A DNA stretch of 55,162 bases from assembly GCA_964404005.1 (NCBI GenBank), contig CAYOIH010000002.1, forward strand, positions 1-55,162, read 5' to 3'. The translations under genes were made by a program, and so were the position numbers. The notes beneath the pieces are model-generated. The model was not told where the DNA came from. It saw only the letters and a list, made by a program, of their open reading frames with translations, and ran no database searches. The stretch comes from an uncultured Candidatus Saccharibacteria bacterium (GTDB taxonomy: Bacteria > Patescibacteriota > Minisyncoccia > Minisyncoccales > Staskawiczbacteraceae). How positions within the stretch are numbered: position 1 is the first letter of the stretch; each line of letters begins with the position of its first letter. This document shows positions 1 through 55,162 of this stretch, piece by piece.

Positions 1-866
1 ACCTTTATAAAACTTTTCAAAAAGAAATCACAAAGCCAAATGGAATGATAATTGTTACCGGCCCCACGGGCTCTGGAAAAACAACCACTCTTTATGCTTT
101 TTTAAAAAAGATACAAAATCCTGAAATTAAAATTATCACAATTGAAGACCCAATTGAATATCACCTAAAAGGAGTTTCGCAAACACAGGTTGCTCCGGAA
201 AAAGGATATGATTTTTCAGACGGGCTCCGCTCAATCGTAAGACAAGACCCAGACGTTATTTTGGTTGGTGAAATTAGGGACTTAGAAACCGCAAAAATAG
301 CCCTGCAGGCGGCTTTGACCGGCCACCTGGTGCTTTCTACATTACACACTAACGATGCAGCAGGAACCATCCCAAGGCTTGTGGACCTTGGTGTGGAGGT
401 ATCCTCAATCGCATCAGGATTGAAAATGGCGGTAGCACAACGATTAGTGAGAAAAGTGTGTAAAAAATGTTCTATCCCTGCAAAACCGACTGCCACAGAA
501 TTATTAGAGATAAAAAGGGGCCTTAAAAATTTGCCGAAAAATGTAAAAATTCCTGATTTCGAAAAAATAACTATTGCGAATCCAAAGGAAGGGGGTTGTC
601 CGATATGTAATTTTACAGGATATAGGGGGAGGCAAGGATTATTTGAAGCGTTTTTAGTTGACTCGGAAATGGAAAGATTTATTTTGACCAATCCCCCGGT
701 TTCTTCAATTAGAGAACTGGCCATAAAAAAAGGGATGGTAACGATGTACCAATCCGGATTGATCGACATTATAGAGGGAAAAACAACTTTTGACGAAGTT
801 GCTAGGGTAGCGGAAGAAGACGAAGAAAAATCATCCGCAGAAGAAGCGAGAAAGGATATAAAATAA
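1..866 (+). CDS. pilB: Type IV pilus / type II secretion assembly ATPase (GspE/PilB family), 5'-truncated by window edge
   Basis: The frame is open from nt 3 (LYKTFQKEITKPNG precedes the listed Met). Walker A GPTGSGKTTT, Asp box/Walker B DVILVGEIRD, His box GHLVLSTLHTND, and a C-terminal tetracysteine CKKC...CPIC typical of GspE/PilB ATPases. Confidence 0.9.
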   Translation, partial: LYKTFQKEITKPNGMIIVTGPTGSGKTTTLYAFLKKIQNPEIKIITIEDPIEYHLKGVSQTQVAPEKGYDFSDGLRSIVRQDPDVILVGEIRDLETAKIALQAALTGHLVLSTLHTNDAAGTIPRLVDLGVEVSSIASGLKMAVAQRLVRKVCKKCSIPAKPTATELLEIKRGLKNLPKNVKIPDFEKITIANPKEGGCPICNFTGYRGRQGLFEAFLVDSEMERFILTNPPVSSIRELAIKKGMVTMYQSGLIDIIEGKTTFDEVARVAEEDEEKSSAEEARKDIK

Positions 867-874
867 ACAAAATA

Positions 875-1009
875 AAACGGCTCTAGAGTTGGAGGTACTT
901 TTATGTCTGGGACATAAAGAAAGATTTATCTGAGGAATAATCGAGCCGGAGCAAGATTATCCGAAGCTGAGATAAATCCAAATAAATACCTCCAACCCTA
1001 GAGCCGTTT
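875..1009. repeat. 135-nt inverted-repeat element: 23-bp closing stem enclosing two internal hairpins (structured RNA, complex terminator or MITE-like)
   Basis: aaacggctctagagttggaggta (875-897) pairs with tacctccaaccctagagccgttt (987-1009), 22/23 bp. The interior folds into hairpin 898-919 (cttttatgtc/gacataaag) and a long hairpin 923-978 (gatttatctgag/ctgagataaatc plus ggaataatc/gattatcc). Confidence 0.6.
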
Positions 1010-1083
1010 ATGCTTTTAATACAAAAATGTTATATTTTAGTTATACCTCTCAATATTTTCAATTATATCACCTTATATAGCTT

Positions 1084-2094
1084 ATGTCAAGCACAATAAC
1101 AGAAAAACCAAAAAAAGAGGAAGACGTCCTAGATTCTACTTTAAGGCCTAATTCCTGGTCAGATTATGTTGGGCAAGACAAAATCAAAGAAAATATACAG
1201 GTAATTATAACAGCCGCCAAGCAGAGAAACCAGAGTCCTGACCATTTATTGTTTTATGGAAACTCCGGATTAGGAAAAACAACCCTAGCATATCTTGTGG
1301 CAAACGAAATGGGAAAAACAATAAGGGTCACTTCTGGCCCGGCGCTAGAAAGAGCCGGAGACCTGGCTGCAATTTTAACAAATTTGTCAGAAGGAGATGT
1401 TTTATTTTTAGACGAGATCCACAGGATAAACAAGACCATCGAAGAGTATTTATATCCTGCCATGGAAGATTATAAGCTGAATTTAGTTTTGGGGCGGGGC
1501 CCGATGGCGCGTACAATGGAATTAAAACTGCCAAAATTTACCTTAATTGGGGCTACAACAAAACCCGGATTATTGTCGGCTCCGTTGCGAAACCGTTTTG
1601 GCGCAACTTTCCAGCTTAATTTTTATACAAAAGAAGATATACAAAAAATAATTGAAAGATCTGGCAAACTTTTAAAAATACAAATAGAACCGGAAGCCGT
1701 GGAGGCCATAGCCAAGCGATCAAGGTTTACTCCAAGAGTTGCTAATCGGCTTTTAAAAAGAGTAAGAGATTTTGCGCAAGTTAAAAATGTAAGGATAATT
1801 ACAAAAGACATCACAGAACATGCGTTGGATTCTTTGGAGGTGGACTTAATGGGATTAGATCCAAGCGATAGAAATATATTGCGAGCCTTAATTGAAAAAT
1901 TTAACGGCGGGCCTGTCGGATTACAATCTTTATCAGCTGCTGCAATGGAAGAAGAAGATACTGTTTTGGATATTTACGAGCCGTATTTGATGCAATGCGG
2001 ACTTATTGATAGAACCCCCAAAGGCCGAGTCGCCACAAGTTTAGCATATGAGCACCTCGGATTGAAAAACAAAAATCAAAACAAATTAATATAA
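1084..2094 (+). CDS. ruvB: Holliday junction branch-migration helicase RuvB
   Basis: Walker A GNSGLGKTTLA, Walker B LFLDEIHR, sensor and winged-helix region GLDPSDRNILRALIEKFNGGPVGL; 336 aa is typical. Confidence 0.95.
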   Translation: MSSTITEKPKKEEDVLDSTLRPNSWSDYVGQDKIKENIQVIITAAKQRNQSPDHLLFYGNSGLGKTTLAYLVANEMGKTIRVTSGPALERAGDLAAILTNLSEGDVLFLDEIHRINKTIEEYLYPAMEDYKLNLVLGRGPMARTMELKLPKFTLIGATTKPGLLSAPLRNRFGATFQLNFYTKEDIQKIIERSGKLLKIQIEPEAVEAIAKRSRFTPRVANRLLKRVRDFAQVKNVRIITKDITEHALDSLEVDLMGLDPSDRNILRALIEKFNGGPVGLQSLSAAAMEEEDTVLDIYEPYLMQCGLIDRTPKGRVATSLAYEHLGLKNKNQNKLI

Positions 2095-2095
2095 C

Positions 2096-2133
2096 CAAAA
2101 ACCGCCCTGAGTTTATCGAAGGACGGTTTTTGG
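2096..2133. terminator. Bidirectional intrinsic terminator built from the GC-rich element (reverse orientation)
   Basis: ccaaaaaccgccctgagtttatcgaaggacggtttttgg: an A-run/T-run flanked hairpin between convergent ruvB and ORF 2135-2803. The core gccctgag...tcgaagg matches the repeat family. Confidence 0.75.
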
Positions 2134-2134
2134 T

Positions 2135-2803
2135 TTATTCAACTTCTGCCTTATATTCCGCTATTCCCTTGTCATTTCTGACTGCCCATGTAATTATTTT
2201 TTTAACTCCTCCTTCGTAGGCTGATTGTCTGGCTGGAGCCATATAATTGCGGTCAACGCTCGATCCAATCCGCGGCACCTGCACGGAAAAACGGCTGTCA
2301 GTATGGCTATTAAAAAGCTCTGCCATCTCACAAAGAGATTCTTCGACTTGTTTCGGCGTTTTTTTCTTATTGTCATATAAAAATTTCGTTACTCCGCGGC
2401 TTACTTCTTTTGCTGCTCCGAGAAGAAACCTGGGGTCGCACTCGGGATATTTCCGAGCCACCTCAAAAAGCTGGAGATGAGCAAAAAACAATTGCGCGTT
2501 TTTGTCGCCTTCTTGTGCAGCCTCCAATAACTCGCTCACGGGCGGTTCATTGATTTTTACATACTCAGGAATGGAAAGGAAATTTACTCCCTCTTCTTTT
2601 TTCTCTAATTCTTTTTCCCTGAAAACATCCACCGCTTTTTCCCCGCGTTTTCCTGCCGCCCTGTCTATTGCGTTTTTCTCCTCTGCTGTCACGCCCTCTT
2701 CTCTCGCGGCATCACGAAGGGGTCTTTCCGCCTCGGCTGCCACCTCGGCATATTTTTCATCTAACCTTTCATCCTCTTGGTGTTGATTAAATTGTTCTCC
2801 CAT
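2135..2803 (-). CDS. Hypothetical protein (acidic N-terminal half, no recognised domain)
   Basis: Uninterrupted 222-aa ORF filling the gap between two terminator/promoter regions. Antisense ORFs are shorter and low-complexity. Confidence 0.6.
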   Translation of the reverse strand: MGEQFNQHQEDERLDEKYAEVAAEAERPLRDAAREEGVTAEEKNAIDRAAGKRGEKAVDVFREKELEKKEEGVNFLSIPEYVKINEPPVSELLEAAQEGDKNAQLFFAHLQLFEVARKYPECDPRFLLGAAKEVSRGVTKFLYDNKKKTPKQVEESLCEMAELFNSHTDSRFSVQVPRIGSSVDRNYMAPARQSAYEGGVKKIITWAVRNDKGIAEYKAEVE

Positions 2804-2890
2804 ATTTTTATATTTTTAAATTATTCCTTTATGCTTAGTTTACCTTCTACAACTATTTTGTCAAACACTTTTATTGTATAATTATAAAAC

Positions 2891-3856
2891 ATGAAAAAAA
2901 TTTTATTAATACTTTTCATTTCATTTTTATATCCAGTTTTTATCTTGGCTCAGGATAAGATTGAGATAAACACGGCCTCGCTCTCTCAATTAGATGAATT
3001 AACCGGCATCGGACCAAAATATGCCCAAGCAATTATTGATGGCAGGCCATATTCTTCGGTGGACGATTTAGACAGGGTAAAAGGAATTGGCCCTGCAACT
3101 TTACAGAAAATAAAAGATCAAGGATTGGCCTGTGTAAATTGTGGCACGGCACAGCCCATTACCCAACCCGCCCAGCCGGTTATCCAACCGGCTACCCCGT
3201 CGGATGACGAGGCAAACCAAGCACCTATCACTTATCCTGGCGGTGTTTTTATAAATGAGATTTTGCCGAATCCTGCCGGAGCCGACTCGGATGACGAATG
3301 GATTGAATTGTATAATTCTAATAGTACTGACGTTGATTTGTCGGGCTGGCAACTGCAAGACATAACCGGAACGGTTTCAATTTTTACAATTAACCCTTCG
3401 GCGGGCTCGGGGCAGGTAAAAATTTTAGCCGGCGGATTTTTGGTTTTTAAAAGGCCAGAAACAAAAATAATGCTAAACAACGATGAAGATGGAATAAATC
3501 TGCTGACGCCAGACAACAAAATTATTGATTCTATAAACTATACAAAAGCTCCTTTGGGCCAATCTTATAATAAGGCACCCTCTGGGTTGTGGACCTGGAG
3601 CGCAACCTTAACCCCGGGAGCAAAAAACATTATTCCTGCGCCAAAAAACGCGCCTGCGTCGGCTACGTCGAAAGCGCTTCCGGCGGACTTGTCAAATGCA
3701 ACAAATTCTGTTAAAAATGATGGTGTAACCACGAACCAAGATAGTGGTTTGACAAATCCTTGGTTTTTATTTTTTACAGTTTTAGCTGTAACAATAATTT
3801 TAGCAGTAATTGTTCTATTTATTAAATTAAAATTTTCAAACCATGTCAGGACATAG
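2891..3856 (+). CDS. Membrane-anchored ComEA-like helix-hairpin-helix DNA-binding protein fused to a lamin-tail domain (LTD)
   Basis: N-terminal signal/TM. INTASLSQLDELTGIGPKYAQAIIDGRPYSSVDDLDRVKGIGPATLQKI is a tandem HhH as in ComEA. INEILPNPAGADSDDEWIELYNSNSTDVDLSGWQLQD is the LTD signature. C-terminal TM FLFFTVLAVTIILAVIVLFI. Confidence 0.8.
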   Translation: MKKILLILFISFLYPVFILAQDKIEINTASLSQLDELTGIGPKYAQAIIDGRPYSSVDDLDRVKGIGPATLQKIKDQGLACVNCGTAQPITQPAQPVIQPATPSDDEANQAPITYPGGVFINEILPNPAGADSDDEWIELYNSNSTDVDLSGWQLQDITGTVSIFTINPSAGSGQVKILAGGFLVFKRPETKIMLNNDEDGINLLTPDNKIIDSINYTKAPLGQSYNKAPSGLWTWSATLTPGAKNIIPAPKNAPASATSKALPADLSNATNSVKNDGVTTNQDSGLTNPWFLFFTVLAVTIILAVIVLFIKLKFSNHVRT

Positions 3857-4568
3857 TCATGCAAAAACGGTTATGGCCACAAAAATGGCCAACGACGCAA
3901 AAAAGGGAAAAATATATTCCAAATACGGCAGACTGATTACAATAGCCGTGAAAGAGGGAGGAGGCTCCGGAGACCCGCTGACAAATGCTAAGCTTAAGAC
4001 CGCCATAGAACAGGCCAAAAATGTGAATACGCCCAAAGAAAATATTGAAAGGGCAATTAAAAGGGGCACAGGTGAATTGGCCGGCGAAGCGATAGAATCT
4101 GTTTCTTATGAAGGATTCGGGCCCAGAGGGATTGCTTTAATAATTAATGGAATCACAGATAACACAAACAGAACGTTTGGTGAAATAAAAGCTATTTTAA
4201 ACCAAAATGGCGGAAAGATAGCGGGAGAAGGCGCCGTAAAATGGATGTTTGACGCAAAGGGCGTTTTAACTGTCGCGCTCGACGGCAAAACAAAAGAGGA
4301 ATTGGAATTACTGGCAATTGAGCTGGGAGCAGAAGACGTTTCTTCCCAGGAAAATACAGTTGATATTTACACAAAACCGGAGGAATTGGAAACAGTTAAA
4401 AAAGCGCTGGAAAATAAAAACATAAAAATTGAATCTTCGTCTATAGATATGGTTCCAAAAGAAGAGATTGAACTTTCGGAAAAAGACAAAGAGCAGGCTC
4501 AAAGGCTTTTTGAGGCTTTAGACGAAAACGAAGCCGTAAATGATATTTACTCAAACAGTAAAAACTGA
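3843..4568 (+). CDS. yebC: YebC/PmpR family DNA-binding transcriptional regulator
   Basis: MSGHSHAKT...KKGKIYSKYGRLITIAVKEGGG N-terminus, 241 aa, immediately upstream of ruvC as in many bacteria. Ends on TGA. Confidence 0.92.
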   Translation: MSGHSHAKTVMATKMANDAKKGKIYSKYGRLITIAVKEGGGSGDPLTNAKLKTAIEQAKNVNTPKENIERAIKRGTGELAGEAIESVSYEGFGPRGIALIINGITDNTNRTFGEIKAILNQNGGKIAGEGAVKWMFDAKGVLTVALDGKTKEELELLAIELGAEDVSSQENTVDIYTKPEELETVKKALENKNIKIESSSIDMVPKEEIELSEKDKEQAQRLFEALDENEAVNDIYSNSKN

Positions 4569-4574
4569 TCGCTC

Positions 4575-5066
4575 ATGATTATTATCGGGGTTGACCCGGG
4601 CTCTGTTATAGTGGGATATTCTATTATCAAAAAAAATAAAGACCGCACACTTGATGTTGTTGATTTTGGATGTATAATCACAGAAAAATTCGCGACAACG
4701 GGCGAAAGATTAAAAAAAATACACAAAGAGATTGTAGGGGTGATAGAAAAACACAAGCCGAGCTTAATGTCTATTGAAAATCTGTTCTTTTTTAAAAATT
4801 TTAAAACCGTAATGCCCGTAAGCCAGACAAAAGGAGTCATATTGCTGGCCGCCGCGCAGAAAAAACTGCGGGTTTGTGAGTTTACGCCCCTACAGATGAA
4901 AATGGCTATTTCAGGATACGGCAGGGCGGAAAAAAAACAAGTCCAGGAAATGATTAAAAAAACCGTTAATTTAGAGGGTTTTGATTTAACAAAAAACAAC
5001 AGAAAAAAGGACGACGCCTTTGACGCTTTAGGCATAGCAATCTGCGCCGCATTAAAGAGCTATTAA
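4575..5066 (+). CDS. ruvC: Crossover junction endodeoxyribonuclease RuvC
   Basis: IIIGVDPGSVIVGYSII (catalytic Asp), MSIENLFFFKN (Glu), DDAFDALGIAIC (C-terminal Asp pair); 163 aa. Confidence 0.93.
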   Translation: MIIIGVDPGSVIVGYSIIKKNKDRTLDVVDFGCIITEKFATTGERLKKIHKEIVGVIEKHKPSLMSIENLFFFKNFKTVMPVSQTKGVILLAAAQKKLRVCEFTPLQMKMAISGYGRAEKKQVQEMIKKTVNLEGFDLTKNNRKKDDAFDALGIAICAALKSY

Positions 5067-5098
5067 ACTGCGAGAAGAGGGTTGTGGAGAACGGGGTA

Positions 5099-5126
5099 TT
5101 GACAATAGTTTGTGAAAAAATATAAT
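5099..5126 (+). promoter_or_regulatory. Near-consensus sigma70-type promoter (TTGACA-16-TATAAT)
   Basis: ttgaca (5099-5104), 16-nt spacer, tataat (5121-5126). It lies downstream of the ruvC stop and upstream of the small acidic ORF. Confidence 0.6.
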
Positions 5127-5218
5127 GAATGGCAATAGAGACAAACGTATTTAAAATTATCGGCTTTTTTAACAAATACAGAGGACAACTGATTTATTAA
5201 AAAAGCAAAACAAAAAAA

Positions 5219-5368
5219 ATGGAAGAGGAATTTTTAACCAGGTTTATTAATGAAGACGACGACCTTGAAGACGATAATTTAGACGAAGAAACAGATACAG
5301 ACAGCGATGAAAGTGGCGATGATGATTTGGTTGTTGACGATGATACTCCGGGAGAGGAAGAAGAATAA
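5219..5368 (+). CDS. Hyper-acidic 49-aa peptide (hypothetical)
   Basis: Hand translation: MEEEFLTRFINEDDDLEDDNLDEETDTDSDESGDDDLVVDDDTPGEEEE* (27 of 49 residues D/E, one basic). Bounded by promoter 5099-5126 and terminator 5381-5424. Too short for the supplied ORF track. Confidence 0.4.
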   Translation: MEEEFLTRFINEDDDLEDDNLDEETDTDSDESGDDDLVVDDDTPGEEEE

Positions 5369-5380
5369 AATACGCGCACC

Positions 5381-5424
5381 CATAAAACAAAAACGCCACC
5401 CATAGACGGCGTTTTTGTTTTATG
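5381..5424. terminator. Intrinsic terminator, perfect 17-bp stem
   Basis: cataaaacaaaaacgcc (5381-5397) / ggcgtttttgttttatg (5408-5424), 10-nt loop; the T-run is contained in the 3' arm. Confidence 0.75.
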
Positions 5425-5543
5425 GTAATGTTTTGTGTAAACTGCTCTTGTTTGAACGTTTTTCTTTCACGGAACGTTTTTTAGGAGTATAATATAAAAA
5501 TATCTATAAATTAAGCTTTCAAAAACGACTTTTTAATACAATT

Positions 5544-7760
5544 ATGAAAATAAAAGATATCAGTGGGTTTGCGAAAGATAAAAGGATAAAGGTTTTAATT
5601 ATTATTGGAAAATATGCGGCATTTTTGTTTTTGGGCGGATGTTTGCTGTTATTGGCGCTGTTTGTCTACTACACTTGGGGGCTTCCACGTCCTGAGAAGT
5701 TTACAGAAACTCCCTTTATACAGTCGACGAAAATCTACGACAGCACGGGCAAGGTCCTTTTATATGACATTTATGGAGAAGAAAAAAGGGAAATAGTCTC
5801 TTTTGATAAAATCTCAGATAATTTAAAACATGCCGTTTTAGCATCGGAAGACTCCAGGTTTTACCAACATGGAGGAATAGATTTTGGCGGGATAATAAGA
5901 GCCGCCTGGATTGACTTAACTTCCCAGTCAAGAAGCCAAGGTGGGTCTACTATTACCCAACAATTAATAAAAGCTGTTTATCTCACAAACCAAAAAAGCA
6001 TATCAAGGAAAATTAAAGAAATTGTTTTAAGCATAGAGTTGGAAGAAAGATATTCTAAGGACCAAATTTTTGACTGGTATCTAAATGAAGTTCCTTTTGG
6101 AGAAAATGCGTATGGCGCGGAGGCTGCCAGTCAAACTTATTTTAATAAGCCCGCGTCAGATCTTTCTATAGCTGAGGCCGCGACACTAACCGCCCTGCTT
6201 CCAGCCCCAAGTCACTATTCTCCTTACGGGCCAAACAAGGCGGAGCTTTTACTCTTAAAAAACACTATATTAGAGAAGATGCAAAAACTGGGATATATTA
6301 CAGACCAACAATTACAAGACGCAAAAAACGAAAAATTAAACTTTGCCGAAAATACAACCTCTATAAAAGCCCCTGATTTTGTTTTGTATGTTAAAAAATA
6401 TTTAGACGATAAATATGGTGAGGATTATTTAAAAGAAAAAGGGTTGCGAGTTTACACCACACTGGATTGGGATCTCCAACAGTATGCGGAGCAAACAATA
6501 AAAGATGCTGAAAAAACAAACCTAAGTAAGGGCGCCAATAATGCGGCCATGGTTGTTATAAATCCAAAGAACGGCCAAATATTAACCCTGATCGGATCAA
6601 AGGATTATTTTGCTGACCCTTATCCGGCGGGTTGCGACGAAACAACAACCAGAAGCTGTTTATTCGACCCTAAGTACGACGTTGCCACAATGGGACAAAG
6701 ACAACCGGGCTCAGCGTTTAAGCCTTTTGCTTATGCCACGGCTCTTGAAAGGGGGCTAACGCCAAACACTATAGTGTGGGACGTAAAAACCGAGTTTAAT
6801 CCTAATTGCGACCCAAGTGGGACCGCGAGCACAGATATATACGGCCAAGCCTGTTATCACCCGCAAGACTATGATGGTGGTAGTAGGGGTGCCGTTACCC
6901 TACGCACAGCCATAGATTGCTCATTAAATATACCCGCCGTAAAAGTTCTTTATTTGGCCGGGATACCAGAAACTCTAAAAACGGCAAAAAATCTTGGGTT
7001 AACAACACTAACTGATATAAATAATTACGGCTTGTCTTTAGTGTTAGGCGGAGGGGATGTTAATTTGCTTGAAATGGCCTCGGCTTACGGAGTCTTTGCG
7101 GCAGATGGCAATTACGTCCCTGCAATAAGTATTTTAAAAATAGTAGACTCCGCCGGCAATATTATAGAACAAAACCAGGAACAGCCGACTAAAGTTTTAG
7201 ACAAGCAGGTTGCAAGACAAATTAATGATATATTGTCTGACAATAATGCGAGAGCTCCAATCTTTGGGTCCCACTCACCATTATATTTGCCGGGGTACCA
7301 GGTCGCGGCAAAAACAGGAACCACACAAAACTTTGTTGATGGGTGGACTATGGGATACACTCCGTTTGCTGTTGTGGGGGTCTGGACGGGCAACAACAAT
7401 AATACTCCGACAAAAGATGAGGGTGTTGGAATTGCAGCTCCTATGTGGAATAAGGTTATGCAAAAAATAGTTTCTTCAACCCCCGCTGAAAGTTTTACTC
7501 CGCCAGATCCGATTACAAACAGAAGCCCAGCTTTATTGGGGCAAATACCGGCAAACGACGGTCATACTATTTTATATTATGTTAATAAAAACAATATTTT
7601 GGGTTCACAACCAGAAAATCCCCAAACAGACCCTCAATACTCTTCGTGGCAGGCGGGGGTAAATAATTGGCTGAAAAAAACAGGTCAAACTCCAACATCA
7701 GCCACGGAGTGCATGGCGGGTGATCTTTATAACTCTGTAACCGGAACTTTATGCCCATAA
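5544..7760 (+). CDS. Class A penicillin-binding protein (PBP1A-type transglycosylase/transpeptidase)
   Basis: N-terminal TM. GT51 motifs ASEDSRFYQHGGID, GGSTITQQL, RKIKE. Transpeptidase motifs SAFKP (SxxK), SLN, KTGTT. Confidence 0.93.
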   Translation: MKIKDISGFAKDKRIKVLIIIGKYAAFLFLGGCLLLLALFVYYTWGLPRPEKFTETPFIQSTKIYDSTGKVLLYDIYGEEKREIVSFDKISDNLKHAVLASEDSRFYQHGGIDFGGIIRAAWIDLTSQSRSQGGSTITQQLIKAVYLTNQKSISRKIKEIVLSIELEERYSKDQIFDWYLNEVPFGENAYGAEAASQTYFNKPASDLSIAEAATLTALLPAPSHYSPYGPNKAELLLLKNTILEKMQKLGYITDQQLQDAKNEKLNFAENTTSIKAPDFVLYVKKYLDDKYGEDYLKEKGLRVYTTLDWDLQQYAEQTIKDAEKTNLSKGANNAAMVVINPKNGQILTLIGSKDYFADPYPAGCDETTTRSCLFDPKYDVATMGQRQPGSAFKPFAYATALERGLTPNTIVWDVKTEFNPNCDPSGTASTDIYGQACYHPQDYDGGSRGAVTLRTAIDCSLNIPAVKVLYLAGIPETLKTAKNLGLTTLTDINNYGLSLVLGGGDVNLLEMASAYGVFAADGNYVPAISILKIVDSAGNIIEQNQEQPTKVLDKQVARQINDILSDNNARAPIFGSHSPLYLPGYQVAAKTGTTQNFVDGWTMGYTPFAVVGVWTGNNNNTPTKDEGVGIAAPMWNKVMQKIVSSTPAESFTPPDPITNRSPALLGQIPANDGHTILYYVNKNNILGSQPENPQTDPQYSSWQAGVNNWLKKTGQTPTSATECMAGDLYNSVTGTLCP

Positions 7761-7769
7761 TAGTTATCG

Positions 7770-8918
7770 CTATGCGGATTTAATGGGCATCACCACATAA
7801 ATATAACTTGCATCTCCTACTGGCCTCAGTATACAAGGCCCCTCTTCTTTACTTAAATCAAACATAATTTCTGAACTTTTGATATTTGCCAGTCCATCGA
7901 TCAAAAATTTATGGTTAAAAGAGGCTTCTATCGGCTCCCCCTCTATTTTTGCCGGTATATTAGATTGGCTTTCCCCGATATCTGGGTCTTGGGCAAATAT
8001 TTGAACCTCTTTGTCTTGGGGATTTATTTTAATTTTTATTTCATTAATTTTACCGGAGAAAAGCGACGCTGTTTTAACTTGGTTTAAAAATTCATCCCGC
8101 TTAATAATAACGCGTGTTTTAAATTTTTTAGGAATAATTTCTTCATAATTTGGATATTCCCCGTCTATTAGCCGTGAAATAATTTGAATCTGAGGATGTG
8201 CCGCCTCTCTCATTGGAAGCTCAAACATTGTCTGGTTGGGAGAAAAATATATTTTTAGTTTTCCCTCGGAGTATCCTATGGGCCCGCTTAAAATATTCAT
8301 TAGCTCTCTGGCGGGTTTTTGCGGTAAAATAAAAGAAATGTCTTTTGCTGGGGCTTTATTTGGGTTGTTTTCTAAAGTAATGTTTTTTTCAGCCAACCTA
8401 AAACTGTCCGTAGCAACCATTTTTATTAGGTTTTTTGAAAAAATAAAATAAATTCCCGAAATTTCTGGCCTTGATTGCGAAGGAGAAGCAACATCCACTA
8501 TTTGGGACAACCCTTGATAAAAAGCCCCATTATCAACCTCTAAATACTCTATATTTTTAAACTCGGGAATTAGGGGAAATTCCTCCGGGTTGAACCCCTG
8601 AACTTGGTTTTTAAAATTTTTACACTCAATATATAGCCCTTGTTTTTTTTCTTCTAATATAATTTTTTCGTTGGGCAACAAAGAAACAAGGCTTGAAAGA
8701 AATTTGGCCGGCACTACTGCTTTGCCGCCTTTTATAATTTTAGTTAATATCCATAATTTTATAGCGGTTTCTAAGTCTGTGGAGCTTAAACTTAAAAAAC
8801 TATCTTCTGTGTTTAATAAAACATTGTCTAAAATAGGCAAAGATAGGTTTTTCCCAATAATTTTTTCAATTATACTTAGGCCATTTTTTAGGTTTTCTTT
8901 TAAAATTTCTACTTTCAT
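7770..8918 (-). CDS. dnaN: DNA polymerase III beta sliding clamp
   Basis: 382 aa, directly downstream of dnaA on the same strand. N-terminus MKVEILKENLKNGLSIIEKIIGKNLSLPILDNVLL has the typical DnaN start. Confidence 0.9.
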   Translation of the reverse strand: MKVEILKENLKNGLSIIEKIIGKNLSLPILDNVLLNTEDSFLSLSSTDLETAIKLWILTKIIKGGKAVVPAKFLSSLVSLLPNEKIILEEKKQGLYIECKNFKNQVQGFNPEEFPLIPEFKNIEYLEVDNGAFYQGLSQIVDVASPSQSRPEISGIYFIFSKNLIKMVATDSFRLAEKNITLENNPNKAPAKDISFILPQKPARELMNILSGPIGYSEGKLKIYFSPNQTMFELPMREAAHPQIQIISRLIDGEYPNYEEIIPKKFKTRVIIKRDEFLNQVKTASLFSGKINEIKIKINPQDKEVQIFAQDPDIGESQSNIPAKIEGEPIEASFNHKFLIDGLANIKSSEIMFDLSKEEGPCILRPVGDASYIYVVMPIKSA

Positions 8919-9131
8919 ATTTTTATCAATTAATAATTAAGTATTTAAATAAATAAAATTATTGTTATTAGTGGTTTTATTTTTAATGGTTTTTTAAAAA
9001 AGATAAGTATAAACAGAAATATTTGTTCGGGAAAATTTTTGTGAAAAAGTTGGGGACAACCCAATATAATAAAAAGTGTAATTAATTGTTTGTTTTGCCG
9101 ACGGAAAAATTATTATATTTTTTAACACCAT

Positions 9132-10487
9132 TTATCCACTATATATTCTCTGTTTTATTAGGTTTAATTCTTCGGTTAATTTATTATTTTCTTCATTCTC
9201 TTGCAGGATTTTTTTATAAGCATAAATTGCGGTGGTGTGGTCTTTGCCACCAAACTTTCTTGCTATGGCTGGAAATGAGTATTTTAATTCTCTTCTTAAT
9301 AAAAACATCGCGATTTGCCTTGGTTTTACGATCTCCTTTCGTCTTGTCGGATCAAATAAACTTTTTTCTTCCAGATTATAAAATTTAGCGACGGTTTCTA
9401 TTATTTTTTTATAGTTTGCCACGTCAAACGGCGAAAAAACAAAACCCTTAAGCAGTTTTTTAACAATTTCTATGTTTATCTCCTGGTTAATTTTACTGTA
9501 AATTAATATTTTATTTAAGGCCCCCTCTAGTTCCCGAATATTTTTTTTAACATTAGTGGCGATATAATCTAATATGTCTTCGGGAACGTCTGTGTTCTTT
9601 TCTTGAAGTTTTGTTTTTAGAATAACCAATCTTGTTTCATAGTCCGGCAAACTCACGTCTGCAATCATCCCCCCTTCAAATCTGGACCTCAATCTTTCCT
9701 CCAGCTCTGCTATAGCATTTGGTGGCCTGTCTGAAGAAAGAATTATTTGTTTATTTTTTTCATATAAAGAGTTAAAAACATGGAAAAATTCTTCTTGGCT
9801 TTTATTTTTGCCGGCGATAAATTGAATGTCGTCTAAAATTAAAACGTCTATGGGCGCCAGGCTTGCCTTAAAAGATTCCATACTGTTTGTCCTGATGGCA
9901 GAGACAATGCCGGAAACAAATTTTTCCGAGGAAATATATTTTACTTTTTTCTTTTTTGCCTCGTCGTTTATTTTATTCCCGATAGCCTGTATTAGGTGTG
10001 TTTTGCCTAATCCGGTGCCACCATATATAAATAGCGGGTTATAAGTGAGCCCCGGATTATCGGCTACGGCTAGGGCGGCGGCGTGGGCTAATTCATTAAA
10101 AGATCCGACAACAAAATTATTAAATGTATACCGGGGGTTAAGGTTGGTTTCTTTATTTACTTTAAATTCCTCAAATTTTAATTGCACTTCTTCTTGTTTC
10201 TCGCTATTTGAGGCCACTTTGGCCGGGGTATTTTTTGATAATTGAGGTTTTATAATAAAATCTAAATCCTTTATGGAGTCATCTATATCATGCAGGGTTT
10301 TTAAAATTAATTTATTATATTTATTGCTCAGCCACTCTTTAGAAAAGGCGTTGGGGACCGAAATTATTATTTTTTCATTCTCCTTAGATATAATTTCAGT
10401 GTTTTGAAACCAAGTGGCAAAATTAGCCATAGATATATGAAACTGCATTTGTGCTAAAACTGACTGCCAAAGCTCTAAATTATCCAT
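9132..10487 (-). CDS. dnaA: Chromosomal replication initiator DnaA
   Basis: Walker A GGTGLGKTHLIQAIGN, Walker B LILDDIQFIAGK, C-terminal DNA-binding signature GGKDHTTAIYAYKKI. Confidence 0.96.
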   Translation of the reverse strand: MDNLELWQSVLAQMQFHISMANFATWFQNTEIISKENEKIIISVPNAFSKEWLSNKYNKLILKTLHDIDDSIKDLDFIIKPQLSKNTPAKVASNSEKQEEVQLKFEEFKVNKETNLNPRYTFNNFVVGSFNELAHAAALAVADNPGLTYNPLFIYGGTGLGKTHLIQAIGNKINDEAKKKKVKYISSEKFVSGIVSAIRTNSMESFKASLAPIDVLILDDIQFIAGKNKSQEEFFHVFNSLYEKNKQIILSSDRPPNAIAELEERLRSRFEGGMIADVSLPDYETRLVILKTKLQEKNTDVPEDILDYIATNVKKNIRELEGALNKILIYSKINQEINIEIVKKLLKGFVFSPFDVANYKKIIETVAKFYNLEEKSLFDPTRRKEIVKPRQIAMFLLRRELKYSFPAIARKFGGKDHTTAIYAYKKILQENEENNKLTEELNLIKQRIYSG

Positions 10488-10857
10488 AATTATAAGCGAG
10501 AGAAGATTAAATTATTTTTTATATCAACCAAACGATGAATAGTTAAAATTATCTGTGTAATCTGATAAATTGTTTCCAGTAAATACATTTTTCTCTTTTA
10601 TTGAGTCTTTGTCAAATAGAAACAAAATAGAGAGAGGTGTTATTAAACTGTGGATAACTTGTGTGGTTCGTTTTAACGAAGACGCACAATAGAACCGAAG
10701 CTGATTTACAAATTTACTAATTTGCGGCTTCGGATACTAATCTTTTCGTATTTGTATATTAGTAAAAGATTTGTAAATTTGTAGCCCGTCGAGCTTGTAA
10801 TTTTCGGTTTTTTAAACTATACTAATTAATATTATACTTAATTAAAAAATACATACA
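10488..10857. other. Candidate oriC / divergent promoter region between dnaA and rpmH
   Basis: 370-nt AT-rich non-coding spacer in the canonical dnaA|rpmH position. It contains one perfect DnaA box, a stem ccgaagc/gcttcgg (10695-10733) and an AT-rich inverted repeat (atttacaaatttactaat / attagtaaaagatttgtaaat). Confidence 0.6.
10649..10657 (-). promoter_or_regulatory. Perfect DnaA box (TTATCCACA on minus strand)
   Basis: The plus strand reads tgtggataa at 10649-10657. Confidence 0.7.
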
Positions 10858-10992
10858 ATGAGCTCAACATATAAACCAAAAAAGAAGAAAAGAGCCAATA
10901 CGCACGGCTTTTTAAGAAGAAAAAAAACAAAAACCGGCAGGCAGGTGTTGCAGAAAAGGAGGAGAAAGGGAAGAAAAAGAATAGCCATATAA
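10858..10992 (+). CDS. rpmH: 50S ribosomal protein L34
   Basis: Hand translation MSSTYKPKKKKRANTHGFLRRKKTKTGRQVLQKRRRKGRKRIAI*, with the conserved L34 core (THGF..R..T..GR.VL..RR.KGR). Below the ORF-track size cut-off. Confidence 0.93.
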   Translation: MSSTYKPKKKKRANTHGFLRRKKTKTGRQVLQKRRRKGRKRIAI

Positions 10993-10998
10993 AAACTG

Positions 10999-11340
10999 AT
11001 GCTACCCTCAATTAATAGAATAAAAAAGAAAAAAGACTTTGAGGCAATCTTTAAGAAGTCAAAAAGTTTTAAAAACGATATTTTCATTCTAAAAGTGGCA
11101 AAAAATACCCTAGGATTGAACAGGTTTGGGTTTATTGTCAGCTTAAAAATATCAAAAAAAGCGACAATAAGAAATAAAATCAGAAGGAGGTTGGCAGAGG
11201 CGTTTATGGCTAAAGGAAAAAACATAAAACCGGGGACAGACTTAGTTTTAATCGCTTTACCTGGTATAAAAGAGAAGGACTTTTCAGCGATAACGGGCGC
11301 CGTAAAAGACGCCTTGGTCGGGGCGGGGCTCTTCAATTAA
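10999..11340 (+). CDS. rnpA: RNase P protein component
   Basis: Basic 113-aa protein directly after rpmH, with RNR-type motif KKATIRNKIRRRLAEA. Confidence 0.88.
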   Translation: MLPSINRIKKKKDFEAIFKKSKSFKNDIFILKVAKNTLGLNRFGFIVSLKISKKATIRNKIRRRLAEAFMAKGKNIKPGTDLVLIALPGIKEKDFSAITGAVKDALVGAGLFN

Positions 11341-11353
11341 ACAAAAAGAAAAA

Positions 11354-12109
11354 ATGTTTGAATTTGTAGTAAATTTTTTTTATATTATACTGTACCAACC
11401 TCTCTTTAACTCTTTGGTGCTGCTGTATAATTATGTGCCGGGGCATGATTTTGGCATAGCCATAATACTTTTGACTATAATTATCAGATTTATACTTTAC
11501 CCGCTTTCAGTAAAAGCTGTAAATTCCCAAAGAAATCTTCAGAAGCTTCAGCCACTGATGAAGGAAATACAGAATAAATATAAAGACGATAAAGAAAAAC
11601 AGGCAAAGGAAACCTTGGCCCTATATAAAAAAGAAAAAATAAATCCTTTTTCGGGCCTGCTTTTAAGTCTTATACAAATACCTATATTAATAGCGCTTTA
11701 CAGGGTATTTTGGAGCGGATTAAACCCAAAAGAGCTCTCTGTTTTATATAGTTTTATTTCAAATCCCGGGAATATAAATCCTTGGTTTTTATATATAATT
11801 GATTTATCTAAGCCCAATTTAATATTGGCTATTTTTGCCGGCGCGGTGCAGTATTTCCAAACAAAAATGCTGCTTCCTAAAAATGTTCCAAGCGCAGGTG
11901 GACAAGGCAAGGGAGCGGATATGTCTCAAATAATGCAAAAACAAATGACATATTTTATGCCGGTATTTACAGTGATAATACTTATAGGCCTGCCGTCTGC
12001 TTTGGGGTTATATTGGACAACGAGCGGATTATTTTCTATAATTCAGCAGTATTTAATTTTCAGGGGAAAAAAAGTAGGAGGGGTTGAGGGGCGCCCCGTA
12101 AAAACATAA
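11354..12109 (+). CDS. yidC: Membrane protein insertase YidC/Oxa1 (short form)
   Basis: Multi-TM 251 aa. PLMKEIQNKYKDDKEKQAKETLALYKKEKINPFSG is the conserved YidC C1-loop motif. Canonical position after rnpA. Confidence 0.9.
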   Translation: MFEFVVNFFYIILYQPLFNSLVLLYNYVPGHDFGIAIILLTIIIRFILYPLSVKAVNSQRNLQKLQPLMKEIQNKYKDDKEKQAKETLALYKKEKINPFSGLLLSLIQIPILIALYRVFWSGLNPKELSVLYSFISNPGNINPWFLYIIDLSKPNLILAIFAGAVQYFQTKMLLPKNVPSAGGQGKGADMSQIMQKQMTYFMPVFTVIILIGLPSALGLYWTTSGLFSIIQQYLIFRGKKVGGVEGRPVKT

Positions 12110-12112
12110 AAT

Positions 12113-12619
12113 ATGTTAGAACAAAAAGACATAAACAATATTAAAAGGGCGGTAGAGGAATTTTTTGAGAAGATGACAATAACGGTTTATAATATAGACG
12201 CCGATTTGTCGTCCGTAAAAAAAGAGGCCCGAGACGGGCAGGATGTAGTCGAGGAGAACATAGAGGTTATTAATTTAAATATAAGGATGGATGAACCTCA
12301 AATTTTAATTGGCCAGCAAGGGCAGACGCTTTTTGAAATCCAGCGACTTTTACGAGCCATTTTAAGCAGAAGATTACAAGGGGTTTTTTATCTAAATTTA
12401 GACATCAACGATTATAAAAAACAAAAAACAGAATATTTAAAAAATACAGCTGTAGAAATGGCTAATCAGGTGGCCCTATCTAAAAAGGGAAAAGAGCTTC
12501 CGCCGATGTCGTCTTATGAAAGAAGGATTATACATGCAGAATTAGCCGGGAGGACAGATGTTTCCACAGAAAGCCAGGGCGAAGGTCCCGACAGGCATAT
12601 TATAATAAAGCCCAGTTAG
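12113..12619 (+). CDS. jag: Jag/KhpB-type RNA-binding protein (KH + R3H)
   Basis: C-terminal R3H motif MSSYERRIIHAELA; canonical position after yidC. Confidence 0.85.
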   Translation: MLEQKDINNIKRAVEEFFEKMTITVYNIDADLSSVKKEARDGQDVVEENIEVINLNIRMDEPQILIGQQGQTLFEIQRLLRAILSRRLQGVFYLNLDINDYKKQKTEYLKNTAVEMANQVALSKKGKELPPMSSYERRIIHAELAGRTDVSTESQGEGPDRHIIIKPS

Positions 12620-12641
12620 AAACAGAAATAATTCTCTAAAT

Positions 12642-12676
12642 AAAAAAACCGCCTATTTTTATGGGCGGTTTTTTTA
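12642..12676. terminator. Bidirectional intrinsic terminator
   Basis: aaaaaaaccgcc-tatttttat-gggcggttttttt between convergent jag and the last gene of the T4SS-like operon. Confidence 0.8.
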
Positions 12677-12677
12677 T

Positions 12678-13862
12678 TTAGATTATCGGGACAATGGTCA
12701 CACAATTTGGGACTACTCCGCCGTGGTTTCTTATTTCATCCCACTTTATTTGCAGGGGTCCGGTTTTATTTATGTCGTCTGGCGTAGGAAATTCTTGGCA
12801 CGAATCGTTCATAACACTCTTACACGTTTCCCCAGGACCGGCATAACTGAGTAAAACAAGATAATCTTTGCCTATTTTTATAGATGAAATATTTTCACCG
12901 CTAAGGGTCGGGCACCTTCTGCCGTCACTGGCGCATTTTCCGTCTTTATCATATTTTACGCAACTCTGTTCTTCTTCGGGCACGCCACAATTATTTTTTG
13001 CGGGAGAGGATGCGTCGCAATTACCCCCCATTGTAAAAGTTAAATCATCTAATTTTTTTATATAGAGGCCATTGATTTGAGAGCTTGGGACATAAAAATA
13101 TCCTCCGCAATCGTTAAAAAAAGATTTATGGTAAAAATATACCCCGTCGCCGGAAGGGTCAAAATTGTATTGATAAACAGATGCGGACGAAGCCCCAATT
13201 GGGCTTGGTTGACAGCCGCTTGGGTTGATGTACTGGCATTTTCCTTGAAAATTTATTGTCTCATATAAAATTGATACATAATAAGTGTCGTTATCTATGT
13301 CTGGTACGTTTTTTGCAGAATTTACTTTTTTTCTCAATGATGGCCCCAAATCTTTAGCGCTTGATGTATAAAGCTGGGCTTCTGCACCGGAGCATCCGGC
13401 GTTGTTATATAAATAAACGCCCGGAATTTGTTTTACTGCCGGAGCCGTTACTTCTGCGGCCGGTAATGGCGTTGTGGAGAATGCTTTAAGTTGGGGGTTA
13501 ATAGTGGTTATAATTAAATATGTTGAAACTAAAATTAGCAAACCGGATATTGCTCCCGACACCCTGTCTTTTGCGGCTCCCAGCAAGTCAGATTTTATCG
13601 GGGATAAAGCATACATTACCCCGGCGATAGCCAAAGAAATAAAAACAGCGGCAACGCCGACAAGCATTCCGGCATTAAATAAATATATTGCAAAATCAGG
13701 TAATTTTGTTTCAGGAGTTATGGTTTTTCCGGCTATTGTCGGATAACTTTTTACTTCTAACTCCGCCGCCAAAATTTTGTTTGTAGAAAAGCAAGAAAAG
13801 TTTCCACATAAAAAAACCAGGAAAATAACAGCGAGAATAAATTTTTTATATTTTTTTATCAT
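12678..13862 (-). CDS. Pilin-module fusion protein 4 (VirB2/TrbC-like two-TM N-terminus + Cys-containing extracellular domain)
   Basis: Start moved to MIKKYKKFIL (13862) to avoid overlap with the upstream gene. The order is signal peptide, TM1, loop LGAAKDRVSG, TM2, TINP, Pro-rich linker, then PGVYLYNNAGCSG... shared with the two upstream paralogs. Confidence 0.75.
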   Translation of the reverse strand: MIKKYKKFILAVIFLVFLCGNFSCFSTNKILAAELEVKSYPTIAGKTITPETKLPDFAIYLFNAGMLVGVAAVFISLAIAGVMYALSPIKSDLLGAAKDRVSGAISGLLILVSTYLIITTINPQLKAFSTTPLPAAEVTAPAVKQIPGVYLYNNAGCSGAEAQLYTSSAKDLGPSLRKKVNSAKNVPDIDNDTYYVSILYETINFQGKCQYINPSGCQPSPIGASSASVYQYNFDPSGDGVYFYHKSFFNDCGGYFYVPSSQINGLYIKKLDDLTFTMGGNCDASSPAKNNCGVPEEEQSCVKYDKDGKCASDGRRCPTLSGENISSIKIGKDYLVLLSYAGPGETCKSVMNDSCQEFPTPDDINKTGPLQIKWDEIRNHGGVVPNCVTIVPII

Positions 13863-13875
13863 TGTTAATCTTTTT

Positions 13876-14943
13876 TTATTTCGTCGGGATAATATAAATA
13901 TTTTCAACAGTATACCTGGCCGCGACAAACGGTTGCATATTCAGATTGGCCGCACTAGCGCTAAAAACCTGGCAATATCCCGCGCTATATAGGGCGACCA
14001 AATAATTTCCCTTAATATTTATAGAGCCGGGCCCATATTGGAATGTTCCATATAAACCCTTATATTGCGGTAGTGTTTTTTTAGAATATCCGCAGTTGTA
14101 GGAAGAACCGCCTCCTCCAAAATTCAGGTCGTTGGCCTCTATTTGGAGGATGCCGTTTATTTTATTGTTGCCGACCGTGCAAAAACCTTCTCCCCTGTTT
14201 TGCGCTCCGATATTGTATCCATAAGCTTCGCTATAAAAATCAATTCCAGTTCCACTGGGAGATGTATTATTATTTTTATTCAACGCAAAAATATCAACTG
14301 CATAGGCGCCCGTGCCAACCGGTTGGCAACCTTCGTCTATAATGGGCTGACTGCACGGTCCGACATTTTCCAATCCGGCTACGTTGTGAAAAATCACGCC
14401 GTAATAAATATTATTTGTTTTGTCGTTAATAATTTTAATTGATTTTATTTTTCCGGCAAAGGCGCTGTCTATATGGTCTTGCGAGGAAGTATTTGGGCCC
14501 GAGCTGTCTCCCGCGCAGCCGAGCTGTGTATAATAATAAACGCCCGGAATTATCGGCACTGCAATAGCTGGCGTCTCCGGCAATGGAGTCAGCCTTGGGG
14601 TTACAAGCGCAGGATTAATTGTGTACATAATTAAGTAAGCAGTCATTATTAAAATTAGCCCCAAAATAGCGTCTTTCATTCTGTCTTTTGAATTGCCGGC
14701 CAGTTCTGTGTTGTCGCCCGATATTATTAGGCCAACAGCTCCAATAACAAAAGAGATAAGGGCAATGGTCCCGCCAACAGAAATAGCCCAAGAAAAAATA
14801 AAGGTAATATATTTAGGAAGGTCGGGGTTGTCTCCCAATCCCTTGAGCGGAGACTCTAATGTTATAGCAGAAGCAAAAGCGGCGCTTGAAAAAAGAAAAG
14901 CGTTAGAAAAAGAAAAAAATAATAAAAATTTATTCTTCGCCAT
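13876..14943 (-). CDS. Pilin-module fusion protein 3 (paralog)
   Basis: Signal peptide, LPKYITFIFSWAIS..(TM1)..SGDNTELAGNSKDRMKDA..(TM2)..TINP, linker TPRLTPLPETPAIAVP, then PGVYYYTQLGCAGDSSGPNTSSQDHIDSAFAGKIKSIKIIND. Confidence 0.8.
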   Translation of the reverse strand: MAKNKFLLFFSFSNAFLFSSAAFASAITLESPLKGLGDNPDLPKYITFIFSWAISVGGTIALISFVIGAVGLIISGDNTELAGNSKDRMKDAILGLILIMTAYLIMYTINPALVTPRLTPLPETPAIAVPIIPGVYYYTQLGCAGDSSGPNTSSQDHIDSAFAGKIKSIKIINDKTNNIYYGVIFHNVAGLENVGPCSQPIIDEGCQPVGTGAYAVDIFALNKNNNTSPSGTGIDFYSEAYGYNIGAQNRGEGFCTVGNNKINGILQIEANDLNFGGGGSSYNCGYSKKTLPQYKGLYGTFQYGPGSINIKGNYLVALYSAGYCQVFSASAANLNMQPFVAARYTVENIYIIPTK

Positions 14944-14955
14944 ATTAATTGGCCA

Positions 14956-16110
14956 TTATTTTGTGGGGATTATGTAAACAGAGCCCCTCTTGTCGCCAGC
15001 CTCGCCGGCTTGTGCACTAATTTGTTCAGCGTCTAAGTTTTCAACATCTTTAATAAAGGTTTGGCAATCCGCATATTCGGAGTAGGGAGAAGATAAGCCG
15101 TAGACGGCAACCACATAGCTTCCATTTATTTTTATAGACCCGGGACAATCTTGGAATGTTTCACAGGCATTTTTAGAACAATCTATCCCCTCTTTATTGC
15201 CATCAGCGTCAGCAGACTTAGTGGAATCACATTTGTGTTTATACGCATCCAGTCTGTTAATATTTGTATAATCAAATTTTATATTATAAGTGTACAATTT
15301 GGTGATATTAGATATCTCTGTGTCTGTTATTATTTTTTTACCAGCATTAGCTCCCGTAGTCCAGCCGTATGCTTCACTATAAAAATCCACTCCTGTCCCG
15401 AAAGTATTGGGTGTCTTTTTATTTATTAAAAAAATATCAGCGGCAGAAAGGTTTTCCATGCCAGCACTAAAGTTATAACATTCTGTGGCATCTGTAACTG
15501 GGGAGCTGCAGACACCACCGTTTTCAAGCCCGGGAGTTGCGTGGAAAATAGCGCCGTAATAAATGTCTTTGGCCGGGTCATTAATAATTTTAATTGATTT
15601 TATTTTCCCGGCGAAGGCACTATCTATATGGTTTTGGGAAGAAGTATTTGGTCCAGAGCCGGTTCCTTTACAGTTGGACTCCGTATAATAGAAGACGCCC
15701 GTAATTATCGGCGTTGCAATAGCTGGCGCTGCCGGCAATGGGGTTAGTGTTGGAGTTTTAAATACAGGATTAATTGTAGTTAAAATTAAAAGAGAACAGA
15801 GCGTTAATAGCAACCCCATAACAGCTCCCTTCATTCGGTCTTTTGCATTAGAGCTTGCCTCGGTACTGTCGCCCGATATTATCAAACCAACAGCCCCCAC
15901 AATGAAAGAGATAAGAGAAAGAACCCCGGCAATGGAAATGGCCCAGGAAAAAATAAAGGTAATATATTTAGGAAGGTCGGGGTTGTCTCCTAAACCCAAA
16001 TTCACTTCCATTGCAGAAACGAAACAACCACCGCGAAAAAGAAAAGCGGTAAGAAACATTGAAAATATTAAAAATTTATTTTGCGTTGTTGTACTTTTTT
16101 TATGTCTCAT
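14956..16110 (-). CDS. Pilin-module fusion protein 2 (paralog)
   Basis: Same architecture. It shares a 44-nt identical block (15947-15990 vs 14792-14835) and IKSIKIIND with the downstream paralog; the C-terminal third is divergent. Confidence 0.8.
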   Translation of the reverse strand: MRHKKSTTTQNKFLIFSMFLTAFLFRGGCFVSAMEVNLGLGDNPDLPKYITFIFSWAISIAGVLSLISFIVGAVGLIISGDSTEASSNAKDRMKGAVMGLLLTLCSLLILTTINPVFKTPTLTPLPAAPAIATPIITGVFYYTESNCKGTGSGPNTSSQNHIDSAFAGKIKSIKIINDPAKDIYYGAIFHATPGLENGGVCSSPVTDATECYNFSAGMENLSAADIFLINKKTPNTFGTGVDFYSEAYGWTTGANAGKKIITDTEISNITKLYTYNIKFDYTNINRLDAYKHKCDSTKSADADGNKEGIDCSKNACETFQDCPGSIKINGSYVVAVYGLSSPYSEYADCQTFIKDVENLDAEQISAQAGEAGDKRGSVYIIPTK

Positions 16111-16129
16111 ATTTTTTATTAATTTTTAA

Positions 16130-19123
16130 TTATTGAACAGTAGCTCCCTGAGAGCCAGAAGTTTTTTGATATTGTTGGCAACAAAACCAATTATCCGTTA
16201 AGGGTGTATCAAAAAGGTTTCCCAACTCTTTTCCATAACAATAAGAACTTATATCTTCGTTGTTAAGTGTTGTTTGGCCTGTGGTAATTGGAGATATTAA
16301 TTCGTCTTGAACCCTTGTGCAGTTTAACAGTCTGTTCTTTGAGTCGGAGCTCCTACTTGTCACACTACAATTATTTGTTGTTTGCCTTGAATAAGTTAAT
16401 TCTTTCATAATATCGCTTCTGGGCTCTTTAAGCATAGCCGTATAAAAATCTATAAAATCAAGTTTAAATTGCCGATAATAATCCCAAAGCTCCGCCAAAT
16501 AATCCGTAATTTGCTCACACGGGCTTCCTTTGCACGGATCAAGGATACAACTACAGTATGTATTTCCCTTGTCATCATTCCATTGGCCATATTGGCAATC
16601 GGTTTTACAAATTGGATTACTATTTTCAAATTTTGCGGCGCACCTACAATAATCTTGTACCGGGTTTGTGTCTTTTGCTTTTCCTATTATATACATCTCG
16701 GTAATCATATTTTGGATACTATTTTGCAGTTTGCCTACACTGTTTATTAAATTGTTGGCCCAATTTTCTGCGTTATCAACTGTTTGGCCAACCGGTATTT
16801 CCAACTCGCTGGGACAAACCTTTTCTGTCCCTATCGGCGTTACTCCGCTTTTTTCTCTATTTGGGTCTAACCACCAGTTATCCTGGCAATAAAAAGTTAA
16901 TGGATCATCATTTTGAGAATAACTATTACACTGAGGCCCAACCATTTGATAGGCGGAAAACGGCTGTTCTGTTGTATAGTAATTATCTTCGCCCGCAACC
17001 TTTTGGAAACTTTCTACTGGAATATAAAATTTTAAGGCCGTGTCTATCTGGTCGCATGGGCAACCCGGGCAATTAGAAGATGTTGGGCATTTTGCGGTTT
17101 CAGGATATATATCTTGGCATTTTCCACCACCAGTCAGTGAGGCGTATGGGTTTTTGCATTTTTGGCATTCGGGGTTTTCGTAAAAGAAGGATGCGGAGTT
17201 ATCTCCGGCTGAACACTTGCTGAGTCCGGGCGTAGCGCAATCCGGGTAGCCGGCATATTCATTAGACCCGTTTTTGCACAAATAAGCATTATTAATGCAG
17301 AAAGCTGTATTACCTTGGTCAGTAGTTGAGTCTGCGCAATTTTTAAATCCTTGTCCGCCAAATAAACAAACATCGGCGTTATTTATAACGCACTGTGAAT
17401 TATTTGCGCTTTGTTCTTCGCAAAAATCATACTCATTAGAACACGCTAAATATTTTTTTTCGCAGTCGCTTGCCTTCCCTCCCTGGCAGGCAGTTAAGCA
17501 ACCTGCGAAAGTTTTGGTATTCGATGGGTCCGGGGCAGCCGGGCATGGCCTTTCTTGGTAAGCCTCTTTGGCGGCTTTATCCAGGCACACCGTATCATCT
17601 TCTGCGCACTTGCCGGTTTTTTGTTGATAAAGCCCGACAGCATTGTCGCTTGTGTCCGGGCACATATCATTGCACGTTTTTAAACAGTTAGAATTATTAT
17701 AATTAAATCCTGCGCAATATTTTGATACGCTTATCGGCTTGCTTGCTGCGGGGTCATAAAATGTTTCCGGGTTGATTGAAATAAGCCGTTGTGTGTTGTC
17801 TGTGGTCTCGCGGGTTTTAATAAGGTCAAGATAAGGCATTGCCATATAGCAACTGTTTAATGTGTGCTTTGCCCTATCCAGCTCATTTTCGTCGGCTTGG
17901 ATTTTACTGTCTGTTGGCCAATTAGCTATTTTTTCTTTAAAGTATGTTTCTTGCTGTATAAGATTTAGTAATTTCCATTTGCTTTGGTCAATTAATATAA
18001 TTGTTTTATTGTCTATTCGAATTTGTTTTTCAACCCAGCCCGGTATGCCATAACACGGAGTTTGGATTTTTCCATCATTAGGATTTGGGCACCTGAATTC
18101 GTCTAGTCCTTTATATCCTCTTTCCTCGGTCAAACAGGCTCCGGCGGCGCCGCTGCTTGAACCGACATCAACAGACAAGAGTATATCTCCGTGTTCGATC
18201 TGATTTCTAACTCCATCGGGGCAACAGTCTTTTGTCGGTGGCTTACAGGCGCCACCTACGCAAGCCCCTATACACGCACCGGGGACATATCCGGGGCAAT
18301 TATTAATTGCATACGGCGTTTTCGTTGTAGAAAGGTCGCATCCGCCGTTTAACGGGTCGCAGACAGGATCGCATTTGCCCACGCAAGAGCATTGGTTCAT
18401 CAGTTTAGTTATCTCGTCGGACAGCCCGGCGATTATTTGTCCTTTTTTTTGGGCGCCGTCGGCCAGTTGCGTTAAACAGTCTGCTCTGTCGTGGTTTAAA
18501 TAAGTCGGGCCGGATATATAGCATTTGCCGCTGTTTTTATCGCATGTTTGTCCTTCGGGACAACCGGAAAAAAATCCGCAGTCCCCTGTTATTATTTTAT
18601 CTCCGGCGGCGGGATTTCCTTCCGGGTCAAAGCCATAACAATTCATAGTCCTTGTTAAAAGATTTTCAGTTAAAGTCCCAATAGGAATTTCTTGGTAGGT
18701 GGCTGTCGGAATGCCGGATTGAGAAGGGGTGGCATTCTTACTGGAAGAGTTAATGCCGGGCAGTGATAAAACCCCCATTTTACAGCTGGTTAGGTCGGGA
18801 TTAATTGTGCGGGCGATTAAAATCGCGCACACGGTTATTAAAAGTCCAAGGATTCCGGCTTTTATCCACTCTTTTGCTTCGCTTGTAAATTTCCCTCTCC
18901 CGTAAGAAACCAAATAATAAATTCCGCCAAAAACTATTGAAAGAACAGCTATAGTAACAGCTAAATTCATTGCCAAACCGAGAAGATAACAGACATATGC
19001 GCCAATGTCCGGTTTATTCCCTAGTCCCGGTAGTGGCACTTCTAAAGCTAAAACAAAACTGGCGTTTAATAGAAAAACGCAGTTTAAAAAAAGAGCCCAG
19101 AAAAATTTTTTACAAAAGACCAT
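16130..19123 (-). CDS. Pilin-module fusion protein 1: two-TM pilin-like N-terminus + ~860-aa extremely cysteine-rich extracellular domain
   Basis: N-terminus: signal peptide, TM1 ..AVTIAVLSIVFGGIYYLV, loop GKFTSEAKEWIKA, TM2, TINP. The remainder is hydrophilic with dense Cys motifs (CSCVGKCDPVCDP, CIGACVGGACKPPTKDCCPDG, CPGCPCDQ). 997 aa uninterrupted. Confidence 0.8.
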   Translation of the reverse strand: MVFCKKFFWALFLNCVFLLNASFVLALEVPLPGLGNKPDIGAYVCYLLGLAMNLAVTIAVLSIVFGGIYYLVSYGRGKFTSEAKEWIKAGILGLLITVCAILIARTINPDLTSCKMGVLSLPGINSSSKNATPSQSGIPTATYQEIPIGTLTENLLTRTMNCYGFDPEGNPAAGDKIITGDCGFFSGCPEGQTCDKNSGKCYISGPTYLNHDRADCLTQLADGAQKKGQIIAGLSDEITKLMNQCSCVGKCDPVCDPLNGGCDLSTTKTPYAINNCPGYVPGACIGACVGGACKPPTKDCCPDGVRNQIEHGDILLSVDVGSSSGAAGACLTEERGYKGLDEFRCPNPNDGKIQTPCYGIPGWVEKQIRIDNKTIILIDQSKWKLLNLIQQETYFKEKIANWPTDSKIQADENELDRAKHTLNSCYMAMPYLDLIKTRETTDNTQRLISINPETFYDPAASKPISVSKYCAGFNYNNSNCLKTCNDMCPDTSDNAVGLYQQKTGKCAEDDTVCLDKAAKEAYQERPCPAAPDPSNTKTFAGCLTACQGGKASDCEKKYLACSNEYDFCEEQSANNSQCVINNADVCLFGGQGFKNCADSTTDQGNTAFCINNAYLCKNGSNEYAGYPDCATPGLSKCSAGDNSASFFYENPECQKCKNPYASLTGGGKCQDIYPETAKCPTSSNCPGCPCDQIDTALKFYIPVESFQKVAGEDNYYTTEQPFSAYQMVGPQCNSYSQNDDPLTFYCQDNWWLDPNREKSGVTPIGTEKVCPSELEIPVGQTVDNAENWANNLINSVGKLQNSIQNMITEMYIIGKAKDTNPVQDYCRCAAKFENSNPICKTDCQYGQWNDDKGNTYCSCILDPCKGSPCEQITDYLAELWDYYRQFKLDFIDFYTAMLKEPRSDIMKELTYSRQTTNNCSVTSRSSDSKNRLLNCTRVQDELISPITTGQTTLNNEDISSYCYGKELGNLFDTPLTDNWFCCQQYQKTSGSQGATVQ

Positions 19124-19168
19124 CGCCCTGTTGCGTTTTTAAAATTTTTTAAATTCCAATATCCAATC

Positions 19169-20971
19169 CTATGCGGATTCTAAATTCCTTTTCACAGCCC
19201 TGTTTTGCATAACTTCTTGAGGATTAGTTGTGATTATTTGGTTTTCAGTCTGGCTGGCAACAACCGCCAAATAAACGTGTTTTCTTCCGGCAAAAAACAA
19301 TCCTTCTCCGACCGCCGCCTCAATCAATAAATATTTTTCTTGTTCAGTTAATTGGAAAGTTTTTTGTACAACATCAATATCAGCCGAAGATTGTTTCATT
19401 AATAATTGCAAAGACGAGTTTGTGATAATTGCCCGGCCGTAATCAGACCTCATAAAGTCGGCTACGTCCTGGGTGATAGTTGTAACTCCCAGCCAATATT
19501 TTCTCGCCCTTTTTACTAATCCAAAAAGGAAAGAGGCTCCGTCGTCAGACTGCATCAGCCACCACGCCTCATCAATGACCAAAATTCTCTTTTTCAACTT
19601 TGACCTGACCATATTCCAAATATACCTCATAATAATATATAGGGCGATCGGCCTTAATGATTCTTCCATATCTCGTATCCCAAAAACAACAAAACTTTTT
19701 TCTATGGAAATATTCGATTGCTGGTTAAAAAAATCAGAAAAAGTTCCTTTGGTAAATTTTTTAATCCGATTAACTAAAGATCCTGTTCCCGTCATACTTT
19801 CCAAAATTTCCTGGAAGTCAGACATTAAAGGAGTATTATTAGCCCATGTTTTTGGGTCTGATTCAGAAGTGATATCTCTTACAGCATAGGTTTCCGTAAG
19901 CGCTTCATCCAAAATACTGTCCTCTTCGGGCGTCAACCCGCCCAGCATAATTCTTAAAAGTCCGACCAAGTTTATCACATTAGACCTTAAAATATCTTCC
20001 GGGTTATCGTCCGGGCCGGGAAGAGGCAAATCAAACGGGTTTAAATGGTTTGGCGAAGTTAAAGAAATTTTTAAAAATGCTCCGCCCACCGCATCCGCCA
20101 AAAATTCATACTCATTTTCCGGGTCAATAATTATGCAATCAACTCCCTGCATTAAATATCTTAAAATTTCCAGCTTTATCGCAAAAGATTTTCCGGAGCC
20201 GGATTTCGCAAAAACCACCATATTAGCGTTTTCCAAACTGAATCTGTCAAATAAAACCAAAGAATTATTATGCCTGTTGACGCCGTATAAAATCCCTTCA
20301 TTAGAGCTCAAGTCAAAAGAAATAAATGGGAAGCAAGTTGATAATGGGCCTGTATCCATTGGAGTGTGAACTTCTATCAAATCCATACCGTAAGGGCTAC
20401 AGGAAATAAATCCTTCTTTCTGTTTATACAAAGCCGGTTTTATATAAATTAATCTGGATTCAAAAATTGACCTTAATGTAAGTTCCACGTCTTTTAATTC
20501 TTTTTCTGAATTTTCATAAACCGTTATATAAAGCCCGAATCTGAACATTTTTTCCTGGGCGGTCATTAAATTATCTCTAAGAGTTTCAATGTCCTGATAT
20601 GCTGTCTGTAGAGCGGGATCTCTAATCAGCCCCTTTTCTTCCCTTTCTAAAACCTCTGAAGAAACTTCTGTAATTTTTTTTCTTAATTTTTTTAAAATCA
20701 GCTCCGAGCTTACAGGATGTATAAAAAATGAAATATCTACTGGAGTGTTTAAATCAATAACCGGAGAAAACCAGCCCGTATTTAAATATCGGGGATAAGA
20801 AAAAACAAAAAAAGATTTAGCGAATCTTTCCCCCAGTTTTATGTGGTCTTGAGTTACTCCAATATATGGCGGAGCGATAATATCCCTTACATCAAACTCC
20901 TCTTCCTGAAAAAGTTTTTCTTCCGCCAGATTTTCCTGTTTTTTTCCTAAAAGATTGTCTAAAAATTTCAT
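19169..20971 (-). CDS. virB4: VirB4/TraC/TrbE-family type IV secretion ATPase
   Basis: Walker A VVFAKSGSGKSFAIK, Walker B RILVIDEAWWLM, and an N-terminal region with the pattern (..FVFSYPRYLNTGWFSPVIDL..DISFFIHP) seen in conjugative VirB4-like ATPases of Gram-positive-type systems. Confidence 0.85.
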   Translation of the reverse strand: MKFLDNLLGKKQENLAEEKLFQEEEFDVRDIIAPPYIGVTQDHIKLGERFAKSFFVFSYPRYLNTGWFSPVIDLNTPVDISFFIHPVSSELILKKLRKKITEVSSEVLEREEKGLIRDPALQTAYQDIETLRDNLMTAQEKMFRFGLYITVYENSEKELKDVELTLRSIFESRLIYIKPALYKQKEGFISCSPYGMDLIEVHTPMDTGPLSTCFPFISFDLSSNEGILYGVNRHNNSLVLFDRFSLENANMVVFAKSGSGKSFAIKLEILRYLMQGVDCIIIDPENEYEFLADAVGGAFLKISLTSPNHLNPFDLPLPGPDDNPEDILRSNVINLVGLLRIMLGGLTPEEDSILDEALTETYAVRDITSESDPKTWANNTPLMSDFQEILESMTGTGSLVNRIKKFTKGTFSDFFNQQSNISIEKSFVVFGIRDMEESLRPIALYIIMRYIWNMVRSKLKKRILVIDEAWWLMQSDDGASFLFGLVKRARKYWLGVTTITQDVADFMRSDYGRAIITNSSLQLLMKQSSADIDVVQKTFQLTEQEKYLLIEAAVGEGLFFAGRKHVYLAVVASQTENQIITTNPQEVMQNRAVKRNLESA

Positions 20972-20990
20972 AAAGATAAAAATATAAAAA

Positions 20991-21653
20991 CTATTTTAAA
21001 AGCTCGGGTAGGATTTCCGGGTAATATCCGATCTCGGCTTGGTCGGGGTGGTGTATCGCCCAAAAAAGTTCTATGAGTTCCGGTGTTGTTAATGGCACAG
21101 ACTCTAATCCACATCTTCTCAGCCCCATTGATAAATATTCCATTCTCTGCCAGAGCTGGGTTTTGCATCTTTGGAATTCATCGTCTTTCATCGGCTGATT
21201 TTGTGGGGTCGCGCCCGGAAGCTTTAAAAAACTGAATTGTTTTGACATTCCTTTCATGCCTAATATTTCCATCAAATTATATGGGACGACAACATAAAAG
21301 TTTTTTGTCATAACCATATCCCCCACAACCATGTTTTTTATAAATTCTCTGTAAGAAGCTGTTTGTTCCCTTAATAACGAGTTGGTTTGTCTCTCTTCCA
21401 AATCTTTTAACCCGTCTAAATAAGGAGTAATATTTATATTTCTTGATTGGATAACTATCTGGCAGAAAAAATCTAAAGAATTTAAAAAACTTTGGAAAGC
21501 ATAAATTATGGCGGTTTGTTCTTCTTCTGACTTCAACGCAAAATTTATTGAAGAGACCATTAAAATTCCCCTTATAGAATTATTTTTCAGAAGCAAAACT
21601 CCCTCCCTTATATCTTGTATTTCTAAAAATGCTTGCGTGGCTGATTCGGCCAT
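20991..21653 (-). CDS. T4SS-associated 220-aa protein (resembles a VirB4/TrbE N-terminal domain; function unknown)
   Basis: Tightly packed between the PrgI-like gene (12-nt gap) and virB4 (19-nt gap). The pattern DIREGVLLLKNNSIRGILMVSSINFALKSEEEQTAIIYAFQSFLNSL...QIVIQSR recalls the pre-ATPase domain of VirB4/TrbE proteins. Confidence 0.55.
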   Translation of the reverse strand: MAESATQAFLEIQDIREGVLLLKNNSIRGILMVSSINFALKSEEEQTAIIYAFQSFLNSLDFFCQIVIQSRNINITPYLDGLKDLEERQTNSLLREQTASYREFIKNMVVGDMVMTKNFYVVVPYNLMEILGMKGMSKQFSFLKLPGATPQNQPMKDDEFQRCKTQLWQRMEYLSMGLRRCGLESVPLTTPELIELFWAIHHPDQAEIGYYPEILPELLK

Positions 21654-21665
21654 AGTAACCTTTCT

Positions 21666-22073
21666 TTATTTTGTTTTTAATTCTACTTGTGTTTTTATTC
21701 TTTTCAGTTGGCTTGTCTGGGCCTGCAAAACAGGGCCTTGTTCTATTTTTCTAATCTGAGTCCTTTGGATAGGTTTAAACGGATAAGGAGACTCTGCTTT
21801 CTTCCAAACATAATTTTTTCCGCCCATCGAAAAACCAATCGCCCCTAAAATCATATTTAAAATTGGCACACCGTTTATTGTTGCAAAGGCGAGTATCCCC
21901 GCTCCGGTAAAAAGCAATAAAGCCACCATATAAAAAATAATCTTTGGTAAAATCCAATATAGAAAAAAGCAAATAACGCCGGCTCCCACCAGATAGAAAA
22001 ATTGTCGGAAAGATATAAAGAAAGCAATTTTACTTTCTTGCTCAATAAATTGTGGTATAGGATATTGTTCCAT
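21666..22073 (-). CDS. PrgI-family / VirB3-like small membrane protein
   Basis: Start placed at MEQYPIPQFIEQESKIAFFISFRQFFYLVGAG (22073). This motif plus two TM helices matches the PrgI (VirB3-analogue) architecture of Gram-positive T4SSs. The upstream 48 codons of the listed ORF overlap the promoter region. Confidence 0.65.
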   Translation of the reverse strand: MEQYPIPQFIEQESKIAFFISFRQFFYLVGAGVICFFLYWILPKIIFYMVALLLFTGAGILAFATINGVPILNMILGAIGFSMGGKNYVWKKAESPYPFKPIQRTQIRKIEQGPVLQAQTSQLKRIKTQVELKTK

Positions 22074-22092
22074 AATATTTATAAGTTTATTT

Positions 22093-22122
22093 ATTATACC
22101 ATGCATAAAAAAGTACAGACAA
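22093..22122 (-). promoter_or_regulatory. Putative promoter of the T4SS-like operon (TTGTCT-18-TGgTATAAT)
   Basis: The minus strand reads ttgtct gtacttttttatgcatgg tataat. The extended -10 TGn is present, and -10 ends 19 nt before the ATG at 22073. Confidence 0.5.
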
Positions 22123-22139
22123 CAACAGTTCTCAACACC

Positions 22140-22168
22140 TTGACAAGGGTGTTTTAATATGATATAAT
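22140..22168 (+). promoter_or_regulatory. Consensus sigma70 promoter (TTGACA-17-TATAAT) for the SPFH gene
   Basis: ttgaca (22140-22145), 17-nt spacer, tataat (22163-22168). A leader hairpin gtgcgg-gtgta-ccgcac follows, then SD aggag (22236-22240) 7 nt before the ATG. Confidence 0.75.
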
Positions 22169-22247
22169 AAATATAGTAAGAACATTGTAAAAAACAGCGA
22201 GTGCGGGTGTACCGCACAGCTGTCAGCGCAATATTAGGAGAAGACCC

Positions 22248-23402
22248 ATGAGTAGTTTATTTACAGCTTTTCTGTGGAACTTGTTACTGGTGGTCGGAGT
22301 CCTTGTAATCGGATATTTGATTGTTTTGGGGTTGGCCAGGACCAACATCCTGTTCACTCGCGTTGAACAGGGCTGGTGCAAGATCATCCTGAGGTGGGGA
22401 AAATATGCAAGGACAATTGGGCCTGGCTTGCGATGGTTCGGAATTCCCGGCATGCACACTTTTTACCGGAAAAAGATGACGTTTTTGAAGAGCATGACCG
22501 AGCCGGACGGCACACCTAAAGCCGAGCCCCATCCCCGCGAGAATGAAAAGGACGGGGGTATTGTTGGTAGTTTTAAGACCACTCGGTACCCCTACGCCCT
22601 TCCCTTCAAGGACGAAGAAGACAGTCGTGCGCTACCCCTGTCAGGCGTTCTGGCGGTGTTCGGCGTCATAGAGGATTATAGGGCAGCCTTTTTTGACGCA
22701 GATGATTGGTACGCCGAAATGAACACTAGAATTCTGGCGTGTTTCCGCGACCTTATCGCCGAGATTTCGTACGACGACGACATCGTCGGACGAGACACGA
22801 AAAGAGAGCAGGCCCTAAAGACCATTAGTGTGCGGCTGTGGGAAGAGCTGAATTCCGAACAAAACGGCAACCCTTCGATACTCGATGAGTTGTATGTTGC
22901 CGCCGGAATCTGGGTTGAGTCAGTGGTGTTGAGAAGTATTGACCCCCCAGAAGGTTATCGGGCGACCACTCTCGCTCCCTACATGGCGCAAAGGGCGAAA
23001 GAGGCTGCCAAGTATCAGGCAGAGACCAGTGCCGTGTTGTTTAACGATACCAACCTGGCCCTGAAAAAGTGGCTAGCCAGTCACAAGAACGCCACGCAGT
23101 CCCAGATTGAAGCTAAGCAAAACGAGCTTCGCCAACGGGCCCTGGCGAAGACCAACGGTTACCAGCAGATTGATGTTAAGGGCCTCGAGAACGCTACCAC
23201 CGCGGTCGTCGGCGGAGGTGGCGCGGGCGTTATGGTCGGTGCCGGCGGTAAAAATCCGCAACCAGCACCGGGCCAGGGTAATAAAGGAGGTAAAAGACAA
23301 GAAGACAAGACGGATGAGGAATTGGCGGAAGAATTCAAAAAGCGTAGGGGAAAATATCCTCCGGGATATAATCCCGCCACGAAGTCTTTCGGCAATTCAT
23401 AG
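22248..23402 (+). CDS. SPFH/band-7 (stomatin-prohibitin-flotillin-HflK/C) domain membrane protein with Gly-rich basic tail
   Basis: N-terminal TM, then VEQGWCKIILRWGKYARTIGPGLRWFGIPGMH (the SPFH entry motif v.eg...v..r.Gk....gPGl.f..P). C-terminal coiled-coil and GGGGAGVMVGAGG tail. Visibly G+C-richer than the flanks. Confidence 0.75.
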   Translation: MSSLFTAFLWNLLLVVGVLVIGYLIVLGLARTNILFTRVEQGWCKIILRWGKYARTIGPGLRWFGIPGMHTFYRKKMTFLKSMTEPDGTPKAEPHPRENEKDGGIVGSFKTTRYPYALPFKDEEDSRALPLSGVLAVFGVIEDYRAAFFDADDWYAEMNTRILACFRDLIAEISYDDDIVGRDTKREQALKTISVRLWEELNSEQNGNPSILDELYVAAGIWVESVVLRSIDPPEGYRATTLAPYMAQRAKEAAKYQAETSAVLFNDTNLALKKWLASHKNATQSQIEAKQNELRQRALAKTNGYQQIDVKGLENATTAVVGGGGAGVMVGAGGKNPQPAPGQGNKGGKRQEDKTDEELAEEFKKRRGKYPPGYNPATKSFGNS

Positions 23403-23407
23403 TAAAA

Positions 23408-23442
23408 GGGCGGGCACAATTTGTGTCCGCCCGTTTTTTTTT
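23408..23442. terminator. Bidirectional intrinsic terminator
   Basis: gggcgggcaca-att-tgtgtccgccc followed by a T9 run, between convergent SPFH gene and ORF 23448-24047. Confidence 0.8.
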
Positions 23443-23447
23443 ATTTT

Positions 23448-24047
23448 TTATCCAATTGGTTCACGGTATCTGTCGAGTCCGCTCTTTTTTGGCAAATTGG
23501 TTATGTCCAAATCTTTTGTTTTGCCACGAGAATTTTTATCAGGTTTTTTAGGCATAATAGACTGCAGGTTGTTTGTTTGTGATACTTTAGTATTTTGGCG
23601 CTCTTCTTTTAACAGCTTGCCGTTCTCTTCGACATCCATAAAATCCGGCATTTTTTCTGTTTTAGCGACAGTGCCACCTTGTGGAGTTTTTTCACCCCAA
23701 AGCTTTTCTGCCATTTCATCTACAAATGCAGGGTCTGATAATTTTTCTTCAGGGATTTTTTCTAAAAACGGCACAATATTTGTTATTATCTCATTAGTTA
23801 TTTGCTTCGCAACATCTCCGGAAACCCCCAAATCTTTTTGTAATAAACTCGGTAAATCTTTTTCAGATAAATCCCCTGCGGCTAAATTTTTTGCTATGCC
23901 GTCAATAACGGCTATTTTTGCCGGTTTTTTTTCTGTCCCTCTTTTCTCGTATTCCTCGGGAGTTTCTTGCAGAGTGAATTTTTCCATTATCTTATCAAGC
24001 GCTGCATCTGCTTTGGCGCTAAAAACTATACGTATTTTGTTATCCAT
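23448..24047 (-). CDS. Hypothetical 199-aa soluble protein downstream of the VirB6-like gene
   Basis: Uninterrupted ORF 26 nt after the 24074-26086 gene. Charged and helical, with no recognisable motif. Confidence 0.6.
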   Translation of the reverse strand: MDNKIRIVFSAKADAALDKIMEKFTLQETPEEYEKRGTEKKPAKIAVIDGIAKNLAAGDLSEKDLPSLLQKDLGVSGDVAKQITNEIITNIVPFLEKIPEEKLSDPAFVDEMAEKLWGEKTPQGGTVAKTEKMPDFMDVEENGKLLKEERQNTKVSQTNNLQSIMPKKPDKNSRGKTKDLDITNLPKKSGLDRYREPIG

Positions 24048-24073
24048 AGAAATTATAAATTAGTTAAAAAAGA

Positions 24074-26086
24074 TTATGGCCTTCCGCCCGCGGGGGGTGG
24101 CGCAGGTGGCGTAGGCGCAGGCCTTCCGCCGGCAGGAGCGGTGCGTCCATATAATGACCCACCTATCAATCTGCCCAAAGAATCTGCAAGCTTATTTAAT
24201 CTATTCGCTTCTTGAGTGTCTTGAGCTCGCCCCGCCGCTCCTGCGGCGGCGCGTATCGCCGGTTCAAAACTGGAAAGTTGGTTTTGTGTTGCCCCGGGCG
24301 CTAATCTGGCTTTGCGTATATCTGAAGTGCTCATCTCTGAAACCAGATTTGGATCCAGGTGCCTTCCTTCAACTCTGCTCCATTGTCCCGCAGACATTCC
24401 TTTATGTACATTTTCAGAAAGTTGGTTTTGGCTAGCTCTGTGCGCTTCTTCTGCTGTGCCACCGCGCGCCAATACCTCCTCTCCGGCCAATTGATAGTTC
24501 TTCTCACGGGCTTTTTTGCCTATATCTGTGGCCCCCATACTCTCCGCGCGTCTAAGTTGTGTGTGTGCTGCACTCCAGTTTGTTGTCCCGTCAGGGTTTC
24601 TAAATGCTTCATGCAAATCTCCTGCTTCGTTTACGGCCATAAGGGCTGCGGCGCCTTTAAATCCTCTATCTCTCCTCGCCCGCCCCTGTATTCTTTGCAT
24701 AGCACCAGTATCGCCTCGTGCTTTTGCGGCATTATATTCGGCAGTAACGCCCTTTGCTTCAGTATCAACGCGGGAGTTTTCTTTCATCGCAGTGGTTCCT
24801 TCACTGCGCAAGCCAATTCTTTCCATCATCCTGCCGGTGGATGAACTTATTGCCCGTCCTACGTTAGACACCCTGTTTCCTGTCATTTTGTCTGCTATTT
24901 TGGCGCCTCTCTTAAGTGCCCCACCCGCTGCTCCCAGCGCAAGCCCAGCCGCTCCGCCCGCTATTCCCATAATAGCGCTAGATACCATTGGTGCCACAGA
25001 GCTGACCATTTTATATCCGATAAAAAGGAAGATAAAAGCAACAAACAAAACATTAAAATCTACGGCACCATTTGCCGCGGTCATTATGGTCACGGCTAAA
25101 TAAATAAAAAACGCAGCGCCGACTCCTATAAAAGACCATTTAATAAAATTATCCGACCACTTAGTCCATAATTTTTTTGTTGGAGGGAATATCCAAAAAG
25201 CAAAAGCCAAAGGAGACAGTATAAAAAGCACAGCAAGTACGGCGTATCTTGCAGCGAGTAAAAGAGCCATGAGTGCAAGCGAGTAAGCTGCTATTATTTC
25301 AAAGATAGCTACGCTAGCGCACAAACCTAAATATGCCGCTGGATTTATCGCCGAGGTAGTTGCACCCGGGCCACCAGGAGCACTTTTTTTTGTATTAGCC
25401 GCCACATCAATTTCTTCTCCCTTGAGCGTACTTGCCGCATAATCGTTGATAGTAGCAGATAGACCAATAACCGATTCGCTGGTTTTGTTTCCCCCCAGTA
25501 AACCATTCATTGTTATGTTCCCAGTGTCAATAATTAGCCCACAAAACAAGCCTGAAAAATTAACAAAAAGAGCCACAACTATTAATTTCCACAAAAGCTG
25601 TTTTGCTGCGTATTCTCTAATTCTCAAACTTGTGGCCACGCCCACAACGATAAAACCTAAAACAATAAGCATATCAGCAATATTTCGAACCTGTGCCCAT
25701 GCTAATTTAAATGTTTCGTTTCCTGTAATGGTCTGCTGGTTGAATGACGGGCTTGTGACATAAGATAAAAATTGAGAAGCATATTGAAAAAGGCTGCTTG
25801 CGATTGAGATAAGAAGCGTTCCAAGTCCAACAAGTAAGTCGCTAAAAAAACCCTGTGTCCCAGATTTAATGTCGGATTTGACTGAATAATATCCCCATAC
25901 GGCTAACCCCGCAGCGACTACACCAGTAATAATCAGGGCGGTGCCAGAAATCACAAGGCCACGTTCTTTATTTTCGGTATCAAAAATTGGCGATAAAAAA
26001 TCTTTAAATTTTCCACGAGTTATGTAATATTTTATCAGTATATTTTCAGAAAAAGATGAGACTTTTTTCGTAATTTTTTTAATCAT
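24074..26086 (-). CDS. Polytopic (about 9-10 TM) membrane protein, VirB6/TrbL-like by topology and context, with ~280-aa hydrophilic G+C-rich C-terminal extension
   Basis: Successive hydrophobic segments through residue ~390. The tail is rich in A/G/R and ends in GRPAPTPPAPPPAGGRP. It lies adjacent to the VirB3/VirB4/pilin operon. Confidence 0.5.
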   Translation of the reverse strand: MIKKITKKVSSFSENILIKYYITRGKFKDFLSPIFDTENKERGLVISGTALIITGVVAAGLAVWGYYSVKSDIKSGTQGFFSDLLVGLGTLLISIASSLFQYASQFLSYVTSPSFNQQTITGNETFKLAWAQVRNIADMLIVLGFIVVGVATSLRIREYAAKQLLWKLIVVALFVNFSGLFCGLIIDTGNITMNGLLGGNKTSESVIGLSATINDYAASTLKGEEIDVAANTKKSAPGGPGATTSAINPAAYLGLCASVAIFEIIAAYSLALMALLLAARYAVLAVLFILSPLAFAFWIFPPTKKLWTKWSDNFIKWSFIGVGAAFFIYLAVTIMTAANGAVDFNVLFVAFIFLFIGYKMVSSVAPMVSSAIMGIAGGAAGLALGAAGGALKRGAKIADKMTGNRVSNVGRAISSSTGRMMERIGLRSEGTTAMKENSRVDTEAKGVTAEYNAAKARGDTGAMQRIQGRARRDRGFKGAAALMAVNEAGDLHEAFRNPDGTTNWSAAHTQLRRAESMGATDIGKKAREKNYQLAGEEVLARGGTAEEAHRASQNQLSENVHKGMSAGQWSRVEGRHLDPNLVSEMSTSDIRKARLAPGATQNQLSSFEPAIRAAAGAAGRAQDTQEANRLNKLADSLGRLIGGSLYGRTAPAGGRPAPTPPAPPPAGGRP

Positions 26087-26129
26087 ATTCTATATTAGAA
26101 TAATTATATCATAATTAATAAACAAAGCA

Positions 26130-26741
26130 TTAACCTCGATTAGATGGTGTTTTTAAAAAATTTGGTAAAAACCTATTACTTATCTTCAAATATTTATCAT
26201 AATCAGAATTTGTCTTTCTTGTTTGGTTTTCCTCAATCATATAATAAATATAAAGGCAAACGTGATTTATGCATGCCAAGATAAATAGCGCCGGACTTAA
26301 TAGGCAAAGGGCTGTCCCGAAGGTTATAAAAAAGAAGACATAGTATGAAGGATGGCGGATATATTTATATATTCCTTGGAGCGGCTTATTACTTTTTATA
26401 GTTATGCAGCTTGGAAAAGATTTTTCAAAAAAATTAGCATATGTAAAAAGAATAATTGATAAAAGGCAGAATATTATTCCTATTATAACAGATGTTGTAA
26501 GCCAAAACAATTTATAATTTATCAGTCCATTTTCGGTATTAAATATAAGTATGTTCGATATTTTCTGGAATAAAATATAAAAAGATAGTATGGAGAACAC
26601 ATAAAAAGGAACAGTAAAGACCTCTATTAATTTACTTGGTATAAACTTGTTCATCCTCACGTTTTGATATCGTGAATTTATTATATAAATAATCCAAGTA
26701 ACTAAAACAAATACATATAAATAAAAACTAATACCGATCAT
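26130..26741 (-). CDS. Isoprenylcysteine carboxyl methyltransferase (ICMT/PEMT-like) family membrane protein
   Basis: GIYKYIRHPSYYVFFFITFG (RHPxY motif) with a multi-TM scaffold; a very AT-rich gene. Confidence 0.7.
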   Translation of the reverse strand: MIGISFYLYVFVLVTWIIYIINSRYQNVRMNKFIPSKLIEVFTVPFYVFSILSFYILFQKISNILIFNTENGLINYKLFWLTTSVIIGIIFCLLSIILFTYANFFEKSFPSCITIKSNKPLQGIYKYIRHPSYYVFFFITFGTALCLLSPALFILACINHVCLYIYYMIEENQTRKTNSDYDKYLKISNRFLPNFLKTPSNRG

Positions 26742-26883
26742 ATTTATTTATTATACCACAAGTTTGTGGGCAGCGGCCAAGGCCAACTAGTAATAAAAAA
26801 ATCCGCAGAATTATTTTTCTAGCACTGGCTGAGAAATATAATATCTTTGGATTTTGATTTTGTCGCTAAGCGCTTAGCGTGCA

Positions 26884-27126
26884 TTACTTGGGTTTGGGCT
26901 GGTTATCAATAAAAGCCTGCCGGGATTGTTGTATTATTTGTTGCTCGTGCGTCTGGTTGGAGGATGCCCTGTATTCGTCGATAGCGGGAAGTATAAAGGT
27001 AGGCAACAGATATAGAAAAATCACGAACGCTAGACCAACTAAGATGACAACCGGGGAACTTACTCGTTTCTTGTCTAGCAAAGCCCTCGTTCTGTGAGCT
27101 GACATTTTTTGCGATGCGGTTAGCAT
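26884..27126 (-). CDS. Small single-TM membrane protein (80 aa), hypothetical
   Basis: ATG at 27126 is preceded by a strong SD (minus strand agaaggagttgaacATG). TM is SSPVVILVGLAFVIFLYLLPTFILPAI. G+C-richer than its neighbours. Confidence 0.55.
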   Translation of the reverse strand: MLTASQKMSAHRTRALLDKKRVSSPVVILVGLAFVIFLYLLPTFILPAIDEYRASSNQTHEQQIIQQSRQAFIDNQPKPK

Positions 27127-27190
27127 GTTCAACTCCTTCTGAAAGTAGGTTGTGAAAGTTAGAAATTATACAATTTCTAACGCACTACCT

Positions 27191-28078
27191 TTATTGTGCG
27201 CTCTTAAGGGTGTTTGTCAAGTCTCCGCTTAAATTAACCCAGTCTTGTATAGTTAGGGTCTCTGCCCTCTGAATAGGCTTTATTCCATTTTTCTCTAGCC
27301 ACTCAGTAACTTTTTCTTTACTAATTTCTAGTGTTTTTGACCCTTCGACACGGCTCAGGGCAAGTAAATTATTGGCCAATTGTTTCCTGGGCTGGGAAAA
27401 ACCGGCTTTTACAACTTCAAAAAACAAATCAGTCGAGACGTCGTATTTTTTGTGAGGTATTATCTTTATAATTGCAGAATCAATTTTGGGAGCTGGCCAA
27501 AAACAGTTTTTTGAAACATATGAAATAATTTTTGCATCAGCATAAAATTGTACGGATACTGCTAGTAAACTCATATCTCCTGGATTCGCGCAGATTCTTT
27601 GGGCAACCTCTTTTTGCAACATTAAAATCATTTCACTTGGCGGATTGTCGCATTCCAAAAATTTTCTGATTAACGGCGAAGTTAAATAATACGGGATGTT
27701 GGCAACAAGCTTATAATTTTTAGGAAGTTGTAGCTCTGTTGTTAAAATATCTCCCTGGATGATTTCTATATTTTTTCCGCCAGAGGCGGATCCGCCTTGG
27801 GCGGAAAAATCTTTTAATGTCTCTTGGAGGATTTCAACCATTGTTTTGTCTTTTTCTACGGCAATCACCTCCCCCGCCATTTCTGCCAATTCTTGAGTTA
27901 AGGTCCCAACGCCCGGGCCCACTTCTAAAATTGTGTCGCTTGATTCTATATCTGCCGCCAAAATGATTTTATTTAATATGGCCTTATCTATTAAAAAATT
28001 TTGGCCCAGGCCTTTTGACGGCCGGGTTTCATATTTTGACAAGAGTTCTTTTATTGTTTTGGGAGAAATTAGGTCCAT
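27191..28078 (-). CDS. rsmA: 16S rRNA (adenine1518/1519-N6)-dimethyltransferase
   Basis: LGQNFLIDKAILNKI, SAM motif LEVGPGVGTLT, NIPYYLTSPLI. Carries two in-frame GC-rich element insertions. Confidence 0.93.
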   Translation of the reverse strand: MDLISPKTIKELLSKYETRPSKGLGQNFLIDKAILNKIILAADIESSDTILEVGPGVGTLTQELAEMAGEVIAVEKDKTMVEILQETLKDFSAQGGSASGGKNIEIIQGDILTTELQLPKNYKLVANIPYYLTSPLIRKFLECDNPPSEMILMLQKEVAQRICANPGDMSLLAVSVQFYADAKIISYVSKNCFWPAPKIDSAIIKIIPHKKYDVSTDLFFEVVKAGFSQPRKQLANNLLALSRVEGSKTLEISKEKVTEWLEKNGIKPIQRAETLTIQDWVNLSGDLTNTLKSAQ

Positions 28079-28168
28079 AAGTGGTTATTTATTGTGTCAT
28101 TATAGCATAAAACGAACGGTGCATAACTATTTGACTTGCGGCCTTTAAAATGGTAATTTTAAATTAAT

Positions 28169-29317
28169 TTGTTAAAACTACTTACTAAGGCTCTAACAAA
28201 AATAAAGGAGAGTTGCCACCCGGCTAAGACTGTGCGCGGGGGCACCAATCAAAAAAGGCTATTGAAAAATCCTTTGTTTTATTTTGCATTAGTTTCTGTT
28301 GTTTTGTTTTGGGGAATGTGCGCGTCTTGTGGGAACTCGGCCGGCGCGGGAAATCTTAACGGCAACCATGTTGCTTTTTTTAATTCATTTTTTAGCAAGT
28401 CGGGCGGCCTCAACGGTGACAACTTATTTTTTAGTAAAGCCAGCGCAATTGCGTTAGAAACTCCGGATTTGAAAATAATACAAAATAATACCGTGGGCGG
28501 GATATCGGCTCCCTCAATTGTTTCGGGAAAAACCTTAGGAGATGTGTTTGGTGGAACCATCCAGGATAAAAAAAATGTAGCTGATTATACGGTACAGCCT
28601 GGAGATACTTTGCAATCGATTGCAGACGCTTATGGGATATCGGTTAATACATTACTCTGGGCAAATAGCCTCACAAGTTCTTCTGTAATTAAAGTTGGCC
28701 AAAGTTTAATTATTTTGCCCACAGATGGAGTTTTGCATGTTGTAAAATCCGGGGACACTGTTTCGGGAATTGCGCAAACATATAAATCGCAGGTAAATGA
28801 TATTATTTCTTACAACGATTTAGCCACTCCGGACGTTTACATTGGAGATATTTTAATTGTACCGGGAGGTACAATGCCCAAAGCGAAGGTGGCAACTCCT
28901 ATTATAAATAATAACCAAGTTCCTCTGGCCAGCAATTATTTTATATTCCCAACTCAAGGAAGAATAACACAGGGGCTTCATTATTATAATGCCATTGATG
29001 TCGCAAATAGTTGCGGAACGTCCGTTTATGCGGCGGCTTCCGGCAAGGTGCAAAGGGCCGTTTACAACAACGCTTGGAATGCGGGTATGGGAAATTATGT
29101 TACAATTTTGCATCCTAACGGCACAGCTACTTATTATGGTCACCTCTCTAATGTTTTTGTAAAACCGGGCGACCCAGTTACTCAAAGCGACAGGATCGGC
29201 TTAATAGGCAACACAGGAAACGTGGTCGGTGCAACTGGATGCCACCTGCACTTCCAGGTTATTGGAGCTACAAATCCTTTGGCGAAATATCCTGTCGGAA
29301 CAAAAATCCATTATTAA
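28169..29317 (+). CDS. LysM-domain M23 family metallopeptidase (start codon uncertain: TTG 28169 or GTG 28232)
   Basis: N-terminal TM. Two LysM repeats (YTVQPGDTLQSIADAYGISVNTLLWAN; HVVKSGDTVSGIAQTYKSQVNDIISYN). M23 motifs HYYNAIDV and GNTGNVVGATGCHLHFQV. Confidence 0.88.
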   Translation: MLKLLTKALTKIKESCHPAKTVRGGTNQKRLLKNPLFYFALVSVVLFWGMCASCGNSAGAGNLNGNHVAFFNSFFSKSGGLNGDNLFFSKASAIALETPDLKIIQNNTVGGISAPSIVSGKTLGDVFGGTIQDKKNVADYTVQPGDTLQSIADAYGISVNTLLWANSLTSSSVIKVGQSLIILPTDGVLHVVKSGDTVSGIAQTYKSQVNDIISYNDLATPDVYIGDILIVPGGTMPKAKVATPIINNNQVPLASNYFIFPTQGRITQGLHYYNAIDVANSCGTSVYAAASGKVQRAVYNNAWNAGMGNYVTILHPNGTATYYGHLSNVFVKPGDPVTQSDRIGLIGNTGNVVGATGCHLHFQVIGATNPLAKYPVGTKIHY

Positions 29318-29323
29318 TAAAAT

Positions 29324-29357
29324 AAAAACAACCCCTTGATAAGCTCGGGGCTGTTTT
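29324..29357. terminator. Bidirectional intrinsic terminator built from the GC-rich element
   Basis: aaaaacaaccccttgataagctcggggctgttttt between convergent genes. The core ccccttgataagctcgggg resembles CCCTTCGACAAGCTCAGGG. Confidence 0.75.
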
Positions 29358-29369
29358 TATTTATTGTTA

Positions 29370-29756
29370 TTATTTTTCATTGCACTTTAAGCAGGTTTTT
29401 GCTTCCGGGCAGACGAGCAGGCGATCTTCTCCGATTTCTTTTCCGCAAACCTCGCAGATTCCATAGACCCCTTGTGCCTCGCCCGTTTGGCTACGGCCAA
29501 GGGCAATTTTTTCTAAAGCAGTGCTCACATTTTTTAGTTTTAATTCAAGGCTATGCTCTAAAGAAAGTGCGTTGTCGTATTCTTGGGCGTCGTCAGCCGC
29601 TTCTTCTTTGTCTCCGTCTTCCCTGTTTGGATATTTTGCGTCCCAATTATGTTTTGAGTTTGGGTCCTCTTTGGCAAAACTTTCCAGCTCTTTTTGTAAA
29701 GATTTTTTCTGAGACTCTAATTTCTCTTTTAATTCTTCGATCAGCTGTTTTTCCAT
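29370..29756 (-). CDS. DksA/TraR-family C4 zinc-finger protein
   Basis: Coiled-coil N-terminus and CEVCGKEIGEDRLLVCPEAKTCLKC at the C-terminus. Confidence 0.8.
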   Translation of the reverse strand: MEKQLIEELKEKLESQKKSLQKELESFAKEDPNSKHNWDAKYPNREDGDKEEAADDAQEYDNALSLEHSLELKLKNVSTALEKIALGRSQTGEAQGVYGICEVCGKEIGEDRLLVCPEAKTCLKCNEK

Positions 29757-29789
29757 TATATGTTTTTTTTATTTATATTTTTATAATTG

Positions 29790-30908
29790 TTATTTTCTGC
29801 GGGGCAACGGAACTGGCGGAATCGAAGGCGACCGTGCGCCTGCTTTAGGTATTGGCACTTCAATTATTGGCGCTGCGGGCATTTCTTGTTGTTGCGCCCG
29901 CTGAAATTTTTCTCTTGACGAACTTCCCACGTCCTGCAAAAATTTTCTTCTTTGTTCTTCTTCGGCTTCGCCCGATTTTAATATTTTTTCTCTTACACTA
30001 ACCGGCGCCTTGCTTAAGTATCCTCCATCCTCTGTTCTCTTCTTTGCTGACGGCGACCATTGCTGCCTTTGTATTTTTTCATTTTGTTGCGCCCTTGCCA
30101 CTGCTAAGACTTCTTTTCTGGCAACTTGATCTTGAGCCAAACCCCTTCTTTTGTCTTCTTCGCGCGCCATAACGGCAGAATAAATTTCCCTTAGCGATTT
30201 ATCTGTGCCCAAAACTTTGTCCTGAAGCCCATTTTTTTCTATGATATTTTGCTCTGAAAACCCGTCTATCTGGCTTACTTTTTTGTCAGTATCTTCTATT
30301 TGTTTTTCCGCCTCCCATCTTTTTTTCTCCACTTCTTGTATTTTTTTATCCAAATCCCATCTTGCTTGTTCTAAACCTTTTCTTTCAGAAGCGATAGTTG
30401 TTGTCTGCTCTTTTTCTGTGATAACTTTTTGTTCTCCTTCCAGCTTTTTTTCCTGCTCTAAAATTTGGCTTAACACCTCTTGCTGTCCGCGTTTTAAGAG
30501 CAGTAGTTTATTTTTTTCTAATTTGAGCGCCGGCTCTTTTTCTTTGTCTATTGCGTCAATCTGTTTTTCAAAACCAAGCCGTTCTGATTCGAGTAAAAAT
30601 ATCTGCTGGCGTTCTTGTTCGGTGGCATAGTTTTTTAGATCTTTTTCGGCAATTCTTTCTTGCCCTTCGTTTCTTTGTAAAACGTCATCTAGCCCGGCCT
30701 TGTCAGCCGCTGCGGTTTCGGCGTCTTTTATTTCCAATTTTTTTTGTTGTTCTACCCTTTGCTCTTCTAGCGTTTTTATTTTAACAATTTTATCTCTTTC
30801 TTTTAACGAATCAGCCTCTCTCAATTTTGAGAGGTCTTTTTTCATCGTCCTGATTTCCGCCCGTTTCAGAAATTCCTTAGCTTGTGTTTCTTCGTCTACA
30901 GTTACCAT
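29790..30908 (-). CDS. K/E/Q-rich coiled-coil protein with Pro-rich C-terminus (hypothetical)
   Basis: 372-aa uninterrupted ORF with heptad-like charged repeats and tail PAAPIIEVPIPKAGARSPSIPPVPLPRRK. Confidence 0.6.
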   Translation of the reverse strand: MVTVDEETQAKEFLKRAEIRTMKKDLSKLREADSLKERDKIVKIKTLEEQRVEQQKKLEIKDAETAAADKAGLDDVLQRNEGQERIAEKDLKNYATEQERQQIFLLESERLGFEKQIDAIDKEKEPALKLEKNKLLLLKRGQQEVLSQILEQEKKLEGEQKVITEKEQTTTIASERKGLEQARWDLDKKIQEVEKKRWEAEKQIEDTDKKVSQIDGFSEQNIIEKNGLQDKVLGTDKSLREIYSAVMAREEDKRRGLAQDQVARKEVLAVARAQQNEKIQRQQWSPSAKKRTEDGGYLSKAPVSVREKILKSGEAEEEQRRKFLQDVGSSSREKFQRAQQQEMPAAPIIEVPIPKAGARSPSIPPVPLPRRK

Positions 30909-30926
30909 TGTTTATATAATGTTGCT

Positions 30927-31718
30927 TTAATTCGTAAATTTAAAAGTGGAAATAATACTCTTAACAAAGTCCTGTCCAGCCCGTATTTTTTGATTCTGTG
31001 CCTCTAGCTCCTGTTGAGTCGCCAGTTTGCCATCTGTTGCTCCGTGAACAAATTGTATGTCTGTCCAAGTGGCATTGCCCTGTAAAATATAGCAAAGATT
31101 ATTTTTTAATACGCTGTATTGCGACACACTGTCTCTTTTACCTCCCATGGCAGCGTCTCCAAAATTAGCAACATGAAAAACAGTTCCATTTATTTCTTGA
31201 GTTTCTATAATTTCTGCGCCCTGGGCATTTAGATTTTGTTTATAGCAATTATTAATTGCATTTTGGCCGTTGGCTACATAAAAAATGACAAAAGCATCTC
31301 TTGATTCCGCATTTGGAATGGAGACAGTAGTTATAGTTTTAATAGCAATTTGATATGTTCCGCCATACCATGTTTCATCCTCATTATTTTCTGTTAAAGA
31401 GGCTGTTGTAGGATATTTTATCGAAAAGTTATATCCACTATTTGTGTATATTTTCCAGCCGCCGGTTAGATCTGTTTCACAGGGTTCTTCCCATACGCGT
31501 AGACATTTTTGTTTTATTTCGCACCAGGAATAACCGGCGGCGGGCAAGCATCCGTGGCTGTCTTTATCTCCGCCAATTAATTGTTCCTGCTGTTGCGCAA
31601 TCGGTTGTGTTTTTACAAAAAAATATTGATACGCAAAAACTCCGCCGAAAAGAATTAAAATTGCGGCGATAATTGTTATAATCCCCCTCGAAGTTGAAAC
31701 GTGTTTTAAAAGTATCAT
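30927..31718 (-). CDS. N-terminally anchored extracellular protein (CPR family; paralog of 51563-52199)
   Basis: TM ...ILILFGGVFAYQYFF, then GGWKIYTNSGYNFSIKYP and C-terminus FVKSIISTFKFTN. The same motifs occur in the frameshifted gene at 51563. Confidence 0.7.
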   Translation of the reverse strand: MILLKHVSTSRGIITIIAAILILFGGVFAYQYFFVKTQPIAQQQEQLIGGDKDSHGCLPAAGYSWCEIKQKCLRVWEEPCETDLTGGWKIYTNSGYNFSIKYPTTASLTENNEDETWYGGTYQIAIKTITTVSIPNAESRDAFVIFYVANGQNAINNCYKQNLNAQGAEIIETQEINGTVFHVANFGDAAMGGKRDSVSQYSVLKNNLCYILQGNATWTDIQFVHGATDGKLATQQELEAQNQKIRAGQDFVKSIISTFKFTN

Positions 31719-31740
31719 GAGTTTATTTTTAATTTTATTT

Positions 31741-33975
31741 TTATCTCTTTAAAAACCCTTTTTTGAGTTCTTTATTTTTTTCCGGCTGAAATCCCGCATC
31801 AATAGCAGATAAATTTATTCTGCCAAGCTCATCTACCGCCATTACTTTTACCGGAATTACGTCTCCTTCTTTTACAACGTCGAAAATGCTTTGTATTCTT
31901 TCTTTCACAAACTTTGAAATATGTACCATTCCGTCTGTGCCGGGCAATATTTCTACAAAAGCTCCAAAGTCCATAATTTTTACAACTTTTCCCTGGAATA
32001 CTTCGCCAACCCGAACCTCTCTTGTTATCCCCTTTATCCAGTCGACTGCTTTGTTCACTCCTACTTCATCGACTCCGGTAATAAATACCATTCCCGAATC
32101 TTCAACATCAACAGTGACTCCGCATTCTTCGATTATCTGATTTATCATTTTTCCTTTAGGCCCTATAACCTCGCCAATCTTGGCTGGGTCTATTTTTAGA
32201 GTAACTATTTTTGGAGCATAAGGCGACAGTGATTTTCTTGGTTCGGGAATCTCTTTCTTTATTATATCAAGTATTTTAAATCTTGCATCTTTTGCTCTGG
32301 CCATTGCCTCTTCCATAATTTTTTTGTCGATGCCGTCTATCTTAACATCCATTTGAATTGCAGTAATTCCATTTCGAGTTCCAGCCACTTTAAAATCCAT
32401 ATCTCCATAGTGATCTTCTGGGCCTTGAATGTCTGTTAAAACTTTATACTTTCCAGATTTTTCATCTTTTGCCAAACCAACTGAAATTCCGGCAACAGGT
32501 TCTTTAATCGGTACTCCTGCGTCCATTAACGCGATACATGCCGCACACACTGAGGCCTGTGAAGTTGAGCCGTTTGAAGAAACAACCTCAGAAACAATTC
32601 TGATTGTGTATGGAAATTTTTCCACATCCGGAAGTATCGGCAATAATGCTTTTTCAACCAAAGCTCCGTGTCCAATTTCTCTTCTTTTTGGCCCCCTCAT
32701 TGGGGCTGTTTCTCCTGATGAAAATGGCGGGAAATTGTAGTGGTGCAAAAATCTTTTCTTGCCCACAATTTCCATGCCCTCCAATATCTGCTGGTCGCCG
32801 GGCCCTCCCAAAGTTAAAATAGAAAGCACTCTTGTCAAACCTCTAAAAAACACACCCGATCCGTGGGCTCTGGGCAAGACCGCAACTTCGCAAGACAAAG
32901 CTCTTATCTCTTTAGAGTTTCTGCCATCGGGCCTGTAATCCTTTTCAATAATATTTTTGATAATTATTCTTTCAATCTCTTTTTCAAAATATGCTAATAC
33001 CTGTTTTTCTTTTCCTTCTCCGGGATGTTTTTCTGCCACATATTTTATCAACTCTTCTTTCAATATTTCTGTCGCGCCGAGATTTTTTTCTGTTTTTGGA
33101 GCACCATTTATTGCTTTTTCTAATTTGTCGCCCAAAAATTTTTTTATTTCACCGGCAATTTCCAGCTCAACAGCAGGCTCAAAAACATCTTTTGTTTTTC
33201 CTATTTTTTTTACCGCCTTAATCTGGACATCAATAATTTCTTTTAATTCTTTTTTGGCAACTTCATAGGCCTCCAAAACATCTTTTTCCTGCACTTCTTT
33301 AGCCCCCATTTCAATCATATTAACTAAAACTTCGCCATCCCCTTCGGCTCCGCTCAGGGCGGGCCTTTCTATAGCTGCCAAAGTTAAATCCATCGTACTT
33401 TCTTTTCTTTGCGTATAGTTTGAATTAAAAACCCACTCGCCGGGGTGCCCTTCGGGCCCCTTAGTTATTCTTATCGCTCCCATTGGTCCATTCCACGGAA
33501 TGTTTGAAGTTGCTAAAGCAAATGACGCTCCAATCATTCCTAAAATATCAGGGTCGTTTTTTCCATCCCAAGACAAGCAGGTAACAATAACTTGAACCTC
33601 TTTTTTAAAGTCTTTTGGAAACAGTGGTCTGATTGCCCTATCAATCATTCTTGCGGTTAAAATTGCTTCTTCTGTGGGTCTGGATTCTCTTTTCATAAAC
33701 CTTGAGCCAAATATTTTTCCTGCCGCATAAAACCTTTCCTCGTATTCAACAGTCAAAGGAAAATAATCTATGTCGGGTCTTGAAAATGGAGACAAAACAG
33801 CGGTTACTAAAACCTCTGTTTCTCCGCAACTAACCAAACAAGAACCAGAGGCTTGCTCGGTCCAGTTTGTAGTCTTAATTATGACGGGCTTTTCGCCCAC
33901 CTTTATCTCGAACGTATCTTTTACTGCCATATTATTAACCTTATTTAACAATTCATTTTCTACTGCAATTTTCAT
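31741..33975 (-). CDS. pnp: Polyribonucleotide nucleotidyltransferase (PNPase)
   Basis: Two RNase PH domains, KH (IGEVIGPKGKMINQI) and S1 (VGEVFQGKVVKIMDFGAFVEI). Start may be the internal Met MAVKDTF. Contains the in-frame element ALSGAEG. Confidence 0.95.
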   Translation of the reverse strand: MKIAVENELLNKVNNMAVKDTFEIKVGEKPVIIKTTNWTEQASGSCLVSCGETEVLVTAVLSPFSRPDIDYFPLTVEYEERFYAAGKIFGSRFMKRESRPTEEAILTARMIDRAIRPLFPKDFKKEVQVIVTCLSWDGKNDPDILGMIGASFALATSNIPWNGPMGAIRITKGPEGHPGEWVFNSNYTQRKESTMDLTLAAIERPALSGAEGDGEVLVNMIEMGAKEVQEKDVLEAYEVAKKELKEIIDVQIKAVKKIGKTKDVFEPAVELEIAGEIKKFLGDKLEKAINGAPKTEKNLGATEILKEELIKYVAEKHPGEGKEKQVLAYFEKEIERIIIKNIIEKDYRPDGRNSKEIRALSCEVAVLPRAHGSGVFFRGLTRVLSILTLGGPGDQQILEGMEIVGKKRFLHHYNFPPFSSGETAPMRGPKRREIGHGALVEKALLPILPDVEKFPYTIRIVSEVVSSNGSTSQASVCAACIALMDAGVPIKEPVAGISVGLAKDEKSGKYKVLTDIQGPEDHYGDMDFKVAGTRNGITAIQMDVKIDGIDKKIMEEAMARAKDARFKILDIIKKEIPEPRKSLSPYAPKIVTLKIDPAKIGEVIGPKGKMINQIIEECGVTVDVEDSGMVFITGVDEVGVNKAVDWIKGITREVRVGEVFQGKVVKIMDFGAFVEILPGTDGMVHISKFVKERIQSIFDVVKEGDVIPVKVMAVDELGRINLSAIDAGFQPEKNKELKKGFLKR

Positions 33976-34127
33976 CTTTGAACTGCAAATTTATAATTAT
34001 TCGTCGGCGTAGCCGTTGGCTACAACCTCCTTATAATTCTAAATTTTCGTTTGCAAATCTGAAACTTTCGCTACGAAAAGAATTATTAACTAAGGTTTTT
34101 TGCGAGCCGTATCAAGATACGAAATAT

Positions 34128-34181
34128 CATACCGATTACACCAATGCTTCGACCTTGCTCAGCATTAGTATGATTGGTATG
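34128..34181 (-). promoter_or_regulatory. Long imperfect hairpin in the pnp 5' leader (candidate RNase III-type autoregulatory stem)
   Basis: 21-bp arms (34128-34148 / 34161-34181) with 2 mismatches. The two remaining non-Watson-Crick positions are G-U on the minus-strand transcript but C-A on the plus strand, arguing for function as minus-strand RNA. The loop tcgaccttgctc resembles the GC-rich element core. Confidence 0.5.
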
Positions 34182-34249
34182 TTATTTGTATATCGCTACA
34201 ACTCCTATTATTATTTTTTATTCTTTACTTTTTTAATAAAAATTTTGAT

Positions 34250-34825
34250 TTATATTAATGTTTTTGGCATAAATTCCAATACTTCTGAATTTCTGATAAG
34301 AATTGTGCGATTGGTTGTAAAAGTTAATCCTTTGTTGGGGGAATTTTCAAAACCAAGGTAAATGCGTTTTATTTTTCTTTTTTCTAATTCTTTTATTGCC
34401 GGCTGAAGGTCGGAATCGGAGCTTGCGATAATAGCCGTATTTAACGTTTGGTCACAGGCAAGAGAAACCATATCAACCGCAATTCTGACATCGACACCTT
34501 TTTCCCTGAATAATAGAAATTTATGTCCTTTTGGACAGCCTGCCTCGTTTCCTCTTACGTGTCCAGCATAAATTACCTCAAATTCTTGCTTTTCCAAATT
34601 AGTTTTCAATAATCTTTGTTTTTGTATAAGTTCTGCAGATTTTTCTTTTGTTTCATTATGATTTATAATTCTTCCTATGTAAAATATTTTTTTATCCACT
34701 TTTATTCCCGACAACACTTTATTTAACAAACCCGCAAAATTATAAGTGGATAAATCAACATCTTTTTTAATTGCTTCAATTTTGCTGATAAAGTTACGTC
34801 CATCTATAAAAAGTATTGTTTGCAT
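34250..34825 (-). CDS. NYN-domain (LabA/DUF88-like, PIN-like fold) protein
   Basis: ILFIDGRNF..., GVDVRIAVDM, AIIASSDSDLQPAIKELEKRKIKRIYL are characteristic NYN acidic motifs. Confidence 0.8.
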   Translation of the reverse strand: MQTILFIDGRNFISKIEAIKKDVDLSTYNFAGLLNKVLSGIKVDKKIFYIGRIINHNETKEKSAELIQKQRLLKTNLEKQEFEVIYAGHVRGNEAGCPKGHKFLLFREKGVDVRIAVDMVSLACDQTLNTAIIASSDSDLQPAIKELEKRKIKRIYLGFENSPNKGLTFTTNRTILIRNSEVLEFMPKTLI

Positions 34826-34828
34826 AAA

Positions 34829-34862
34829 TTAAAACCCCAGCGGACCTTGCGGCTGGCTGGGG
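34829..34862 (-). terminator. Hairpin + U-run abutting the start codon of NYN gene 34250-34825
   Basis: The minus strand reads ccccagc-cagccgcaaggtccg-ctgggg-tttt. It lies downstream of NYN gene 34917-35420 and ends 5 nt before the next ATG. Confidence 0.5.
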
Positions 34863-34916
34863 CGTTGCTAAATTAATGTTAGCATACTATACGCCCGTGT
34901 CAATAGCAAGGTTAAT

Positions 34917-35420
34917 TTATTTTTTTAATAAAAATTTGGGGAGGCCTTCGTCTAAATCAATAAACTCGTCGGCGACTTCTTTTAATCTTGCGGAAGTTGT
35001 TCTGCCAAATGCCATTACTTCAATTCTTTTCCCCTGGTTCTTTAGATATTCAACCAAAGCGATAAAATCTCCATCTCCCGAAACCAAAACAATCACATCT
35101 AATCCCGGTGCGGTTCTGATGGCGTCGATTACAATTCCAACATCCCAGTCGGCTTTTTTGGCTCCGCCATACCATTCTTGTAAATCTCTAACCCTTGTTT
35201 CAATTCCAATTTTTGATAATGCATCAAAAAACGGCGCTTCTTCGCCGGTTTTTGTCCTAACCACATAACCAAAAGCCCTGATGAATTTTCTTCCTGCCAC
35301 TGCTTGTTTTAAAACCTCCTGGTAATTAACTCGTGAATGATAAAGGTTTTTTGCAGAGTGATATAAATTCTGTACATCTATTAATACTTCTACTCGTTGT
35401 TCTTTTGGTTTTGGCTGCAT
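34917..35420 (-). CDS. NYN-domain (LabA-like) protein
   Basis: EVLIDVQNLYHSAK, DWDVGIVIDA, VIVLVSGDGDFIALVEYLKNQGKRIEVMAF. The stop of rpsO is 1 nt upstream. Confidence 0.82.
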   Translation of the reverse strand: MQPKPKEQRVEVLIDVQNLYHSAKNLYHSRVNYQEVLKQAVAGRKFIRAFGYVVRTKTGEEAPFFDALSKIGIETRVRDLQEWYGGAKKADWDVGIVIDAIRTAPGLDVIVLVSGDGDFIALVEYLKNQGKRIEVMAFGRTTSARLKEVADEFIDLDEGLPKFLLKK

Positions 35421-35421
35421 T

Positions 35422-35691
35422 TTATTTTTTCAAGCCGATTTTTTTGATTATGGCTAAGTACTTCTTTTCAGAAGCTTTTTTTAAATAAGCCAGCAATTTT
35501 TTTCTTTGTATAACCATTTTAATCAAGCCCCTCTTTGAGTGGACGTCTTGCGGGTGTTTTTTTAAATGCAAAACCAGCTTATCTATTTGTTTTGACAATA
35601 AGGCAATTTGCACATCGGCAGAGCCGGTGTCTTTTTCGTCTTCCGCGACATCCTTTATTATTTTTATTTTCTCTTTGGTAGTTAAAGCCAT
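35422..35691 (-). CDS. rpsO: 30S ribosomal protein S15
   Basis: 89 aa; HPQDVHSKRGLIKMVIQRKKLLAYLKK is the S15 signature. Confidence 0.95.
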   Translation of the reverse strand: MALTTKEKIKIIKDVAEDEKDTGSADVQIALLSKQIDKLVLHLKKHPQDVHSKRGLIKMVIQRKKLLAYLKKASEKKYLAIIKKIGLKK

Positions 35692-35778
35692 TTTCTATAA
35701 ATATGAAAGCGCTTCCGGCGCCCTCGTTAATCGTTTAATAATATGTATAATATACTCTATTTTTGTTTTTTTGTAAAG

Positions 35779-35849
35779 TGCCCCTACTCAGAATCGGACT
35801 GAGATAGGCTGCTTAAGAGGCAGCTACTTTACCATTAAGTTATAGGGGC
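35779..35849 (-). tRNA. tRNA-Lys (anticodon CUU), no encoded CCA
   Basis: Hand fold: acceptor gccccta/taggggc, D arm actt-aatggta-aagt, anticodon arm gctgc-ctCTTaa-gcagc, T arm ctcag-tccgatt-ctgag, discriminator A. Confidence 0.8.
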
Positions 35850-35871
35850 AAAATTTAGCTACGGGGGTAAA

Positions 35872-36294
35872 TTAAAATAGTGAGGTTAGCTTATAAATAT
35901 AGCTGATAGGAGTGGCCCCTATTGCGCCCAAGATAAAATTGATTATCGCTTTTGAGCCCAAAGCCAGGACCAAACCGATAATTCCAGCCCAAAGAATTTT
36001 TTTGCCAAGGCCAAACCAGCCGGGGTCGCCCGCAGAAATCATCATAAAAATCGCTCCGACTAAAATTGCTATTGTTGCCAGCGGTGCAGCTATATATTTT
36101 ACGATGAAGTCGTAAATTTTTATAATCATAGTAAAAAAATCTGTTAATTTGCACGCATCACTTCCGTCTGACGCGCAACCACAATTTACTATTCCGCTTC
36201 CATCTCCGCAAGCAGCTCTTACAGAAAATGGAATAAAAATTACTGATAATAAACAAAATATAACTACTGTAAAAAATATTTTTTTAGTGTTCAT
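35872..36294 (-). CDS. Stand-alone VirB2/TrbC-like T4SS pilin-family protein (140 aa)
   Basis: Start placed at MNTKKIFF (36294); the listed longer ORF runs through tRNA genes. Signal peptide, Cys-containing segment CGDGSGIVNCGCASDGSDAC, then two TM helices separated by ISAGDPGWFGLGKK, as in the N-terminal modules of genes 12678-19123. Confidence 0.7.
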   Translation of the reverse strand: MNTKKIFFTVVIFCLLSVIFIPFSVRAACGDGSGIVNCGCASDGSDACKLTDFFTMIIKIYDFIVKYIAAPLATIAILVGAIFMMISAGDPGWFGLGKKILWAGIIGLVLALGSKAIINFILGAIGATPISYIYKLTSLF

Positions 36295-36308
36295 ATATAT
36301 AGGCCTTG

Positions 36309-36368
36309 TGCCCTCGGCAGGACTCGAACCTGCAGACCCTTGGTTCGAAGCCAAGTATGATATCTTCA
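36309..36368 (-). pseudogene. tRNA-Arg(UCG)-like 3' three-quarter molecule lacking a contiguous 5' acceptor/D strand
   Basis: The minus strand reads tgaagata-tcat-a-cttgg-ctTCGaa-ccaag-ggtct-gcagg-ttcgagt-cctgc-cgagggc-a. The anticodon arm, T arm and 3' acceptor strand are canonical. The preceding sequence is the right arm of the 17-bp inverted repeat, not a 5' acceptor strand. Confidence 0.55.
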
Positions 36369-36479
36369 CCCCCACACCAAAGTTTTTTGTGCCCCCAGGA
36401 AGATTCGAACTCCCAACTTTTGGTTCGAAGCCAAATATGATATCCATTTCACTATGGGGGCGAAACTTTGGTGTGGGGG
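36369..36479. repeat. Perfect 17-bp inverted repeat bracketing tRNA-Arg
   Basis: cccccacaccaaagttt (36369-36385) and aaactttggtgtggggg (36463-36479); 4 nt and 1 nt separate the arms from the enclosed tRNA. Confidence 0.9.
36390..36461 (-). tRNA. tRNA-Arg (anticodon UCG), no encoded CCA
   Basis: Hand fold: acceptor gccccca/tgggggc, U8, D arm gtga-aatggata-tcat, anticodon arm tttgg-ctTCGaa-ccaaa, T arm gggag-ttcgaat-cttcc, discriminator A. Confidence 0.85.
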
Positions 36480-36546
36480 CAAGCTTTCACCACGGGCACA
36501 CAATAATTAAAGATGTTAATAATTTATGCTTATTTTACCTAAAAAA

Positions 36547-36575
36547 TTGAAAAAACACAAGTTTTAAGCTAATAT
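36547..36575 (+). promoter_or_regulatory. Putative cca promoter (TTGAAA-17-TAATAT), -10 ends 8 nt before ATG (near-leaderless)
   Basis: ttgaaa (36547-36552), 17-nt spacer, taatat (36570-36575), ATG at 36584; no SD. Confidence 0.45.
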
Positions 36576-36583
36576 GTTTATAT

Positions 36584-38053
36584 ATGGTAATTCCTAAAGA
36601 AGTAAAATTAATTATTGAAAAACTACATAAAAGCAGCCTGCCTGCCGGCAGGCAGGGTTTTGAGGCGTATATCGTGGGCGGATGCGTACGCGATTTTTTG
36701 CTGGAAAAGGAGCCAAACGACTGGGACGTTACAACTAATGCAAAACCCGAAGAAATTCAAAAAGTTTTTCCAGACAGTTTTTATGAAAATAATTTTTTGA
36801 CTGTTACCACCAGAACAGAGAGCAAAAATCCAAAGTTATCGGAAGTCGAAATTACAACTTATAGATTTGAGGCAAAGTATTCTGACAAAAGGCATCCAGA
36901 TGAAGTAAAATATGCAAAAACTTTACAGGAAGATTTGAGCCGTCGTGATTTTACCGTGAACGCAATGGCCATGGACGGGGAAAAAAAGCTTGTAGACCTG
37001 TTTGAAGGACAGAAAGACTTAAAAAATAAAATAATCAGAACTGTTGGAAATCCGGAAGAAAGGTTTAATGAAGATGCTTTGAGAATGTTAAGAGCTGTAA
37101 GATTTGCTACAACTCTGGGATTTGAAATTGAAGGAAGAACGGCAGAAGCAATTAAAAAAAATAGCGTTTGGTTAGAAGCAATTTCAAAAGAAAGAATAAG
37201 AGATGAATTTGTAAAAATAATTATGGCAGATAACGCGGCTGACGGAATAGAATTGCTTAGAGAATTAGGGCTGTTAAAATACATTGTGCCAGAATTGCTG
37301 GATAATTACGGAATTGCGCAAAATAAGCATCATATATATGACTGCTACTGGCACGCAGTAAAATCTTTAGAGTATACAGCAAAGAAAAATTTTAATATGT
37401 ATGTTAGGGTTGCTGCCCTACTCCACGACATTGCTAAGCCAAGAGTAAAAGTAGGAGAAGGCGAAGAAGCAACCTTTTACAATCATGAAATTGTGGGAGC
37501 CAAAATAACTTTCCAGATTTTGAACCGTTTAAAATTTTCCAAAAAAGAAGTTGAAAAAATTACAAAGCTTGTAAGATATCATTTGTTTTACTACAATGTG
37601 GACGAGGTGGGAGAATCGTCTGTAAGAAGGCTGGTTAGAAATATGGGTCCGGAAAACATGGAAGAACTTTTGCAGGTAAGACAGGCAGACAGAATTGGAT
37701 CTGGTGTTCCCAAAGCCGAGCCATATAAATTGAGACACTTAAAATATCTGATTGATAAAGTTTCTCAAGACCCTATTTCAGCTAAAATGCTGAAGGTTAA
37801 CGGAAGCGATATAATAGAACTGTTAAAAATAAAGCCCGGGCCAAGAATCGGCTATATTTTAGATGTGCTTCTGGGGTATGTTTTGGACGACCCTAAAAAA
37901 AATACCAAAGAATTTTTAGAAGGCGAAGTTAAAAAACTGGGAGAACTGTCAGATGCAGAACTTGCAAAGTTAGCTGAAAAAGCAGAGAATGACGTCCAAG
38001 ACTTAGAAACAAAAAAAGACGAAATGACAAAGCAAAAATATTGGGTTAAGTAA
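36584..38053 (+). CDS. cca: CCA-adding tRNA nucleotidyltransferase with HD domain
   Basis: GGCVRDFLL, DWDV, RRDFTVNAMA (PolyA_pol head) and HD domain LLHDIAKP. None of the tRNA genes in the window encodes CCA. Carries a 20-nt perfect palindrome in frame near the N-terminus. Confidence 0.92.
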   Translation: MVIPKEVKLIIEKLHKSSLPAGRQGFEAYIVGGCVRDFLLEKEPNDWDVTTNAKPEEIQKVFPDSFYENNFLTVTTRTESKNPKLSEVEITTYRFEAKYSDKRHPDEVKYAKTLQEDLSRRDFTVNAMAMDGEKKLVDLFEGQKDLKNKIIRTVGNPEERFNEDALRMLRAVRFATTLGFEIEGRTAEAIKKNSVWLEAISKERIRDEFVKIIMADNAADGIELLRELGLLKYIVPELLDNYGIAQNKHHIYDCYWHAVKSLEYTAKKNFNMYVRVAALLHDIAKPRVKVGEGEEATFYNHEIVGAKITFQILNRLKFSKKEVEKITKLVRYHLFYYNVDEVGESSVRRLVRNMGPENMEELLQVRQADRIGSGVPKAEPYKLRHLKYLIDKVSQDPISAKMLKVNGSDIIELLKIKPGPRIGYILDVLLGYVLDDPKKNTKEFLEGEVKKLGELSDAELAKLAEKAENDVQDLETKKDEMTKQKYWVK

Positions 38054-38057
38054 AAAA

Positions 38058-38128
38058 CGGGGTATAGTGTAACAGTAGCACGAGTCGTTCGGGACGATTT
38101 AGCCTGGGTGCAAATCCCAGTACCCCGA
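38058..38128 (+). tRNA. tRNA-Pro (anticodon CGG)
   Basis: Hand fold: acceptor cggggta/taccccg, U8, D arm gtgt-aacagta-gcac, anticodon arm agtcg-ttCGGga-cgatt (G37), T arm ctggg-tgcaaat-cccag, discriminator A. Confidence 0.8.
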
Positions 38129-38161
38129 CAAAATATTATTATTTATTTTTTTATATTTATT

Positions 38162-38386
38162 ATGAGCAAACTTTCATTACTCGCCGAACTAATAGTAGGT
38201 TTAGCAATTATTTTTTTTGTACCAAGGTGTATAAAATGGATGATTGATTTTAGAAAAAAGAGCAACTCGCAAATTTTAAAGTTTGCAATTAATTACTGGC
38301 AGTGGGTGTTAGACAAGAAGGTTTTGCAATTGCTTGGTATAGTGTGGATTGTTTTAAGTATAATTATTTTTTTAGTACAAAAATAA
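38162..38386 (+). CDS. Small two-TM membrane protein (74 aa), hypothetical
   Basis: The ATG at 38162 avoids overlap with tRNA-Pro. The hydrophobic segments are LLAELIVGLAIIFFV and LLGIVWIVLSIIIFLV. No other support. Confidence 0.4.
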   Translation: MSKLSLLAELIVGLAIIFFVPRCIKWMIDFRKKSNSQILKFAINYWQWVLDKKVLQLLGIVWIVLSIIIFLVQK

Positions 38387-38391
38387 ATTTT

Positions 38392-38462
38392 GGGCCTGTA
38401 GTAAAGTGGTATTACGCGGCATTCGCATTGCTGAAGCGCGAGTTCGATTCTCGCCAGGTCCA
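38392..38462 (+). tRNA. tRNA-Ala (anticodon CGC)
   Basis: Hand fold: acceptor gggcctg/caggtcc with the G3:U70 alanine identity pair, D arm gtaa-agtggta-ttac, anticodon arm cggca-ttCGCat-tgctg, T arm gcgag-ttcgatt-ctcgc. Confidence 0.88.
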
Positions 38463-38479
38463 CAATTCAATCATTCTAA

Positions 38480-38854
38480 ATGACCTCTTTTTTATTTAAG
38501 AAGAAAAGTAAAATTCACGGCATTGGCATTTTTTCTAAAAAAGAAATAGAAAAAAGTTCGGCGTTTTATGTTGTTCCAGCAAAAAATATTTTAGATAAGC
38601 CAAAATCAAGGTGCGCCCACATCGGAAAAAATAGGTGGATTTCTGATAAAAAAGTTTTGAATTTTATTAATCACTCGTGCAACCCAAATTCAATTTTGGA
38701 TACAAAAAAAGAGCCAAAACTCGTTGCTAAAAGGAAAATTAAAATTGGCGAGGAGATAACCGTGGATTATAACAAAACCGAAAAAGGCGGCAAAAAAATT
38801 TCATGCAATTGTGTGGAGGAAAATTGTAAAAAGTATTTTTTAAGAATTGAATAA
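38480..38854 (+). CDS. SET-domain protein (putative lysine methyltransferase)
   Basis: NHSCNPN and GEEITVDYN motifs, plus a Cys cluster CNCVEENC (post-SET-like). Confidence 0.8.
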   Translation: MTSFLFKKKSKIHGIGIFSKKEIEKSSAFYVVPAKNILDKPKSRCAHIGKNRWISDKKVLNFINHSCNPNSILDTKKEPKLVAKRKIKIGEEITVDYNKTEKGGKKISCNCVEENCKKYFLRIE

Positions 38855-39512
38855 AATGAAAAATAGTAAACCAATAATCGGGATATTGGGTGGTATAGGG
38901 CCGGAATCTTCGGCAAGGTTCTACGAAGAGCTTATAAAAAAAGTTCAGGAAAACGGAGTTAAATCTAATTTAGATTTTCCACACATTATTTTAGAGAGCA
39001 TACCAGCGCCAGAGTTATTCATAGATGGGGCAGATTTAAGCATATATAAAGAAGCCCTTATAAATCTTGAGAAGGCTGGTGCCGATTTTATTGTTGTAGT
39101 TTGTAATACTTTTTACACATTAATCGACACCTTTAGAAAGGTTGCAAACGTTTCCATAATAAATTTAGCAGAGGAAGTTGTAAAAGAATTAGAGGGGCGG
39201 AGAGTTAAATCTATTTTAATTCTTGGGTCAAGGAGAACAGCAGACATGTTTGGCAAATTATTGAAGATAAAAATTAATAAGATGTCTGGTGAAGATTTTG
39301 AAACCGTAGAGAATATCATGATGGAATATAACCGCGGGGTAAGAAAAGAGGAGCAGAGAAAAAGATTGTTGAAAATTATTGAAAAATATCCGGGCCAAAA
39401 GTTTTTGATTGCTTGCACGGAAATTTCAATGATTTTAGGGGGTGGTAAAAAATATTTAGATACATTTGATATTTTATTAAATGCAACGATAAGCAGGTGG
39501 CAAAATAAGTAG
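38847..39512 (+). CDS. Aspartate/glutamate racemase family protein
   Basis: IGILGGIGPESSARFY, VVVCNTF and LIACTEIS, which contain the two catalytic Cys motifs. Confidence 0.82.
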   Translation: MNKMKNSKPIIGILGGIGPESSARFYEELIKKVQENGVKSNLDFPHIILESIPAPELFIDGADLSIYKEALINLEKAGADFIVVVCNTFYTLIDTFRKVANVSIINLAEEVVKELEGRRVKSILILGSRRTADMFGKLLKIKINKMSGEDFETVENIMMEYNRGVRKEEQRKRLLKIIEKYPGQKFLIACTEISMILGGGKKYLDTFDILLNATISRWQNK

Positions 39513-39570
39513 ATTTATTTTCTAAACTTATGCCAACGGAAAAATCGCAAAAATGGTTAATTGTTAAATT

Positions 39571-40017
39571 ATGGAAGAAAAATTAAGGCCAAAAGTTGGA
39601 GTCGGAATAATGATTCTAAATAATAACGGCGAGGTTTTACTTGGAAAAAGGCATGACGACGCAGAAAAAGCGTCCAGCGATTTGCACGGCGAGGGTACAT
39701 GGACAATGCCCGGCGGAAAACTGGATTTCCACGAAACTTTGATTGAGGGGGTAATCCGCGAAGTTGCAGAAGAAATTGGAGTGGACATTCCCAAAAAAAA
39801 TTTGGAAGTTCTTTGCGTGCAAGACGACATGGTGCCGGATAATCATTATGTAACAGTAGGTTTTATTTGCAGGAATTTTGCAAACGAGCCAAAAGTTATG
39901 GAGCCGGAGGAAATAACAGAATGGAAATGGTATAATTTAAATAACCTGCCAGAAAAAATTTATCCCCCATCGGCCAAAATGATAAAAGCGTATCTAAATA
40001 AAAAAATCTATAATTAA
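39571..40017 (+). CDS. NUDIX hydrolase
   Basis: Nudix box GGKLDFHETLIEGVIREVAEEIGV. Confidence 0.88.
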   Translation: MEEKLRPKVGVGIMILNNNGEVLLGKRHDDAEKASSDLHGEGTWTMPGGKLDFHETLIEGVIREVAEEIGVDIPKKNLEVLCVQDDMVPDNHYVTVGFICRNFANEPKVMEPEEITEWKWYNLNNLPEKIYPPSAKMIKAYLNKKIYN

Positions 40018-40028
40018 TAAACAAAAAT

Positions 40029-40970
40029 ATGGAAACAGAAATTAAAAGAAATATGCCAAGGGATGTATTTTTACATCTTTTGGCAATCGTGACTTTATAT
40101 TGGTCGGCGGTAAGTTTTATAACTTTGCTGTGGCAGACAATTAACCATTTTATGCCGGATTTTTTAAATTATTATCCTGGCAGTATAACGGAGCCCTTGA
40201 GGTTTGCTGTAGCGTCCCTAATAATTGTTTTTCCTGTTTTTATTTTAACTTCCTGGTATTTAAATAAAATTTACAGGAGAGAATATGCCGCAAGAGAGTC
40301 AAAAATAAGAAAATGGCTTTTATACCTAACGCTTTTTGTGGCTTCTATCACAGTTATTGTCGACCTTGTTATGGTTGTTTTAAATCTTCTGTCGGGAGAT
40401 GCAACCCTAAAATTTATTCTAAAAGCATCGTCTGTGCTTGTGGTAGCGGTTGTAATTTTTGGGTATTATCTAGATGACGTCAGAAAAGAAACTCCCGCAA
40501 AGTCAGCAAAATATTATGCGTGGATTTCAGCAGTCATAGTTTTAATCGGAGTTGTTGGCGCGTTTTTTATAATAGGCTCCCCTGCTACCGCTAAATTAAC
40601 CCAGTTCGACCAGCAAAAAATTTCTGATCTACAGGGCATTCAGTATCAAGTTGTAAATTATTGGCAGAGAAAAGAAAAACTTCCAGCTTCATTAGCCGAT
40701 TTGAACGACCCAATTTCCGGTTTTATAATGCCCATTGAGCCGCAAACAAACCAGCCATACGAATACAATATTATAGACGCTCAAAATCTCTCTTTTGAAT
40801 TGTGTGCAACATTTAGCAAAGAAGGGACGGACTTATATGGAGAGGGTCGCGGGCTAGATGTGCCCATTAAAGGATTTAGTTCGGATAATTGGGAGCACCC
40901 TGCCGGAAAATATTGTTTTAAAAGAACAATAGACAAGCAGTTATATCCTCCATTGAATAAAATAAAATAG
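40029..40970 (+). CDS. Multi-TM membrane protein with extracytoplasmic C-terminal domain (DUF5671-like, common in CPR)
   Basis: Four to five TM helices in the first 190 aa, then a soluble domain (QFDQQKISDLQGIQYQVVNYWQRKEKLPASLADL). Confidence 0.6.
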   Translation: METEIKRNMPRDVFLHLLAIVTLYWSAVSFITLLWQTINHFMPDFLNYYPGSITEPLRFAVASLIIVFPVFILTSWYLNKIYRREYAARESKIRKWLLYLTLFVASITVIVDLVMVVLNLLSGDATLKFILKASSVLVVAVVIFGYYLDDVRKETPAKSAKYYAWISAVIVLIGVVGAFFIIGSPATAKLTQFDQQKISDLQGIQYQVVNYWQRKEKLPASLADLNDPISGFIMPIEPQTNQPYEYNIIDAQNLSFELCATFSKEGTDLYGEGRGLDVPIKGFSSDNWEHPAGKYCFKRTIDKQLYPPLNKIK

Positions 40971-40994
40971 TTTTTCGCTTAGTGTGAATATATT

Positions 40995-41924
40995 GTGGAA
41001 AAGATGGAAAAAACCAGTGCACAAACAGTAGAAATAACTGGGGAAAAATATCCAAAATTATTGAAAGAAGCATTGGGAAAACTTCAGCCATGTTTGGGTC
41101 CGAAAAAGTTGTATTATAAAGGAAACTGGCCTGCCATGAGCAGTGCCGAAGGGAGTGATATTTTTAAAAATTGTTTGGCAGTTGTTGGTTCACGGCATTT
41201 AACACTTTATGGCAGAAGAGCAACAGAACAATTGGTAACAGAAATAGCGGCGGCGGGAATTACAATTGTTTCTGGGTTTATGTATGGAGGCGACGAAGCT
41301 GCACATTCTGCGGCTGTAAAATGCGGAGGGCGCACAATTGCTGTTATGCCTTGTGGAATAAATATTATTCATCCGCCTCAGCATAAAAAGCTTTACGAAG
41401 AAATTTTACAAAATAATGGCCTAATTATTTCTGAATATGAAGGCGACTTATTGCCACAAACTTACACTTATATACAAAGAGACAGAATAGTCGCCGGGCT
41501 GTCAAAGGCAGTTTTGGTTACAGAAGCCGCGCTTAATTCCGGCTCGCTTATCACCGCCAGTTATGCCAAAAAATTTGGTAGAAAAATATTTGCTTTGCCC
41601 GGCCAAATTACCAGCGAAGTTTCAAAAGGAACAATAAAACTTATTCGCGAAGGAGCCGAAGTGGTTTCGGAGGCCGGTGATATTTTAAAATATTTTAAGG
41701 TTTTAGTGAACCCAGTTGGGCAAGCACCCGCCTCCGCCCCGCCTCGAGGGGCTTTGGCGGGCCTTGAGGGAAAAATAATAGAACAATTAAAACGAGAGCC
41801 TATGAAGGCAGACGAAATGGCAAGACTTTTTGCCCTTCCTGTTTCTCAAATTGGCACAGCCCTTTCGTTGATGCAACTAAAGGGTTTTATTAGTAACGAT
41901 TTAGGAAAATATTATATAAGTTAA
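40995..41924 (+). CDS. dprA: DNA-processing protein DprA (Smf)
   Basis: VVGSRHLTLYGRRATEQL, IVSGFMYGGDEAAH, ALPGQITSEVSKGTIKLIREGA and a C-terminal winged helix. Contains a GC-rich in-frame segment APASAPPRGALAGLEG. Confidence 0.9.
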   Translation: MEKMEKTSAQTVEITGEKYPKLLKEALGKLQPCLGPKKLYYKGNWPAMSSAEGSDIFKNCLAVVGSRHLTLYGRRATEQLVTEIAAAGITIVSGFMYGGDEAAHSAAVKCGGRTIAVMPCGINIIHPPQHKKLYEEILQNNGLIISEYEGDLLPQTYTYIQRDRIVAGLSKAVLVTEAALNSGSLITASYAKKFGRKIFALPGQITSEVSKGTIKLIREGAEVVSEAGDILKYFKVLVNPVGQAPASAPPRGALAGLEGKIIEQLKREPMKADEMARLFALPVSQIGTALSLMQLKGFISNDLGKYYIS

Positions 41925-41939
41925 ATTTTTTTAAAATTT

Positions 41940-43475
41940 ATGTTGATTAAAGTTCCGTCGGTGGCAAATTTGGGCCTACAAACAATAAAGGTTGATATTG
42001 AAATAAACTTGGCAAATAAGGGTTTGCCCGGGTTCGAAATTGTTGGTCTGGCCGATAAGGCAGTTGATGAGAGCAAAGAAAGAGTTCGTACCGCCATTGT
42101 GAGCTCGGACGTTGATTTTCCTGCAAAGAAAATAACAGTTAATATGGCTCCGGCCGATGTTCCAAAAGAAGGCTCGCATTATGATTTTCCAATTGCGCTT
42201 GGAATTTTAAGTAGTGTGCTTGAGTTTCAAATTCCCCAAAAATCTTTATTTTTAGGCGAGTTGTCGTTTGACGGTTCTTTGCGCCACACAAAGGGTGCTT
42301 TTTTAATGGCGCTTTTTGCCAAAGAATTTGGTTTCACAAATTTATTTGTGCCAAAAGATTCGGCCAATGAAGCCGCCGCCATAAAGGGAATAAAAGTTTT
42401 TCCTGTTGAAAATTTAACCCAAGTTTGCGGGTATTTTTTAGGGAAAACGGATATTTTTCCGGTAGTTTATAAACAAGTTTCAGAAAAAGATTGCTCACCA
42501 GTTGAGTTTGATATGAAAGAAGTTTTAGGTCAGGAGCAGGCAAAAAGAGCAATGGAAATTGCGGCAGCGGGCGGGCACAATATTATAATGACCGGCTCCC
42601 CCGGATCTGGTAAAACAATGCTGGCGCGGGCACTACCTGGAATTTTACCTCCGTTAAACGAAGCGGAATCTCTGGAAGTTACAAAAATTTATTCAGCCTC
42701 CGGAGGCATTCCTCCCGGTGGCTCTTTAATAACCCGCAGACAGTTTAGGTCACCCCACCACACAGCGAGTTTGGCGGGATTGGTTGGCGGAGGAAGTAAG
42801 CCGCAACCCGGCGAAATAAGCTTAGCTCACCGCGGTGTTTTATTTTTGGACGAGTTTAATGAATTTCCAAGGTCAATTATGGAGGCAATGCGTTAGCCAT
42901 TGGAAGACGGATATTTAACAATTTCAAGAAGTAAGCAAAGAGTGGTTTATCCTGCCGATTTTATGTTGGTTGCCTCGGCCAACCCCTGCCCTTGCGGATA
43001 TGCAATGCATCCAAAAAAAACTTGTACTTGTAATCCAAACCAGATTGTTAAATATCAAAAAAGAGTTTCGGGGCCAATTTTAGACAGAATTGATTTACAT
43101 ATTTCTGTGATGCCCGTTGACGCGTCTGAATTTTCTGGTAACCAAAAAAACTCTGAGTTTTTAGAACCATCGGAAAAAATTAAACAAAGAGTTATTTTTG
43201 TTCGCCAAAAACAGGAAGCTCGTTTTGCAAATGAGCCCATACACTCAAACAGCCAAATGAAAAACAGCCACATTAAAAAATATTGCCAACTCCCAAAAGA
43301 GGTGGAACAAATTTTAACGCAGGCAGCTGCTAAATTTCAGCTTTCGGCCAGGTCTTATATGAAAATGATAAAAGTGTCGCGTACAATTGCGGATTTAGAA
43401 GGTGCTGAAGAAATTGGCATCTCTCATATGGCAGAAGCATTGCAATATAAACCAAGGTCGCACGAAACTGCATAG
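41940..43475 (+). pseudogene. comM: ComM/YifB Mg-chelatase-like competence ATPase interrupted by a single in-frame TAG (42894-42896)
   Basis: The two listed ORFs (41940-42896, 42900-43475) are in the same frame. Walker [18 protein letters not shown], Walker [15 protein letters not shown]. The junction reads EAMR*PLEDGYLTISR, where homologs have RQPLEDG, so the change is CAG (Gln) to TAG. Confidence 0.85.
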
Positions 43476-43555
43476 TCGCTCGGCAACAAACTTTTTTCCG
43501 GCTGGTCGGGCACTTCGTGTCCCGAGGCCTGCAAAAAGTTTATTGCCTCGCTCAT

Positions 43556-43948
43556 ATGTCACAACATAATGAGGTGGGGAAAATTGGGGAGGATTTGGCA
43601 AGGGAATATTTGGAGAAAAATGGGTATAAGATTTTAGAACAGAATTATAGGACAAAATATGCCGAGATTGATTTGGTTGCCCTTCGCCCGGCTCAGGGTA
43701 AACTGGGGTGGTTTTTTGGTAAAGAAACCCTGGTGTTTGTGGAGGTGCGAACAAAAGTTGGCGAAAATTTTGGCAGCCCAGAAGACACAATAAACAAGCA
43801 AAAGCTTTGGAAAGTTTTGCAAAACGCCAAAAGTTATTCGGCATTTAAAAGGTGGCAAGGCTCAGAGCGCATTGACGCTATTTGCATTGTTTTAAAGCAG
43901 GACTATTCTGTCAGCCGCCTCACCCACCACGAAAACATCGTTTCATAA
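43556..43948 (+). CDS. yraN: YraN-family (UPF0102) endonuclease-like protein
   Basis: Start placed at MSQHNEVGKIGEDLAREYLEKNGYKILEQNYR; EIDLVA...LVFVEVRTK core. The core is split by the in-frame insertion LRPAQGKLGWFFGKE carrying the GC-rich element. Confidence 0.8.
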   Translation: MSQHNEVGKIGEDLAREYLEKNGYKILEQNYRTKYAEIDLVALRPAQGKLGWFFGKETLVFVEVRTKVGENFGSPEDTINKQKLWKVLQNAKSYSAFKRWQGSERIDAICIVLKQDYSVSRLTHHENIVS

Positions 43949-43995
43949 TCAAAATCACTTAAAACTTAGATGACCATGAAATCGGCCATTGGGGC

Positions 43996-44024
43996 TTGAC
44001 ACGGTTTTGATTATATGCTAACAT
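43996..44024 (+). promoter_or_regulatory. Putative promoter (TTGACA-17-TAACAT) of the unassigned RNA
   Basis: ttgaca (43996-44001), 17-nt spacer, taacat (44019-44024). Confidence 0.5.
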
Positions 44025-44030
44025 AAGCAT

Positions 44031-44256
44031 AGTACAAAAAGTCGAGCAGTTGCCAGTACGATAGATACTGTTCGCCGACACGCAGTTTGTGTCGACATAT
44101 ATTGCAGTGCTGCGAAGTTTGAGGCCCGATATGGCTTCGCAGAACAAGGGCTGAAAAAGCCCATCAGGTTGACCTAAGGGGAAAGACCCTTCCTCGTCGT
44201 GGGAATATCCCACATTTGTGAGAGGTAAGCCCTGGTTGTTATACGGGGCTTTTTTC
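44031..44256 (+). ncRNA. Unassigned ~225-nt multi-hairpin RNA between yraN and nusA
   Basis: No credible ORF. Six consecutive local hairpins: cagta/tactg, cgacac/gtgtcg, ctgcgaag/cttcgcag, gggct/agccc, aaggg/ccctt, gtggg/cccac. They are followed by a terminator-like stem aagccc/gggctt and ttttt (44227-44256). Confidence 0.5.
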
Positions 44257-44260
44257 TTGC

Positions 44261-44289
44261 TTGACAAGGGGGGTTGGGTTTGGTAAACT
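44261..44289 (+). promoter_or_regulatory. Putative nusA promoter (TTGACA-17-TAAACT)
   Basis: ttgaca (44261-44266), 17-nt spacer, taaact (44284-44289). Confidence 0.5.
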
Positions 44290-44314
44290 TATATTAAGAT
44301 AAGAAAGATTATTT

Positions 44315-44342
44315 GTCCGTCTGACCACGGACTTTTATTTTT
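44315..44342 (+). terminator. Leader terminator/attenuator upstream of nusA
   Basis: gtccgt-ctgacc-acggac followed by ttttattttt, about 20 nt downstream of the predicted start site and 85 nt before the nusA ATG. Confidence 0.5.
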
Positions 44343-44427
44343 AAATTATTACCAATTTACCAATAAGTACGAATATACGAATACGAATTAGTATATTAGT
44401 AAAAATTTGCAGATTAGTAATTTATAA

Positions 44428-45750
44428 ATGGATATTAAATCATTTAAGGGAGCGTTAGCTCAAATAGCAGAGGAAAGAGGCATTTCGCCAGAGAGAGTTA
44501 TAGAAACCATTGAAGCGGCAATTGCCACGGCCTATAAAAAAGACTATGGAGAAAAGGGGCAAAAAATAAAGGCAAAATTTAACTCGGTATCGGGCGATGT
44601 TATGTTTTGGCAGATAAAATTAGTTGTTGATAATGCTATGCTTTATACCGATGAGGAAATTGAGGAAATGAAGGAAAATAAAGTAATTCCTGTTGACGAG
44701 GCAAGGCCCGGCGAAGAAGCGCCGAAAAAGTATGTTTTCAATCCCGAAAAACATATTATGATTGAGGACGCAAAAAAAGACTATCCTAAAATTAAAGTAG
44801 GAGAAGAAATAGAAATTCCTTTGGTTTCTAAGCAAGATTATGGAAGAATTGCCGCCCAAACAGCAAAGCAGGTTATTTTGCAAAAAATCAGAGAGGCCGA
44901 AAAAGAAACAATCTCTTCTGAATACAGATCAAAAGAAGGAGAAATTATTTCCGGGATTGTACAGAGAGTTGAAGGTCACACAGTATTTATTGATATTGGA
45001 AAAACTCTTGGACTTTTGAATAGAGAGGAACAAATCCCTGGAGAATTTTATAGACCAAGTCAAAGGCTAAAACTTTATATCATGAAGGTGGACGACACGC
45101 CAAAAGGCTCGGTTGTTATGCTTTCAAGAGCTTATCCAAAACTAATTTCAAAACTATTTGAGTTAGAGGTTCCTGAGATTGCTTCTGGGTCTGTTGTTAT
45201 AAAAGCAATTGCCAGAGAGCCTGGTTTTAGAACTAAAATTGCGGTTGTCTCAAATGAGGAGGGAGTTGATCCAATTGGAGCCTGTGTTGGGCAAAGAGGA
45301 ACAAGAATTATGGCAGTTATAAATGAGCTTGGCGGAGAAAAAATTGATGTGATACAATGGGAAGAAAAGCCAGAAAAATTTATTGCTCATGCCTTAGCTC
45401 CTGCTAAAATTGCCGGAGTTAAAGTGGAGGATAAAAACATGGCAACTGTTTTTGTTCCAGAAGATCAGCTTAGTTTGGCAATTGGAAAAGACGGCAGAAA
45501 CGTGCGTTTAGCCGCTCAATTAACCGGCTGGAAAATAGACATTAAACCAACAGACACGCCAGCAGAGCCGGTTGAAGGAGAGGAGGCAGCTTCCACCGAA
45601 GGTTCTGAGGCGCCAAAAGAGGAAAAGCCTAAGAAGAAAACAGCTAAAAAAGCAAAAGCCAAAAAAGATAAAGTTGGCACAGATGAAGAAGCTGAAAAAG
45701 GGGGTGCAGTTGAGGAATCCCCCGCCGAGGAAGACAAAAAAGCTAAATAA
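44428..45750 (+). CDS. nusA: Transcription termination/antitermination factor NusA with K/E-rich C-terminal tail
   Basis: S1 domain GEIISGIVQRVEGHTVFIDIG; KH1 ACVGQRGTRIMAV; KH2 AIGKDGRNVRLAAQLTGWKIDI. Confidence 0.95.
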   Translation: MDIKSFKGALAQIAEERGISPERVIETIEAAIATAYKKDYGEKGQKIKAKFNSVSGDVMFWQIKLVVDNAMLYTDEEIEEMKENKVIPVDEARPGEEAPKKYVFNPEKHIMIEDAKKDYPKIKVGEEIEIPLVSKQDYGRIAAQTAKQVILQKIREAEKETISSEYRSKEGEIISGIVQRVEGHTVFIDIGKTLGLLNREEQIPGEFYRPSQRLKLYIMKVDDTPKGSVVMLSRAYPKLISKLFELEVPEIASGSVVIKAIAREPGFRTKIAVVSNEEGVDPIGACVGQRGTRIMAVINELGGEKIDVIQWEEKPEKFIAHALAPAKIAGVKVEDKNMATVFVPEDQLSLAIGKDGRNVRLAAQLTGWKIDIKPTDTPAEPVEGEEAASTEGSEAPKEEKPKKKTAKKAKAKKDKVGTDEEAEKGGAVEESPAEEDKKAK

Positions 45751-45759
45751 TTTTTTATC

Positions 45760-47097
45760 ATGGCAGAAAAATTAGGCCACAACGAAGACTCTTTCGAAAA
45801 TCCTGCAGATAATCAGGGGTCAGCTGATCAAGCGCCAGCAAGAAAGTCGGAAAAGCTGAGCGATCTCCAGATTGAAGCCGAAAAACAGAGGGAGAAGATT
45901 GGAGAAGCGAGAGAAAGTGCTGAAAAAACTAAACAACTTCTTTCGGGGTTAAAATATAACCCGCCGAAATTTTCCGCTGAGGTTGAAGAGTTCGATGCTT
46001 TTTTTGAAGAAATTAAAGAATCTCGGCGACCAACTCCCCCTCCCAGGAAGAAATTATCCAAAGAGGACCTCGAGGCTTATAATATTTTAGGACTCGCTCC
46101 TCCAAAGGAAGAGGAACGAAAACCGCAAAAAGAAAAAAAAGAATTCGTAGAAATTACTCCTCAGAGGAGAGAAGAATTAAAGGCCAGGGCAATTTCTACT
46201 TATTGGGCACGCTGTAAAACATGGGAGGAGAAGGAAGATCTAACGGATGCAAGGTTTTTTTCTATCAGCGAACTGGCGCAGAGAAGAAAAGAGAGTTCGG
46301 ATTTGCTTTCCAAAGTAAGCGAAGAACTAAAAACCACCAAATATATTAATAATCGCGACGAGCTAAGGATGACGCTCCATAGACTGGCTGATGAATATGG
46401 TTTTAATATGCCAGAATTGTTTAGCGTTAATAAAGAAACAGGGGAGATAACTCTTAATGATGCGATAAAACAAGAAACAATAGAAGAAATAAGGAGTAAG
46501 CTTAAGATATACACAGAATATTCTGCGAAAGAATCTAAAGTTATGTCCACAATATTAAGAAATAGCAGAATCCATATAGACCCGGGTATTCTTATTGTAG
46601 CAAAAGAGAGAAAACAACTACCCCGCACTTTAATGAAAGGAAGGGCTAGCGGATATTATTCTTCCAGTAGTAGTTTAATTGTAATGCCAGCAGTATTTCA
46701 TGTGGGCACACTACGACACGAATTTGAGCATTTTGAGGATTATGTGTATGGACGTGCTTCAAAAGAAGATGGAATTATCACAGAAATTAATAGTTTTTTA
46801 GGAGAACTCGCATATATCCAGCGCCTCTCTAAAAAAGAAGCAGATGCATATTTTGAAGCTATTAAAGAAATTATTAGGTCGGGATATTCAGATAAATACG
46901 AAGCCCAAGAAGAATTAGATATTATGGGTGCAATAGATGCCACAAAACGTTTGTATGAGAATGGGTTGTCTCTTGAGGCGATAAAATCTATACTGATGCA
47001 TTCCAAAAATCTTAAGGATATACTGCAGTGGAATGATATTAGTGAAGAAGAGATGAAAAAGTTGGTAGTTAAAAGTGAAAAAACAGAAGAAAAATAA
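45760..47097 (+). CDS. Hypothetical protein with disordered K/E-rich N-terminal half and an HExxH motif (putative metallopeptidase-like)
   Basis: 445-aa ORF 9 nt after nusA. VFHVGTLRHEFEHFEDY contains HEFEH. There is no GTPase motif, so it is not infB. Confidence 0.6.
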   Translation: MAEKLGHNEDSFENPADNQGSADQAPARKSEKLSDLQIEAEKQREKIGEARESAEKTKQLLSGLKYNPPKFSAEVEEFDAFFEEIKESRRPTPPPRKKLSKEDLEAYNILGLAPPKEEERKPQKEKKEFVEITPQRREELKARAISTYWARCKTWEEKEDLTDARFFSISELAQRRKESSDLLSKVSEELKTTKYINNRDELRMTLHRLADEYGFNMPELFSVNKETGEITLNDAIKQETIEEIRSKLKIYTEYSAKESKVMSTILRNSRIHIDPGILIVAKERKQLPRTLMKGRASGYYSSSSSLIVMPAVFHVGTLRHEFEHFEDYVYGRASKEDGIITEINSFLGELAYIQRLSKKEADAYFEAIKEIIRSGYSDKYEAQEELDIMGAIDATKRLYENGLSLEAIKSILMHSKNLKDILQWNDISEEEMKKLVVKSEKTEEK

Positions 47098-47130
47098 TTA
47101 AAATTAAATATTATTAAAAATAAATAAAAC

Positions 47131-49134
47131 ATGAGTTTGATTTATTATCCGATAATTGTTTCGTTGTTTGCAATAGTGTTTGTTTATTATTTAACAGTGC
47201 AGATTAAGAAGGCGCCAGTTGCGGGAGATAAAGCAATTGCCATAACCGCAGCAGTGCAGGAGGGGGCAATGTCTTACTTAAAAAGACAGTATAAGACAAT
47301 TGCCATTGTTGGAGTAGTTATTTTTATTCTATTATTTTTTATGGGCTGGAAAATTGCCATCGGATTTTTAATTGGAGCTGTTTTGTCTGGAGTTTCCGGA
47401 TTTATTGGAATGATTGTTTCCACTCAAGCAAATACCAGAGTTGCCGAAGCCGCAAAAAAAGGCTTGGAAAAAGCTTTGGATATTTCTTTTAAGGGAGGCC
47501 TAATCACGGGCTTAATGGTGGTATCTTTGGGTTTATTATCTGTTGCGGGATACTATCTTTTAACAGGAATTGACGGCTTGATAGCTTTGGGATTTGGAGC
47601 TTCTTTGATTTCGGTTTTTGCCAGAGTTGGTGGAGGAATTTACACAAAGGCAGCCGATGTGGGAGCAGACTTGGTTGGAAAAGTTGAGAAAGGAATTCCA
47701 GAGGATGATCCAAGAAATCCAGCAGTTATCGCCGACCAGGTTGGAGACAACGTGGGAGACTGCGCAGGCATGGCAGCCGATATTTTTGAAACGTACGCTA
47801 TTACAACAGTGGCGGCAATGATTTTGGGCGCGTTGCTTTTTCCAAGAGCAACACAGTTTATTTTATTGCCTCTAATTTTGGGAAGCGTTTCAATTTTAAC
47901 TTCTATTATAGGAAGTTTCTTTGTAAGATTGCCTGCCCTGAGCCGAGTCGAAGGGGGTAAGTCGCAATCCATTATGGGTTCTATGTATAAAGGATTGGCA
48001 GCCACAGTTATTTTGTCGGCAATCGCATTTTATCCCATAATCACAAAATTAATGGCAGGGCAGGCAATTCCGGTAAACAACCTTTATTTTTCAACATTGG
48101 TGGGATTGGTAATCGCGGTTGGAATGTTTGTTATCACAGAGTATTACACCTCAAAAAAATATGGTCCGGTAAAATCAATTGCCAAGGCTTCAGAAACAGG
48201 CCACGCAACAAATATAATCAGGGGAATTGGATTAGGAATGCAGTCAACAGCTTTCCCGGTTTTGTTAATTGCATTTGGAACAATTTTAAGTTTTTGGCTG
48301 GCTGGAATTTACGGAGTTGCATTAGCCGGCGTGGCAATGCTTTCCATTTCCGGAATTGTTGTTGGAGTTGATGCTTACGGCCCGATTACAGATAACGCCG
48401 GAGGAATTGCAGAAATGTCGGGAATGCCGGAAGGCGTCAGAAAAATCACAGACGCGTTGGATGCGGTTGGAAACACAACAAAGGCAGTCACAAAAGGATA
48501 CGCAATTGCTTCAGCAGGATTGGCGGCGTTGGTTTTGTTTTCCGCATACGTTGAAAAGGTTGGCATAAACGGTTCAATAAATTTTTCATTAACAAATTCT
48601 TATGTTATTGCCGGTTTATTAATCGGCGGACTGCTTCCCTACTTGTTTGCTTCATTTTTAATGGGAGCTGTCGGGAAAACAGCGGGAAAAGTTGTTGAAG
48701 AAGTAAGAAGGCAATTCAAAAATATCACAGGATTAATGGAAGGCACAGCAAAACCGGAATATGGAAAATGCGTTGATATTGTCACTAAAGCCGCAATTAA
48801 AGAAATGATGATTCCAGCCTTAATCCCAATTGCAGCTCCAATTTTAGTGGGATTTATTTTAGGGCCCGAAGCTTTGGGAGGATTATTGATTGGAGCAATT
48901 GTCACGGGATTATTTGTTGGAATTTCAATGACAACAGGAGGAGCTGCGTGGGACAACGCCAAAAAATACATTGAAGGTGGAGCGCATGGAGGCAAAGGTT
49001 CATTTGCCCACCAAGCCGCCGTCACCGGCGACACCGTCGGCGATCCTTACAAAGATACTGCCGGCCCGGCTATTAACCCAATGATTAAAGTCCTTAACAT
49101 CGTAGCGCTTTTAATCGTCGCTTTTCTAGTTTAG
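47131..49134 (+). CDS. hppA: Membrane-bound proton/sodium-translocating pyrophosphatase
   Basis: [61 protein letters not shown]. Contains the in-frame insertion [11 protein letters not shown]. Confidence 0.96.
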
Positions 49135-49157
49135 TGAGTAGTTGGTCGCAATAAAAA

Positions 49158-49178
49158 AGCCCGACGTTACGTCGAGCT
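49158..49178. terminator. Palindromic hairpin between hppA and the minus-strand cassette
   Basis: agcccgacgt-t-acgtcgagct (9/10 bp) preceded by an A-run; it overlaps the stop of ORF 49167-49412. Confidence 0.4.
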
Positions 49179-49412
49179 ATTGCGGTGTTTTCTGATCGCG
49201 TTGAATGCAACCAGAAACACAAAGAACGTCAGCGTAAGCGTCAGCCACGTGGCGAGGAACGCAATTCCCGGAGGCCACGAGGTAAACATAAAGACAAATC
49301 CAAAGAGGAAAATCGTGGGCCAAAACATTAGGCCAATCGAAATAGCAAACAACATGCTAAAATACTCGGCTCTCCAATGGGGACGCCTTATTGTTCTGTA
49401 TGCGGATTCCAT
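49167..49412 (-). CDS. Small hydrophobic membrane protein (81 aa, 2-3 TM)
   Basis: Start moved to MESAYRT (49412), which has SD aaaggagagg 2 nt upstream. TM segments are FSMLFAISIGLMFWPTIFLFGFVFMF and IAFLATWLTLTLTFFVFLVAF. G+C-rich. Confidence 0.6.
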   Translation of the reverse strand: MESAYRTIRRPHWRAEYFSMLFAISIGLMFWPTIFLFGFVFMFTSWPPGIAFLATWLTLTLTFFVFLVAFNAIRKHRNSST

Positions 49413-49429
49413 GTCCTCTCCTTTCACCG

Positions 49430-49651
49430 TTAAGACACTTTGAGCATCCGGAACCGCTGTTCATGTTTTCCTCTTGTGTCACTGCCTCGGATTATGACCT
49501 CCTTCCCATTTTCTTCTGCTTCCACATGAGCGACCAGGATAGAGAGAGCACGACGGATTACGCCGACCCGGTCTTTTCCCAGGGTGAGACAAAGATTGTT
49601 TATGGCCTCGTCCATTTTTTCAGATGGCTGAAACGTGATTTTGTCTGGCAT
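49430..49651 (-). CDS. Ribbon-helix-helix (CopG/antitoxin-like) DNA-binding protein
   Basis: ITFQPSEKMDEAINNLCLTLGKDRVGVIRRALSIL fits the beta-strand/helix/helix RHH pattern. 73 aa, 17 nt upstream of the membrane-protein gene. Confidence 0.6.
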   Translation of the reverse strand: MPDKITFQPSEKMDEAINNLCLTLGKDRVGVIRRALSILVAHVEAEENGKEVIIRGSDTRGKHEQRFRMLKVS

Positions 49652-49695
49652 TTGTCTTACCTTTCTGTGCCAAAAAGTTGTCCAAAGAACACAAC

Positions 49696-49727
49696 GTTAT
49701 AATATAACTAAATTATTACTTTGTCAA
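49696..49727 (-). promoter_or_regulatory. Promoter (TTGACA-17-TATTAT) with palindromic operator overlapping -10
   Basis: Minus strand ttgaca (49722-49727) and tattat (49699-49704). The palindrome gttata-a-tataac (49696-49708) covers the -10, which is a typical RHH autorepression layout. Confidence 0.55.
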
Positions 49728-49794
49728 CGATGAAAACACAGTTTATTGATAATCGCCAGATAGTTGATTAATTGGAAAAAAAAGTGTAAACTGT

Positions 49795-51072
49795 ATGATT
49801 ATGAAAACAGAAACTAAGAAATTACCTAAGTCGCAAATAGAATTAACTTTTGAATTAACGCCAGAGGAATTTGCTGAGCATTTTTCTCATGCGGTGGAGC
49901 ATTTAAAACATCACGTGAAGGTTGATGGGTTTAGGGAGGGAAAAGCCCCAGCATCAATGGTTGAAGAAAAACTAAAACCGGAAATGTTGCTAATGGAAGC
50001 CGGCGACCACGCTGTCCAGCACGTTTATACGGATTATGTTAAAGACAATAAATTAGAGCCGGTTGGCCAGCCGGAGGTTTCAATTATAAAAATAGCTAAG
50101 GGCTCCCCTTTTGTATTTAAGGCGGTGATGACAATATTGCCGGACGTTGAGTTGCCAGACTACAAAGAAATTGCAAAAACAGTTAAGGGAAAGGATGTTG
50201 ATGTTACAGAAGAAGAGGTCCAAGATTCTATAAATTATTTACAGAAGACCAGAGCAAAATTTACAGCGCACAATGATCCCGCCCAATTAAAAGACTTTAT
50301 TGAAATAAAATATAAAAGCAAAGATATTGAAAATAACAAGGAGATAGACGATAAATTTATTTTGGGCGAAGGCGGGTTTATGAAGGGATTTGAAGATGGG
50401 ATTGTTGGAATGAAAGCCGGAGAAGAAAAAGACATCACGGTAAAATTTGCTGACGACCTGCCAAGAAAGGATTTGGCCGGCAAAGAGTCAGTTTTTGAAG
50501 TAAAAATGATTTCTGTGCAAAAAATGGAGTTACCAGAAATTAATGACGAGTTTGCAAAACAACTTGGCAGTTTTGAAACATTAGTTGCTTTAAGGGGCAG
50601 TATGAAAGAAGGAATTATATTGGAAAAAACAGAAGCAGAAAAGCAAAGGGTAAGGGGAGAAATTTTGGAAAAAATAGCAGAAAAAGCAAAGTTCGAAATG
50701 CCAGAGGCTATGGTGGAATACGAAAAGCAGAGATTACTGGAAGATTTAAAAAACAGGGTTACTCAAGCTGCTAAAATCAGTTTTGAGGAATATTTGGCGT
50801 CAGTTAAAAAAACAGAAGAAGAAATAAAGGCAACTTATCAAAAAGAAGCCGAAAAAAGATTGCGAGGATTTTTGGTTTTAAGGGAGTTAGGCAGAGAAGA
50901 AAAAGTGGAGGTTTCCGATAAAGAAGTAGAGGAAGAAGTAAATAAAGTCATGAAGGGACAAACCCTTCGGCAAGCTCAGGGCGAAATTGACATAAATCAA
51001 TTTCGAGAGTATACTAAGGGTGTAATTCATAACGAAAAAGTATTTCAAATTTTGGAGAATCTTTCAAAGTAA
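49795..51072 (+). CDS. tig: Trigger factor
   Basis: N-terminal ribosome-binding domain KSQIELTFELTPEEF and FKBP-type PPIase FILGEGGFMKGFEDGIVGMKAGEEKDITVKF. Carries the in-frame insertion TLRQAQGE near the C-terminus. Confidence 0.93.
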   Translation: MIMKTETKKLPKSQIELTFELTPEEFAEHFSHAVEHLKHHVKVDGFREGKAPASMVEEKLKPEMLLMEAGDHAVQHVYTDYVKDNKLEPVGQPEVSIIKIAKGSPFVFKAVMTILPDVELPDYKEIAKTVKGKDVDVTEEEVQDSINYLQKTRAKFTAHNDPAQLKDFIEIKYKSKDIENNKEIDDKFILGEGGFMKGFEDGIVGMKAGEEKDITVKFADDLPRKDLAGKESVFEVKMISVQKMELPEINDEFAKQLGSFETLVALRGSMKEGIILEKTEAEKQRVRGEILEKIAEKAKFEMPEAMVEYEKQRLLEDLKNRVTQAAKISFEEYLASVKKTEEEIKATYQKEAEKRLRGFLVLRELGREEKVEVSDKEVEEEVNKVMKGQTLRQAQGEIDINQFREYTKGVIHNEKVFQILENLSK

Positions 51073-51073
51073 C

Positions 51074-51319
51074 ATGACAAGAGCATTTTTGGCGAAAATC
51101 AAGAACAAAAAATTTCCTATTATCGTAGAAAAAGACGATAAGTTTTATGTTGTTGAGTGCCCGGTTTTTAGGGGATGTTATACGCAGGGAAAAACTATAG
51201 ATGAGGCTTTAAAAAATATCAGAGAAGTTATTGAGTTGTGCTTGGAGGAAAAAGAAAATCAGCAAATTCTTGAATTGTATAATCCAAAAGAAATAAGCCT
51301 TCACAATATAGCTTTTTAA
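51074..51319 (+). CDS. hicB: HicB-family antitoxin (UPF0150)
   Basis: KFYVVECPVFRGCYTQGKTIDEALKNIREVIELCLEE; its stop overlaps the hicA ATG (TAATG). Confidence 0.85.
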   Translation: MTRAFLAKIKNKKFPIIVEKDDKFYVVECPVFRGCYTQGKTIDEALKNIREVIELCLEEKENQQILELYNPKEISLHNIAF

Positions 51320-51543
51320 TGTCAAAATTACCATCACTTTCCGGCAAAAACGCCATAAAAGCATTTATAAAAATAGGATATAAGGTCGTCCGACAAAAAG
51401 GCAGTCATATCCGTTTATTGCATTGCGATATTCATAGAATACCGCTAACTGTCCCAGACCATAAGGTTTTAGGGAAAGGATTATTAAGGAAATTACTAAG
51501 AGATGCCGAAATATCTGTTGATGAATTTATAAAATTACTTTAA
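51319..51543 (+). CDS. hicA: HicA-family mRNA interferase toxin
   Basis: LSGKNAIKAFIKIGYKVVRQKGSHIRLLH...IPLTVPDHKVLGKGLLRKLL is the YcfA/HicA signature. Confidence 0.85.
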   Translation: MSKLPSLSGKNAIKAFIKIGYKVVRQKGSHIRLLHCDIHRIPLTVPDHKVLGKGLLRKLLRDAEISVDEFIKLL

Positions 51544-51562
51544 AATTAAAATCATAAAAACT

Positions 51563-52199
51563 ATGCAAAACCAAAAAGGAATTTTCCCGCCACAGCGGGA
51601 TCACGCTCGCGGTGGGACAACATTATTAGTCGGCATTATAATCATTGTTGCTATAGCATTTGTTGCTTTCGGCGGAGTGTTTGCCTACCAATATTTTTCA
51701 ACGCAAAAAGCAGATAATCAGCTCTTAAACGATCAGCAGAGCCAACAACAGCAGACAGACGAGCAACAAACAAATAATACTCAACCAACAGCCCAAACCG
51801 CTGGACCTGTCCCGAGCGAAGTCGAGGGATGGAAAACATATACAAATAATGCCTATAATTATCAAATAAGCTATGTCTCAAGTGCAACCATAGGAGAGAC
51901 TGGCGGCTCTGTAAAAATACAGTACCAAAACGGGAATATTACAATTTGTTCCGCGTCGGTGGGCGCTTGCGGAAATGTCCCAGGAGTTGGCGGAGAAGCA
52001 ACAGCAGTAAATAGAGAAGTAGTTATTGAGGGGGGGGAAGTATAATTTTTACGGCTACATTTTAGATGGTGATGAATTTTTATATTCTGAATCACTGCCG
52101 AATAATATGTTCGTTGAGTTGACTATTAATAATTACCAAAACATCGGCACCGAAAACAAGCTGTTTGAAATGCTTTCCACTTTTAAATTTACGAAATAG
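51563..52199 (+). pseudogene. Anchored extracellular protein (paralog of 30927-31718) frameshifted at a G8 tract
   Basis: The ORF stops at 52045 just after G8 (52030-52037). Removing one G restores ...EGGKYNFYGYILDGDEFLYSESLPNNMFVELTINNYQNIGTENKLFEMLSTFKFTK* ending at 52199, and that C-terminus matches ...IISTFKFTN of the paralog. Confidence 0.75.
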
Positions 52200-52226
52200 C
52201 GTTTAAAAATTAAAAATTAACGAAGA

Positions 52227-52808
52227 ATGCCAATAGTACCAACTATTGTAGAAAGAACACAGCGCGGTGAGCGCGCATACGATATATTTTCAAGGCTTTT
52301 AGAAGAGCGCATAATTTTTCTTGCGGGTCCTGTCACAGATATGAACGCCAACGTGGTTATCGCCCAGATGCTTTATTTAGCATCAAAGGACTCAAAAAGA
52401 GATATAAAGCTTTATATAAACAGCCCCGGAGGTTCGGTTACAGCAGGGTTAGCTATTTACGACACAATGCAGTATTTAAAATGCCCGGTTTCCACCATTT
52501 GCATAGGGCTTACGGCTTCTATGGCAGCGGTTATTTTAGCGTCAGGCACAAAAGGAAAGAGATTTTCTTTGCCTAATGCTGAAATTTTATTGCACCAAGT
52601 TGCCGGAGGCATGCAAGGGCAGGCCGCAGACATTGAGATTACTGCAAAACAGATTCTTCATATGAAGCAGAAGTTGAATAAAATTATTGCATCCCACACA
52701 GGACAGCCTTTAGCTAAGGTGGAGACAGATACTGACAGGGATTTTTATTTAACCGCAGAAGAAGCCAAAAAATATGGGCTTATTGATGAAGTAATTGGTG
52801 GAAAGTAG
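52227..52808 (+). CDS. clpP: ATP-dependent Clp protease proteolytic subunit
   Basis: [18 protein letters not shown] (Ser), LLHQVAGG (His), [19 protein letters not shown] (Asp). Confidence 0.96.
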
Positions 52809-52893
52809 ATAGTAACCGGTAAAAAGAAAATATATTTTATGCACACTCACTGAGCAAGTGAGTTGTTTTATTAAAATTAAATAATAAAAATAT

Positions 52894-54426
52894 ATGGATC
52901 AAATAATTTTATCAGTAATTGTAGCGGCAGTAGCCCTGATTTTAGGCTCTATTATAGGCTATTACATGAGGCAGAACCTGGCGAAAAGAAGAGCCGGAAC
53001 GCTTGAGGCAAAACTGCAGAAAAGAGTTATAGATGTTAAGGAGGAGACATCGCGGATGGTTAAGGATGCGGAGAGAAAATCGTCAGATCTTTTAGACAAG
53101 GCGCAAAAAGATATCGATGAAAGGAGAAAAGAGTTTTTGAAGGCTCAGGAGCTTTTATTGGGCAGAGAAAGCTTGCTTAACGAAAGAATAGTTTCCTTTG
53201 AGGGAAAAGAGAAAGAGCTGCAAGACAAGGTGGAAAAATTAAAAACCATAAAAGAAAGTTTAGAGCAGTTGAGGTTGGAAGCTGAGGGTAAACTGGAAAA
53301 AGTGGCCAACCTATCAAGGGAGGACGCAAAAAAAGAATTGCTGGCTTTGGTTGAAATTGAAAAGGAAAAAGAAATTTTAGAGAGAATGAAAAAATTGGAA
53401 GAAAGCAATCAGGAAAAATTTCAGGCGAGGGCAAAAGAAATTGTCGCCATAGCAATTCAGAAGTGCGCTGTTTCCCAGGCGCAGGAGCTGACGACAACAA
53501 CAGTCATACTTGCCAACGAAGAATTAAAGGGCAGAATTATCGGAAAAGAAGGCAGAAACATAAGAACATTCGAAAAACTGACCGGAGTTGAATTAATTGT
53601 AGACGAAACCCCGGAGTCGGTTGTCATCTCGTGCTTTAATCCGATAAGAAGGCAGATTGCCAAAGTTGCTCTGGATAAATTGATTGCTGACGGCAGAATA
53701 CAGCCGGCAAAAATCGAGGAAAAATATGAGGAAGCAAAAGCGGAAATTGCTGTTAAAATAAGAGAAGCCGGAGATAAGGCAGCTTATGATGTTGGAGTTA
53801 TCGGGCTGAACGAAAAATTAGTCCAGATTTTAGGCAGATTGTATTACAGAACCAGCTACGGCCAGAACGCGCTTTTGCATTCGATGGAGGTTGCTTTAAT
53901 ATCAGAAACAATTGCAGAAGAATTGGGAGCCAACAGCCAGATAGCGAAAAGAGCCGGGCTTCTGCACGATATTGGAAAAGCAATCGACCAGCAGATACAG
54001 GGTTCGCATATTGAAATTGGAATTAAAATTCTGGAAAAATTTGGCGAGTCGGAAGCTGTTATAAAAGCAATGAGAACTCACCACGGAGATTATCCGGTGG
54101 AGTCTTTGGAAGCTACAATTGTTACGGTCGCTGACGCAATTTCAAGCTCAAGGCCTGGAGCCAGAAAAGATACGATGGAAAATTACCTGCAAAGACTGAA
54201 AGATTTGGAGGATATTGCCAATAAATTTGAAGGCGTTGAAAAAACTTATGCAATCCAGGCGGGCAGGGAAATCCGCGTGTTTGTGAAATCTGACAGGGTT
54301 GATGATTTGCAAGCTGTGAAAATGGCTAAGCAAATCGCCGGAGAAATCGAAGAAGAATTAAAATACCCTGGAGAGATTAAAGTTGTGGTTATCCGCGAAA
54401 ATCGCGTCATCGAGTACGCAAGATAA
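52894..54426 (+). CDS. rny: Ribonuclease Y
   Basis: N-terminal TM, coiled coil, KH GRIIGKEGRNIRTFE, HD domain GLLHDIGKA. Confidence 0.95.
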   Translation: MDQIILSVIVAAVALILGSIIGYYMRQNLAKRRAGTLEAKLQKRVIDVKEETSRMVKDAERKSSDLLDKAQKDIDERRKEFLKAQELLLGRESLLNERIVSFEGKEKELQDKVEKLKTIKESLEQLRLEAEGKLEKVANLSREDAKKELLALVEIEKEKEILERMKKLEESNQEKFQARAKEIVAIAIQKCAVSQAQELTTTTVILANEELKGRIIGKEGRNIRTFEKLTGVELIVDETPESVVISCFNPIRRQIAKVALDKLIADGRIQPAKIEEKYEEAKAEIAVKIREAGDKAAYDVGVIGLNEKLVQILGRLYYRTSYGQNALLHSMEVALISETIAEELGANSQIAKRAGLLHDIGKAIDQQIQGSHIEIGIKILEKFGESEAVIKAMRTHHGDYPVESLEATIVTVADAISSSRPGARKDTMENYLQRLKDLEDIANKFEGVEKTYAIQAGREIRVFVKSDRVDDLQAVKMAKQIAGEIEEELKYPGEIKVVVIRENRVIEYAR

Positions 54427-54456
54427 CATCTGACTGCTAACAACTAATTTATAACT

Positions 54457-54494
54457 AAAAAACCGTCCTTCGACAAGCTTAGGGCGGTTTTTGG
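54457..54494. terminator. Bidirectional intrinsic terminator built from the GC-rich element (forward orientation)
   Basis: aaaaaaccgtccttcgacaagcttagggcggtttttgg. This is the same core as 2096-2133 in the opposite orientation. Confidence 0.8.
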
Positions 54495-54505
54495 TTTAAT
54501 TTTGG

Positions 54506-55024
54506 CTAGTCTTCGGTAGCGAGAGAGTCTATAATATTTTTAATCATCATAGCGTCTTTTGCGGTTAATTTTTTAGGAATTGAAATTTGTGATACACCGT
54601 AATCAAAGAAAAGGTCTATCTTATGCACAGGTCCGTTGATAGGATTAGATAAGTTTATATTTTTCTTATCTGTTTTATCTTTTTTAATTAACAGGGGTGT
54701 GGATTGTTTTGTTTCCACGACCCATCCTTGCATTTTACCGGGCTCTACGCCGTATTTTTTATAATCTTTTATAACCTTAAGCAGCCGCGCCTTATAAGTG
54801 TTCAGCGAAATAATGCTCTTGTTTTTATTCGCGATCACTAAGCTTCTAAAAATCTCCTCTACGCTATCTTTTACCATATCTATTGATTTAAGCTCTTCTG
54901 CGTTCAGATCTTTCTCAAAAATTTTTAAGGCCGACTTTAAATTATTTGCCGTGTTCTCGGGATATTTTCTGTTGGCCGCGGCAAAATCTACAAAGTCATA
55001 TAGATCGATAAATTTATCTGTCAT
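54506..55024 (-). CDS. Hypothetical 172-aa protein
   Basis: Uninterrupted ORF between a terminator and a tRNA gene; no recognised motif. Confidence 0.55.
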   Translation of the reverse strand: MTDKFIDLYDFVDFAAANRKYPENTANNLKSALKIFEKDLNAEELKSIDMVKDSVEEIFRSLVIANKNKSIISLNTYKARLLKVIKDYKKYGVEPGKMQGWVVETKQSTPLLIKKDKTDKKNINLSNPINGPVHKIDLFFDYGVSQISIPKKLTAKDAMMIKNIIDSLATED

Positions 55025-55118
55025 AAAATTTAATTAATCTTTTTTTATCTTATTCTATCATAAACCAAGATAAAACAAAAGCACCTTTTTAAAAGTGCTT
55101 TTACGTTTGAGCAGGTAA

Positions 55119-55162
55119 GGGGAGTCGAACCCCTCTCATTAGCTTGGAAAGCTAAGGTAATA
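55119..55162 (-). tRNA. tRNA-Gly (anticodon UCC), 5' part beyond window edge
   Basis: The minus strand reads ...ttagc-ttTCCaa-gctaa-tgag-agggg-ttcgact-cccct-tacctgc-t (discriminator U). Confidence 0.7.

What the first reader, a model, noticed from the sequence alone, without database searches (positions are those of the whole stretch)
2096..54494. Family of short GC-rich hairpin elements used as terminators and inserted in frame in conserved housekeeping genes (RPE-like)
A motif close to CCCTTCGRC-N3-5-GCTCRGGGC, in either orientation, recurs in two contexts.

**As A/T-run-flanked intergenic terminators:**
- 2096-2133
- 29324-29357
- 54457-54494

**Inside ORFs with the reading frame preserved:**
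- ComEA-like protein 3394-3413 (PSAGSGQ)
- rsmA 27341-27361 (ALSRVEGS)
- pnp 33339-33364 (ALSGAEG)
- yraN 43681-43699 (LRPAQG)
- hppA 47935-47955 (ALSRVEGG)
- tig 50963-50982 (TLRQAQGE)
- ORF 51563 at 51811-51828 (PSEVEG)

Related GC palindromes occur in cca, rsmA and dprA (41725-41770). In every case the encoded peptide sits where homologs, as I recall them, have no residues or a loop. The established precedent is the Rickettsia palindromic elements that insert in frame into genes. An analogous selfish or structural element in a CPR lineage would explain the odd LSRVEG / FDKLR / LRQAQG peptides seen in such proteomes.
Basis: partly seen in the sequence, partly recalled or inferred. Interest (0 to 1): 0.75.

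Follow-up and report, generated by a model that had tools for sequence, protein, structure and literature searches.

The report
Tiny palindromic repeats inserted inside genes
This small-genome bacterium (Candidatus Staskawiczbacteria) carries a family of 24-base GC-rich hairpin repeats; some sit between genes and look like transcription stops, and most are inserted in frame into essential genes, each adding eight amino acids that close relatives lack.

Summary
The window holds 11 clear copies and 1 probable copy of one motif, CCCTTCGRC-N2-4-GCTCRGGGCAGG. An exact pattern finds 5 matches against 0.00 expected.

- **Terminator-like copies:** three lie between convergent genes, flanked by A-runs and T-runs.
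- **Leader copy:** one probable copy lies upstream of pnp.
- **In-frame copies:** eight lie inside ORFs (comEA-like, rsmA, pnp, dprA, yraN, hppA, tig, ORF 51563).

Relatives with 89-96% identical proteins show clean 24-nt (8-codon) insertions in hppA, pnp and rsmA, and a matching 24-nt unit in dprA. The empty site survives in most relatives: 105 of 120 HppA homologs have no insert. Independent insertions of the same unit, and of other GC hairpins, recur in the same loops. The stop-containing frame is never used.

The loop sequence is conserved while the stems covary. The same motif occurs in Sphingobium plasmids, a Vulcanimicrobiota MAG and 39 viral contigs, sometimes in nested arrays.

My reading is a REP/RPE-like miniature palindromic element. 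It lacks the GTAG/CGTC tags, I found no transposase, and the mobilising mechanism is unknown. I rate it a new variant of a known kind, of moderate to high interest.

The parts
2093..2135 (-). Terminator-type copy. Long stem AACCAAAAACCGTCCT / AGGGCGGTTTTTGGTT around the conserved loop TCGATAAACTC. Lies between the convergent genes ruvB (1084-2094 +) and ORF 2135-2803 (-).
   Evidence: (-12 to -15 kcal/mol on either strand).
3394..3417 (+). In-frame copy in a ComEA-like protein (HHH_3 + LTD domains). Sequence CCCTTCGGCGGGCTCGGGGCAGGT, encoding PSAGSGQV.
   Evidence: Against the L088 ortholog this region is 5 residues longer and its sequence is replaced.
27341..27364 (+). In-frame 24-nt insertion in rsmA/ksgA (gene on the - strand). 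The mRNA reads CUUGCCCUGAGCCGUGUCGAAGGG, encoding LALSRVEG.
   Evidence: Clean 8-codon indel against L130. Absent from the closest RsmA homologs. Falls in a variable loop relative to B. subtilis KsgA.
29324..29357 (+). Terminator-type copy. Stem CCCC/GGGG plus A/T tracts around the loop TTGATAAGCTC. Lies between the convergent genes LysM-M23 peptidase (+) and a dksA-like gene (-).
33340..33363 (+). In-frame 24-nt insertion in pnp (gene on the - strand). The mRNA reads CCCGCCCUGAGCGGAGCCGAAGGG, encoding PALSGAEG.
   Evidence: Clean 8-codon indel against L129, whose PNPase is 94% identical (aaier|dgevl). Absent from homologs P0122-P0126 (93-94% identical). The orthologous copy in L130 has a compensatory stem change.
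34143..34166 (+). Probable copy with a different stem, AATGCT-TCGACCTTGCTC-AGCATT, in the untranslated leader upstream of pnp.
   Evidence: (16.2 bits, E=0.047). This is the weakest member and could be a chance match.
41130..41153 (+). Sequence CCTGCCATGAGCAGTGCCGAAGGG, encoding PAMSSAEG.
   Evidence: The site is empty in L083 and L129. L084 carries a different hairpin (CCTGCCTCGCCACAAGGCGGG) at the same site.
43680..43703 (+). In-frame copy in yraN (UPF0102). Sequence CCCTTCGCCCGGCTCAGGGTAAAC, encoding ALRPAQGK.
   Evidence: Orthologous copies exist in L083 and L084. L082 lacks it and is 6 codons shorter there.
47932..47955 (+). In-frame 24-nt insertion in hppA (membrane pyrophosphatase). Sequence CCTGCCCTGAGCCGAGTCGAAGGG, encoding PALSRVEG.
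   Evidence: absent from 80 of 80 homologs; 105 of 120 close homologs have no insert; coil with low pLDDT between two confident helices.
50963..50986 (+). In-frame copy near the C-terminus of trigger factor. Sequence CCCTTCGGCAAGCTCAGGGCGAAA, encoding TLRQAQGE. It replaces a patch of similar length (net +1 codon) rather than being a simple insertion.
51806..51829 (+). In-frame copy in a hypothetical membrane-anchored protein (ORF 51563-52045). Sequence CCTGTCCCGAGCGAAGTCGAGGGA, encoding PVPSEVEG. The stem pair is C-G where other copies have T-A.
   Evidence: (no Pfam match). No ortholog was available, so insertion was not tested.
54458..54492 (+). Terminator-type copy. Stem AAAAACCGTCCT / AGGGCGGTTTTT around the loop TCGACAAGCTT. 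Lies between the convergent genes rny (RNase Y, +) and ORF 54506-55024 (-). The orthologous terminator is conserved in L081.

Best explanation
**What it is.** These are copies of a miniature REP-like palindromic DNA element. The core is an imperfect hairpin. A short stem (usually CCCT/AGGG) encloses a conserved loop, TCGAC-N2-4-GCTC on one strand and GAGC-N-GTCGA on the other. On the second strand the loop offers tandem G.A/A.G mismatches. Many copies also carry an unpaired tail, GCAGG (CCTGC on the other strand).

**How it behaves.**
- The unit that lands in genes is 24 nt, which is 8 codons, so an insertion never shifts the reading frame.
- Copies survive inside essential genes only where the peptide is tolerated. 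That means variable or surface loops, and frames giving small polar residues (PALSxxEG, PSTGSGQA, LRQAQG).
- The frame containing TGA is never seen, so the inserts are translated.
- Intergenic copies whose stem has grown into flanking A- and T-tracts serve as bidirectional intrinsic terminators between convergent genes.

**Shown here.** Family relationship, excess over chance, clean 24-nt indels, presence/absence among close relatives, recurrent independent insertions in the same loops, stem covariation with a fixed loop, and occurrence in other phyla and in viral contigs.

**Inferred.** The copies spread by copy-and-paste of the 24-nt unit. The agent would be either a trans-acting single-strand or hairpin-specific enzyme encoded elsewhere in the genome, or replication template switching between copies. 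Recombination after DNA uptake would then reshuffle filled and empty alleles.
For: **One family, above chance.**

**Discrete 24-nt units with near-identical ends (CYYGCC...GAAGGG).** Five independent events:
- hppA in the window and L083, with empty sites in L081 and L084.
- hppA in L087, one codon downstream.
- pnp against L129.
- rsmA against L130.
- dprA against L083 and L129.

**Patchy distribution.**
- 105 of 120 HppA homologs at 85% identity or more have no insert. The other 15 carry at least 6 kinds of insert at 3 sub-positions.
- PNPase and RsmA homologs carry family-derived peptides at many sites, in both orientations.
- There are reciprocal cases where a relative has a copy and the window does not: tig and cca in L087, the comEA-like gene in L088.

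**The nucleotide motif is what is conserved, not a peptide.** Three frames are used in the window and a fourth (SFDAAQG) in L087. Intergenic copies also exist.

**Hairpin under selection.**
- The loop stays fixed with stems CCCT/AGGG, TCCC/GGGA, CCCC/GGGG, CCGTCC/GGGCGG, CCGCAT/GTGCGG, AATGCT/AGCATT and TGCT/AGCA.
- The orthologous pnp copies differ by a compensatory T-A to C-G change.

**Not an assembly artefact.** The insert-bearing HppA and RsmA proteins are recorded on 12 and 11 contigs.

**Terminator anatomy.**

**Loop position.**

**Wide host range.**
- Up to 22 intergenic copies per Sphingobium megaplasmid, including an inverted doublet between convergent genes.
- A cluster in a Vulcanimicrobiota MAG.
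- 39 IMG/VR contigs match a pattern of 20 specified bases. Some carry nested arrays such as four left halves followed by four right halves.

**Precedent.** Intragenic REPs are documented in other bacteria (PMC3733652).
Against: - No transposase, Y1/RAYT or homing nuclease is encoded in the window. None of an obvious kind appears among the called genes of about 186 kb from relatives.
- No target-site duplication and no conserved target sequence was seen at the five clean junctions.
- The isolated intragenic hairpins are weak, at -4 to -9 kcal/mol.
- The tig copy looks like a patch replacement that shares GCTCA with the ancestral sequence. That fits templated repair or gene conversion better than transposition.
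- Nested left/right arrays can also arise from duplication followed by quasi-palindrome correction, without any insertion.
- Orientation relative to the likely origin (8 to 4) and to transcription (3 to 5) shows no bias (my count).
- Terminator function is inferred from sequence anatomy alone.
Confidence: 0.7

Rival explanations
1. Spread without an enzyme. The copies multiply by replication template switching or short-patch gene conversion between hairpin copies, as in quasi-palindrome or microhomology-mediated repair. Selection and recombination after DNA uptake then sort filled and empty alleles. No transposase is needed.
For: - No transposase was found.
- There is no target-site duplication.
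- The tig copy replaces a patch of similar length and shares GCTCA with the ancestral sequence.
- Symmetric nested arrays are what duplication plus palindrome correction would produce.
- The genome encodes ComEA, DprA and a ComM-like protein.
Against: - Five independent events have exactly 24 nt with the same ends, which looks like a defined unit rather than variable templated patches.
- The same unit, including its tail, occurs in distant phyla and in viral contigs.
Confidence: 0.25
2. DNA uptake signal. The motif is a DUS/USS-like uptake sequence for the competence machinery. It accumulates through biased uptake followed by recombination, which would explain its presence in terminators and in tolerant parts of genes.
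For: - Uptake signals in Neisseria and Haemophilus also form terminators and sit in preferred frames within genes (established knowledge).
- Competence genes are present, and two of them host copies.
- Filled and empty alleles are distributed patchily.
Against: - The conserved part is a hairpin loop with variable stems, not a fixed duplex word.
- The density of about 1 per 4.6 kb is lower than for known uptake sequences.
- Copies are clean 24-nt insertions rather than substitutions.
- The motif is multi-copy in unrelated phyla and in viral contigs, which is the opposite of a self-recognition signal.
Confidence: 0.08
3. Functional RNA structure selected in place. The hairpins are RNA elements, such as RNase processing or stability signals, translational pause sites or terminators. 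They arose repeatedly because they are useful, not because they are copied.
For: - Stem covariation with a conserved loop.
- A possible tandem G.A motif in the loop, seen directly in the sequence.
- Three copies have terminator anatomy, and one lies in the pnp leader.
Against: - Both orientations relative to the mRNA are used, 3 to 5.
- The intragenic hairpins are weak.
- Most close relatives do without them in the same genes.
- Identical 20-24-mers in different phyla cannot be convergent.
- No Rfam family matches.
Confidence: 0.05
4. Artefact or chance. The motif comes from assembly or sequencing errors, or from a degenerate pattern matched by chance.
For: None beyond the shortness of the motif.
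Against: - 0.00 exact matches are expected against 5 observed.
- The insert-bearing proteins are recorded on 11-12 contigs.
- Orthologous copies in other assemblies have diverged by point changes.
Confidence: 0.01

Closest known systems
Repetitive extragenic palindromes (REPs, REPINs), including the intragenic REPs catalogued by Di Nocera et al. 2013 (PMC3733652)
   Same: - A short (20-40 nt) GC-rich imperfect palindrome in many copies.
- An unpaired conserved tail at one end.
- A preference for sites between convergent genes, where it can act as an RNA hairpin.
- Some copies lie inside genes and add a few residues.
- Inverted doublets and clusters occur in other hosts.
   Different: - No GTAG or CGTC tag; the tail here is CCTGC/GCAGG.
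- No RAYT gene was found.
- The loop is the conserved part and the stem varies.
- In this genome two thirds of copies are intragenic.
- The inserted unit is a constant 24 nt.
Rickettsia palindromic elements (RPE-1 to RPE-8; Ogata et al., from my own knowledge and as cited in PMC3733652)
   Same: - Palindromic repeats inserted in frame into housekeeping genes of a reduced genome.
- The host ORF stays intact.
- The inserts fall in loops.
- Presence/absence varies between related genomes.
   Different: - The classic RPE-1 is 100-150 bp and adds 30-50 residues; this unit adds 8.
- RPEs are confined to Rickettsia, whereas this motif is found across phyla.
- Sequence relatedness to RPEs was not tested.
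GC clusters and byp elements of fungal mitochondrial genomes (from my own knowledge)
   Same: Short GC-rich hairpins scattered through an AT-rich compact genome. They include copies inside protein-coding genes, with several families and hot spots.
   Different: - Those are in a eukaryotic organelle.
- Byp elements are skipped by the ribosome and need not be in frame. Here the stop-containing frame is avoided and the length is a multiple of three, which implies translation.
DNA uptake sequences (Neisseria DUS, Pasteurellaceae USS; from my own knowledge)
   Same: A short over-represented motif in a genome with competence genes. It is found in terminators and in tolerant regions of genes, with frame preferences.
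   Different: - Uptake sequences are fixed duplex words, lineage-specific, present about once per kb, and arise by substitution.
- Here the element is a hairpin with variable stem, arises by 24-nt insertion, and is shared across phyla.

Membership tests
REP / REPIN (RAYT-associated) | Short (20-40 nt) imperfect GC-rich palindrome present in many copies | tested here: met
   11-12 copies in 55 kb, aligned as one family.
REP / REPIN (RAYT-associated) | Conserved GTAG (or CGTC) tag at one end of the palindrome | tested here: not met
   The unpaired tail is GCAGG/CCTGC in most copies, and there is no GTAG or CGTC. The tag definition comes from PMC3733652.
REP / REPIN (RAYT-associated) | Predominantly extragenic, downstream of genes | tested here: not met
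   8 of 12 copies are inside ORFs. The 3 terminator-type copies are at convergent gene pairs.
REP / REPIN (RAYT-associated) | A cognate Y1 (RAYT) transposase gene flanked by REPs in the same genome | tested here: inconclusive
   None among the window ORFs or the called genes of relatives' loci. Only about 55 kb of this genome is available.
Rickettsia palindromic elements (RPE) | In-frame insertion into protein-coding genes with the host ORF preserved, polymorphic between related genomes | tested here: met
   hppA, pnp, rsmA, dprA and yraN.
Rickettsia palindromic elements (RPE) | Insert lies in a surface loop without disturbing the fold | tested here: met
   For HppA, residues 268-275 lie in a coil with pLDDT below 50, between helices with pLDDT of about 90. 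For rsmA, pnp and tig the positions are variable loops in alignments. Only one protein was modelled, and that model is mediocre overall.
Rickettsia palindromic elements (RPE) | Element length of about 100-150 bp (RPE-1) and restriction to Rickettsia | tested here: not met
   The unit is 24 nt. The host is Patescibacteria, and the motif also occurs in Proteobacteria, Vulcanimicrobiota and viral contigs.
Rickettsia palindromic elements (RPE) | Sequence similarity to a described RPE consensus | not tested
   No RPE consensus sequences were available in the tools.
MITE (miniature inverted-repeat transposable element) | Terminal inverted repeats with a target-site duplication at each insertion | tested here: not met
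   No duplication at the five filled/empty junction pairs.
DNA uptake sequence (DUS/USS) | Fixed 9-12-nt word at about 1 per kb, specific to one lineage | tested here: not met
   Variable centre and stems at about 1 per 4.6 kb, and multi-copy in unrelated phyla.
DNA uptake sequence (DUS/USS) | Biases DNA uptake by the competence machinery | not testable with these tools
   Needs uptake or binding experiments.
Intrinsic (Rho-independent) terminator, for the three intergenic copies only | Stable GC-rich hairpin followed by a U-run, at the 3' end of a gene | tested here: met
   Energies of -10 to -16 kcal/mol, with A-run and T-run on both sides, each between convergent genes. The consensus scanner listed only 29334-29350, because its loop limit is 8 nt.
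Intrinsic (Rho-independent) terminator, for the three intergenic copies only | Terminates transcription in vivo | not testable with these tools
   Needs Term-seq or reporter assays.

The most novel reading that the evidence does not exclude
The 24-nt unit is itself a mobile element, one of the smallest known. Its length of exactly eight codons lets it colonise coding sequence. It inserts into the loop of its own copies, giving nested left/right arrays. It is shared across phyla, including viral contigs, so it depends on a widespread and still unidentified hairpin-specific enzyme or a general replication process. It would be the DNA source of the recurrent PSTGSGQA, PALSGAEG, LRQAQG and FDKLR-type peptides in metagenomic proteomes.
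Probability: 0.3. Interest if true: 0.85.

Novelty: new variant of a known kind. Interest (0 to 1): 0.62.

Why it matters
- **Genome dynamics.** Even a genome of about 1 Mb in the candidate phyla radiation is being seeded with short hairpin repeats. These change the length of essential proteins (PNPase, KsgA, trigger factor, the proton or sodium pyrophosphatase) between strains whose proteins are about 90% identical.
- **Annotation.** It gives a DNA-level explanation for odd low-complexity peptides that recur in metagenome-derived proteins. These can mislead alignment, clustering and structure prediction.
- **Transcription.** It suggests how this lineage acquires terminators.
- **Strain typing.** Filled and empty sites are ready-made strain markers.
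- **Mechanism.** The constant 24-nt unit, the conserved loop with free stems, and the spread across phyla and into viral contigs define a concrete target for finding the mechanism that copies such minimal elements.

Tried and rejected
- **Rfam.** At gathering thresholds the window gave only tRNAs. Permissive scans of a Sphingobium copy and of two viral arrays gave nothing relevant.
- **Literature.** Full-text searches for the DNA words and the derived peptides found no relevant paper. Concept searches found only the general REP literature. Absence from this library does not prove the family is undescribed, because consensus sequences often sit in figures.
- **First pattern.** A fixed 4-nt spacer found nothing, because the spacer varies.
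- **Collection scans for relatives.**
  - The genome-collection scan for hppA relatives returned proteins no more than 65% identical.
  - The metagenome scan returned proteins no more than 66% identical.
  - They served as negative controls rather than as close relatives.
  - Close relatives came from the protein search plus contig look-ups.
- **Terminator scanner.** It missed two of the three terminator-type copies, because it allows loops of at most 8 nt.
- **Mobilising enzyme.** I looked for one in all window ORFs, including small ones, and found none.
- **Insertion junctions.** I looked for target-site duplications, a conserved target, and orientation bias relative to transcription or the likely origin. 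I found none.
- **tRNA resemblance.** I considered a T-arm resemblance (TTCGACTCC) and dropped it, because the flanks cannot form a T-stem.
- **Structure model.** The HppA model is mediocre overall (mean pLDDT 63), so I used it only for the local loop.

Full report
**Checking the observation**

On one strand the copies read CCCTTCGRC, then 2-4 variable bases, then GCTCRGGG, usually followed by CAGG. The other strand reads CCTGCCCYGAGC-N-YCGAAGGG.

- The exact pattern CCTTCGRC-N{1,4}-GCTCRGG occurs 5 times in the window, against 0.00 in 100 dinucleotide-preserving shuffles.
- A looser pattern gives 12 hits against 1.6 expected.
- I aligned 19 copies, 11 from the window and 8 from other loci, and built a covariance model.
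- With filters off, the model scores the 11 window copies at 28-35 bits. The next hit, at 34142-34171, scores 16 bits, and noise starts below 12 bits.
- The window copies match by construction, so the independent test is elsewhere. The model found six new copies with E below 0.03 in 92 kb from close relatives.
- It found only five strong hits in about 2.4 Mb of hppA neighbourhoods from other bacteria.

The density is about 1 per 4.6 kb in the window, about 1 per 15 kb in relatives, and about 1 per 480 kb elsewhere.

**Organism and setting**

Homologs with 85-94% identity to the window's HppA and PNPase are named Candidatus Staskawiczbacteria, a lineage of Patescibacteria. The window is 39% G+C and encodes ordinary housekeeping genes.

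- ruvB and ORF 2135-2803.
- A LysM-M23 peptidase and a dksA-like gene.
- rny and ORF 54506-55024.

In these copies the stem is extended by an A-run on one side and a T-run on the other. Either strand folds at -10 to -16 kcal/mol. That is the anatomy of bidirectional intrinsic terminators, but function was not tested.

**Are the in-frame copies insertions?**

*hppA.*
- PALSRVEG is absent from all 80 homologs fetched from species-representative genomes.
- Among 120 homologs at 85% identity or more, 105 have the short loop.
- At the DNA level, L081 and L084 have the empty site. The window and L083 carry CCTGCCCTGAGC(CGAG/GTAG)TCGAAGGG, exactly 24 nt.
- L087 carries the same 24-nt unit one codon downstream, which is an independent event.
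- Other relatives carry unrelated GC-rich hairpins in the same loop.

*pnp.* L129, whose PNPase is 94% identical, reads aaier|dgevl where the window reads aaier-PALSGAEG-dgevl. That is again 24 nt. Homologs P0122-P0126 also lack the insert.

*rsmA.* L130 reads lagnl|skelk where the window reads lannl-LALSRVEG-sktle, again 24 nt. The closest RsmA homologs lack it. B. subtilis KsgA has a shorter loop there.

The site is empty in L083 and L129, and L084 holds a different hairpin there.

*yraN.* The copy is shared with L083 and L084 and is absent from L082.

*tig.* This is the exception. The motif replaces a stretch of similar length, for a net gain of one codon, and shares GCTCA with the ancestral sequence.

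*comEA-like gene.* The region is 5 residues longer than in L088 and its sequence is replaced.

*ORF 51563.* No ortholog was available.

There are reciprocal cases too. L087 has family copies in tig and cca, and L088 has one elsewhere in the comEA-like gene, where the window has none.

An AlphaFold model of the window's HppA is mediocre overall. Locally it places residues 268-275 in a coil with pLDDT below 50, between helices with pLDDT of about 90.

**What is conserved**

The copies use three reading frames in the window: PALSxxEG five times, LRxAQG twice and PSxGSGQ once. A fourth frame (SFDAAQG) appears in L087. Copies occur in both orientations relative to the mRNA, and also between genes. 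The conserved entity is therefore the nucleotide motif, not a peptide.

The one frame that contains a stop (G CCC TGA) is never used. With a unit length of eight codons, this means the inserts are translated. The restriction to a few frames encoding small polar residues is best explained by selection on the peptide, because DNA insertion cannot sense codon phase.

Within the motif, the loop is fixed while the stem changes. Stems seen are CCCT/AGGG, TCCC/GGGA, CCCC/GGGG, CCGTCC/GGGCGG with a T.G wobble, CCGCAT/GTGCGG in L089, AATGCT/AGCATT in the pnp leader, and TGCT/AGCA in L146. The orthologous pnp copies of the window and L130 differ by a compensatory T-A to C-G change, whose second half is a silent GAA to GAG.

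On the GAGC...TCGA strand the loop can form tandem G.A/A.G mismatches followed by a G-C pair. That is my reading of the sequence, not a measurement. As isolated hairpins the intragenic copies are weak, at -4 to -9 kcal/mol.

**Distribution beyond this lineage**

- Identical 20-mers occur in another Patescibacteria MAG (L004, abutting a tRNA gene) and in a 63% G+C Vulcanimicrobiota MAG. In the latter they form a cluster just after hppA.
- A 33-nt GC-rich version finds 54 plasmid records, with up to 22 intergenic places per Sphingobium megaplasmid. One is an inverted doublet between convergent genes.
- The pattern CCTGCCCTGAGCNNNNTCGAAGGG, with 20 specified bases, matches 39 IMG/VR contigs, mostly 55-70% G+C. 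Some hold many copies.
- Several viral contigs show nested arrays. One has four left halves (CCCTTCGACTCC) followed by four right halves (GCTCAGGGCACG). Others show a 24-nt unit sitting inside the loop of another unit.

**Mechanism**

The clean 24-nt units with constant ends, the repeated independent hits in the same loops, the patchy distribution among near-identical hosts and the nested arrays all fit a copy-and-paste element.

Several things are missing:
- There is no mobilising enzyme in the window or in the relatives' loci.
- There is no target-site duplication and no conserved target.
- There is no orientation bias.

Template switching between copies during replication, followed by recombination of taken-up DNA, is a serious alternative. 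It explains the tig patch and the symmetric arrays without any enzyme. An uptake-signal role is unlikely, because the conserved part is a loop with free stems, the copies are insertions, and the motif is shared across phyla.

**Comparison with known systems**

The behaviour matches intragenic REPs and Rickettsia palindromic elements. In-frame REPs have been catalogued in Opitutus terrae, Rickettsia conorii and other species (PMC3733652).

Membership fails on defining points:
- No GTAG or CGTC tag.
- No RAYT gene.
- Mostly intragenic.
- 24 nt rather than 100-150 nt.
- Not lineage-restricted.

No Rfam family matches, and no paper in the searchable library contains the motif or its peptides.

**Verdict**

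It is a new variant of a known kind. The descriptive claims are strong, and the mechanism of spread is open.

Noticed in passing
window 36637-36656 (cca); also L087 tig and several PNPase homologs: A second family of in-frame GC palindromes, CCTGCCTGCCGGCAGGCAGG, encoding (S)LPAGRQ. In the window's cca gene it is a 7-codon insertion relative to L087, L129 and L130.
   Followed up: partly
window 27776-27805 (rsmA); also L081 tig: A third family: two tandem TCCGCC-NNN-GGCGGA hairpins encoding SAQGGSASGG. It is a 10-codon insertion relative to L130. The same peptide type (AKGGSASGG) is inserted in trigger factor of L081.
   Followed up: partly
window about 29476-29505 (dksA-like gene), 33430-33462 (pnp) and 41717-41764 (dprA C-terminal part): Further GC-rich hairpin inserts of other sequence types. 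ALGRSQTGE (27 nt) is absent from L129 and L130. PEGHP (15 nt) lies at a PNPase site where other relatives carry PSTSSGQA. A 48-nt palindromic stretch lies in dprA.
   Followed up: partly
window 42894-42896: The comM/Mg-chelatase-like gene is split by a single in-frame TAG (EAMR*PLEDG). Relatives have one 511-residue gene, and I would expect Gln at this position. It could be a nonsense mutation, a pseudogene or a sequencing error.
   Followed up: partly
window 7770-12619: The cluster dnaN, dnaA, then rpmH, rnpA, yidC and jag on the opposite strand places the likely replication origin near 10.5-10.9 kb. The cumulative GC-skew minimum and the switch in gene strand are near 36 kb, so the two signals disagree.
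   Followed up: no
window 12678-22217: A block of type IV secretion or conjugation-like genes: two T4SS_pilin proteins, a TraG/VirB4-like ATPase, PrgI, and large proteins with no family match.
   Followed up: no
window 51074-51543: Two small ORFs between tig and ORF 51563 look like a HicB/HicA-type toxin-antitoxin pair. This is judged by eye from the sequences and was not scanned.
   Followed up: no
L119 1-130, L112 2329-2454, L095 6300-13482 (IMG/VR contigs): GC-rich viral contigs carry the same motif in nested arrays (left halves followed by an equal number of right halves) and in dense clusters, up to 12 copies in 14 kb.
   Followed up: partly
L004 5340-5460: In another Patescibacteria MAG, a copy overlaps the 5' end of what looks by eye like a tRNA gene on the opposite strand, about 100 nt upstream of hppA.
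   Followed up: no
L083 20866-21123, L089 21038-21298, L130 682-978: Small stand-alone GIY-YIG nuclease genes (85-98 residues) recur in three relatives' loci. There is no evidence linking them to the repeats.
   Followed up: no

Follow-up and report, generated by a model that had tools for sequence, protein, structure and literature searches.

The window analysed here, a stretch of DNA of 55,162 nucleotides, carries a chromosomal, relaxase-less Patescibacteria T4SS in its Paceibacteria (Staskawiczbacteria-like) form, derived from monoderm conjugation machinery. On the minus strand, genes for a VirB6/TrbL-family polytopic protein and a 199-aa partner are followed by those for PrgI/VirB3, a TrsD-like protein, VirB4 and four pilin-module proteins. 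The one under-described feature of the locus is that the pilin hairpins are fused to large surface domains. Our best explanation, with a probability of roughly 65%, is a Patescibacteria T4SS whose fused pilins display their ectodomains and which serves host contact and exchange, not conjugation.

Motor, channel and chromosomal setting

The PrgI/VirB3-like small membrane protein (21666..22073, minus strand; 135 aa from the ATG at 22073) matched PF12666 at 32.5 bits, above the gathering threshold of 27, and its gene lay directly 5' of the TrsD-like gene in 72 of 80 related loci. The TrsD-like protein (20991..21653, minus strand; 220 aa), a free-standing homologue of the VirB4 N-terminal domain that occurred in 77 of these loci, matched TraC_F_IV (positions 14-175, 25 bits) and, in NCBIfam, TrsD (E 3e-7, below the model cutoff), VirB4_plasma (positions 106-213) and CD1110 (positions 11-100). 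The ATPase (19169..20971, minus strand; Walker A GSGKS, Walker B VIDEAW) scored 364 bits against NCBIfam conju_CD1110 and aligned with positions 161-732 of the 752 in that model; P-loop_TraG (106 bits) and AAA_10 (44 bits) were also matched. It is a VirB4 of the monoderm (CD1110/MPF-FATA-like) type, as the score above the curated cutoff of 325 bits confirmed. It lacks an N-terminal domain of its own, the part to which the TrsD-like protein is homologous. At least 585 relatives of VirB4 were found in GTDB genomes, the best being 91% identical and from Ca. Staskawiczbacteria.

The 670-aa protein (24074..26086, minus strand) was assigned by hydropathy and by the family matches of its homologues. 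Hydropathy indicated 8-10 hydrophobic segments over residues 45-364, followed by a hydrophilic Ala/Gly/Pro-rich tail. The protein had no Pfam match of its own and no direct VirB6 match; 17 of its 42 homologues matched PF04610 TrbL/VirB6 (best E 4e-10), and R388 TrwI/VirB6 gave a weak profile match (E 0.18). By family-level transitivity it probably belongs to the VirB6 family. The gene was in the same position in 51 of the 80 loci, and an extended -10 (TGATATAAT) is present about 20 nt 5' of its ATG. The gene directly downstream (23448..24047, minus strand) encodes a soluble 199-aa protein without TM segment or any Pfam or NCBIfam match, detectable at this position in 19 loci with 26-38% identity where that of VirB4 is 91%. 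Thus, the VirB6/TrbL-like protein and its partner were correctly recognized in the preliminary description, the family call now resting on the 17 homologues, and the order of the PrgI/VirB3, 220-aa, VirB4 and four pilin-module genes given there was borne out by profile matches, TM prediction and module alignment.

The proposed promoter of the PrgI-to-pilin operon is present (22122..22093, minus strand): a TG-extended TTGTCT-18-TATAAT, 20 nt 5' of the PrgI ATG. Spacers across this operon are, in order, 12, 19, 45, 19, 12 and 10 nt; the virB4-to-997-aa gap, at 45 nt, lies outside the earlier range of 12-19 nt. An opposite-strand gene overlooked before encodes an SPFH/Band_7 membrane protein (22248..23402, plus strand; PF01145 E 1e-6; one N-terminal TM) and carries its own perfect consensus promoter motif (TTGACA-17-TATAAT, 22140-22168). 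Because it separates the VirB6 and 199-aa genes from the PrgI operon, the locus comprises two transcription units. A GC-rich hairpin terminator (23408..23432; 11-bp stem with 8 GC pairs, then a T-run) sits between the convergent 3' ends of the SPFH and 199-aa genes. The SPFH gene was in the same position in 10 of the 80 related loci, and a link of its product to the T4SS is possible but unproven.

As described earlier, the locus abuts oriC core genes: dnaN, dnaA, rnpA, yidC and jag directly flank it. The order lysM-M23, ksgA, VirB6, PrgI, TrsD, VirB4, one to four pilin-module genes, jag, yidC and dnaA recurred over the 80 related Patescibacteria loci, which came from different species and contained the individual genes in differing fractions. 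Because of this recurrence, the locus is considered part of the core chromosome and not a mobile element. Among window ORFs of 100 aa or more and in the ~9-10 kb beyond each window end (~75 kb in all), no relaxase, T4CP or integrase was found, so that the absence of relaxase, VirD4 and integrase noted before extends to these flanks; repeats bounding the locus were likewise not found across the ~75 kb. It is highly improbable that the locus represents an integrated conjugative element, intact or decayed, that still moves DNA. VirB4, PrgI, TrsD and VirB6 are indeed conjugation-type proteins, and an origin from monoderm conjugative systems was inferred by Quiñonero-Coronel et al. (PMC12102498). 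However, such an element is at odds with the absences just given, with the identical context between ksgA and jag/yidC/dnaA in many species, and with a VirB4 that is as conserved as DnaA. In genome pairs, VirB4 (91% identity) and TrsD (86%) reached this level of conservation, whereas the pilin modules, ectodomains and VirB6-like protein shared only 31-59% identity. Conserved cytoplasmic and divergent surface parts form the pattern expected if the surface parts meet a host, although relaxed constraint could also cause fast divergence. Synteny, absent DNA-processing genes and family assignments thus support the earlier view of a domesticated envelope machine of an episymbiont, which agrees with the published interpretation.

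A VirB8-like protein and a coupling protein were not found, and VirB5, VirB7, VirB9, VirB10 and VirB11 were absent from the locus. The preliminary description had also reported no VirB1 analogue and had overlooked a LysM-LysM-Peptidase_M23 wall hydrolase gene (28169..29317, plus strand; Pfam LysM E 6e-28, M23 E 7e-24) that is syntenic with the cluster in 28 of the 80 loci. VirB1-type matches with LysM/M23 domains are associated with virB4 in Paceibacteria (PMC12102498), and this peptidase is a candidate VirB1-type functional analogue.

Pilin modules and their ectodomains

All four proteins encoded downstream of VirB4 contain an N-terminal signal-like segment and two TM helices. Protein 1 (16130..19123, minus strand; 997 aa) matched an HMM of the module, built from related loci, at E 2e-34, and its isolated module matched T4SS_pilin at E 6e-4. 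Its signal peptide is followed by a two-helix hairpin (residues ~40-113), a disordered linker (117-135) and a disulfide-rich ectodomain of ~850-880 residues with 68 Cys, for which no PDB fold match was obtained (best E 1); the AF2 model had a pLDDT of 85 and a pTM of 0.80. At least 157 homologues were found, some with an extra Peptidase_M23 domain. Protein 2 (14956..16110, minus strand; 384 aa) and protein 3 (13876..14943, minus strand; 355 aa) passed the T4SS_pilin gathering threshold (30.1 and 32.6 bits, respectively), the two of the four to do so. Protein 3 consists of a signal peptide, a hairpin (42-74/79-109), a Pro-rich linker and two βγ-crystallin domains (134-355); its AF2 model (pLDDT 88.7) matched γ-crystallins, Protein S and clostrillin in Foldseek (E 3e-4, TM 0.6-0.65, target-normalised). 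Protein 2, 49% identical to it, combines the pilin hairpin with a paralogous βγ-crystallin-type ectodomain. Protein 4 (12678..13865, minus strand; 395 aa from the ATG at 13865; module HMM E 7e-34, no Pfam match) is more divergent with the same architecture, its module and C-domain being alignable, and its orthologues hold the last position in related loci. The ectodomains of proteins 2-4 are thus predicted to be paired βγ-crystallin folds, by fold search for the protein 3 model and by alignment and paralogy for the others. The identity of the fused domains was missing from the preliminary description. In the AF2 models of proteins 1 and 3, hairpin, linker and ectodomain were predicted with high confidence overall and the linker itself with low confidence.

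The four modules are alignable with an invariant TINP motif, and all reached E ≤ 1e-31 with the module HMM. Four consecutive genes with a signal peptide and a VirB2/TrbC-like two-TM module were therefore found as proposed (two of four by Pfam, four of four by the module HMM). The relation to VirB2/TrbC pilins runs via the small-pilin family: hhalign, run after the window sequences had been taken out of either profile, aligned it with the fused N-modules at 98.9% probability (E 2e-17). A pilin module was directly 3' of virB4 in 64 of the 80 loci. Within the related clade, hardly any of these VirB4-adjacent modules lack a large, fast-evolving ectodomain, and the module is joined in other species to SLT, M23 and C39-like hydrolases or to Ig-like, InlB and SpaA adhesin folds.

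Two other readings of these proteins were considered. They might be ordinary membrane-anchored surface proteins, the hairpin being only an anchor not handled by VirB4 and the place after virB4 reflecting co-regulation of envelope genes. Sizes of 355-997 aa, far outside known polymerising VirB2 pilins, and adhesin-like or enzyme-like ectodomains would fit this idea; nevertheless it seems unlikely given the specific homology of the module to VirB2/TrbC-type pilins, its place directly 3' of virB4 with 10-45 nt spacers in the window, and the S. epibionticum homologous cluster, whose pilin genes are essential along with the T4SS (PMC10633639). It is also quite unlikely that the hairpin is a carrier or pro-domain, cut near the TINP/Pro-rich junction after T4SS-dependent extraction, so that the ectodomain is freed as an effector or the pilin matures by losing its C-terminal extension. 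TINP is conserved in fused modules of related loci, is followed by the low-confidence linker and is absent from the small-pilin family, and wall hydrolases are among the cargo in other species. TrbC/VirB2 pilins are known to be trimmed at the C terminus, as in the loss of a C-terminal extension by RP4 TrbC. On the other hand, the cluster has no protease gene, and a simple structural hinge would account equally well for an N-P helix cap with a Pro-rich linker behind it.

Proposed assembly and function

PrgI/VirB3, TrsD and the VirB4 ATPase form the motor module, with a VirB6-family channel or platform protein, and the genes for the VirB2-type hairpins share an operon with virB4. In our preferred explanation, the pilin-module proteins would be exported by Sec, lose their signal peptide near a conserved A|LE site and stay in the membrane as helical hairpins with both ends outside. 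From there, the hairpins would be pulled out by the motor of VirB4, TrsD and PrgI, seated on the VirB6-like protein, and built into a short filament or a stalk that spans the envelope. Bulk subunits might come from a free-standing 140-aa VirB2/TrbC-like pilin (35872..36294, minus strand), overlooked earlier, whose gene lies ~10 kb from the cluster between two tRNA-Arg genes and a tRNA-Lys gene. It matched T4SS_pilin (E 9e-4) and TrbC (E 1e-3) below threshold; its family comprises 1682 related cluster representatives, mostly of 80-200 aa, and T4SS_pilin was matched by 80 of 80 homologues and TrbC by 36 of 80 (best 3e-11). Given the distance of its gene and the sub-threshold Pfam matches, its tie to the machine as a candidate bulk filament subunit is a putative one. 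The four fused pilins would carry their ectodomains outward on flexible Pro-rich linkers as adhesins or host-surface-recognition modules, and the apparatus would be used to contact the host cell and for exchange with it. A C-terminal fusion is geometrically displayable, since both ends of the pilin point outward in the solved structures of the F- and T-pilus. Sterically, a VirB2-type helical filament may have no room for a domain of 250-880 residues on each of its subunits, in which case the fused proteins might not polymerise.

The apparatus could instead be mainly an import conduit (compare H. pylori ComB and archaeal Ced) for host DNA, nucleotides or other macromolecules, with the fused pilins only docking. 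This has been proposed by the authors of PMC12102498 and PMC11665869, the lineage lacks nucleotide biosynthesis according to the literature, and VirB4 weakly matched the DNA-import ATPases CedB (E 9e-13) and CedD (E 4e-5). However, these matches are confined to the P-loop region common to such ATPases and lie far below their cutoffs, the cluster has no DNA-binding or DNA-processing component, and transport direction is not readable from sequence. We regard import as the main role as rather unlikely, although it is compatible with, and not exclusive of, the display of ectodomains by a host-contact T4SS.

Comparison with known systems

The locus shares with monoderm MPF-FATA systems (pCF10 Prg/Pcf, pGO1 Trs, CD1110-family) a CD1110-model VirB4, the PrgI family, a TrsD-like protein and the lack of outer-membrane core components. 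It differs in that relaxase, coupling protein, VirB8-like protein and PrgB-type adhesin were not detected, in its core-chromosomal place, not on a mobile element, and in its VirB2-type pilin modules, which Gram-positive systems lack (PMC12857230). Gram-negative VirB/Trw/F-type pilins (VirB2, TrbC, TraA) likewise have a signal peptide, two hydrophobic helices and a short basic loop, with a family-level link to PF04956 TrbC/VirB2 and a VirB6-family partner. Sequence-profile comparison of the modules with solved pilins gave no significant match, the fused proteins exceed every characterised VirB2 3-8-fold in length, and VirB5, VirB7 and VirB9-VirB11 counterparts are missing. In the ICE of Mycoplasma, a further lineage that is wall-less or monoderm, VirB4 is likewise accompanied by a pilin-like protein: the 384-aa module weakly matched the Mbov_0395 pilin-like family (E 4e-3), and VirB4/TrsD weakly matched the Mbov_0397 (VirB4) family, all far under curated cutoffs; unlike the locus here, this ICE is mobile. 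The predicted ectodomain of protein 3 superposes on two-domain γ-crystallins and single microbial βγ domains (Protein S, clostrillin, Flavobacterium 3hzb); sequence identity is ~8-16% and the likeness is known from the predicted fold, the window proteins having no Pfam Crystall match, whereas two related proteins from other loci have one.

The closest counterpart is the T4SS already published for Patescibacteria. Quiñonero-Coronel et al. (2025, PMC12102498), whose dataset includes Staskawiczbacteria genomes, described arrays of VirB4, TrsD, PrgI/VirB3, VirB6 and VirB2-like genes near dnaA without relaxase, and in S. epibionticum the T4SS and pilin genes (SEML1_0006-0019) are essential for epibiotic growth, as revealed by Tn-seq of this Saccharibacterial version (Wang et al., 2023, PMC10633639). 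The preliminary claim that no characterised counterpart of the gene set exists is therefore not tenable; for the pilin-domain fusions it stands, as no description of a pilin hairpin fused to ectodomains, including βγ-crystallin, was found in searchable literature. Component set, PrgI-TrsD-VirB4 order, chromosomal place beside dnaA, dnaN, ksgA, rnpA and yidC, and absence of relaxase are alike (PMC12102498, PMC10633639), whereas an SPFH gene splits the cluster here. The survey treated VirB2 matches as small proteins, with C-terminal domains unmentioned (PMC12102498). S. epibionticum has six small cluster pilins (genes of ~380-420 bp); here, the only small pilin is ~10 kb off the cluster, and all four operon pilins carry ectodomains of 230-880 residues.

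Motor, platform and transcription units

The window has a low GC content (~39%) and belongs to the core chromosome. Nine minus-strand genes make up the T4SS-like locus. A VirB6/TrbL-like polytopic protein (670 aa, 24074-26086) and a 199-aa partner (23448-24047), the latter without any Pfam or NCBIfam match, precede PrgI/VirB3 (135 aa, 21666-22073), a TrsD-like protein (220 aa, 20991-21653) and VirB4 (600 aa, 19169-20971). These are followed by four proteins carrying an N-terminal pilin module, that is, a signal peptide and a VirB2-type two-helix hairpin: protein 1 (997 aa, 16130-19123), protein 2 (384 aa, 14956-16110), protein 3 (355 aa, 13876-14943) and protein 4 (395 aa, 12678-13865). The preliminary description had all nine genes and left out an SPFH/Band_7 gene on the plus strand (22248-23402), located between the 199-aa and PrgI genes. 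By sequence motif, the SPFH gene has a perfect TTGACA-17-TATAAT promoter (22140-22168, plus strand), which stands back-to-back with a promoter-like site of the PrgI unit with a TG-extended -10 (22122..22093, minus strand). A strong hairpin terminator (23408-23432) lies between the 3' ends of the SPFH and 199-aa genes. Because of this opposite-strand gene with its own promoter and the terminator, the cluster comprises at least two transcription units. Spacers from PrgI to the last pilin-module gene were 12, 19, 45, 19, 12 and 10 nt; the 12-19 nt quoted earlier was close for most of them, and the gap downstream of virB4 measured 45 nt.

The VirB4 protein scored 364 bits against NCBIfam conju_CD1110, a monoderm VirB4 family (cutoff 325), over model positions 161-732 of 752. 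It also matched P-loop_TraG (106 bits) and AAA_10, and contains Walker A (GSGKS) and Walker B (VIDEAW) motifs. An FtsK/HerA identity was rejected, as HerA/DUF87 reached 33 bits versus 364 bits for the VirB4-type model; the VirB4 assignment made at the outset was thus upheld. With a match beginning at model position 161, the polypeptide lacks its own N-terminal membrane/VirB3-interacting domain. Judging from sequence, this part is probably encoded separately by the 220-aa gene, in a TrsD-type split. The 220-aa protein remained below the cutoff of the TrsD model NF041427 (30 bits, E 3e-7; cutoff 200), and it matches the very N-terminal region of VirB4 models that is missing from VirB4 here. The TrsD call was therefore based on this VirB4 N-terminal homology and on its position between prgI and virB4 in 77 of 80 related loci. 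PrgI, encoded two genes upstream of virB4, has hydrophobic segments and passed the PF12666 gathering threshold (32.5 bits versus 27).

Hydropathy analysis revealed 8-10 hydrophobic segments in the 670-aa protein. Since the protein itself had no direct Pfam or NCBIfam match, its assignment was made via homologues, 17 of 42 of which matched TrbL/VirB6 (PF04610, best E 4e-10); the family profile also gave a weak match to R388 TrwI in PDB (E 0.18). Membership of the VirB6 family is accepted here as a likely assignment, by transitivity rather than by direct test. The C-terminal third (window 24074-24800) forms an extended hydrophilic tail in which Ala, Gly, Arg and Pro abound; it ends in ...PAPTPPAPPPAGGRP and lifts local GC to 0.46-0.48. 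VirB6-like homologues vary from ~580 to 1570 aa, mostly in this tail.

Pilin modules and fused ectodomains

By hydropathy, the four proteins encoded downstream all start with a signal-like segment followed by two hydrophobic helices. The four modules could be aligned and share an invariant K...GL...TINP pattern. Two of them passed the T4SS_pilin (PF18895) gathering threshold, and an HMM built from the modules in related loci matched all four (E <= 1e-31); the 395-aa protein and the isolated ectodomains had no direct match in Pfam or NCBIfam. Among rival explanations, cleavage at the TINP junction could release the downstream part as cargo, a reading that draws on the same invariant pattern.

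These four modules had been recognized in the preliminary description, which missed a fifth, free-standing one. The latter, detected by the module HMM, is a small pilin of 140 aa (35872-36294, minus strand) encoded between two tRNA-Arg genes and tRNA-Lys, ~10 kb from the cluster. Its own matches to T4SS_pilin (E 9e-4) and TrbC/VirB2 (E 1e-3, over nearly the full model) were both sub-threshold. Its family includes 1682 cluster representatives at E <= 1e-3, the top ones mostly 80-200 aa in length, and of 80 members sampled all matched T4SS_pilin and 36 matched TrbC/VirB2 (PF04956, best 3e-11). After every window sequence had been taken out of both profiles, hhalign aligned the fused N-terminal modules with the small-pilin family at 98.9% probability (E 2e-17). 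A search of the pilin-module profile against PDB sequences found no solved pilin, its matches being to membrane proteins at chance level, so the link to VirB2 is drawn from the Pfam families and hhalign. On these grounds the proposed relationship of the N-terminal modules to VirB2/TrbC was sustained. In a second rival explanation, which the pilin family matches speak against, the hairpin would serve as a membrane anchor only. Three small-pilin relatives (P0309, P0346 and P0413; 606-933 aa) carry 6-7 tandem pilin modules per polypeptide, which is another unusual pilin architecture.

The expected size of a small mature pilin (~70-120 aa, hairpin only) was not found in the four operon proteins, which have 355-997 aa and folded ectodomains; in the window it was matched only by the distant 140-aa gene. 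The AF2 model of the 355-aa protein (69 homologues, pLDDT 88.7) starts with a signal helix and the hairpin (42-74 / 79-109), from which a Pro-rich linker modelled at low confidence leads to a β-domain (134-355, pLDDT ~97). Foldseek matched this β-domain to two-domain γ-crystallins (E 3e-4, probability 1.0, TM 0.6-0.65 normalized to the target), and single-domain matches included the microbial βγ-crystallin domains Protein S and clostrillin. The 355-aa ectodomain is thus predicted by the model to have a paired Greek-key βγ-crystallin fold. The 355-aa protein has paralogues of the same architecture in the 384-aa and 395-aa proteins. In the model of the 997-aa protein (63 homologues, pLDDT 85, pTM 0.80), the same hairpin and linker are followed by a mixed α/β ectodomain of ~850 residues, for which Foldseek against PDB found no structural match (best E 1). 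This protein has 68 cysteines, many of them invariant within its family.

Such fusions were also examined in other species. A phmmer scan of the 80 related loci identified pilin-module ORFs of 133 to 2095 aa, just one of which was <230 aa; the more sensitive module-HMM scan added only a few ORFs whose C-terminal extension is short, including some cut off by a contig edge. T4SS_pilin was matched by 64 of 75 pilin-module proteins from other species. Their C-terminal domains included SLT (2), Peptidase_C39_2 (2), Crystall (2) and Peptidase_M23 (1), with occasional InlB B-repeat, SpaA-type, LTD, Ig and fn3 domains, and most C-terminal regions of these 75 proteins had no domain match. Fusion of the pilin module to an ectodomain seems to be the norm in this clade. 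Where a Peptidase_M23, SLT or C39-like domain is fused to the pilin module, the 'pilin' itself physically includes the wall hydrolase. Direct fusions of Peptidase_M23 were observed in the related loci L039 (12324-13952) and L043 (550-aa ORF) and in the homologous proteins P0201, P0274, P0277, P0285 and P0297.

Conservation, divergence and a possible role in surface display

At least 585 VirB4 relatives were present in the GTDB species set, and 80 loci were fetched for comparison. The best 80 of these relatives showed 54-91% identity and nearly all were labelled as Patescibacteria (Staskawicz-, Nealson- and Kerfeldbacteria, Paceibacterota) or unclassified MAGs; among the matches listed, the closest belonged to Candidatus Staskawiczbacteria (91%). 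The order that recurs in the 80 loci is lysM-M23(-), ksgA, [ICMT], VirB6-like, [199 aa], [SPFH(-)], PrgI, TrsD, VirB4, one to four pilin-module genes, jag(-), yidC(-), dnaA and dnaN. VirB4 was present in 78 loci, TrsD-like in 77, PrgI in 72, the pilin module in 64 and VirB6-like in 51. That the locus keeps the same place in the core genome from species to species speaks against a mobile element. As first noted, no relaxase, type IV coupling protein or integrase could be found among the window ORFs, and the same holds for ~9-10 kb past each end. A live conjugative element is very unlikely; the possibility of an ICE was rejected because of this gene content together with the synteny.

Several other features of the window were recorded. 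The cumulative GC-skew minimum and a switch in gene orientation are located at ~36.0-36.6 kb and not at dnaA (9132-10487), and for this reason the replication origin may lie ~26 kb from dnaA. The skew-minimum region (35800-36600) holds the tRNA-Arg/tRNA-Arg/small-pilin/tRNA-Lys block and a divergent CCA-adding enzyme gene; a DnaA-box scan for oriC gave 22 matches versus 13.7 expected, with no cluster. A ComM-type Mg-chelatase-like ATPase is split over adjacent ORFs (41940-42896 and 42900-43475), identically in an independent assembly (L083), which reflects either a genuine interruption/recoding or a shared assembly feature. Competence/type IV pilus-type genes in 45-866, 2891-3856 and 40995-41924 include a PilB-like T2SSE ATPase cut off by the window start (450 aa in the related locus L081), a ComEA-like HHH_3+LTD protein and DprA. 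Two adjacent NYN-domain genes (predicted RNases; 34250-35420, minus strand), a small SET-domain protein (38480-38854; predicted methyltransferase fold, uncommon among bacteria) and a HicB/HicA toxin-antitoxin pair (~51070-51560; seen as genes at 8181-8650 in L083), flanked by trigger factor and the gene of a 160-aa membrane protein, were also present. Between PNPase and the LysM-M23 gene (29790-31718) lie two genes without family matches. The product of one has 372 aa, is highly charged and resembles a coiled coil, and six related loci have it next to pnp; the product of the other has 263 aa, with a single TM segment at the N-terminus plus a secreted domain.

Identity to the nearest species (L001 and L057) differed sharply by compartment. 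The motor evolves slowly, with 91% for VirB4 and 85-86% for TrsD-like, compared with 90% for DnaA; PrgI showed 73%. The surface evolves fast: 41-59% for the pilin modules, 33-48% for the ectodomains and 35-51% for VirB6-like. The 199-aa partner showed 26-38%. The adhesin- or hydrolase-like character of the surface domains, and their several-fold higher rate of evolution compared with the motor, suggest that the external part serves to recognize the host and penetrate the wall and not to transfer DNA.

A mechanism of assembly and display by the fused pilins is conceivable, at somewhat less than even odds. The hairpin proteins would be inserted by Sec, and the PrgI/TrsD/VirB4 motor would extract the hairpins at the VirB6-like platform and build them into a stalk or filament. 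Bulk subunits would be supplied by the 140-aa pilin, with the fused pilins as minor or tip subunits, whose flexible linkers might expose the βγ-crystallin and disulfide-rich domains for host binding. A candidate for the VirB1-type wall hydrolase is the LysM-M23 peptidase (28169-29317), which occupies the same position in 28 of 80 loci. In established pilus structures both pilin termini are outside, so C-terminal display is geometrically possible. The machine could also act as an import conduit, a rival that is not exclusive of display by fused pilins.

A broader proposal, which we hold slightly more tentatively, is that in Paceibacteria and relatives the VirB2-type hairpin has become a general N-terminal module that couples a VirB4/VirB6 machine to large ectodomains evolving at a fast rate, giving a filament or stalk that would bear adhesins and wall-cutting enzymes along its surface or at its tip. 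The ectodomains in question are the paired βγ-crystallins and the ~850-residue disulfide-rich domain here, and SLT, M23 and C39-like hydrolases and Ig-type adhesins in other species. If true, this would be a use of T4SS pili not described before and would explain in concrete terms how these epibionts attach to their hosts and breach them.

Comparison with known Patescibacteria systems

In a survey of Patescibacteria genomes that included Staskawiczbacteria (Quiñonero-Coronel et al., 2025; PMC12102498), VirB4 sequences formed a clade confined to Patescibacteria, with the monoderm MPF-FATA systems as relatives. Nearby were TrsD, PrgI/VirB3, VirB6 and VirB2-like genes, the last in arrays of 2-11 genes, and relaxases were nearly absent. 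These T4SSs were close to dnaA, dnaN, ksgA, rnpA and rpmH, especially in Paceibacteria, where VirB1-type matches with LysM/M23 were also linked to virB4. All components of this type, TrsD and VirB6 as probable assignments, together with dnaA, dnaN, ksgA and rnpA as neighbours, were found at our locus, again with no relaxase. The locus is thus another member of the published kind, an identity to which we assign a probability of roughly 0.9.

The preliminary observation was real and well above chance, and its reading of a domesticated, non-conjugative machine was right in substance. Its claim of novelty did not survive, since the gene set, the location and this reading had already been published. 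Nothing about the locus is new in kind: it reproduces in textbook form a Patescibacteria T4SS for which a 2025 publication had described the distribution, the origin and the location near oriC. On the other hand, no mention of large C-terminal domains on the VirB2-like proteins of this clade was found in the cited papers or through full-text searching, and literature searches on pilin plus crystallin and on CPR VirB2 C-terminal domains returned nothing relevant. It should be noted that the supplementary tables of PMC12102498 give HMM coverage without protein lengths, and the make-up of the Paceibacteria VirB2 matches could not be confirmed there.

Reviews call the role of the Patescibacteria T4SS unknown (PMC11665869, PMC12857230), and the pilin-ectodomain fusions provide a lead on the job of this essential system. 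They can be labelled, modelled or expressed as defined proteins and offer a testable handle on the external part of the machine. By Tn-seq, the homologous cluster of S. epibionticum, pilins included, was essential for epibiotic growth (Wang et al., 2023; PMC10633639). Its pilin genes are only ~380-420 bp, whereas the operon 'pilins' of the large uncultivated clade described here are not bare pilins but hairpins with adhesin-like or hydrolase-like surface domains.

Follow-up and report, generated by a model that had tools for sequence, protein, structure and literature searches.

The gene at 16130-19123 on the minus strand of the window, that is, of the whole stretch of 55,162 nucleotides analysed here, is a genuine and conserved member of a type IV secretion system (T4SS) operon of an ultrasmall bacterium of the Patescibacteria. 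Its product, which we refer to as the giant, is supported as a true fusion in which a pilin module of the VirB2 type (PF18895-like) carries a large extracytoplasmic domain rich in Cys. The ORF starts with ATG, is intact over 997 aa and ends with a stop codon at 16130-16132, and the encoded protein begins with a signal peptide, continues through a two-helix VirB2-like hairpin and a disordered linker into an ectodomain of ~860 aa, and has no internal repeats. An earlier note on this DNA had described a 997-aa fusion of a two-TM pilin module to a Cys-rich ectodomain of this size, and this description holds, as the ORF is intact and every motif quoted is present in the translation (EAKEWIKA at 82-89, TINP at 106-109, CPGCPCDQ at 685-692 and the Cys clusters CSCVGKCDPVCDP at 245-257, CIGACVGGACKPPTKDCCPDG at 284-304 and CRCAAKFENSNPICKTDC at 826-843). 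The gene and its parts are as follows.

16130..19123 (-), giant gene, modular VirB2-like pilin with Cys-rich ectodomain (intact ORF, homologues, synteny)
19046..19123 (-), Sec-type signal peptide, aa 1-26, MVFCKK plus hydrophobic core (hydropathy; cleavage predicted between VLA and LE)
18794..19045 (-), VirB2/T4SS_pilin-like hairpin, aa 27-110 (AF2, PF18895, module profile, conservation)
18710..18793 (-), flexible linker, aa 111-138 (pLDDT <50 at 115-136; low conservation)
16133..18709 (-), ectodomain, aa 139-997 (mixed alpha/beta by AF2; fold not recognised)
18209..18391 (-), hypervariable Cys-knot loop, aa ~245-305 (divergence, pN, inserts in relatives)

Hydropathy analysis places the leader at 1-26 and two hydrophobic helices at ~40-75 and 85-109, between which lies a loop rich in K/R (76-88), and the AF2 model shows helices at 40-75 and 81-107 followed by disorder at 115-136. 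The hairpin can be divided into helix 1 (~40-75), a basic loop (RGKFTSEAKEWIK), helix 2 (~81-109) and the TINP motif. The position at which cleavage is predicted in the giant is aligned with the ends of VSA and ASA in the paralogues. Leader, two TM helices and a short charged loop, the hallmarks of VirB2, are thus all found, the cleavage of the leader being a prediction, and sequence and model show a predicted topology in which both termini of the hairpin are outside and the basic loop is in the cytoplasm. Searched on its own, the giant matches PF18895 with 15.8 bits (E=0.015, aa 49-106, profile positions 14-70 of 71) at a cut-off of 26.6 bits, and matches were obtained for 19 of 37 members of the giant family (best E 6e-5). 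The homology of its module to PF18895 pilins is well supported by transitivity and not by the giant alone, since two of its paralogues (p384 and p355, see below) pass the PF18895 cut-off and match the giant's module, and since a profile built from the five pilin modules of the window picks up PF18895 pilins of the stand-alone kind with E values as low as 3e-24. The alignment of the first ~110 residues with three downstream paralogues and a stand-alone pilin, as previously noted, was reproduced by BLASTP with E values of 1e-12 (384 aa), 6e-17 (355 aa), 6e-9 (416 aa) and 1e-4 (stand-alone pilin). No other 25-aa window of the giant is as conserved as residues 76-100 (0.72), which comprise the loop and the first part of helix 2, and this conservation of the hairpin loop argues against a passive membrane anchor. 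VirB2-like pilins are expected to be small single-module proteins with a mature form of ~70-130 aa. At 997 aa, with ~860 aa of unrecognised fold C-terminal to the hairpin, the giant departs from known VirB2 pilins in size.

The related pilin modules of the window are encoded by the following genes.

14956..16110 (-), p384, small modular pilin with pilin module, Pro/Thr linker and tandem βγ-crystallin-like domains (PF18895 30.1 bits)
13876..14943 (-), p355, small modular pilin, paralogue of p384 (PF18895 32.6 bits; 49% identity and BLASTP E=2e-110 to p384)
12678..13862 (-), p416, small modular pilin, 394 aa from the likely ATG (BLASTP E=1e-34 to p355; pilin-profile match)
35872..36294 (-), stand-alone 140-aa VirB2-like pilin (weak PF18895 and PF04956 matches; module alignment)

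The ectodomains of the three small paralogues are related to one another and unrelated to the large ectodomain by BLASTP. The AF2 model of p384 (pLDDT 83) displays a double Greek-key βγ-crystallin fold, an assignment which concerns p384 and not the giant: Foldseek matched it with a probability of 1.00 to γS-crystallin (7n39_A, E=9.5e-4, TMt 0.66) and also to the microbial βγ-crystallins 3hz2, 5z6e and 2bv2 (2bv2 TMt 0.77), while a Pfam sequence search of p384 gave no βγ-crystallin match. One relative of p384 carries an M23 domain. The stand-alone pilin, a candidate for the major pilin, lies amid tRNA genes, two upstream and one downstream; its coordinates given in the earlier note are confirmed. 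The longer mechanical ORF reaching to 36447 overlaps two tRNA-Arg genes. The pilin-ectodomain fusion had been regarded as unusual. The fusion itself is real, but it is no one-off, because every pilin module beside virB4 in this lineage is fused to an ectodomain, with one giant and 2-3 small fusions per locus.

The giant gene is located directly downstream of virB4 both in the window and in five other loci (L001-L005) next to dnaA. The order in all of these is VirB6-like, small ORF, a ~360-420-aa gene on the minus strand, PrgI, TrsD, VirB4 and giant, followed by 2-3 small pilin fusions, Jag, YidC, RnpA, dnaA and dnaN; a Band_7/SPFH Pfam match of the ~360-420-aa gene was obtained for the window copy only. 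The T4SS components encoded upstream of the giant are listed below.

19169..20971 (-), VirB4-type ATPase, 600 aa (PF19044, AAA_10, DUF87; 45 nt upstream of the giant, same strand)
20991..21653 (-), TrsD/TraC-like protein, 220 aa, detached VirB4 N-terminal-like component (PF11130 E=1.2e-5)
21666..22073 (-), PrgI/VirB3-like protein (PF12666 E=3.6e-7; 135 aa when counted from the likely true start)
24074..26086 (-), VirB6/TrbL-like polytopic membrane protein, 670 aa (position and orthology)

Gaps of 45 nt and 19 nt separate the giant from its neighbours, and neither contains a terminator-like site. Orthologues of the TrsD/TraC-like protein carry PF26593 TraC-like. The mechanical ORF of the PrgI/VirB3-like protein reaches 22217; its orthologues have 135 aa and a promoter-like site is present at 22122-22093. 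Pfam gave no match for the window copy of the VirB6/TrbL-like protein; its syntenic orthologue in L004 has PF19590 TrbL_3, and tblastn yields 32-35% identity to the syntenic genes. The giant is thus encoded together with homologues of VirB4, VirB3 and VirB6, as is VirB2, with VirB4, TrsD and PrgI directly upstream and the VirB6/TrbL-like gene 5 kb upstream. dnaA is located at 9132-10487, ~6 kb from the giant. No relaxase or coupling-protein family was detected in a Pfam scan of the 57 main non-overlapping ORFs of at least 110 aa in the window; the remaining 11 lie wholly inside scanned genes on the opposite strand. VirB4, TrsD, PrgI/VirB3, a VirB6-like protein and a VirB2-like array near dnaA, with neither relaxase nor T4CP among the scanned ORFs, make up a T4SS locus of the Patescibacteria type, in agreement with the published T4SS as outlined in PMC12102498, in which pilin arrays in loci near dnaA are already described. 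The lineage of the window resembles Staskawiczbacteria/Paceibacteria, and to our knowledge no T4SS of the class Paceibacteria has been studied experimentally.

Homologues of the giant (157, with 33-81% identity; 232 clusters at 50% identity and E<=1e-30) are mostly single full-length ORFs. An assembly artefact that joins two separate ORFs had been raised before, and we consider this possibility negligible, like that of a gene-calling artefact or a non-coding ORF: nothing in favour of an artefact was found, a single ORF spans profile positions ~1-5 to ~970-979 in more than 80 cluster representatives, five independent assemblies contain the ORF intact and in conserved synteny, it evolves under purifying selection (dN/dS 0.155) and it yields a confident AF2 model. 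On these grounds the artefact reading is refuted.

The giant contains 68 Cys (6.8%), 63 of them within residues 116-997 and 62 within aa 139-997, compared with 0-1.1% Cys in cytoplasmic proteins and 1.7-3.4% in the three small paralogues of the window. The acidic part (aa 116-997) has a pI of 4.6. A structure prediction with Foldseek comparison, as proposed in the earlier note, gave a confident model (pLDDT 78.6, pTM 0.75), yet neither PDB nor BFVD returned a match with E<0.7. Likewise, no sequence relatives of the ectodomain were found in the PDB, and neither Pfam (searched to E<=5) nor NCBIfam matched it. As a positive control, the same fold search resolved p384 into pilin module and tandem βγ-crystallin domains. 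Cys positions, whose comparison among homologues had likewise been proposed, turned out to be the most conserved feature of the protein (column identity 0.87 vs 0.42 for other residues), with 43 of the 63 ectodomain Cys conserved to at least 90%.

The Cys residues had been interpreted as either disulfide-forming or metal-binding. The sequence data favour disulfides, since Cys are gained and lost in pairs, only 3 His and only two CxxC motifs are present in the giant and the predicted topology is extracytoplasmic. Pair 345/357 is present in 73 sequences, absent from 34 and mixed in 1 (~11-12 independent events), and the long-range pair 770/982 is present in 87, absent from 17 and mixed in 4 (~10-13 events). 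A protein that binds metal or is redox-active through Zn, Fe-S or metallothionein-like clusters and is not disulfide-bonded would account for the dense Cys with CxC, CC and CxxxC motifs, but we regard it as very improbable: losses in threes or fours were never seen, the 46 Cys columns conserved to at least 90% across 108 sequences are an even number, no metal-binding family was matched in Pfam/NCBIfam, and we found neither conserved CxxC/CxxH sets lost as sets nor a cytoplasmic or cofactor context. A search for Dsb/VKOR-like oxidoreductases, also suggested earlier, revealed no Dsb, MdbA or VKOR gene in the ~75 kb examined. The view that a Cys-rich ectodomain is surprising for presumed anaerobes is weakened by the reported enrichment of CPR genomes in MdbA-like oxidoreductases, often adjoining VKOR (bioRxiv 10.1101/335083), and disulfide-rich surface proteins in Patescibacteria are not very surprising.

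Where VirB4 is 85% identical (85-94% across the related loci), DnaA 85-88% and TrsD 82%, the giant reaches 34-35% identity, and the VirB6-like protein is as divergent as the giant; the divergence of the giant suggests surface-type evolution. Tests for positive selection or diversification had been proposed. In a single pair with dS close to saturation, dN/dS was 0.155 for the giant vs 0.033 for VirB4, which speaks against gene-wide positive selection; variability is concentrated in the Cys-loop at aa ~245-305. This loop has the highest pN of the gene (0.36), and in comparison with L005 the stretch 18272-18413 shows only 47% nucleotide identity, whereas the adjacent 17378-18127 shows 91-95%. 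The Cys framework of the loop is kept and the sequence between the Cys varies, suggesting exposure to an external partner. Insertions in the family also occur mainly in this loop, with inserts in relatives at giant positions ~250-322 that consist of M23-like peptidase, metzincin or coiled-coil modules; an M23-like insert is absent from the loop of the giant itself. The Peptidase_M23 matches of these inserts reach 34-43 bits (cut-off 28.7 bits), cover profile positions ~43-87 of 96 only and include HxH, but no canonical HxxxD was found near it, so that their peptidase activity appears uncertain. The metzincin insert matches Peptidase_M10 and contains HELGHSLGLKD and a Met-turn.

With moderate confidence, we interpret the giant as a VirB2-type pilin of modular build that belongs to the known Patescibacteria T4SS and makes contact with the host from a pilus or stub on which it is displayed. 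Its ectodomain is probably the T4SS part that meets the host cell. According to this interpretation, the predicted Sec leader would be removed and the hairpin would insert with its basic loop in the cytoplasm, so that the linker of 28 residues and the ectodomain of ~97 kDa lie outside, as sequence and model indicate. Up to ~32 disulfides, a total which we infer from a pairing supported by evolutionary coupling, would lock the ectodomain. The hairpin may dock on the VirB6-like platform as other VirB2 subunits do. Since every conjugative pilus solved has the C-terminus on its outer face, and since there is no room for a domain of 97 kDa on each subunit, the giant would most likely be a sparse component or make up the first layer, at the distal end of a short pilus or stub. 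The other putative subunits would be the stand-alone pilin of 140 aa and the three small modular pilins of βγ-crystallin type. Both termini of VirB2 face the pilus exterior (bioRxiv 10.64898/2025.12.18.695078). The host envelope would then be presented with a conserved scaffold that is stapled by Cys and bears a single hypervariable loop, and this scaffold appears to be a display platform, as the same site holds M23-like, metzincin or coiled-coil modules in relatives, possibly for binding or remodelling of the host envelope. The proposal of a tip adhesin or host-recognition subunit in the earlier note is a reasonable inference; the label "adhesin" is based on location and evolutionary pattern, the ectodomain having no recognisable binding or enzymatic fold.

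Two other functions have to be weighed against display on a pilus. The giant could be an envelope-spanning, membrane-anchored base component of the T4SS that never polymerises, a functional stand-in, whose hairpin only docks to VirB6 and VirB4, for VirB8, VirB1 or the VirB5 stalk, which appear to be missing from Patescibacteria. We consider this unlikely, albeit the strongest of the alternatives: the slot directly downstream of virB4, which in monoderm systems and Southlakia holds cell-wall hydrolases or peptidases (PMC12102498), would suit such a part, as would the M23-like inserts of some relatives, the poor detectability of VirB8 in Patescibacteria stated in the same source, the exactly one giant copy per locus and a pTM of 0.75 pointing to a well-defined inter-domain arrangement and not to beads on a string. 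However, neither a hydrolase domain nor a VirB8, VirB5 or VirB1-like fold was found by Pfam and Foldseek, divergence about as fast as that of other surface components would be unusual for a core part (the VirB6-like protein being equally divergent), and the hypervariable loop suggests an exposed position. The identities as VirB5 tip adhesin, VirB8 or VirB1 hydrolase were rejected, with no Foldseek hit at E<0.7 in PDB or BFVD, no PDB sequence match and no ectodomain Pfam at E<=5. It is improbable, and clearly more so, that the giant is a secreted effector or toxin precursor whose hairpin serves as a tether and whose ectodomain is cleaved at the linker for release to the host surface or interior. 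The disordered 28-residue linker, a disulfide-rich, protease-resistant design typical of secreted proteins and the enzymatic inserts of relatives fit this idea, but a cleavage motif is not evident, the hairpin loop as the most conserved segment is unexpected for a disposable tether, and the recurrence of hairpin and linker on unrelated βγ-crystallin ectodomains fits display better than release.

Extending the preferred reading of a displayed pilin, it is possible, though speculative, that the lineage builds an essential T4SS filament from "modular VirB2 pilins", of which the 997-aa protein would be the distal cap, e.g. a pentamer of ~100-kDa disulfide-knotted new-fold domains, and that its hypervariable Cys-loop, or the swapped peptidase cassettes of relatives, would set the host recognised and breach the envelope for the tube. 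If true, "modular VirB2 pilins" would be a kind of subunit that no T4SS is known to have. Essentiality of the T4SS is known for one Saccharimonadia species only (PMC10633639). In support of the preferred reading itself, a tube of 8.6 nm x 61 nm connecting a Patescibacteria epibiont of another class to its host was visualized by cryoET (PMC11880426).

When compared to known systems, the giant resembles the modular T4P pilins PilB and PilC of Streptococcus sanguinis (Raynaud et al. 2021, PMC8179133; PMC9934059) in combining a polymerisation module with a bulky functional domain. Unlike these, it has a Sec leader and the two-helix VirB2 hairpin of an unrelated filament class. Modular T4P pilins are minor subunits that confer adhesion; the N-terminus of T4P pilins forms one α1 helix, and prepilin peptidase cuts off their class III signal peptide. 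Membership of the giant among T4P pilins is ruled out by its leader and hairpin, and the analogy is a functional one only. With VirB5 tip adhesins and the monoderm T4SS adhesin PrgB it shares the proposed role in T4SS-associated target-cell contact, but Foldseek and the PDB sequence search revealed no structural or sequence similarity to them. VirB5 and PrgB lack a VirB2 hairpin. PrgB-like adhesins went undetected in Patescibacteria (PMC12102498). Position just after virB4 and N-terminal membrane anchoring are reminiscent of the VirB1/PrgK hydrolases of monoderm (MPF-FATA) systems, which some relatives also resemble through their M23-like inserts; the giant differs from these in having no SLT, CHAP or M23 domain, and a LysM-M23 protein is encoded separately at 28169-29317. 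Like the extended VirB6 proteins, whose extracellular domains are large and hydrophilic (PMC12857230), it is a T4SS membrane component with a large extracytoplasmic domain of unassigned role, but it possesses a predicted cleaved leader, two helices and a pilin-family match, and the VirB6/TrbL-like gene is separate (24074-26086). The transmembrane helices of VirB6 proteins number at least five. The closest resemblance is to VirB2/TrbC conjugative pilins (PF18895) and the Patescibacteria VirB2 arrays, as portrayed by Quinonero-Coronel et al. 2025 (PMC12102498) and Wang et al. 2023 (PMC10633639), and comprises two hydrophobic helices that follow a signal peptide and are linked by a short basic loop, a location near dnaA beside VirB4, TrsD, PrgI and a VirB6-like protein, and several divergent pilin genes in tandem in a window whose scanned ORFs include no relaxase or coupling protein. 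Pilin fusions are not mentioned in the passages on Patescibacteria pilin arrays of PMC12102498, PMC10633639 and PMC12857230. In contrast to characterised VirB2, which is small and unfused (bioRxiv 10.64898/2025.12.18.695078), the pilin module of the giant bears a Cys-rich ectodomain of ~860 aa.

The 997-aa reading frame at 16130-19123 on the minus strand was confirmed to be intact, and all motifs that the earlier note had cited for it are present in its translation. The encoded protein, here called the giant, contains 68 cysteines (6.8%), 63 of which lie beyond residue 115; cytoplasmic proteins encoded in the window, VirB4, DnaA and PNPase among them, contain 0-1.1%. Its hydropathy profile shows a predicted leader (residues 1-26, ending VLA/LE) followed by two hydrophobic helices split by a K/R-rich loop, and the AlphaFold2 (AF2) model places helices at residues 40-75 and 81-107 with disorder at 115-136. 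Over its N-terminal ~115 residues, BLASTP aligns the giant with each of the three downstream paralogues (E = 1e-12, 6e-17 and 6e-9) and also with the stand-alone pilin (E = 1e-4), whose coordinates, 35872-36294, proved right. Self-BLAST of the giant revealed no internal repeats, and neither the Rfam nor the tRNA scan showed an RNA feature overlapping its gene.

The Pfam pilin model PF18895 matches the giant alone only below threshold (15.8 bits, E=0.015, profile positions 14-70 of 71), but it matches 19 of 37 family members, and the paralogues score above its curated cut-off. When the five pilin modules of the window were combined into a profile, its matches, down to E=3e-24, included small, stand-alone pilins of PF18895 and one of PF04956. 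Within the giant, no 25-residue window is better conserved (0.72) than residues 76-100, the cytoplasmic loop and the beginning of helix 2, which argues against the hairpin as a mere anchor. The matches listed in this search are all shorter than 200 aa and do not include known long members, so the list cannot be used to judge how frequent fusions are.

The window covers the region around the chromosomal origin in a Patescibacteria (CPR) genome, where the nearby genes are dnaA, dnaN, a class A PBP, RnpA, YidC, Jag, KsgA, PNPase, DprA and an H+-PPase. On the minus strand, a VirB6/TrbL-like gene (670 aa), a 199-aa ORF and PrgI/VirB3-like, TrsD/TraC-like and VirB4 genes precede the giant, which is followed by three smaller proteins with a pilin module (384, 355 and ~394 aa).

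Features of the T4SS (type IV secretion system) region
14956-16110, minus strand: small modular pilin, PF18895 hairpin and Pro/Thr-rich linker
13876-14943, minus strand: small modular pilin, PF18895 hairpin and Pro/Thr-rich linker
12678-13862, minus strand: small modular pilin, PF18895 hairpin and Pro/Thr-rich linker
22248-23402, plus strand: Band_7/SPFH-matching gene, on the opposite strand within the T4SS cluster
24074-26086, minus strand: VirB6/TrbL-like protein, no Pfam match of its own, ~34% identity to syntenic orthologues
28169-29317, plus strand: LysM-LysM-Peptidase_M23 protein, ~9 kb from virB4

The gaps flanking the giant measure 45 nt and 19 nt and neither contains a terminator-like site, which makes its co-transcription with virB4 likely. 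According to PMC12102498, T4SS loci of Patescibacteria combine an MPF-FATA-related VirB4 with TrsD, PrgI and VirB6 and with 2-11 VirB2-like pilins in arrays, and often adjoin dnaA without a relaxase; the locus in the window is of this type. For Southlakia, two sources describe the T4SS genes and pilin array as essential for epibiotic growth (PMC10633639; PMC12857230). The giant occupies the same slot after virB4 in five independent related loci (L001-L005, L005 being the closest relative), where 2-3 small pilin fusions come next, ahead of Jag-YidC-RnpA-dnaA-dnaN. In each of L001-L005, the pilin-module profile detects a single giant with 2-3 small fusions, and none of its matches within 10 kb of virB4 is a stand-alone pilin; every pilin module beside virB4 in this lineage carries an ectodomain.

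Among the other genes of the region, the LysM-LysM-Peptidase_M23 protein could serve the T4SS as its VirB1-like cell-wall hydrolase. The VirB6/TrbL-like protein possesses a long hydrophilic end rich in Ala, Gly and Pro (...APAGGRPAPTPPAPPPAGGRP). The SPFH gene sits between the 199-aa ORF and the PrgI/VirB3-like gene and is preceded by a sigma-70-like promoter at 22140-22168, which is perfect (12/12) and has an extended -10. Its position is kept in L001-L005, where its counterparts measure ~360-420 aa and the syntenic copies have no Pfam match on record; identity is 77% in L005, 24% in L003 and generally poor beyond L005, and the C-terminal tail of the product is Gly-rich and charged. L001-L003 contain small PF05635 (23S rRNA-intervening-sequence protein) genes between the PrgI and TraC-like genes, inside the T4SS operon, which are absent from the window, L004 and L005, and in L005 the PrgI gene has a PDDEXK_3 gene upstream. 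Elsewhere in the window, next to dprA (40995-41924), a Mg-chelatase/ComM-like gene is split into two adjoining ORFs, 41940-42896(+), encoding ChlI and the N-terminal part of Mg_chelatase, and 42900-43475(+), encoding the remainder and Mg_chelatase_C; the same split is found in the public contig L007.

The AF2 model of the 384-aa paralogue (pLDDT 83), compared by Foldseek, comprises the pilin hairpin and tandem βγ-crystallin-like domains, which no Pfam model picks up. A kinship of the giant's ectodomain to those of the small paralogues was rejected, as the similarity is confined to the pilin module. P0411, a 664-aa relative of the small paralogues, carries a Peptidase_M23 domain. The sole unfused pilin of the window (35872-36294) lies 17 kb away among tRNA genes, with two tRNA-Arg genes upstream and tRNA-Lys (35778-35849) downstream, and its longer mechanical ORF overlaps the two tRNA-Arg genes.

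A database search with the giant yielded 157 homologues of 33-81% identity, most of them 900-1400 aa long and covering 97-99% of the query, and a profile search gave 232 clusters at 50% identity (E<=1e-30). In most family representatives among the best 150 matches listed, the whole profile falls within one ORF. Some 21,000 further weak profile matches presumably stem from the pilin module. Almost all named homologues belong to Candidatus Staskawiczbacteria or Parcubacteria bins, and a few already bear the NCBI label 'pilin'. One full-length homologue, P0015, is labeled 'Gammaproteobacteria bacterium'; since every other named match is CPR, it is probably a mis-binned contig.

AF2 modeling of the giant from a 37-sequence alignment resulted in a mixed alpha/beta multi-domain body (pLDDT 78.6, pTM 0.75). 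Foldseek against PDB and BFVD returned no match to this model below E=0.7, phmmer and family-profile searches of PDB sequences gave none to the giant, and Pfam (ectodomain alone, E<=5) and NCBIfam gave none to the ectodomain. The βγ-crystallin-like result for the 384-aa paralogue serves as a control demonstrating that the same pipeline is able to detect folds, and the fold of the giant is possibly new. Mean column identity is 0.87 for Cys and 0.42 for non-Cys positions, and no other residue comes close to Cys in conservation; the cysteine positions are indeed conserved among homologues, with 43 of the 63 ectodomain cysteines at least 90% conserved, and 46 Cys columns reach at least 90% across 108 sequences. 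Pairing was judged by evolutionary coupling, and the variable cysteines behave as pairs. Cysteines 345 and 357 occur together in 73 sequences, are jointly missing from 34 and are mixed in 1, with ~11-12 independent changes on a neighbor-joining (NJ) tree, and the corresponding counts for 770 and 982 are 87, 17 and 4 (~10-13 changes).

The giant is only 34-35% identical where VirB4, TrsD and DnaA are 85%, 82% and 85-88% identical to the window, respectively; comparable divergence is seen in the VirB6-like protein (~34%) and in the small fusions of the pilin module (30-46%). Against L005, dN/dS is 0.155 for the giant, 0.033 for VirB4 and 0.027 for DnaA, the value for the giant being one pairwise Nei-Gojobori comparison at dS ~0.7 and not a site-model test. 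No local window along the giant exceeds 0.53 in this comparison. These values indicate relaxed constraint and fast evolution and do not indicate gene-wide positive selection. The divergence from L005 is mosaic: the 750-nt block 17378-18127 is 91-95% identical (pS 0.13-0.28) and tops virB4 in similarity, whereas 18272-18413 (aa ~237-284) is 47% identical, which suggests recombination or cassette exchange inside the gene. The latter segment corresponds to a Cys-knot loop in which the Cys framework is kept and all inter-Cys sequence is variable. At this hypervariable site (query residues ~250-322), longer relatives carry inserts of 200-380 aa, comprising partial Peptidase_M23 matches (34-43 bits, HxH present), a Peptidase_M10 match with intact HELGHSLGLKD motif and Met-turn, and segments of coiled coil. 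Insertions also occur at secondary sites, close to residues 635-640, 700-720 and 850. The M23-like inserts of the relatives P0023, P0096, P0107, P0099 and P0119 match the C-terminal half of the Pfam profile only, and no canonical HxxxD was seen in them. A segment downstream of the match ('...AQDW...GG..V.IKH') resembles the M23 N-terminal half, so the domain may be circularly permuted.

The earlier note was borne out in part: its observation of a pilin hairpin fused to a Cys-rich ectodomain holds, and its interpretation is supported in part. The data show the protein's architecture, its place in the T4SS locus, a conserved family, evidence that cysteines pair, rapid divergence and a hypervariable loop that accepts inserts; the mechanism, including the host-contact role, is an inference. 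The hairpin would act as a VirB2 subunit upon the VirB6 platform. In every solved pilus the VirB2 termini lie on the outer face (bioRxiv 10.64898/2025.12.18.695078). The ectodomain would therefore project outward. By pilus geometry, a 97-kDa domain cannot sit on each of the subunits that make up a ~9-nm tube, so it appears most plausible that the giant is incorporated sparsely or distally (first-assembled). Its function would be contact with the host envelope, and some lineages would add enzymatic cassettes to this. Imaging has shown a tube, 8.6 nm x 61 nm in size, between a Saccharimonadia epibiont and its host (PMC11880426).

The main rival holds that the giant is a non-polymerising, envelope-spanning base component replacing VirB8 or VirB1. 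A released effector, a metal-binding protein or an artefact is less likely or excluded. The paired Cys changes and the outside topology, together with a content of only 3 His and two CxxC motifs, favor disulfides over metal sites. An enrichment of MdbA-like oxidoreductases, in many cases neighboring VKOR, is reported for CPR genomes (bioRxiv 10.1101/335083); no Dsb, MdbA or VKOR gene is found in the window and 10 kb past each end (~75 kb). That homologues are mostly full length argues against the two-ORF assembly artefact considered in the earlier note.

Patescibacteria T4SS with pilin arrays near dnaA are already known. Reviews name the 'potential to elaborate conjugative pili' as their most intriguing open point (PMC12857230), and T4SS and pilin array are essential for epibiotic life in the only genetically tractable Patescibacterium (PMC10633639). 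The giant is conserved and single-copy, a VirB2-like pilin whose 97-kDa ectodomain is probably disulfide-stapled and which combines a hypervariable loop with peptidase cassettes swappable in relatives; this makes it a concrete candidate for the element that contacts the host. VirB2 pilins are as a rule small and unfused, and the giant departs from that rule. It also adds a sizeable family (232 clusters) whose fold is unmatched in PDB or BFVD. We found nothing specific in the literature on cysteine-rich or fused Patescibacteria pilins, and no description in the searched literature of VirB2 modules with large ectodomains, including this ~1000-aa Cys-rich family. The nearest concept is that of the modular type IV pilins of T4P (PMC8179133), which belong to another filament class and hence offer an analogy only.

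Follow-up and report, generated by a model that had tools for sequence, protein, structure and literature searches.

A tRNA-Arg(UCG) gene nested in the D loop of a second, interrupted tRNA-Arg(UCG) in a Candidatus Staskawiczbacteria genome, and the dispersed palindromic element that probably carried it

The window (the whole stretch of 55,162 nucleotides that was analysed, which is from a Candidatus Staskawiczbacteria genome of the CPR) contained an intact tRNA-Arg(UCG) of 72 nt on the minus strand (36461-36390) enclosed by perfect 17-nt inverted arms, and this unit of arm, tRNA and arm was placed within the D loop of a second tRNA-Arg(UCG) on the same strand. The second (outer) tRNA-Arg was in two pieces, 15 nt at the 5' side (36499-36485) and 56 nt at the 3' side (36364-36309), separated by an insert of 120 nt (36484-36365) that broke the D loop around G18/G19. 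The arrangement is probably the result of a resident type-A tRNA-Arg having been disrupted in its D loop by a palindromic element with a type-B tRNA-Arg at its apex, which arrived as a unit, the inner copy being the working gene and the outer copy a relic. The features of the locus and its surroundings are the following:

36637 to 36656, plus strand: CCTGCCTGCCGGCAGGCAGG, a member of a second palindromic family, lying in frame within the gene of the CCA-adding enzyme
36532 to 36560, minus strand: promoter-like TTGTGT, 17 nt and TAAAAT, upstream of the outer 5' fragment, read from the sequence
36485 to 36499, minus strand: 5' fragment of the outer tRNA-Arg, type A, GTGCCCG TG GTGA AA, from alignment with L001, L003 and L015
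36463 to 36484, minus strand: left end of the palindromic element, GCTTG and the 17-nt arm CCCCCACACCAAAGTTT (36479-36463)
36390 to 36461, minus strand: inner tRNA-Arg(UCG), type B, 72 nt, CCA not encoded, from Rfam and ARAGORN
36365 to 36385, minus strand: right end of the palindromic element, the arm AAACTTTGGTGTGGGGG (36385-36369) and TGAA
36309 to 36364, minus strand: 3' part of the outer tRNA-Arg, from nhmmer, Rfam and identity to L001
35872 to 36294, minus strand: small type-IV-secretion-pilin-like gene, starting 14 nt past the outer tRNA 3' end
35853 to 35867, minus strand: CCCCCGTAGCTAAAT, relic 5' fragment of a tRNA-Lys(CUU) of older type, a second example in the window

Two independent lake-water runs each gave a Logan contig (961 and 968 nt) that spanned 35821-36700 with 0 differences at a depth of 17-22, and a JGI contig was identical over 266 nt. 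An assembly chimera, in which the tRNA-Arg loci of two strains were joined into a nested structure, would be suggested by the tRNA k-mers that co-occurring relatives share and by the frequent breaking of Logan contigs there. Against it stand the two contigs from independent runs that cross the whole structure, the JGI sequence and the equal architecture of independent MAGs of other species, and a chimera is considered a negligible explanation. Population reads from the Logan data showed no polymorphism of the window structure, and the junctions seen in these reads were those of a co-occurring L021/L118-like relative.

The inner tRNA-Arg, which the preliminary description had recognised as complete and enclosed by a perfect 17-bp inverted repeat, scored 66.2 bits against the Rfam tRNA model (positions 1-71) and was also called by ARAGORN. 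It was identical at 71/72 positions to the sole tRNA-Arg of L006, which belongs to a different clade, and at 44/55 positions (80%) to the outer copy. Judged by these identities, it is a foreign allele of a type typical of another clade; it is presumed to be the working gene, and we infer that it would be the only mature species. In the RNA-seq runs listed, 7-13% of the words were present, and these were conserved tRNA parts of other organisms.

The outer tRNA-Arg was confirmed as a second, incomplete gene with the same anticodon. Its 3' part consisted of GATA, the 3' strand of the D stem, the complete UCG anticodon arm, the variable loop, the T arm, CGAGGGC and the discriminator A; it matched profile positions 18-73 in nhmmer (E=1e-12) and was identical at 52/56 positions to L001, which belongs to the window's own clade in the CCA-enzyme tree. 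Rfam matched the outer tRNA at 36370-36317 over model positions 9-63 only (33 bits), and ARAGORN gave a forced 76-nt call with a poor acceptor stem. The 5' fragment spanned the 5' strand of the acceptor, nucleotides 8-9, the 5' strand of the D stem and the start of the D loop, and corresponded to type-A GCCCTCG minus 2 nt in an in-register alignment with L001, L003 and L015 (GCCCTCGTGGTGAAA). The far-side acceptor strand proposed earlier therefore exists, but the pairing of 6/7 given for it does not hold in register: when the halves were joined, ARAGORN paired 5/7 of the acceptor stem with the mismatches G3.G70 and C5.A68, and the alternative 6/7 register no longer left nucleotides 8-9 over. 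The D loop of the joined halves was 6-7 nt long, without G18-G19. The 56-nt 3' part was flawless, with perfect anticodon and T arms and a compensated 27-43 pair relative to L001, which points either to a recent event or to continuing constraint on this part; it might, for instance, act as a processing signal in the pilin-like gene's 5' UTR. From its alignment, the outer tRNA-Arg is the resident gene of the lineage and the ortholog of the single intact gene of the closest relatives, and it is best read as a relic in which decay has begun.

The promoter-like string ttttttcaattttttaggtaaaat upstream of the outer 5' fragment also preceded the single tRNA-Arg in L003, L004, L016 and L019; it scored under the threshold of the consensus scanner, and its conservation suggests that it is the ancestral tRNA-Arg promoter. 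The neighbours of the locus were the CCA enzyme, the pilin-like protein, S15 and NYN proteins, with no integrase among them and no att direct repeat. The pilin-like gene occupied the same position after tRNA-Arg in relatives and is probably co-transcribed with the tRNA. Its product matched Pfam T4SS_pilin at E=9e-4, under the curated cut-off; homologues carried the name VirB2 pilin in one source, and the representative of its public cluster was a 191-aa over-extension through the tRNAs.

Comparison of the orthologous locus, which had been suggested as a check, showed exactly one uninterrupted tRNA-Arg(UCG) in 68 of the 80 syntenic relatives. An uninterrupted type-A tRNA-Arg with matching site and matching promoter was present in L001, L003, L004, L009 and L015, and the site within the tRNA-Arg was empty in L001, L003, L004 and others. 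Codons CGA and CGG made up 63 of the 465 Arg codons in long ORFs. Taken with the gene number in relatives, this indicates that one tRNA-Arg(UCG) gene would suffice. A search for a near-identical strain with an empty site found none; the next match of the pilin-like protein was 79% identical, and an exact look-up of this protein returned only the same nested arrangement.

Each arm of the insert proved to be one half of a palindromic element of about 40 nt that is dispersed in CPR genomes. A metagenome scan with the arm gave at least 119 loci, and among the matches listed there were 29 compact palindromes with the same arms (arm, loop of 1-8 nt, arm) on unrelated contigs. Among these 29 listed copies, the arms were 17-22 nt and the total length 35-42 nt; the left flank was CTTG in 8/29, NTTC-A in 10/29 and CTCG in 2/29, the right end was TGAA in 9/29, and no target-site duplication was consistent across them. 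Copies were in frame within LigA, KsgA, a Mur ligase and a PEP-utilising enzyme (PPDK_N family) on other contigs, and more copies were found in L021 and L031. The element thus had many near-identical copies in unrelated contexts, inverted-repeat ends and no coding capacity; the palindrome matched no family in an Rfam search of hairpin-bearing loci, and no transposase was noticed near the loci. In the window, the inverted arms (36369-36385 and 36463-36479) were 17 nt, 100% complementary and 77 nt apart, and the 17-mer had no further occurrence within the 55 kb; at up to 3 mismatches, 3 matches were seen against 0.26 expected by chance, and 0/100 shuffles reached 3. The insert is one copy of this element, with the type-B tRNA-Arg sitting where its small apical loop normally lies. 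The hexamer GGTGAA, already noted at both junctions, was found at 36491-36486 and 36370-36365, and is not a target-site duplication because its right-hand copy is the usual end of the palindromic element (...GGGGG followed by TGAA). A reading of the 18-nt leaders as three tandem duplications of a tRNA 5' end was dropped, and the order outer 5' fragment, element arm, inner tRNA was adopted instead. An origin of the arms in a third layer of tRNA, as its acceptor stem, was likewise rejected, the arms being those of the dispersed element.

The second palindromic family added SLPAGRQ to the CCA enzyme by a 21-nt insert that was present only in the window and L001 among the 20 relatives aligned, and it also occurred in tRNA-relic loops in L008, L014 and L069. 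Empty and tRNA-loaded versions were seen in two element families, and the tRNA was invariably at the apex of the hairpin. Viral contigs gave 15 matches to a 16-mer and 0 matches to the loaded cassette with either arm variant, and no loaded cassette was found outside a cognate tRNA gene.

Arg, Ala, Pro, Thr and Lys all provided cases of nested tRNAs that share an anticodon and have decaying outer copies; the lineages concerned were scattered, and the inserts lay in D, anticodon, variable or T loops:

Nested tRNA-Arg: L031 (three nesting levels), L007, L008, L027, L024, L036 and L030
Nested tRNA-Ala: L017, L014, L031 and L069
Nested tRNA-Pro: L067 and L072
Nested tRNA-Thr: L145 (same arm family as the window element)
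Nested tRNA-Lys: the window itself and L021

The arm family of the window element flanked tRNA-Thr and tRNA-Ala in other genomes, and the nested cases in L007 and L008 were without recognisable arms. The outer copies in L036, L024, L027 and L014 were much more eroded than that of the window. Several tRNA-loop inserts lay directly 3' of GTTC (L067, L017, L069 and T loops). In L017, an identical 23-nt right arm and linker followed both the inner tRNA-Ala and the older 3' half, and therefore one cassette had received a second insertion of the very same cassette. The support for unit movement comes only from L017 and from the shared arms. The tRNA-Lys relic of the window lay 3-4 nt upstream of an intact tRNA-Lys (35849-35779), and the tRNA-Lys of relatives starts with GCCCCCGTAGCTCAATTGG. 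L021 and L118 had a longer tRNA-Lys relic with the palindrome of the window element, empty and with identical arms, in its D loop, an empty copy also lay in the D loop of a tRNA-Lys relic in L160, and this L021/L118-type empty element occurred in the same lakes as the window organism. In 8 loci, small GIY-YIG ORFs were located at distances of 3-160 nt from tRNA genes; one such ORF lay between an old and a new tRNA-Lys. The window contained no GIY-YIG gene.

The arms and the tRNA would most likely have arrived together from a relative carrying type B. A transcript from the old promoter would contain the outer 5' piece, arm, tRNA, arm and outer 3' piece; the inner tRNA would be freed by RNase P and trimming at the 3' side, perhaps once RNase III has cut the 21-bp arm helix, and its 3' end would be completed by the CCA-adding enzyme encoded adjacent. 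The loaded element may have persisted because the copy it destroyed was exactly the one it supplied, whereas insertions in other tRNA genes would be lethal and never come to light. A wider proposal is put forward tentatively, and we would not be surprised to see it fail: tiny palindromic elements of CPR insert in the single-stranded loops of hairpin DNA (tRNA D, anticodon, variable and T loops), are tolerated in frame in proteins, can carry a complete tRNA gene at the apex and, when so loaded, destroy and replace the cognate gene in one step. The mobilising enzyme might be an HUH enzyme (IS91-like or RAYT-like) or a GIY-YIG nuclease that recognises stem-loops.

The same end state and function could have been reached in two steps, with an empty palindrome inserting in the D loop and a foreign tRNA-Arg being captured later at its breakage-prone apex, so that the history alone differs. 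Empty copies of the element in the tRNA-Lys relic D loop (L021, L118, L160), other cargo-free palindromes in tRNA-relic loops (L008, L014, L069, L145) and the strictly apical position of the tRNA, whose borders were 0-3 nt (5') and 1-6 nt (3') from the acceptor stem, speak for such an origin. However, its first step would inactivate an essential single-copy tRNA gene, the duplication of arm, linker and tRNA in L017 indicates insertion of a whole loaded unit, and no locus with an interrupted tRNA as its sole copy was found among the loci, ARAGORN intron mode included, which gave implausible calls only across all of them. This two-step history is rated unlikely.

The preliminary description had offered, besides the disruption by an inverted-repeat-flanked cassette favoured here, a functional split tRNA and a processing stem beside a remnant. 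For the split tRNA, both tRNAs would be made; once the inner one had been excised, the outer halves would be held together by the 17-bp helix and the acceptor and D stems and would act as a second tRNA-Arg(UCG), ligated or in two pieces. In its favour, the 3' part of the outer copy is intact, the predicted fold juxtaposes the 5' fragment and the 3' end (MFE -88 kcal/mol, z = -5.4), and an outer copy in L031 has perfect acceptor and D stems. Yet a bulge-helix-bulge (3-4-3) was absent from the predicted fold, which showed a 21-bp helix ending in a 3x3 internal loop and lacked a 4-bp helix flanked by two 3-nt bulges; the acceptor pairs 5/7 in register and the D loop has no G18-G19, Rfam rejects the acceptor, the anticodon is redundant with the intact gene inside, 68 of the 80 relatives get by on one uninterrupted gene, and outer copies elsewhere have lost their anticodon arms or 3' halves (L007, L008, L024, L027, L036). 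A functional split tRNA is thus very improbable. The processing-stem reading is right in part: the remnant is real, and RNase III could act on the modelled 21-bp RNA helix. The stem did not arise for the sake of tRNA-Arg, because the arms are present at dozens of unrelated sites. A further reading is local duplication, in which tandem duplication and rearrangement gave the two copies and the inverted repeat evolved in place as a leader-trailer processing stem, with no mobile element. Helices between leader and trailer are a common feature of rRNA and tRNA processing, and the arm helix abuts the acceptor stem. Against this, similarity between inner and outer copy is only 80% and each fits a different clade, identical arms form compact palindromes in unrelated contexts including coding regions, and the same arm family surrounds Thr and Ala tRNAs in other genomes; local duplication is accordingly given hardly any weight. 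Disruption by a loaded element is supported by the orthology of the outer copy to the gene of relatives, the dispersed arms and the recurring architecture.

tRNA genes in reduced genomes are usually treated as stable, vertically inherited and single-copy. Here they are apparently turned over by foreign alleles on miniature palindromic elements, with layered relics recording successive replacements. Should this be confirmed, the element would belong to a novel class of selfish DNA, non-autonomous and making up for the damage it does through the essential gene it carries; such a self-complementing tRNA cassette would spread foreign tRNA alleles horizontally, leave nested relics behind and account for tRNA allele types incongruent with the CPR species tree. 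Annotation is affected as well, since tRNA finders call spurious second genes and gene callers run ORFs through tRNAs, and RPE-like in-frame palindromic insertions are a possible source of protein variation in CPR.

No description of nested tRNA genes or palindromic elements in CPR was found in the literature. No Rfam intron match for a group I intron was obtained in the window, where a hairpin and a tRNA make up the 120-nt D-loop insert. Transposition of tRNA introns has been summarised (PMC10714607). As in archaeal split, tri-split and multi-intron tRNAs (Nanoarchaeum, Caldivirga, Thermoproteales), tRNA loops including the D loop are interrupted, a helix joins the flanks and the inserts behave as mobile elements do; unlike them, the host is a bacterium, the exons rebuild no sound tRNA, the insert holds a redundant intact tRNA and interrupted copies decay. 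Integrative elements reportedly (Williams 2002) take a tRNA gene as attB, make it whole again with a 3' segment that they bring along and leave displaced tRNA fragments. The CPR element resembles such phages and ICEs in that its target is a tRNA gene, in or near stem-flanked loops, in that the invader supplies what it destroys and in that fragments are left, and differs in supplying a whole gene within about 120 nt, with different alleles inside and outside rather than an att duplication. SegB, a free-standing homing endonuclease of the phage T4 tRNA cluster, provides GIY-YIG-linked preferential inheritance of a tRNA gene region. The GIY-YIG ORFs near CPR tRNA genes are similar to it, but allele replacement is clean in SegB homing and CPR copies are nested.

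The IS91 family of rolling-circle (HUH) insertion sequences is known for carrying off neighbouring DNA. It makes no target-site duplication, uses the tetranucleotides CTTG, GTTC or CTCG and has subterminal palindromes at both ends (PMC13181058). The left flanks of the CPR palindromes and the position of several tRNA-loop inserts 3' of GTTC are similar, whereas the CPR elements are 40-120 nt, no IS91-like transposase was identified in the data, and the flank motifs occur on both sides of the element and are maybe the palindrome's own. The resemblance is therefore treated as a lead, and no membership is claimed. REPINs, described by Bertels and Rainey in 2011, reportedly consist of two inverted arms that form a hairpin, are dispersed and have a variable spacer. 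The CPR element likewise has two hairpin-forming inverted arms, a low to moderate copy number and a variable spacer; unlike REP/REPIN (RAYT) systems, its arms have no GTAG-type REP head, no RAYT gene was seen, and it lies within genes and tRNAs, whereas REPINs are extragenic.

Rickettsia palindromic elements (RPEs) that inserted in frame, and transcripts of Correia inverted repeats that RNase III cleaves, have been described (PMC10969869). Like RPEs and MITEs (Correia, ERIC), the CPR elements are small, non-coding, palindromic and dispersed in a reduced genome, and like RPEs they are found in frame in housekeeping proteins (LigA, KsgA, Mur ligase, PEP-utilising enzyme and CCA enzyme). Unlike in RPEs and MITEs, some CPR copies hold a whole tRNA gene at the apex, and PMC10969869 mentions no tRNA cargo. 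The CPR elements also differ in sequence, phylum and size (20-42 nt against roughly 100-150), no target-site duplication was seen for them, and they are strikingly frequent in tRNA loops.

Rfam and ARAGORN analysis of the window confirmed, as the preliminary description had it, an intact tRNA-Arg(UCG) (inner copy) within a 17-bp inverted repeat and a second, incomplete tRNA-Arg(UCG) in two pieces (outer copy) at 36309-36500. The features of the locus and its surroundings were as follows:

36560-36532, minus: promoter-like TTGTGT, 17 nt, TAAAAT
36499-36485, minus: outer tRNA-Arg 5' fragment, GTGCCCG-TG-GTGA-AA
36484-36463, minus: left element end, GCTTG and arm CCCCCACACCAAAGTTT
36461-36390, minus: inner tRNA-Arg(UCG), 72 nt, preceded by a single C
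36385-36365, minus: right element end, arm AAACTTTGGTGTGGGGG and TGAA, with CAAA between inner tRNA and arm
36364-36309, minus: outer tRNA-Arg 3' part (GATA-TCAT, anticodon arm (UCG), variable loop, T arm, CGAGGGC, A)
Start codon 14 nt past the outer tRNA 3' end, minus: small pilin-like gene
35853-35867, minus: relic (15 nt, CCCCCGTAGCTAAAT) of an earlier tRNA-Lys type, upstream of the tRNA-Lys at 35849-35779
36637-36656, plus: perfect 20-nt palindrome CCTGCCTGCCGGCAGGCAGG, in frame in the CCA-adding enzyme gene

The inner copy was full-length, with 66.2 bits over the whole Rfam tRNA model, while the match of the outer copy was partial, confined to model positions 9-63 (33 bits), and ARAGORN forced a 76-nt call with a poor acceptor stem. 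The anticodon arm of the outer 3' part was complete, and its anticodon was again UCG. The arms were complementary at 17/17 positions, and the window held no copies of the 17-mer besides these two; with up to 3 mismatches there were 3 matches in the window against 0.26 by chance, and 0/100 shuffles reached 3. An assembly artefact was ruled out by Logan contigs from two lake-water runs, which covered 35821-36700 with zero differences, and by an identical 266 nt on a JGI contig. The pilin-like ORF (35872-36447, minus; protein P0001) was over-called to 191 aa by gene callers and so extended runs through the outer tRNA into the inner tRNA; this over-extended form is a cluster representative in a public protein collection.

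For comparison of the orthologous locus, 80 syntenic loci were collected via the neighbouring CCA-adding enzyme, most of them labelled Candidatus Staskawiczbacteria or other Paceibacterota/Patescibacteria (L001 and similar handles denote relatives' loci or metagenome contigs compared with the window). The order tRNA-Lys(CUU), pilin-like gene, tRNA-Arg(UCG), CCA enzyme, tRNA-Pro(CGG), tRNA-Ala(CGC) was conserved and widespread. ARAGORN called exactly one tRNA-Arg(UCG) in 68/80 loci and none in 12/80 within the stretch fetched; two were called in the window only. Two allelic types of the gene stood out, type A (GCCCTCGTGGTGAAA...GCAGGTYCGAGTCCTGCCGAGGGCA) and type B (GCCCCYATAGTGAAATGG...GGGAGTTCGAATCTTCCTRGGGGCA). 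In the window, the outer 3' part was type A, with 52/56 positions identical to L001, which forms the window's clade with L002, L003 and L010 in a neighbour-joining tree of the CCA enzyme. The inner tRNA was type B and identical at 71/72 positions to the sole tRNA-Arg of L006, from another clade, and the two copies shared just 44/55. These allele types, identities and clades identify the outer copy as the resident gene and the inner one as an allele of foreign origin. The outer 5' fragment, aligned in register, was type A minus 2 nt; the register GCCCGTG (6/7 pairs) proposed earlier leaves no nucleotides 8-9.

The single tRNA-Arg(UCG) lay on the opposite strand, that of the CCA gene, in 10/68 loci (L005, L006, L011, L021, L022 and five others); it has repeatedly been inverted or re-inserted. 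Downstream of the tRNA-Arg of L053 (3480-3890) were three tandem ~126-nt units, each closing with the T-loop-to-3' end of that tRNA (CGAATCCCTCCGAGAGCAC); this stretch contains a run of N, and an assembly effect may contribute.

An exact-match scan of metagenome contigs found the arm 17-mer at at least 119 loci. Among the matches listed, 29 were compact copies in which the arm was followed by 1-8 nt and its complement, mostly extended by a single base, AAACTT(C/A)TGGTGTGGGGG, the palindrome measuring 35-42 nt; a few others enclosed 27-73 nt of non-tRNA sequence. The 29 were flanked on the left by CTTG (8/29) or NTTCA (10/29) and on the right by TGAA (9/29) or CAAG (9/29). The window copy (gCTTG...TGAAg) is an ordinary member of this dispersed palindrome family, and these element ends account for the GGTGAA noted, correctly, at both junctions. 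No Rfam family matched the element. Copies sat in unrelated contexts, many within long open frames, four of which were confirmed by Pfam as housekeeping genes on metagenome contigs:

L107 896-933: in-frame CCCCCACACC palindrome in LigA
L193 1634-1673: in-frame CCCCCACACC palindrome in a PEP-utilising enzyme (PPDK_N domain)
L189 3157-3197: in-frame CCCCCACACC palindrome in a Mur ligase
L140 7654-7693: in-frame CCCCCACACC palindrome in KsgA

Translated as ~PHTKVSxETSGVG, it lengthens these proteins by about 14 residues, in the manner of the Rickettsia palindromic element, here in CPR bacteria. In L021, L118 and L160 an old tRNA-Lys fragment had an empty copy with identical arms in its D loop; contigs arranged in this way were present in the lakes that harbour the window organism. 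A second family, CCTGCCTGCCGGCAGGCAGG, behaved like the first: in the CCA enzyme it accounts for a seven-residue insertion (SLPAGRQ), which in an alignment of 20 relatives was confined to the window and L001, and tRNA relics of L069, L008 and L014 had it in a T loop, a D loop or the anticodon region. It was also seen at another CCA-gene site in L030 and abutting tRNA-Arg in L063. Two further inverted repeats of the window, on the plus strand, were an intergenic one at 875-1009 (31 nt, 87% complementary, 73 nt enclosed; no tRNA, no Rfam hit), possibly a structured RNA or a further element, and a perfect 13-nt one at 47928-48068 (ATTGCCTGCCCTG / CAGGGCAGGCAAT, 115 nt apart, apparently within a CDS), which may be another in-frame element.

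Profile searches and inspection showed many loci in which fragments of an older tRNA bracket an intact tRNA of the same anticodon and strand. For tRNA-Arg, the D-loop split of L031 was identical to the window's, and its outer copy was itself enclosed by CCCCCACAAAAATTT / AAATATTTGTGGGGG within a third and decayed copy. The 5' fragment GCCCTCGTGGTGAAA persisted in L007 and L008 together with a 3' fragment down to T arm and acceptor, and in L027 a 5' fragment was all that remained; older copies were heavily eroded in L024 and L036 and truncated past the anticodon loop in L030. Five of these relics carried a ~40-nt two-hairpin insert directly after TTCG, placed in the T loop except for L030, where it lay in the UCG anticodon loop; both stems covary between species, e.g. 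TCGGGT/ACCCGA vs TCAGGT/ACCTGA:

L007 ~165-105, minus: T-loop insert
L008 ~1815-1760, minus: T-loop insert
L024 ~3240-3185, minus: T-loop insert
L036 ~3735-3680, minus: T-loop insert
L030 ~3865-3825, minus: anticodon-loop insert

Nested tRNA-Ala occurred in L017 (anticodon-loop split, arms CCCCCACAAAATTT), in its sister L014 (same event, decayed form), L031 and L069, nested tRNA-Pro in L067 and L072, and nested tRNA-Thr in L145, whose arms CCCCACACCAA belong to the window's arm family and whose insert lies in the variable-loop region. Older tRNA-Lys remnants were found in the window (35867-35853), L021 and L008. Besides this relic the window has a tRNA-Lys of the 72-nt K2 type, and in the closest relatives (L001-L003, L010) the gene is of the 74-nt K1 type; the window tRNA-Lys has therefore been replaced too. 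Insertion points were loops in every case, the tRNA of loaded elements always sat at the hairpin apex, and inner-tRNA borders hugged the acceptor stem (0-3 nt upstream, 1-6 nt downstream). On the CCA-enzyme tree, nested loci were dispersed, lying between lineages whose single genes are intact; they therefore reflect recurrent events or horizontal allele exchange. About 100 nt past tRNA-Pro(UGG), L181 (~880-1035) and L139 carried hairpins ending ...CGGGACA joined to its duplicated T-loop-to-3' end (AATCCCACCGCCCCGA); the ending ...GGGACA(AG) also closes inserts in L017, L067, L031 and L145. Two adjoining NYN-domain (PIN-like nuclease) genes lay beside the window's tRNA cluster, between PNPase and S15 (34250-35420, minus).

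Results showed that a resident gene was interrupted by a dispersed palindrome with a foreign same-anticodon tRNA, and that outer copies decay elsewhere. Of the readings offered before, a tRNA gene disrupted by an inverted-repeat-flanked tRNA cassette was right, given the type A resident, the type B insert and the dispersed arms. A functional split tRNA found no support. For the outer halves, artificially joined, ARAGORN drew an acceptor stem in which G.G and C.A were mismatched and one pair was G-U, and a D loop of 6-7 nt where the conserved GG was absent. The locus is not a member of the archaeal split or intron-containing tRNAs: it is without a bulge-helix-bulge, its exons rebuild no sound tRNA, and it differs in that the interrupted gene is redundant and interrupted copies decay. 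With CGA and CGG making up 63/465 arginine codons in long ORFs, we infer that no second UCG gene is needed. A processing stem beside a tRNA remnant was only partly right: the remnant is real and the stem a possible RNase III substrate, but the arms are dispersed and not purpose-built. A group I intron was rejected by Rfam search of the window, and an integrase-borne island on its neighbouring genes.

Transcription would start at the ancestral promoter, whose promoter-like sequence recurs upstream of the single tRNA-Arg in L003, L004, L016 and L019, and run through the entire nest. In the predicted fold the arms pair as a ~21-bp helix directly below the inner acceptor stem; RNase P and 3' trimming would free the inner tRNA, possibly after an RNase III cut, as is known for Correia elements (PMC10969869). 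CCA would then be added, because it is not encoded. Empty and loaded versions were found in two element families, and in a rival history the hairpin may have landed without cargo and captured a tRNA at its apex later. In L017, however, the right arm and linker recur identically after a second 3' half; that arm and linker were duplicated along with the tRNA favours insertion of loaded elements as whole units. The constantly cognate target of such unit insertion would be a selection effect, because any other target would lose an essential single-copy tRNA. An IS91-family HUH transposase is a candidate mobilising enzyme: the hallmarks are subterminal palindromes, the absence of a target-site duplication, and CTTG, GTTC or CTCG as flanking tetranucleotides (PMC13181058), and several tRNA-loop inserts lay immediately 3' of GTTC. 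Another candidate, for a nuclease behind tRNA gene turnover, is a small GIY-YIG ORF, which lay at a distance of 3-160 nt from tRNA genes in eight loci; neither gene is in the window. These ORFs were:

L008 1297-1073: flanked by the old, disrupted tRNA-Lys on one side and the new one on the other
L044 3688-3476
L117 343-131
L005, L007, L012, L018: ~125-160 nt past tRNA-Ala
L151: also present

Literature searches found no account of nested tRNA genes, nor any of such palindromes in CPR bacteria, and a 2024 MITE review makes no mention of tRNA cargo (PMC10969869). The loci compared suggest that in CPR bacteria loaded palindromic elements replace tRNA genes in a wider pattern, one that has apparently not been described. 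The window element behaves like MITE, REP and RPE-like selfish palindromes, but the CPR elements differ in being very small, in favouring tRNA loops and in that some carry a whole tRNA gene.
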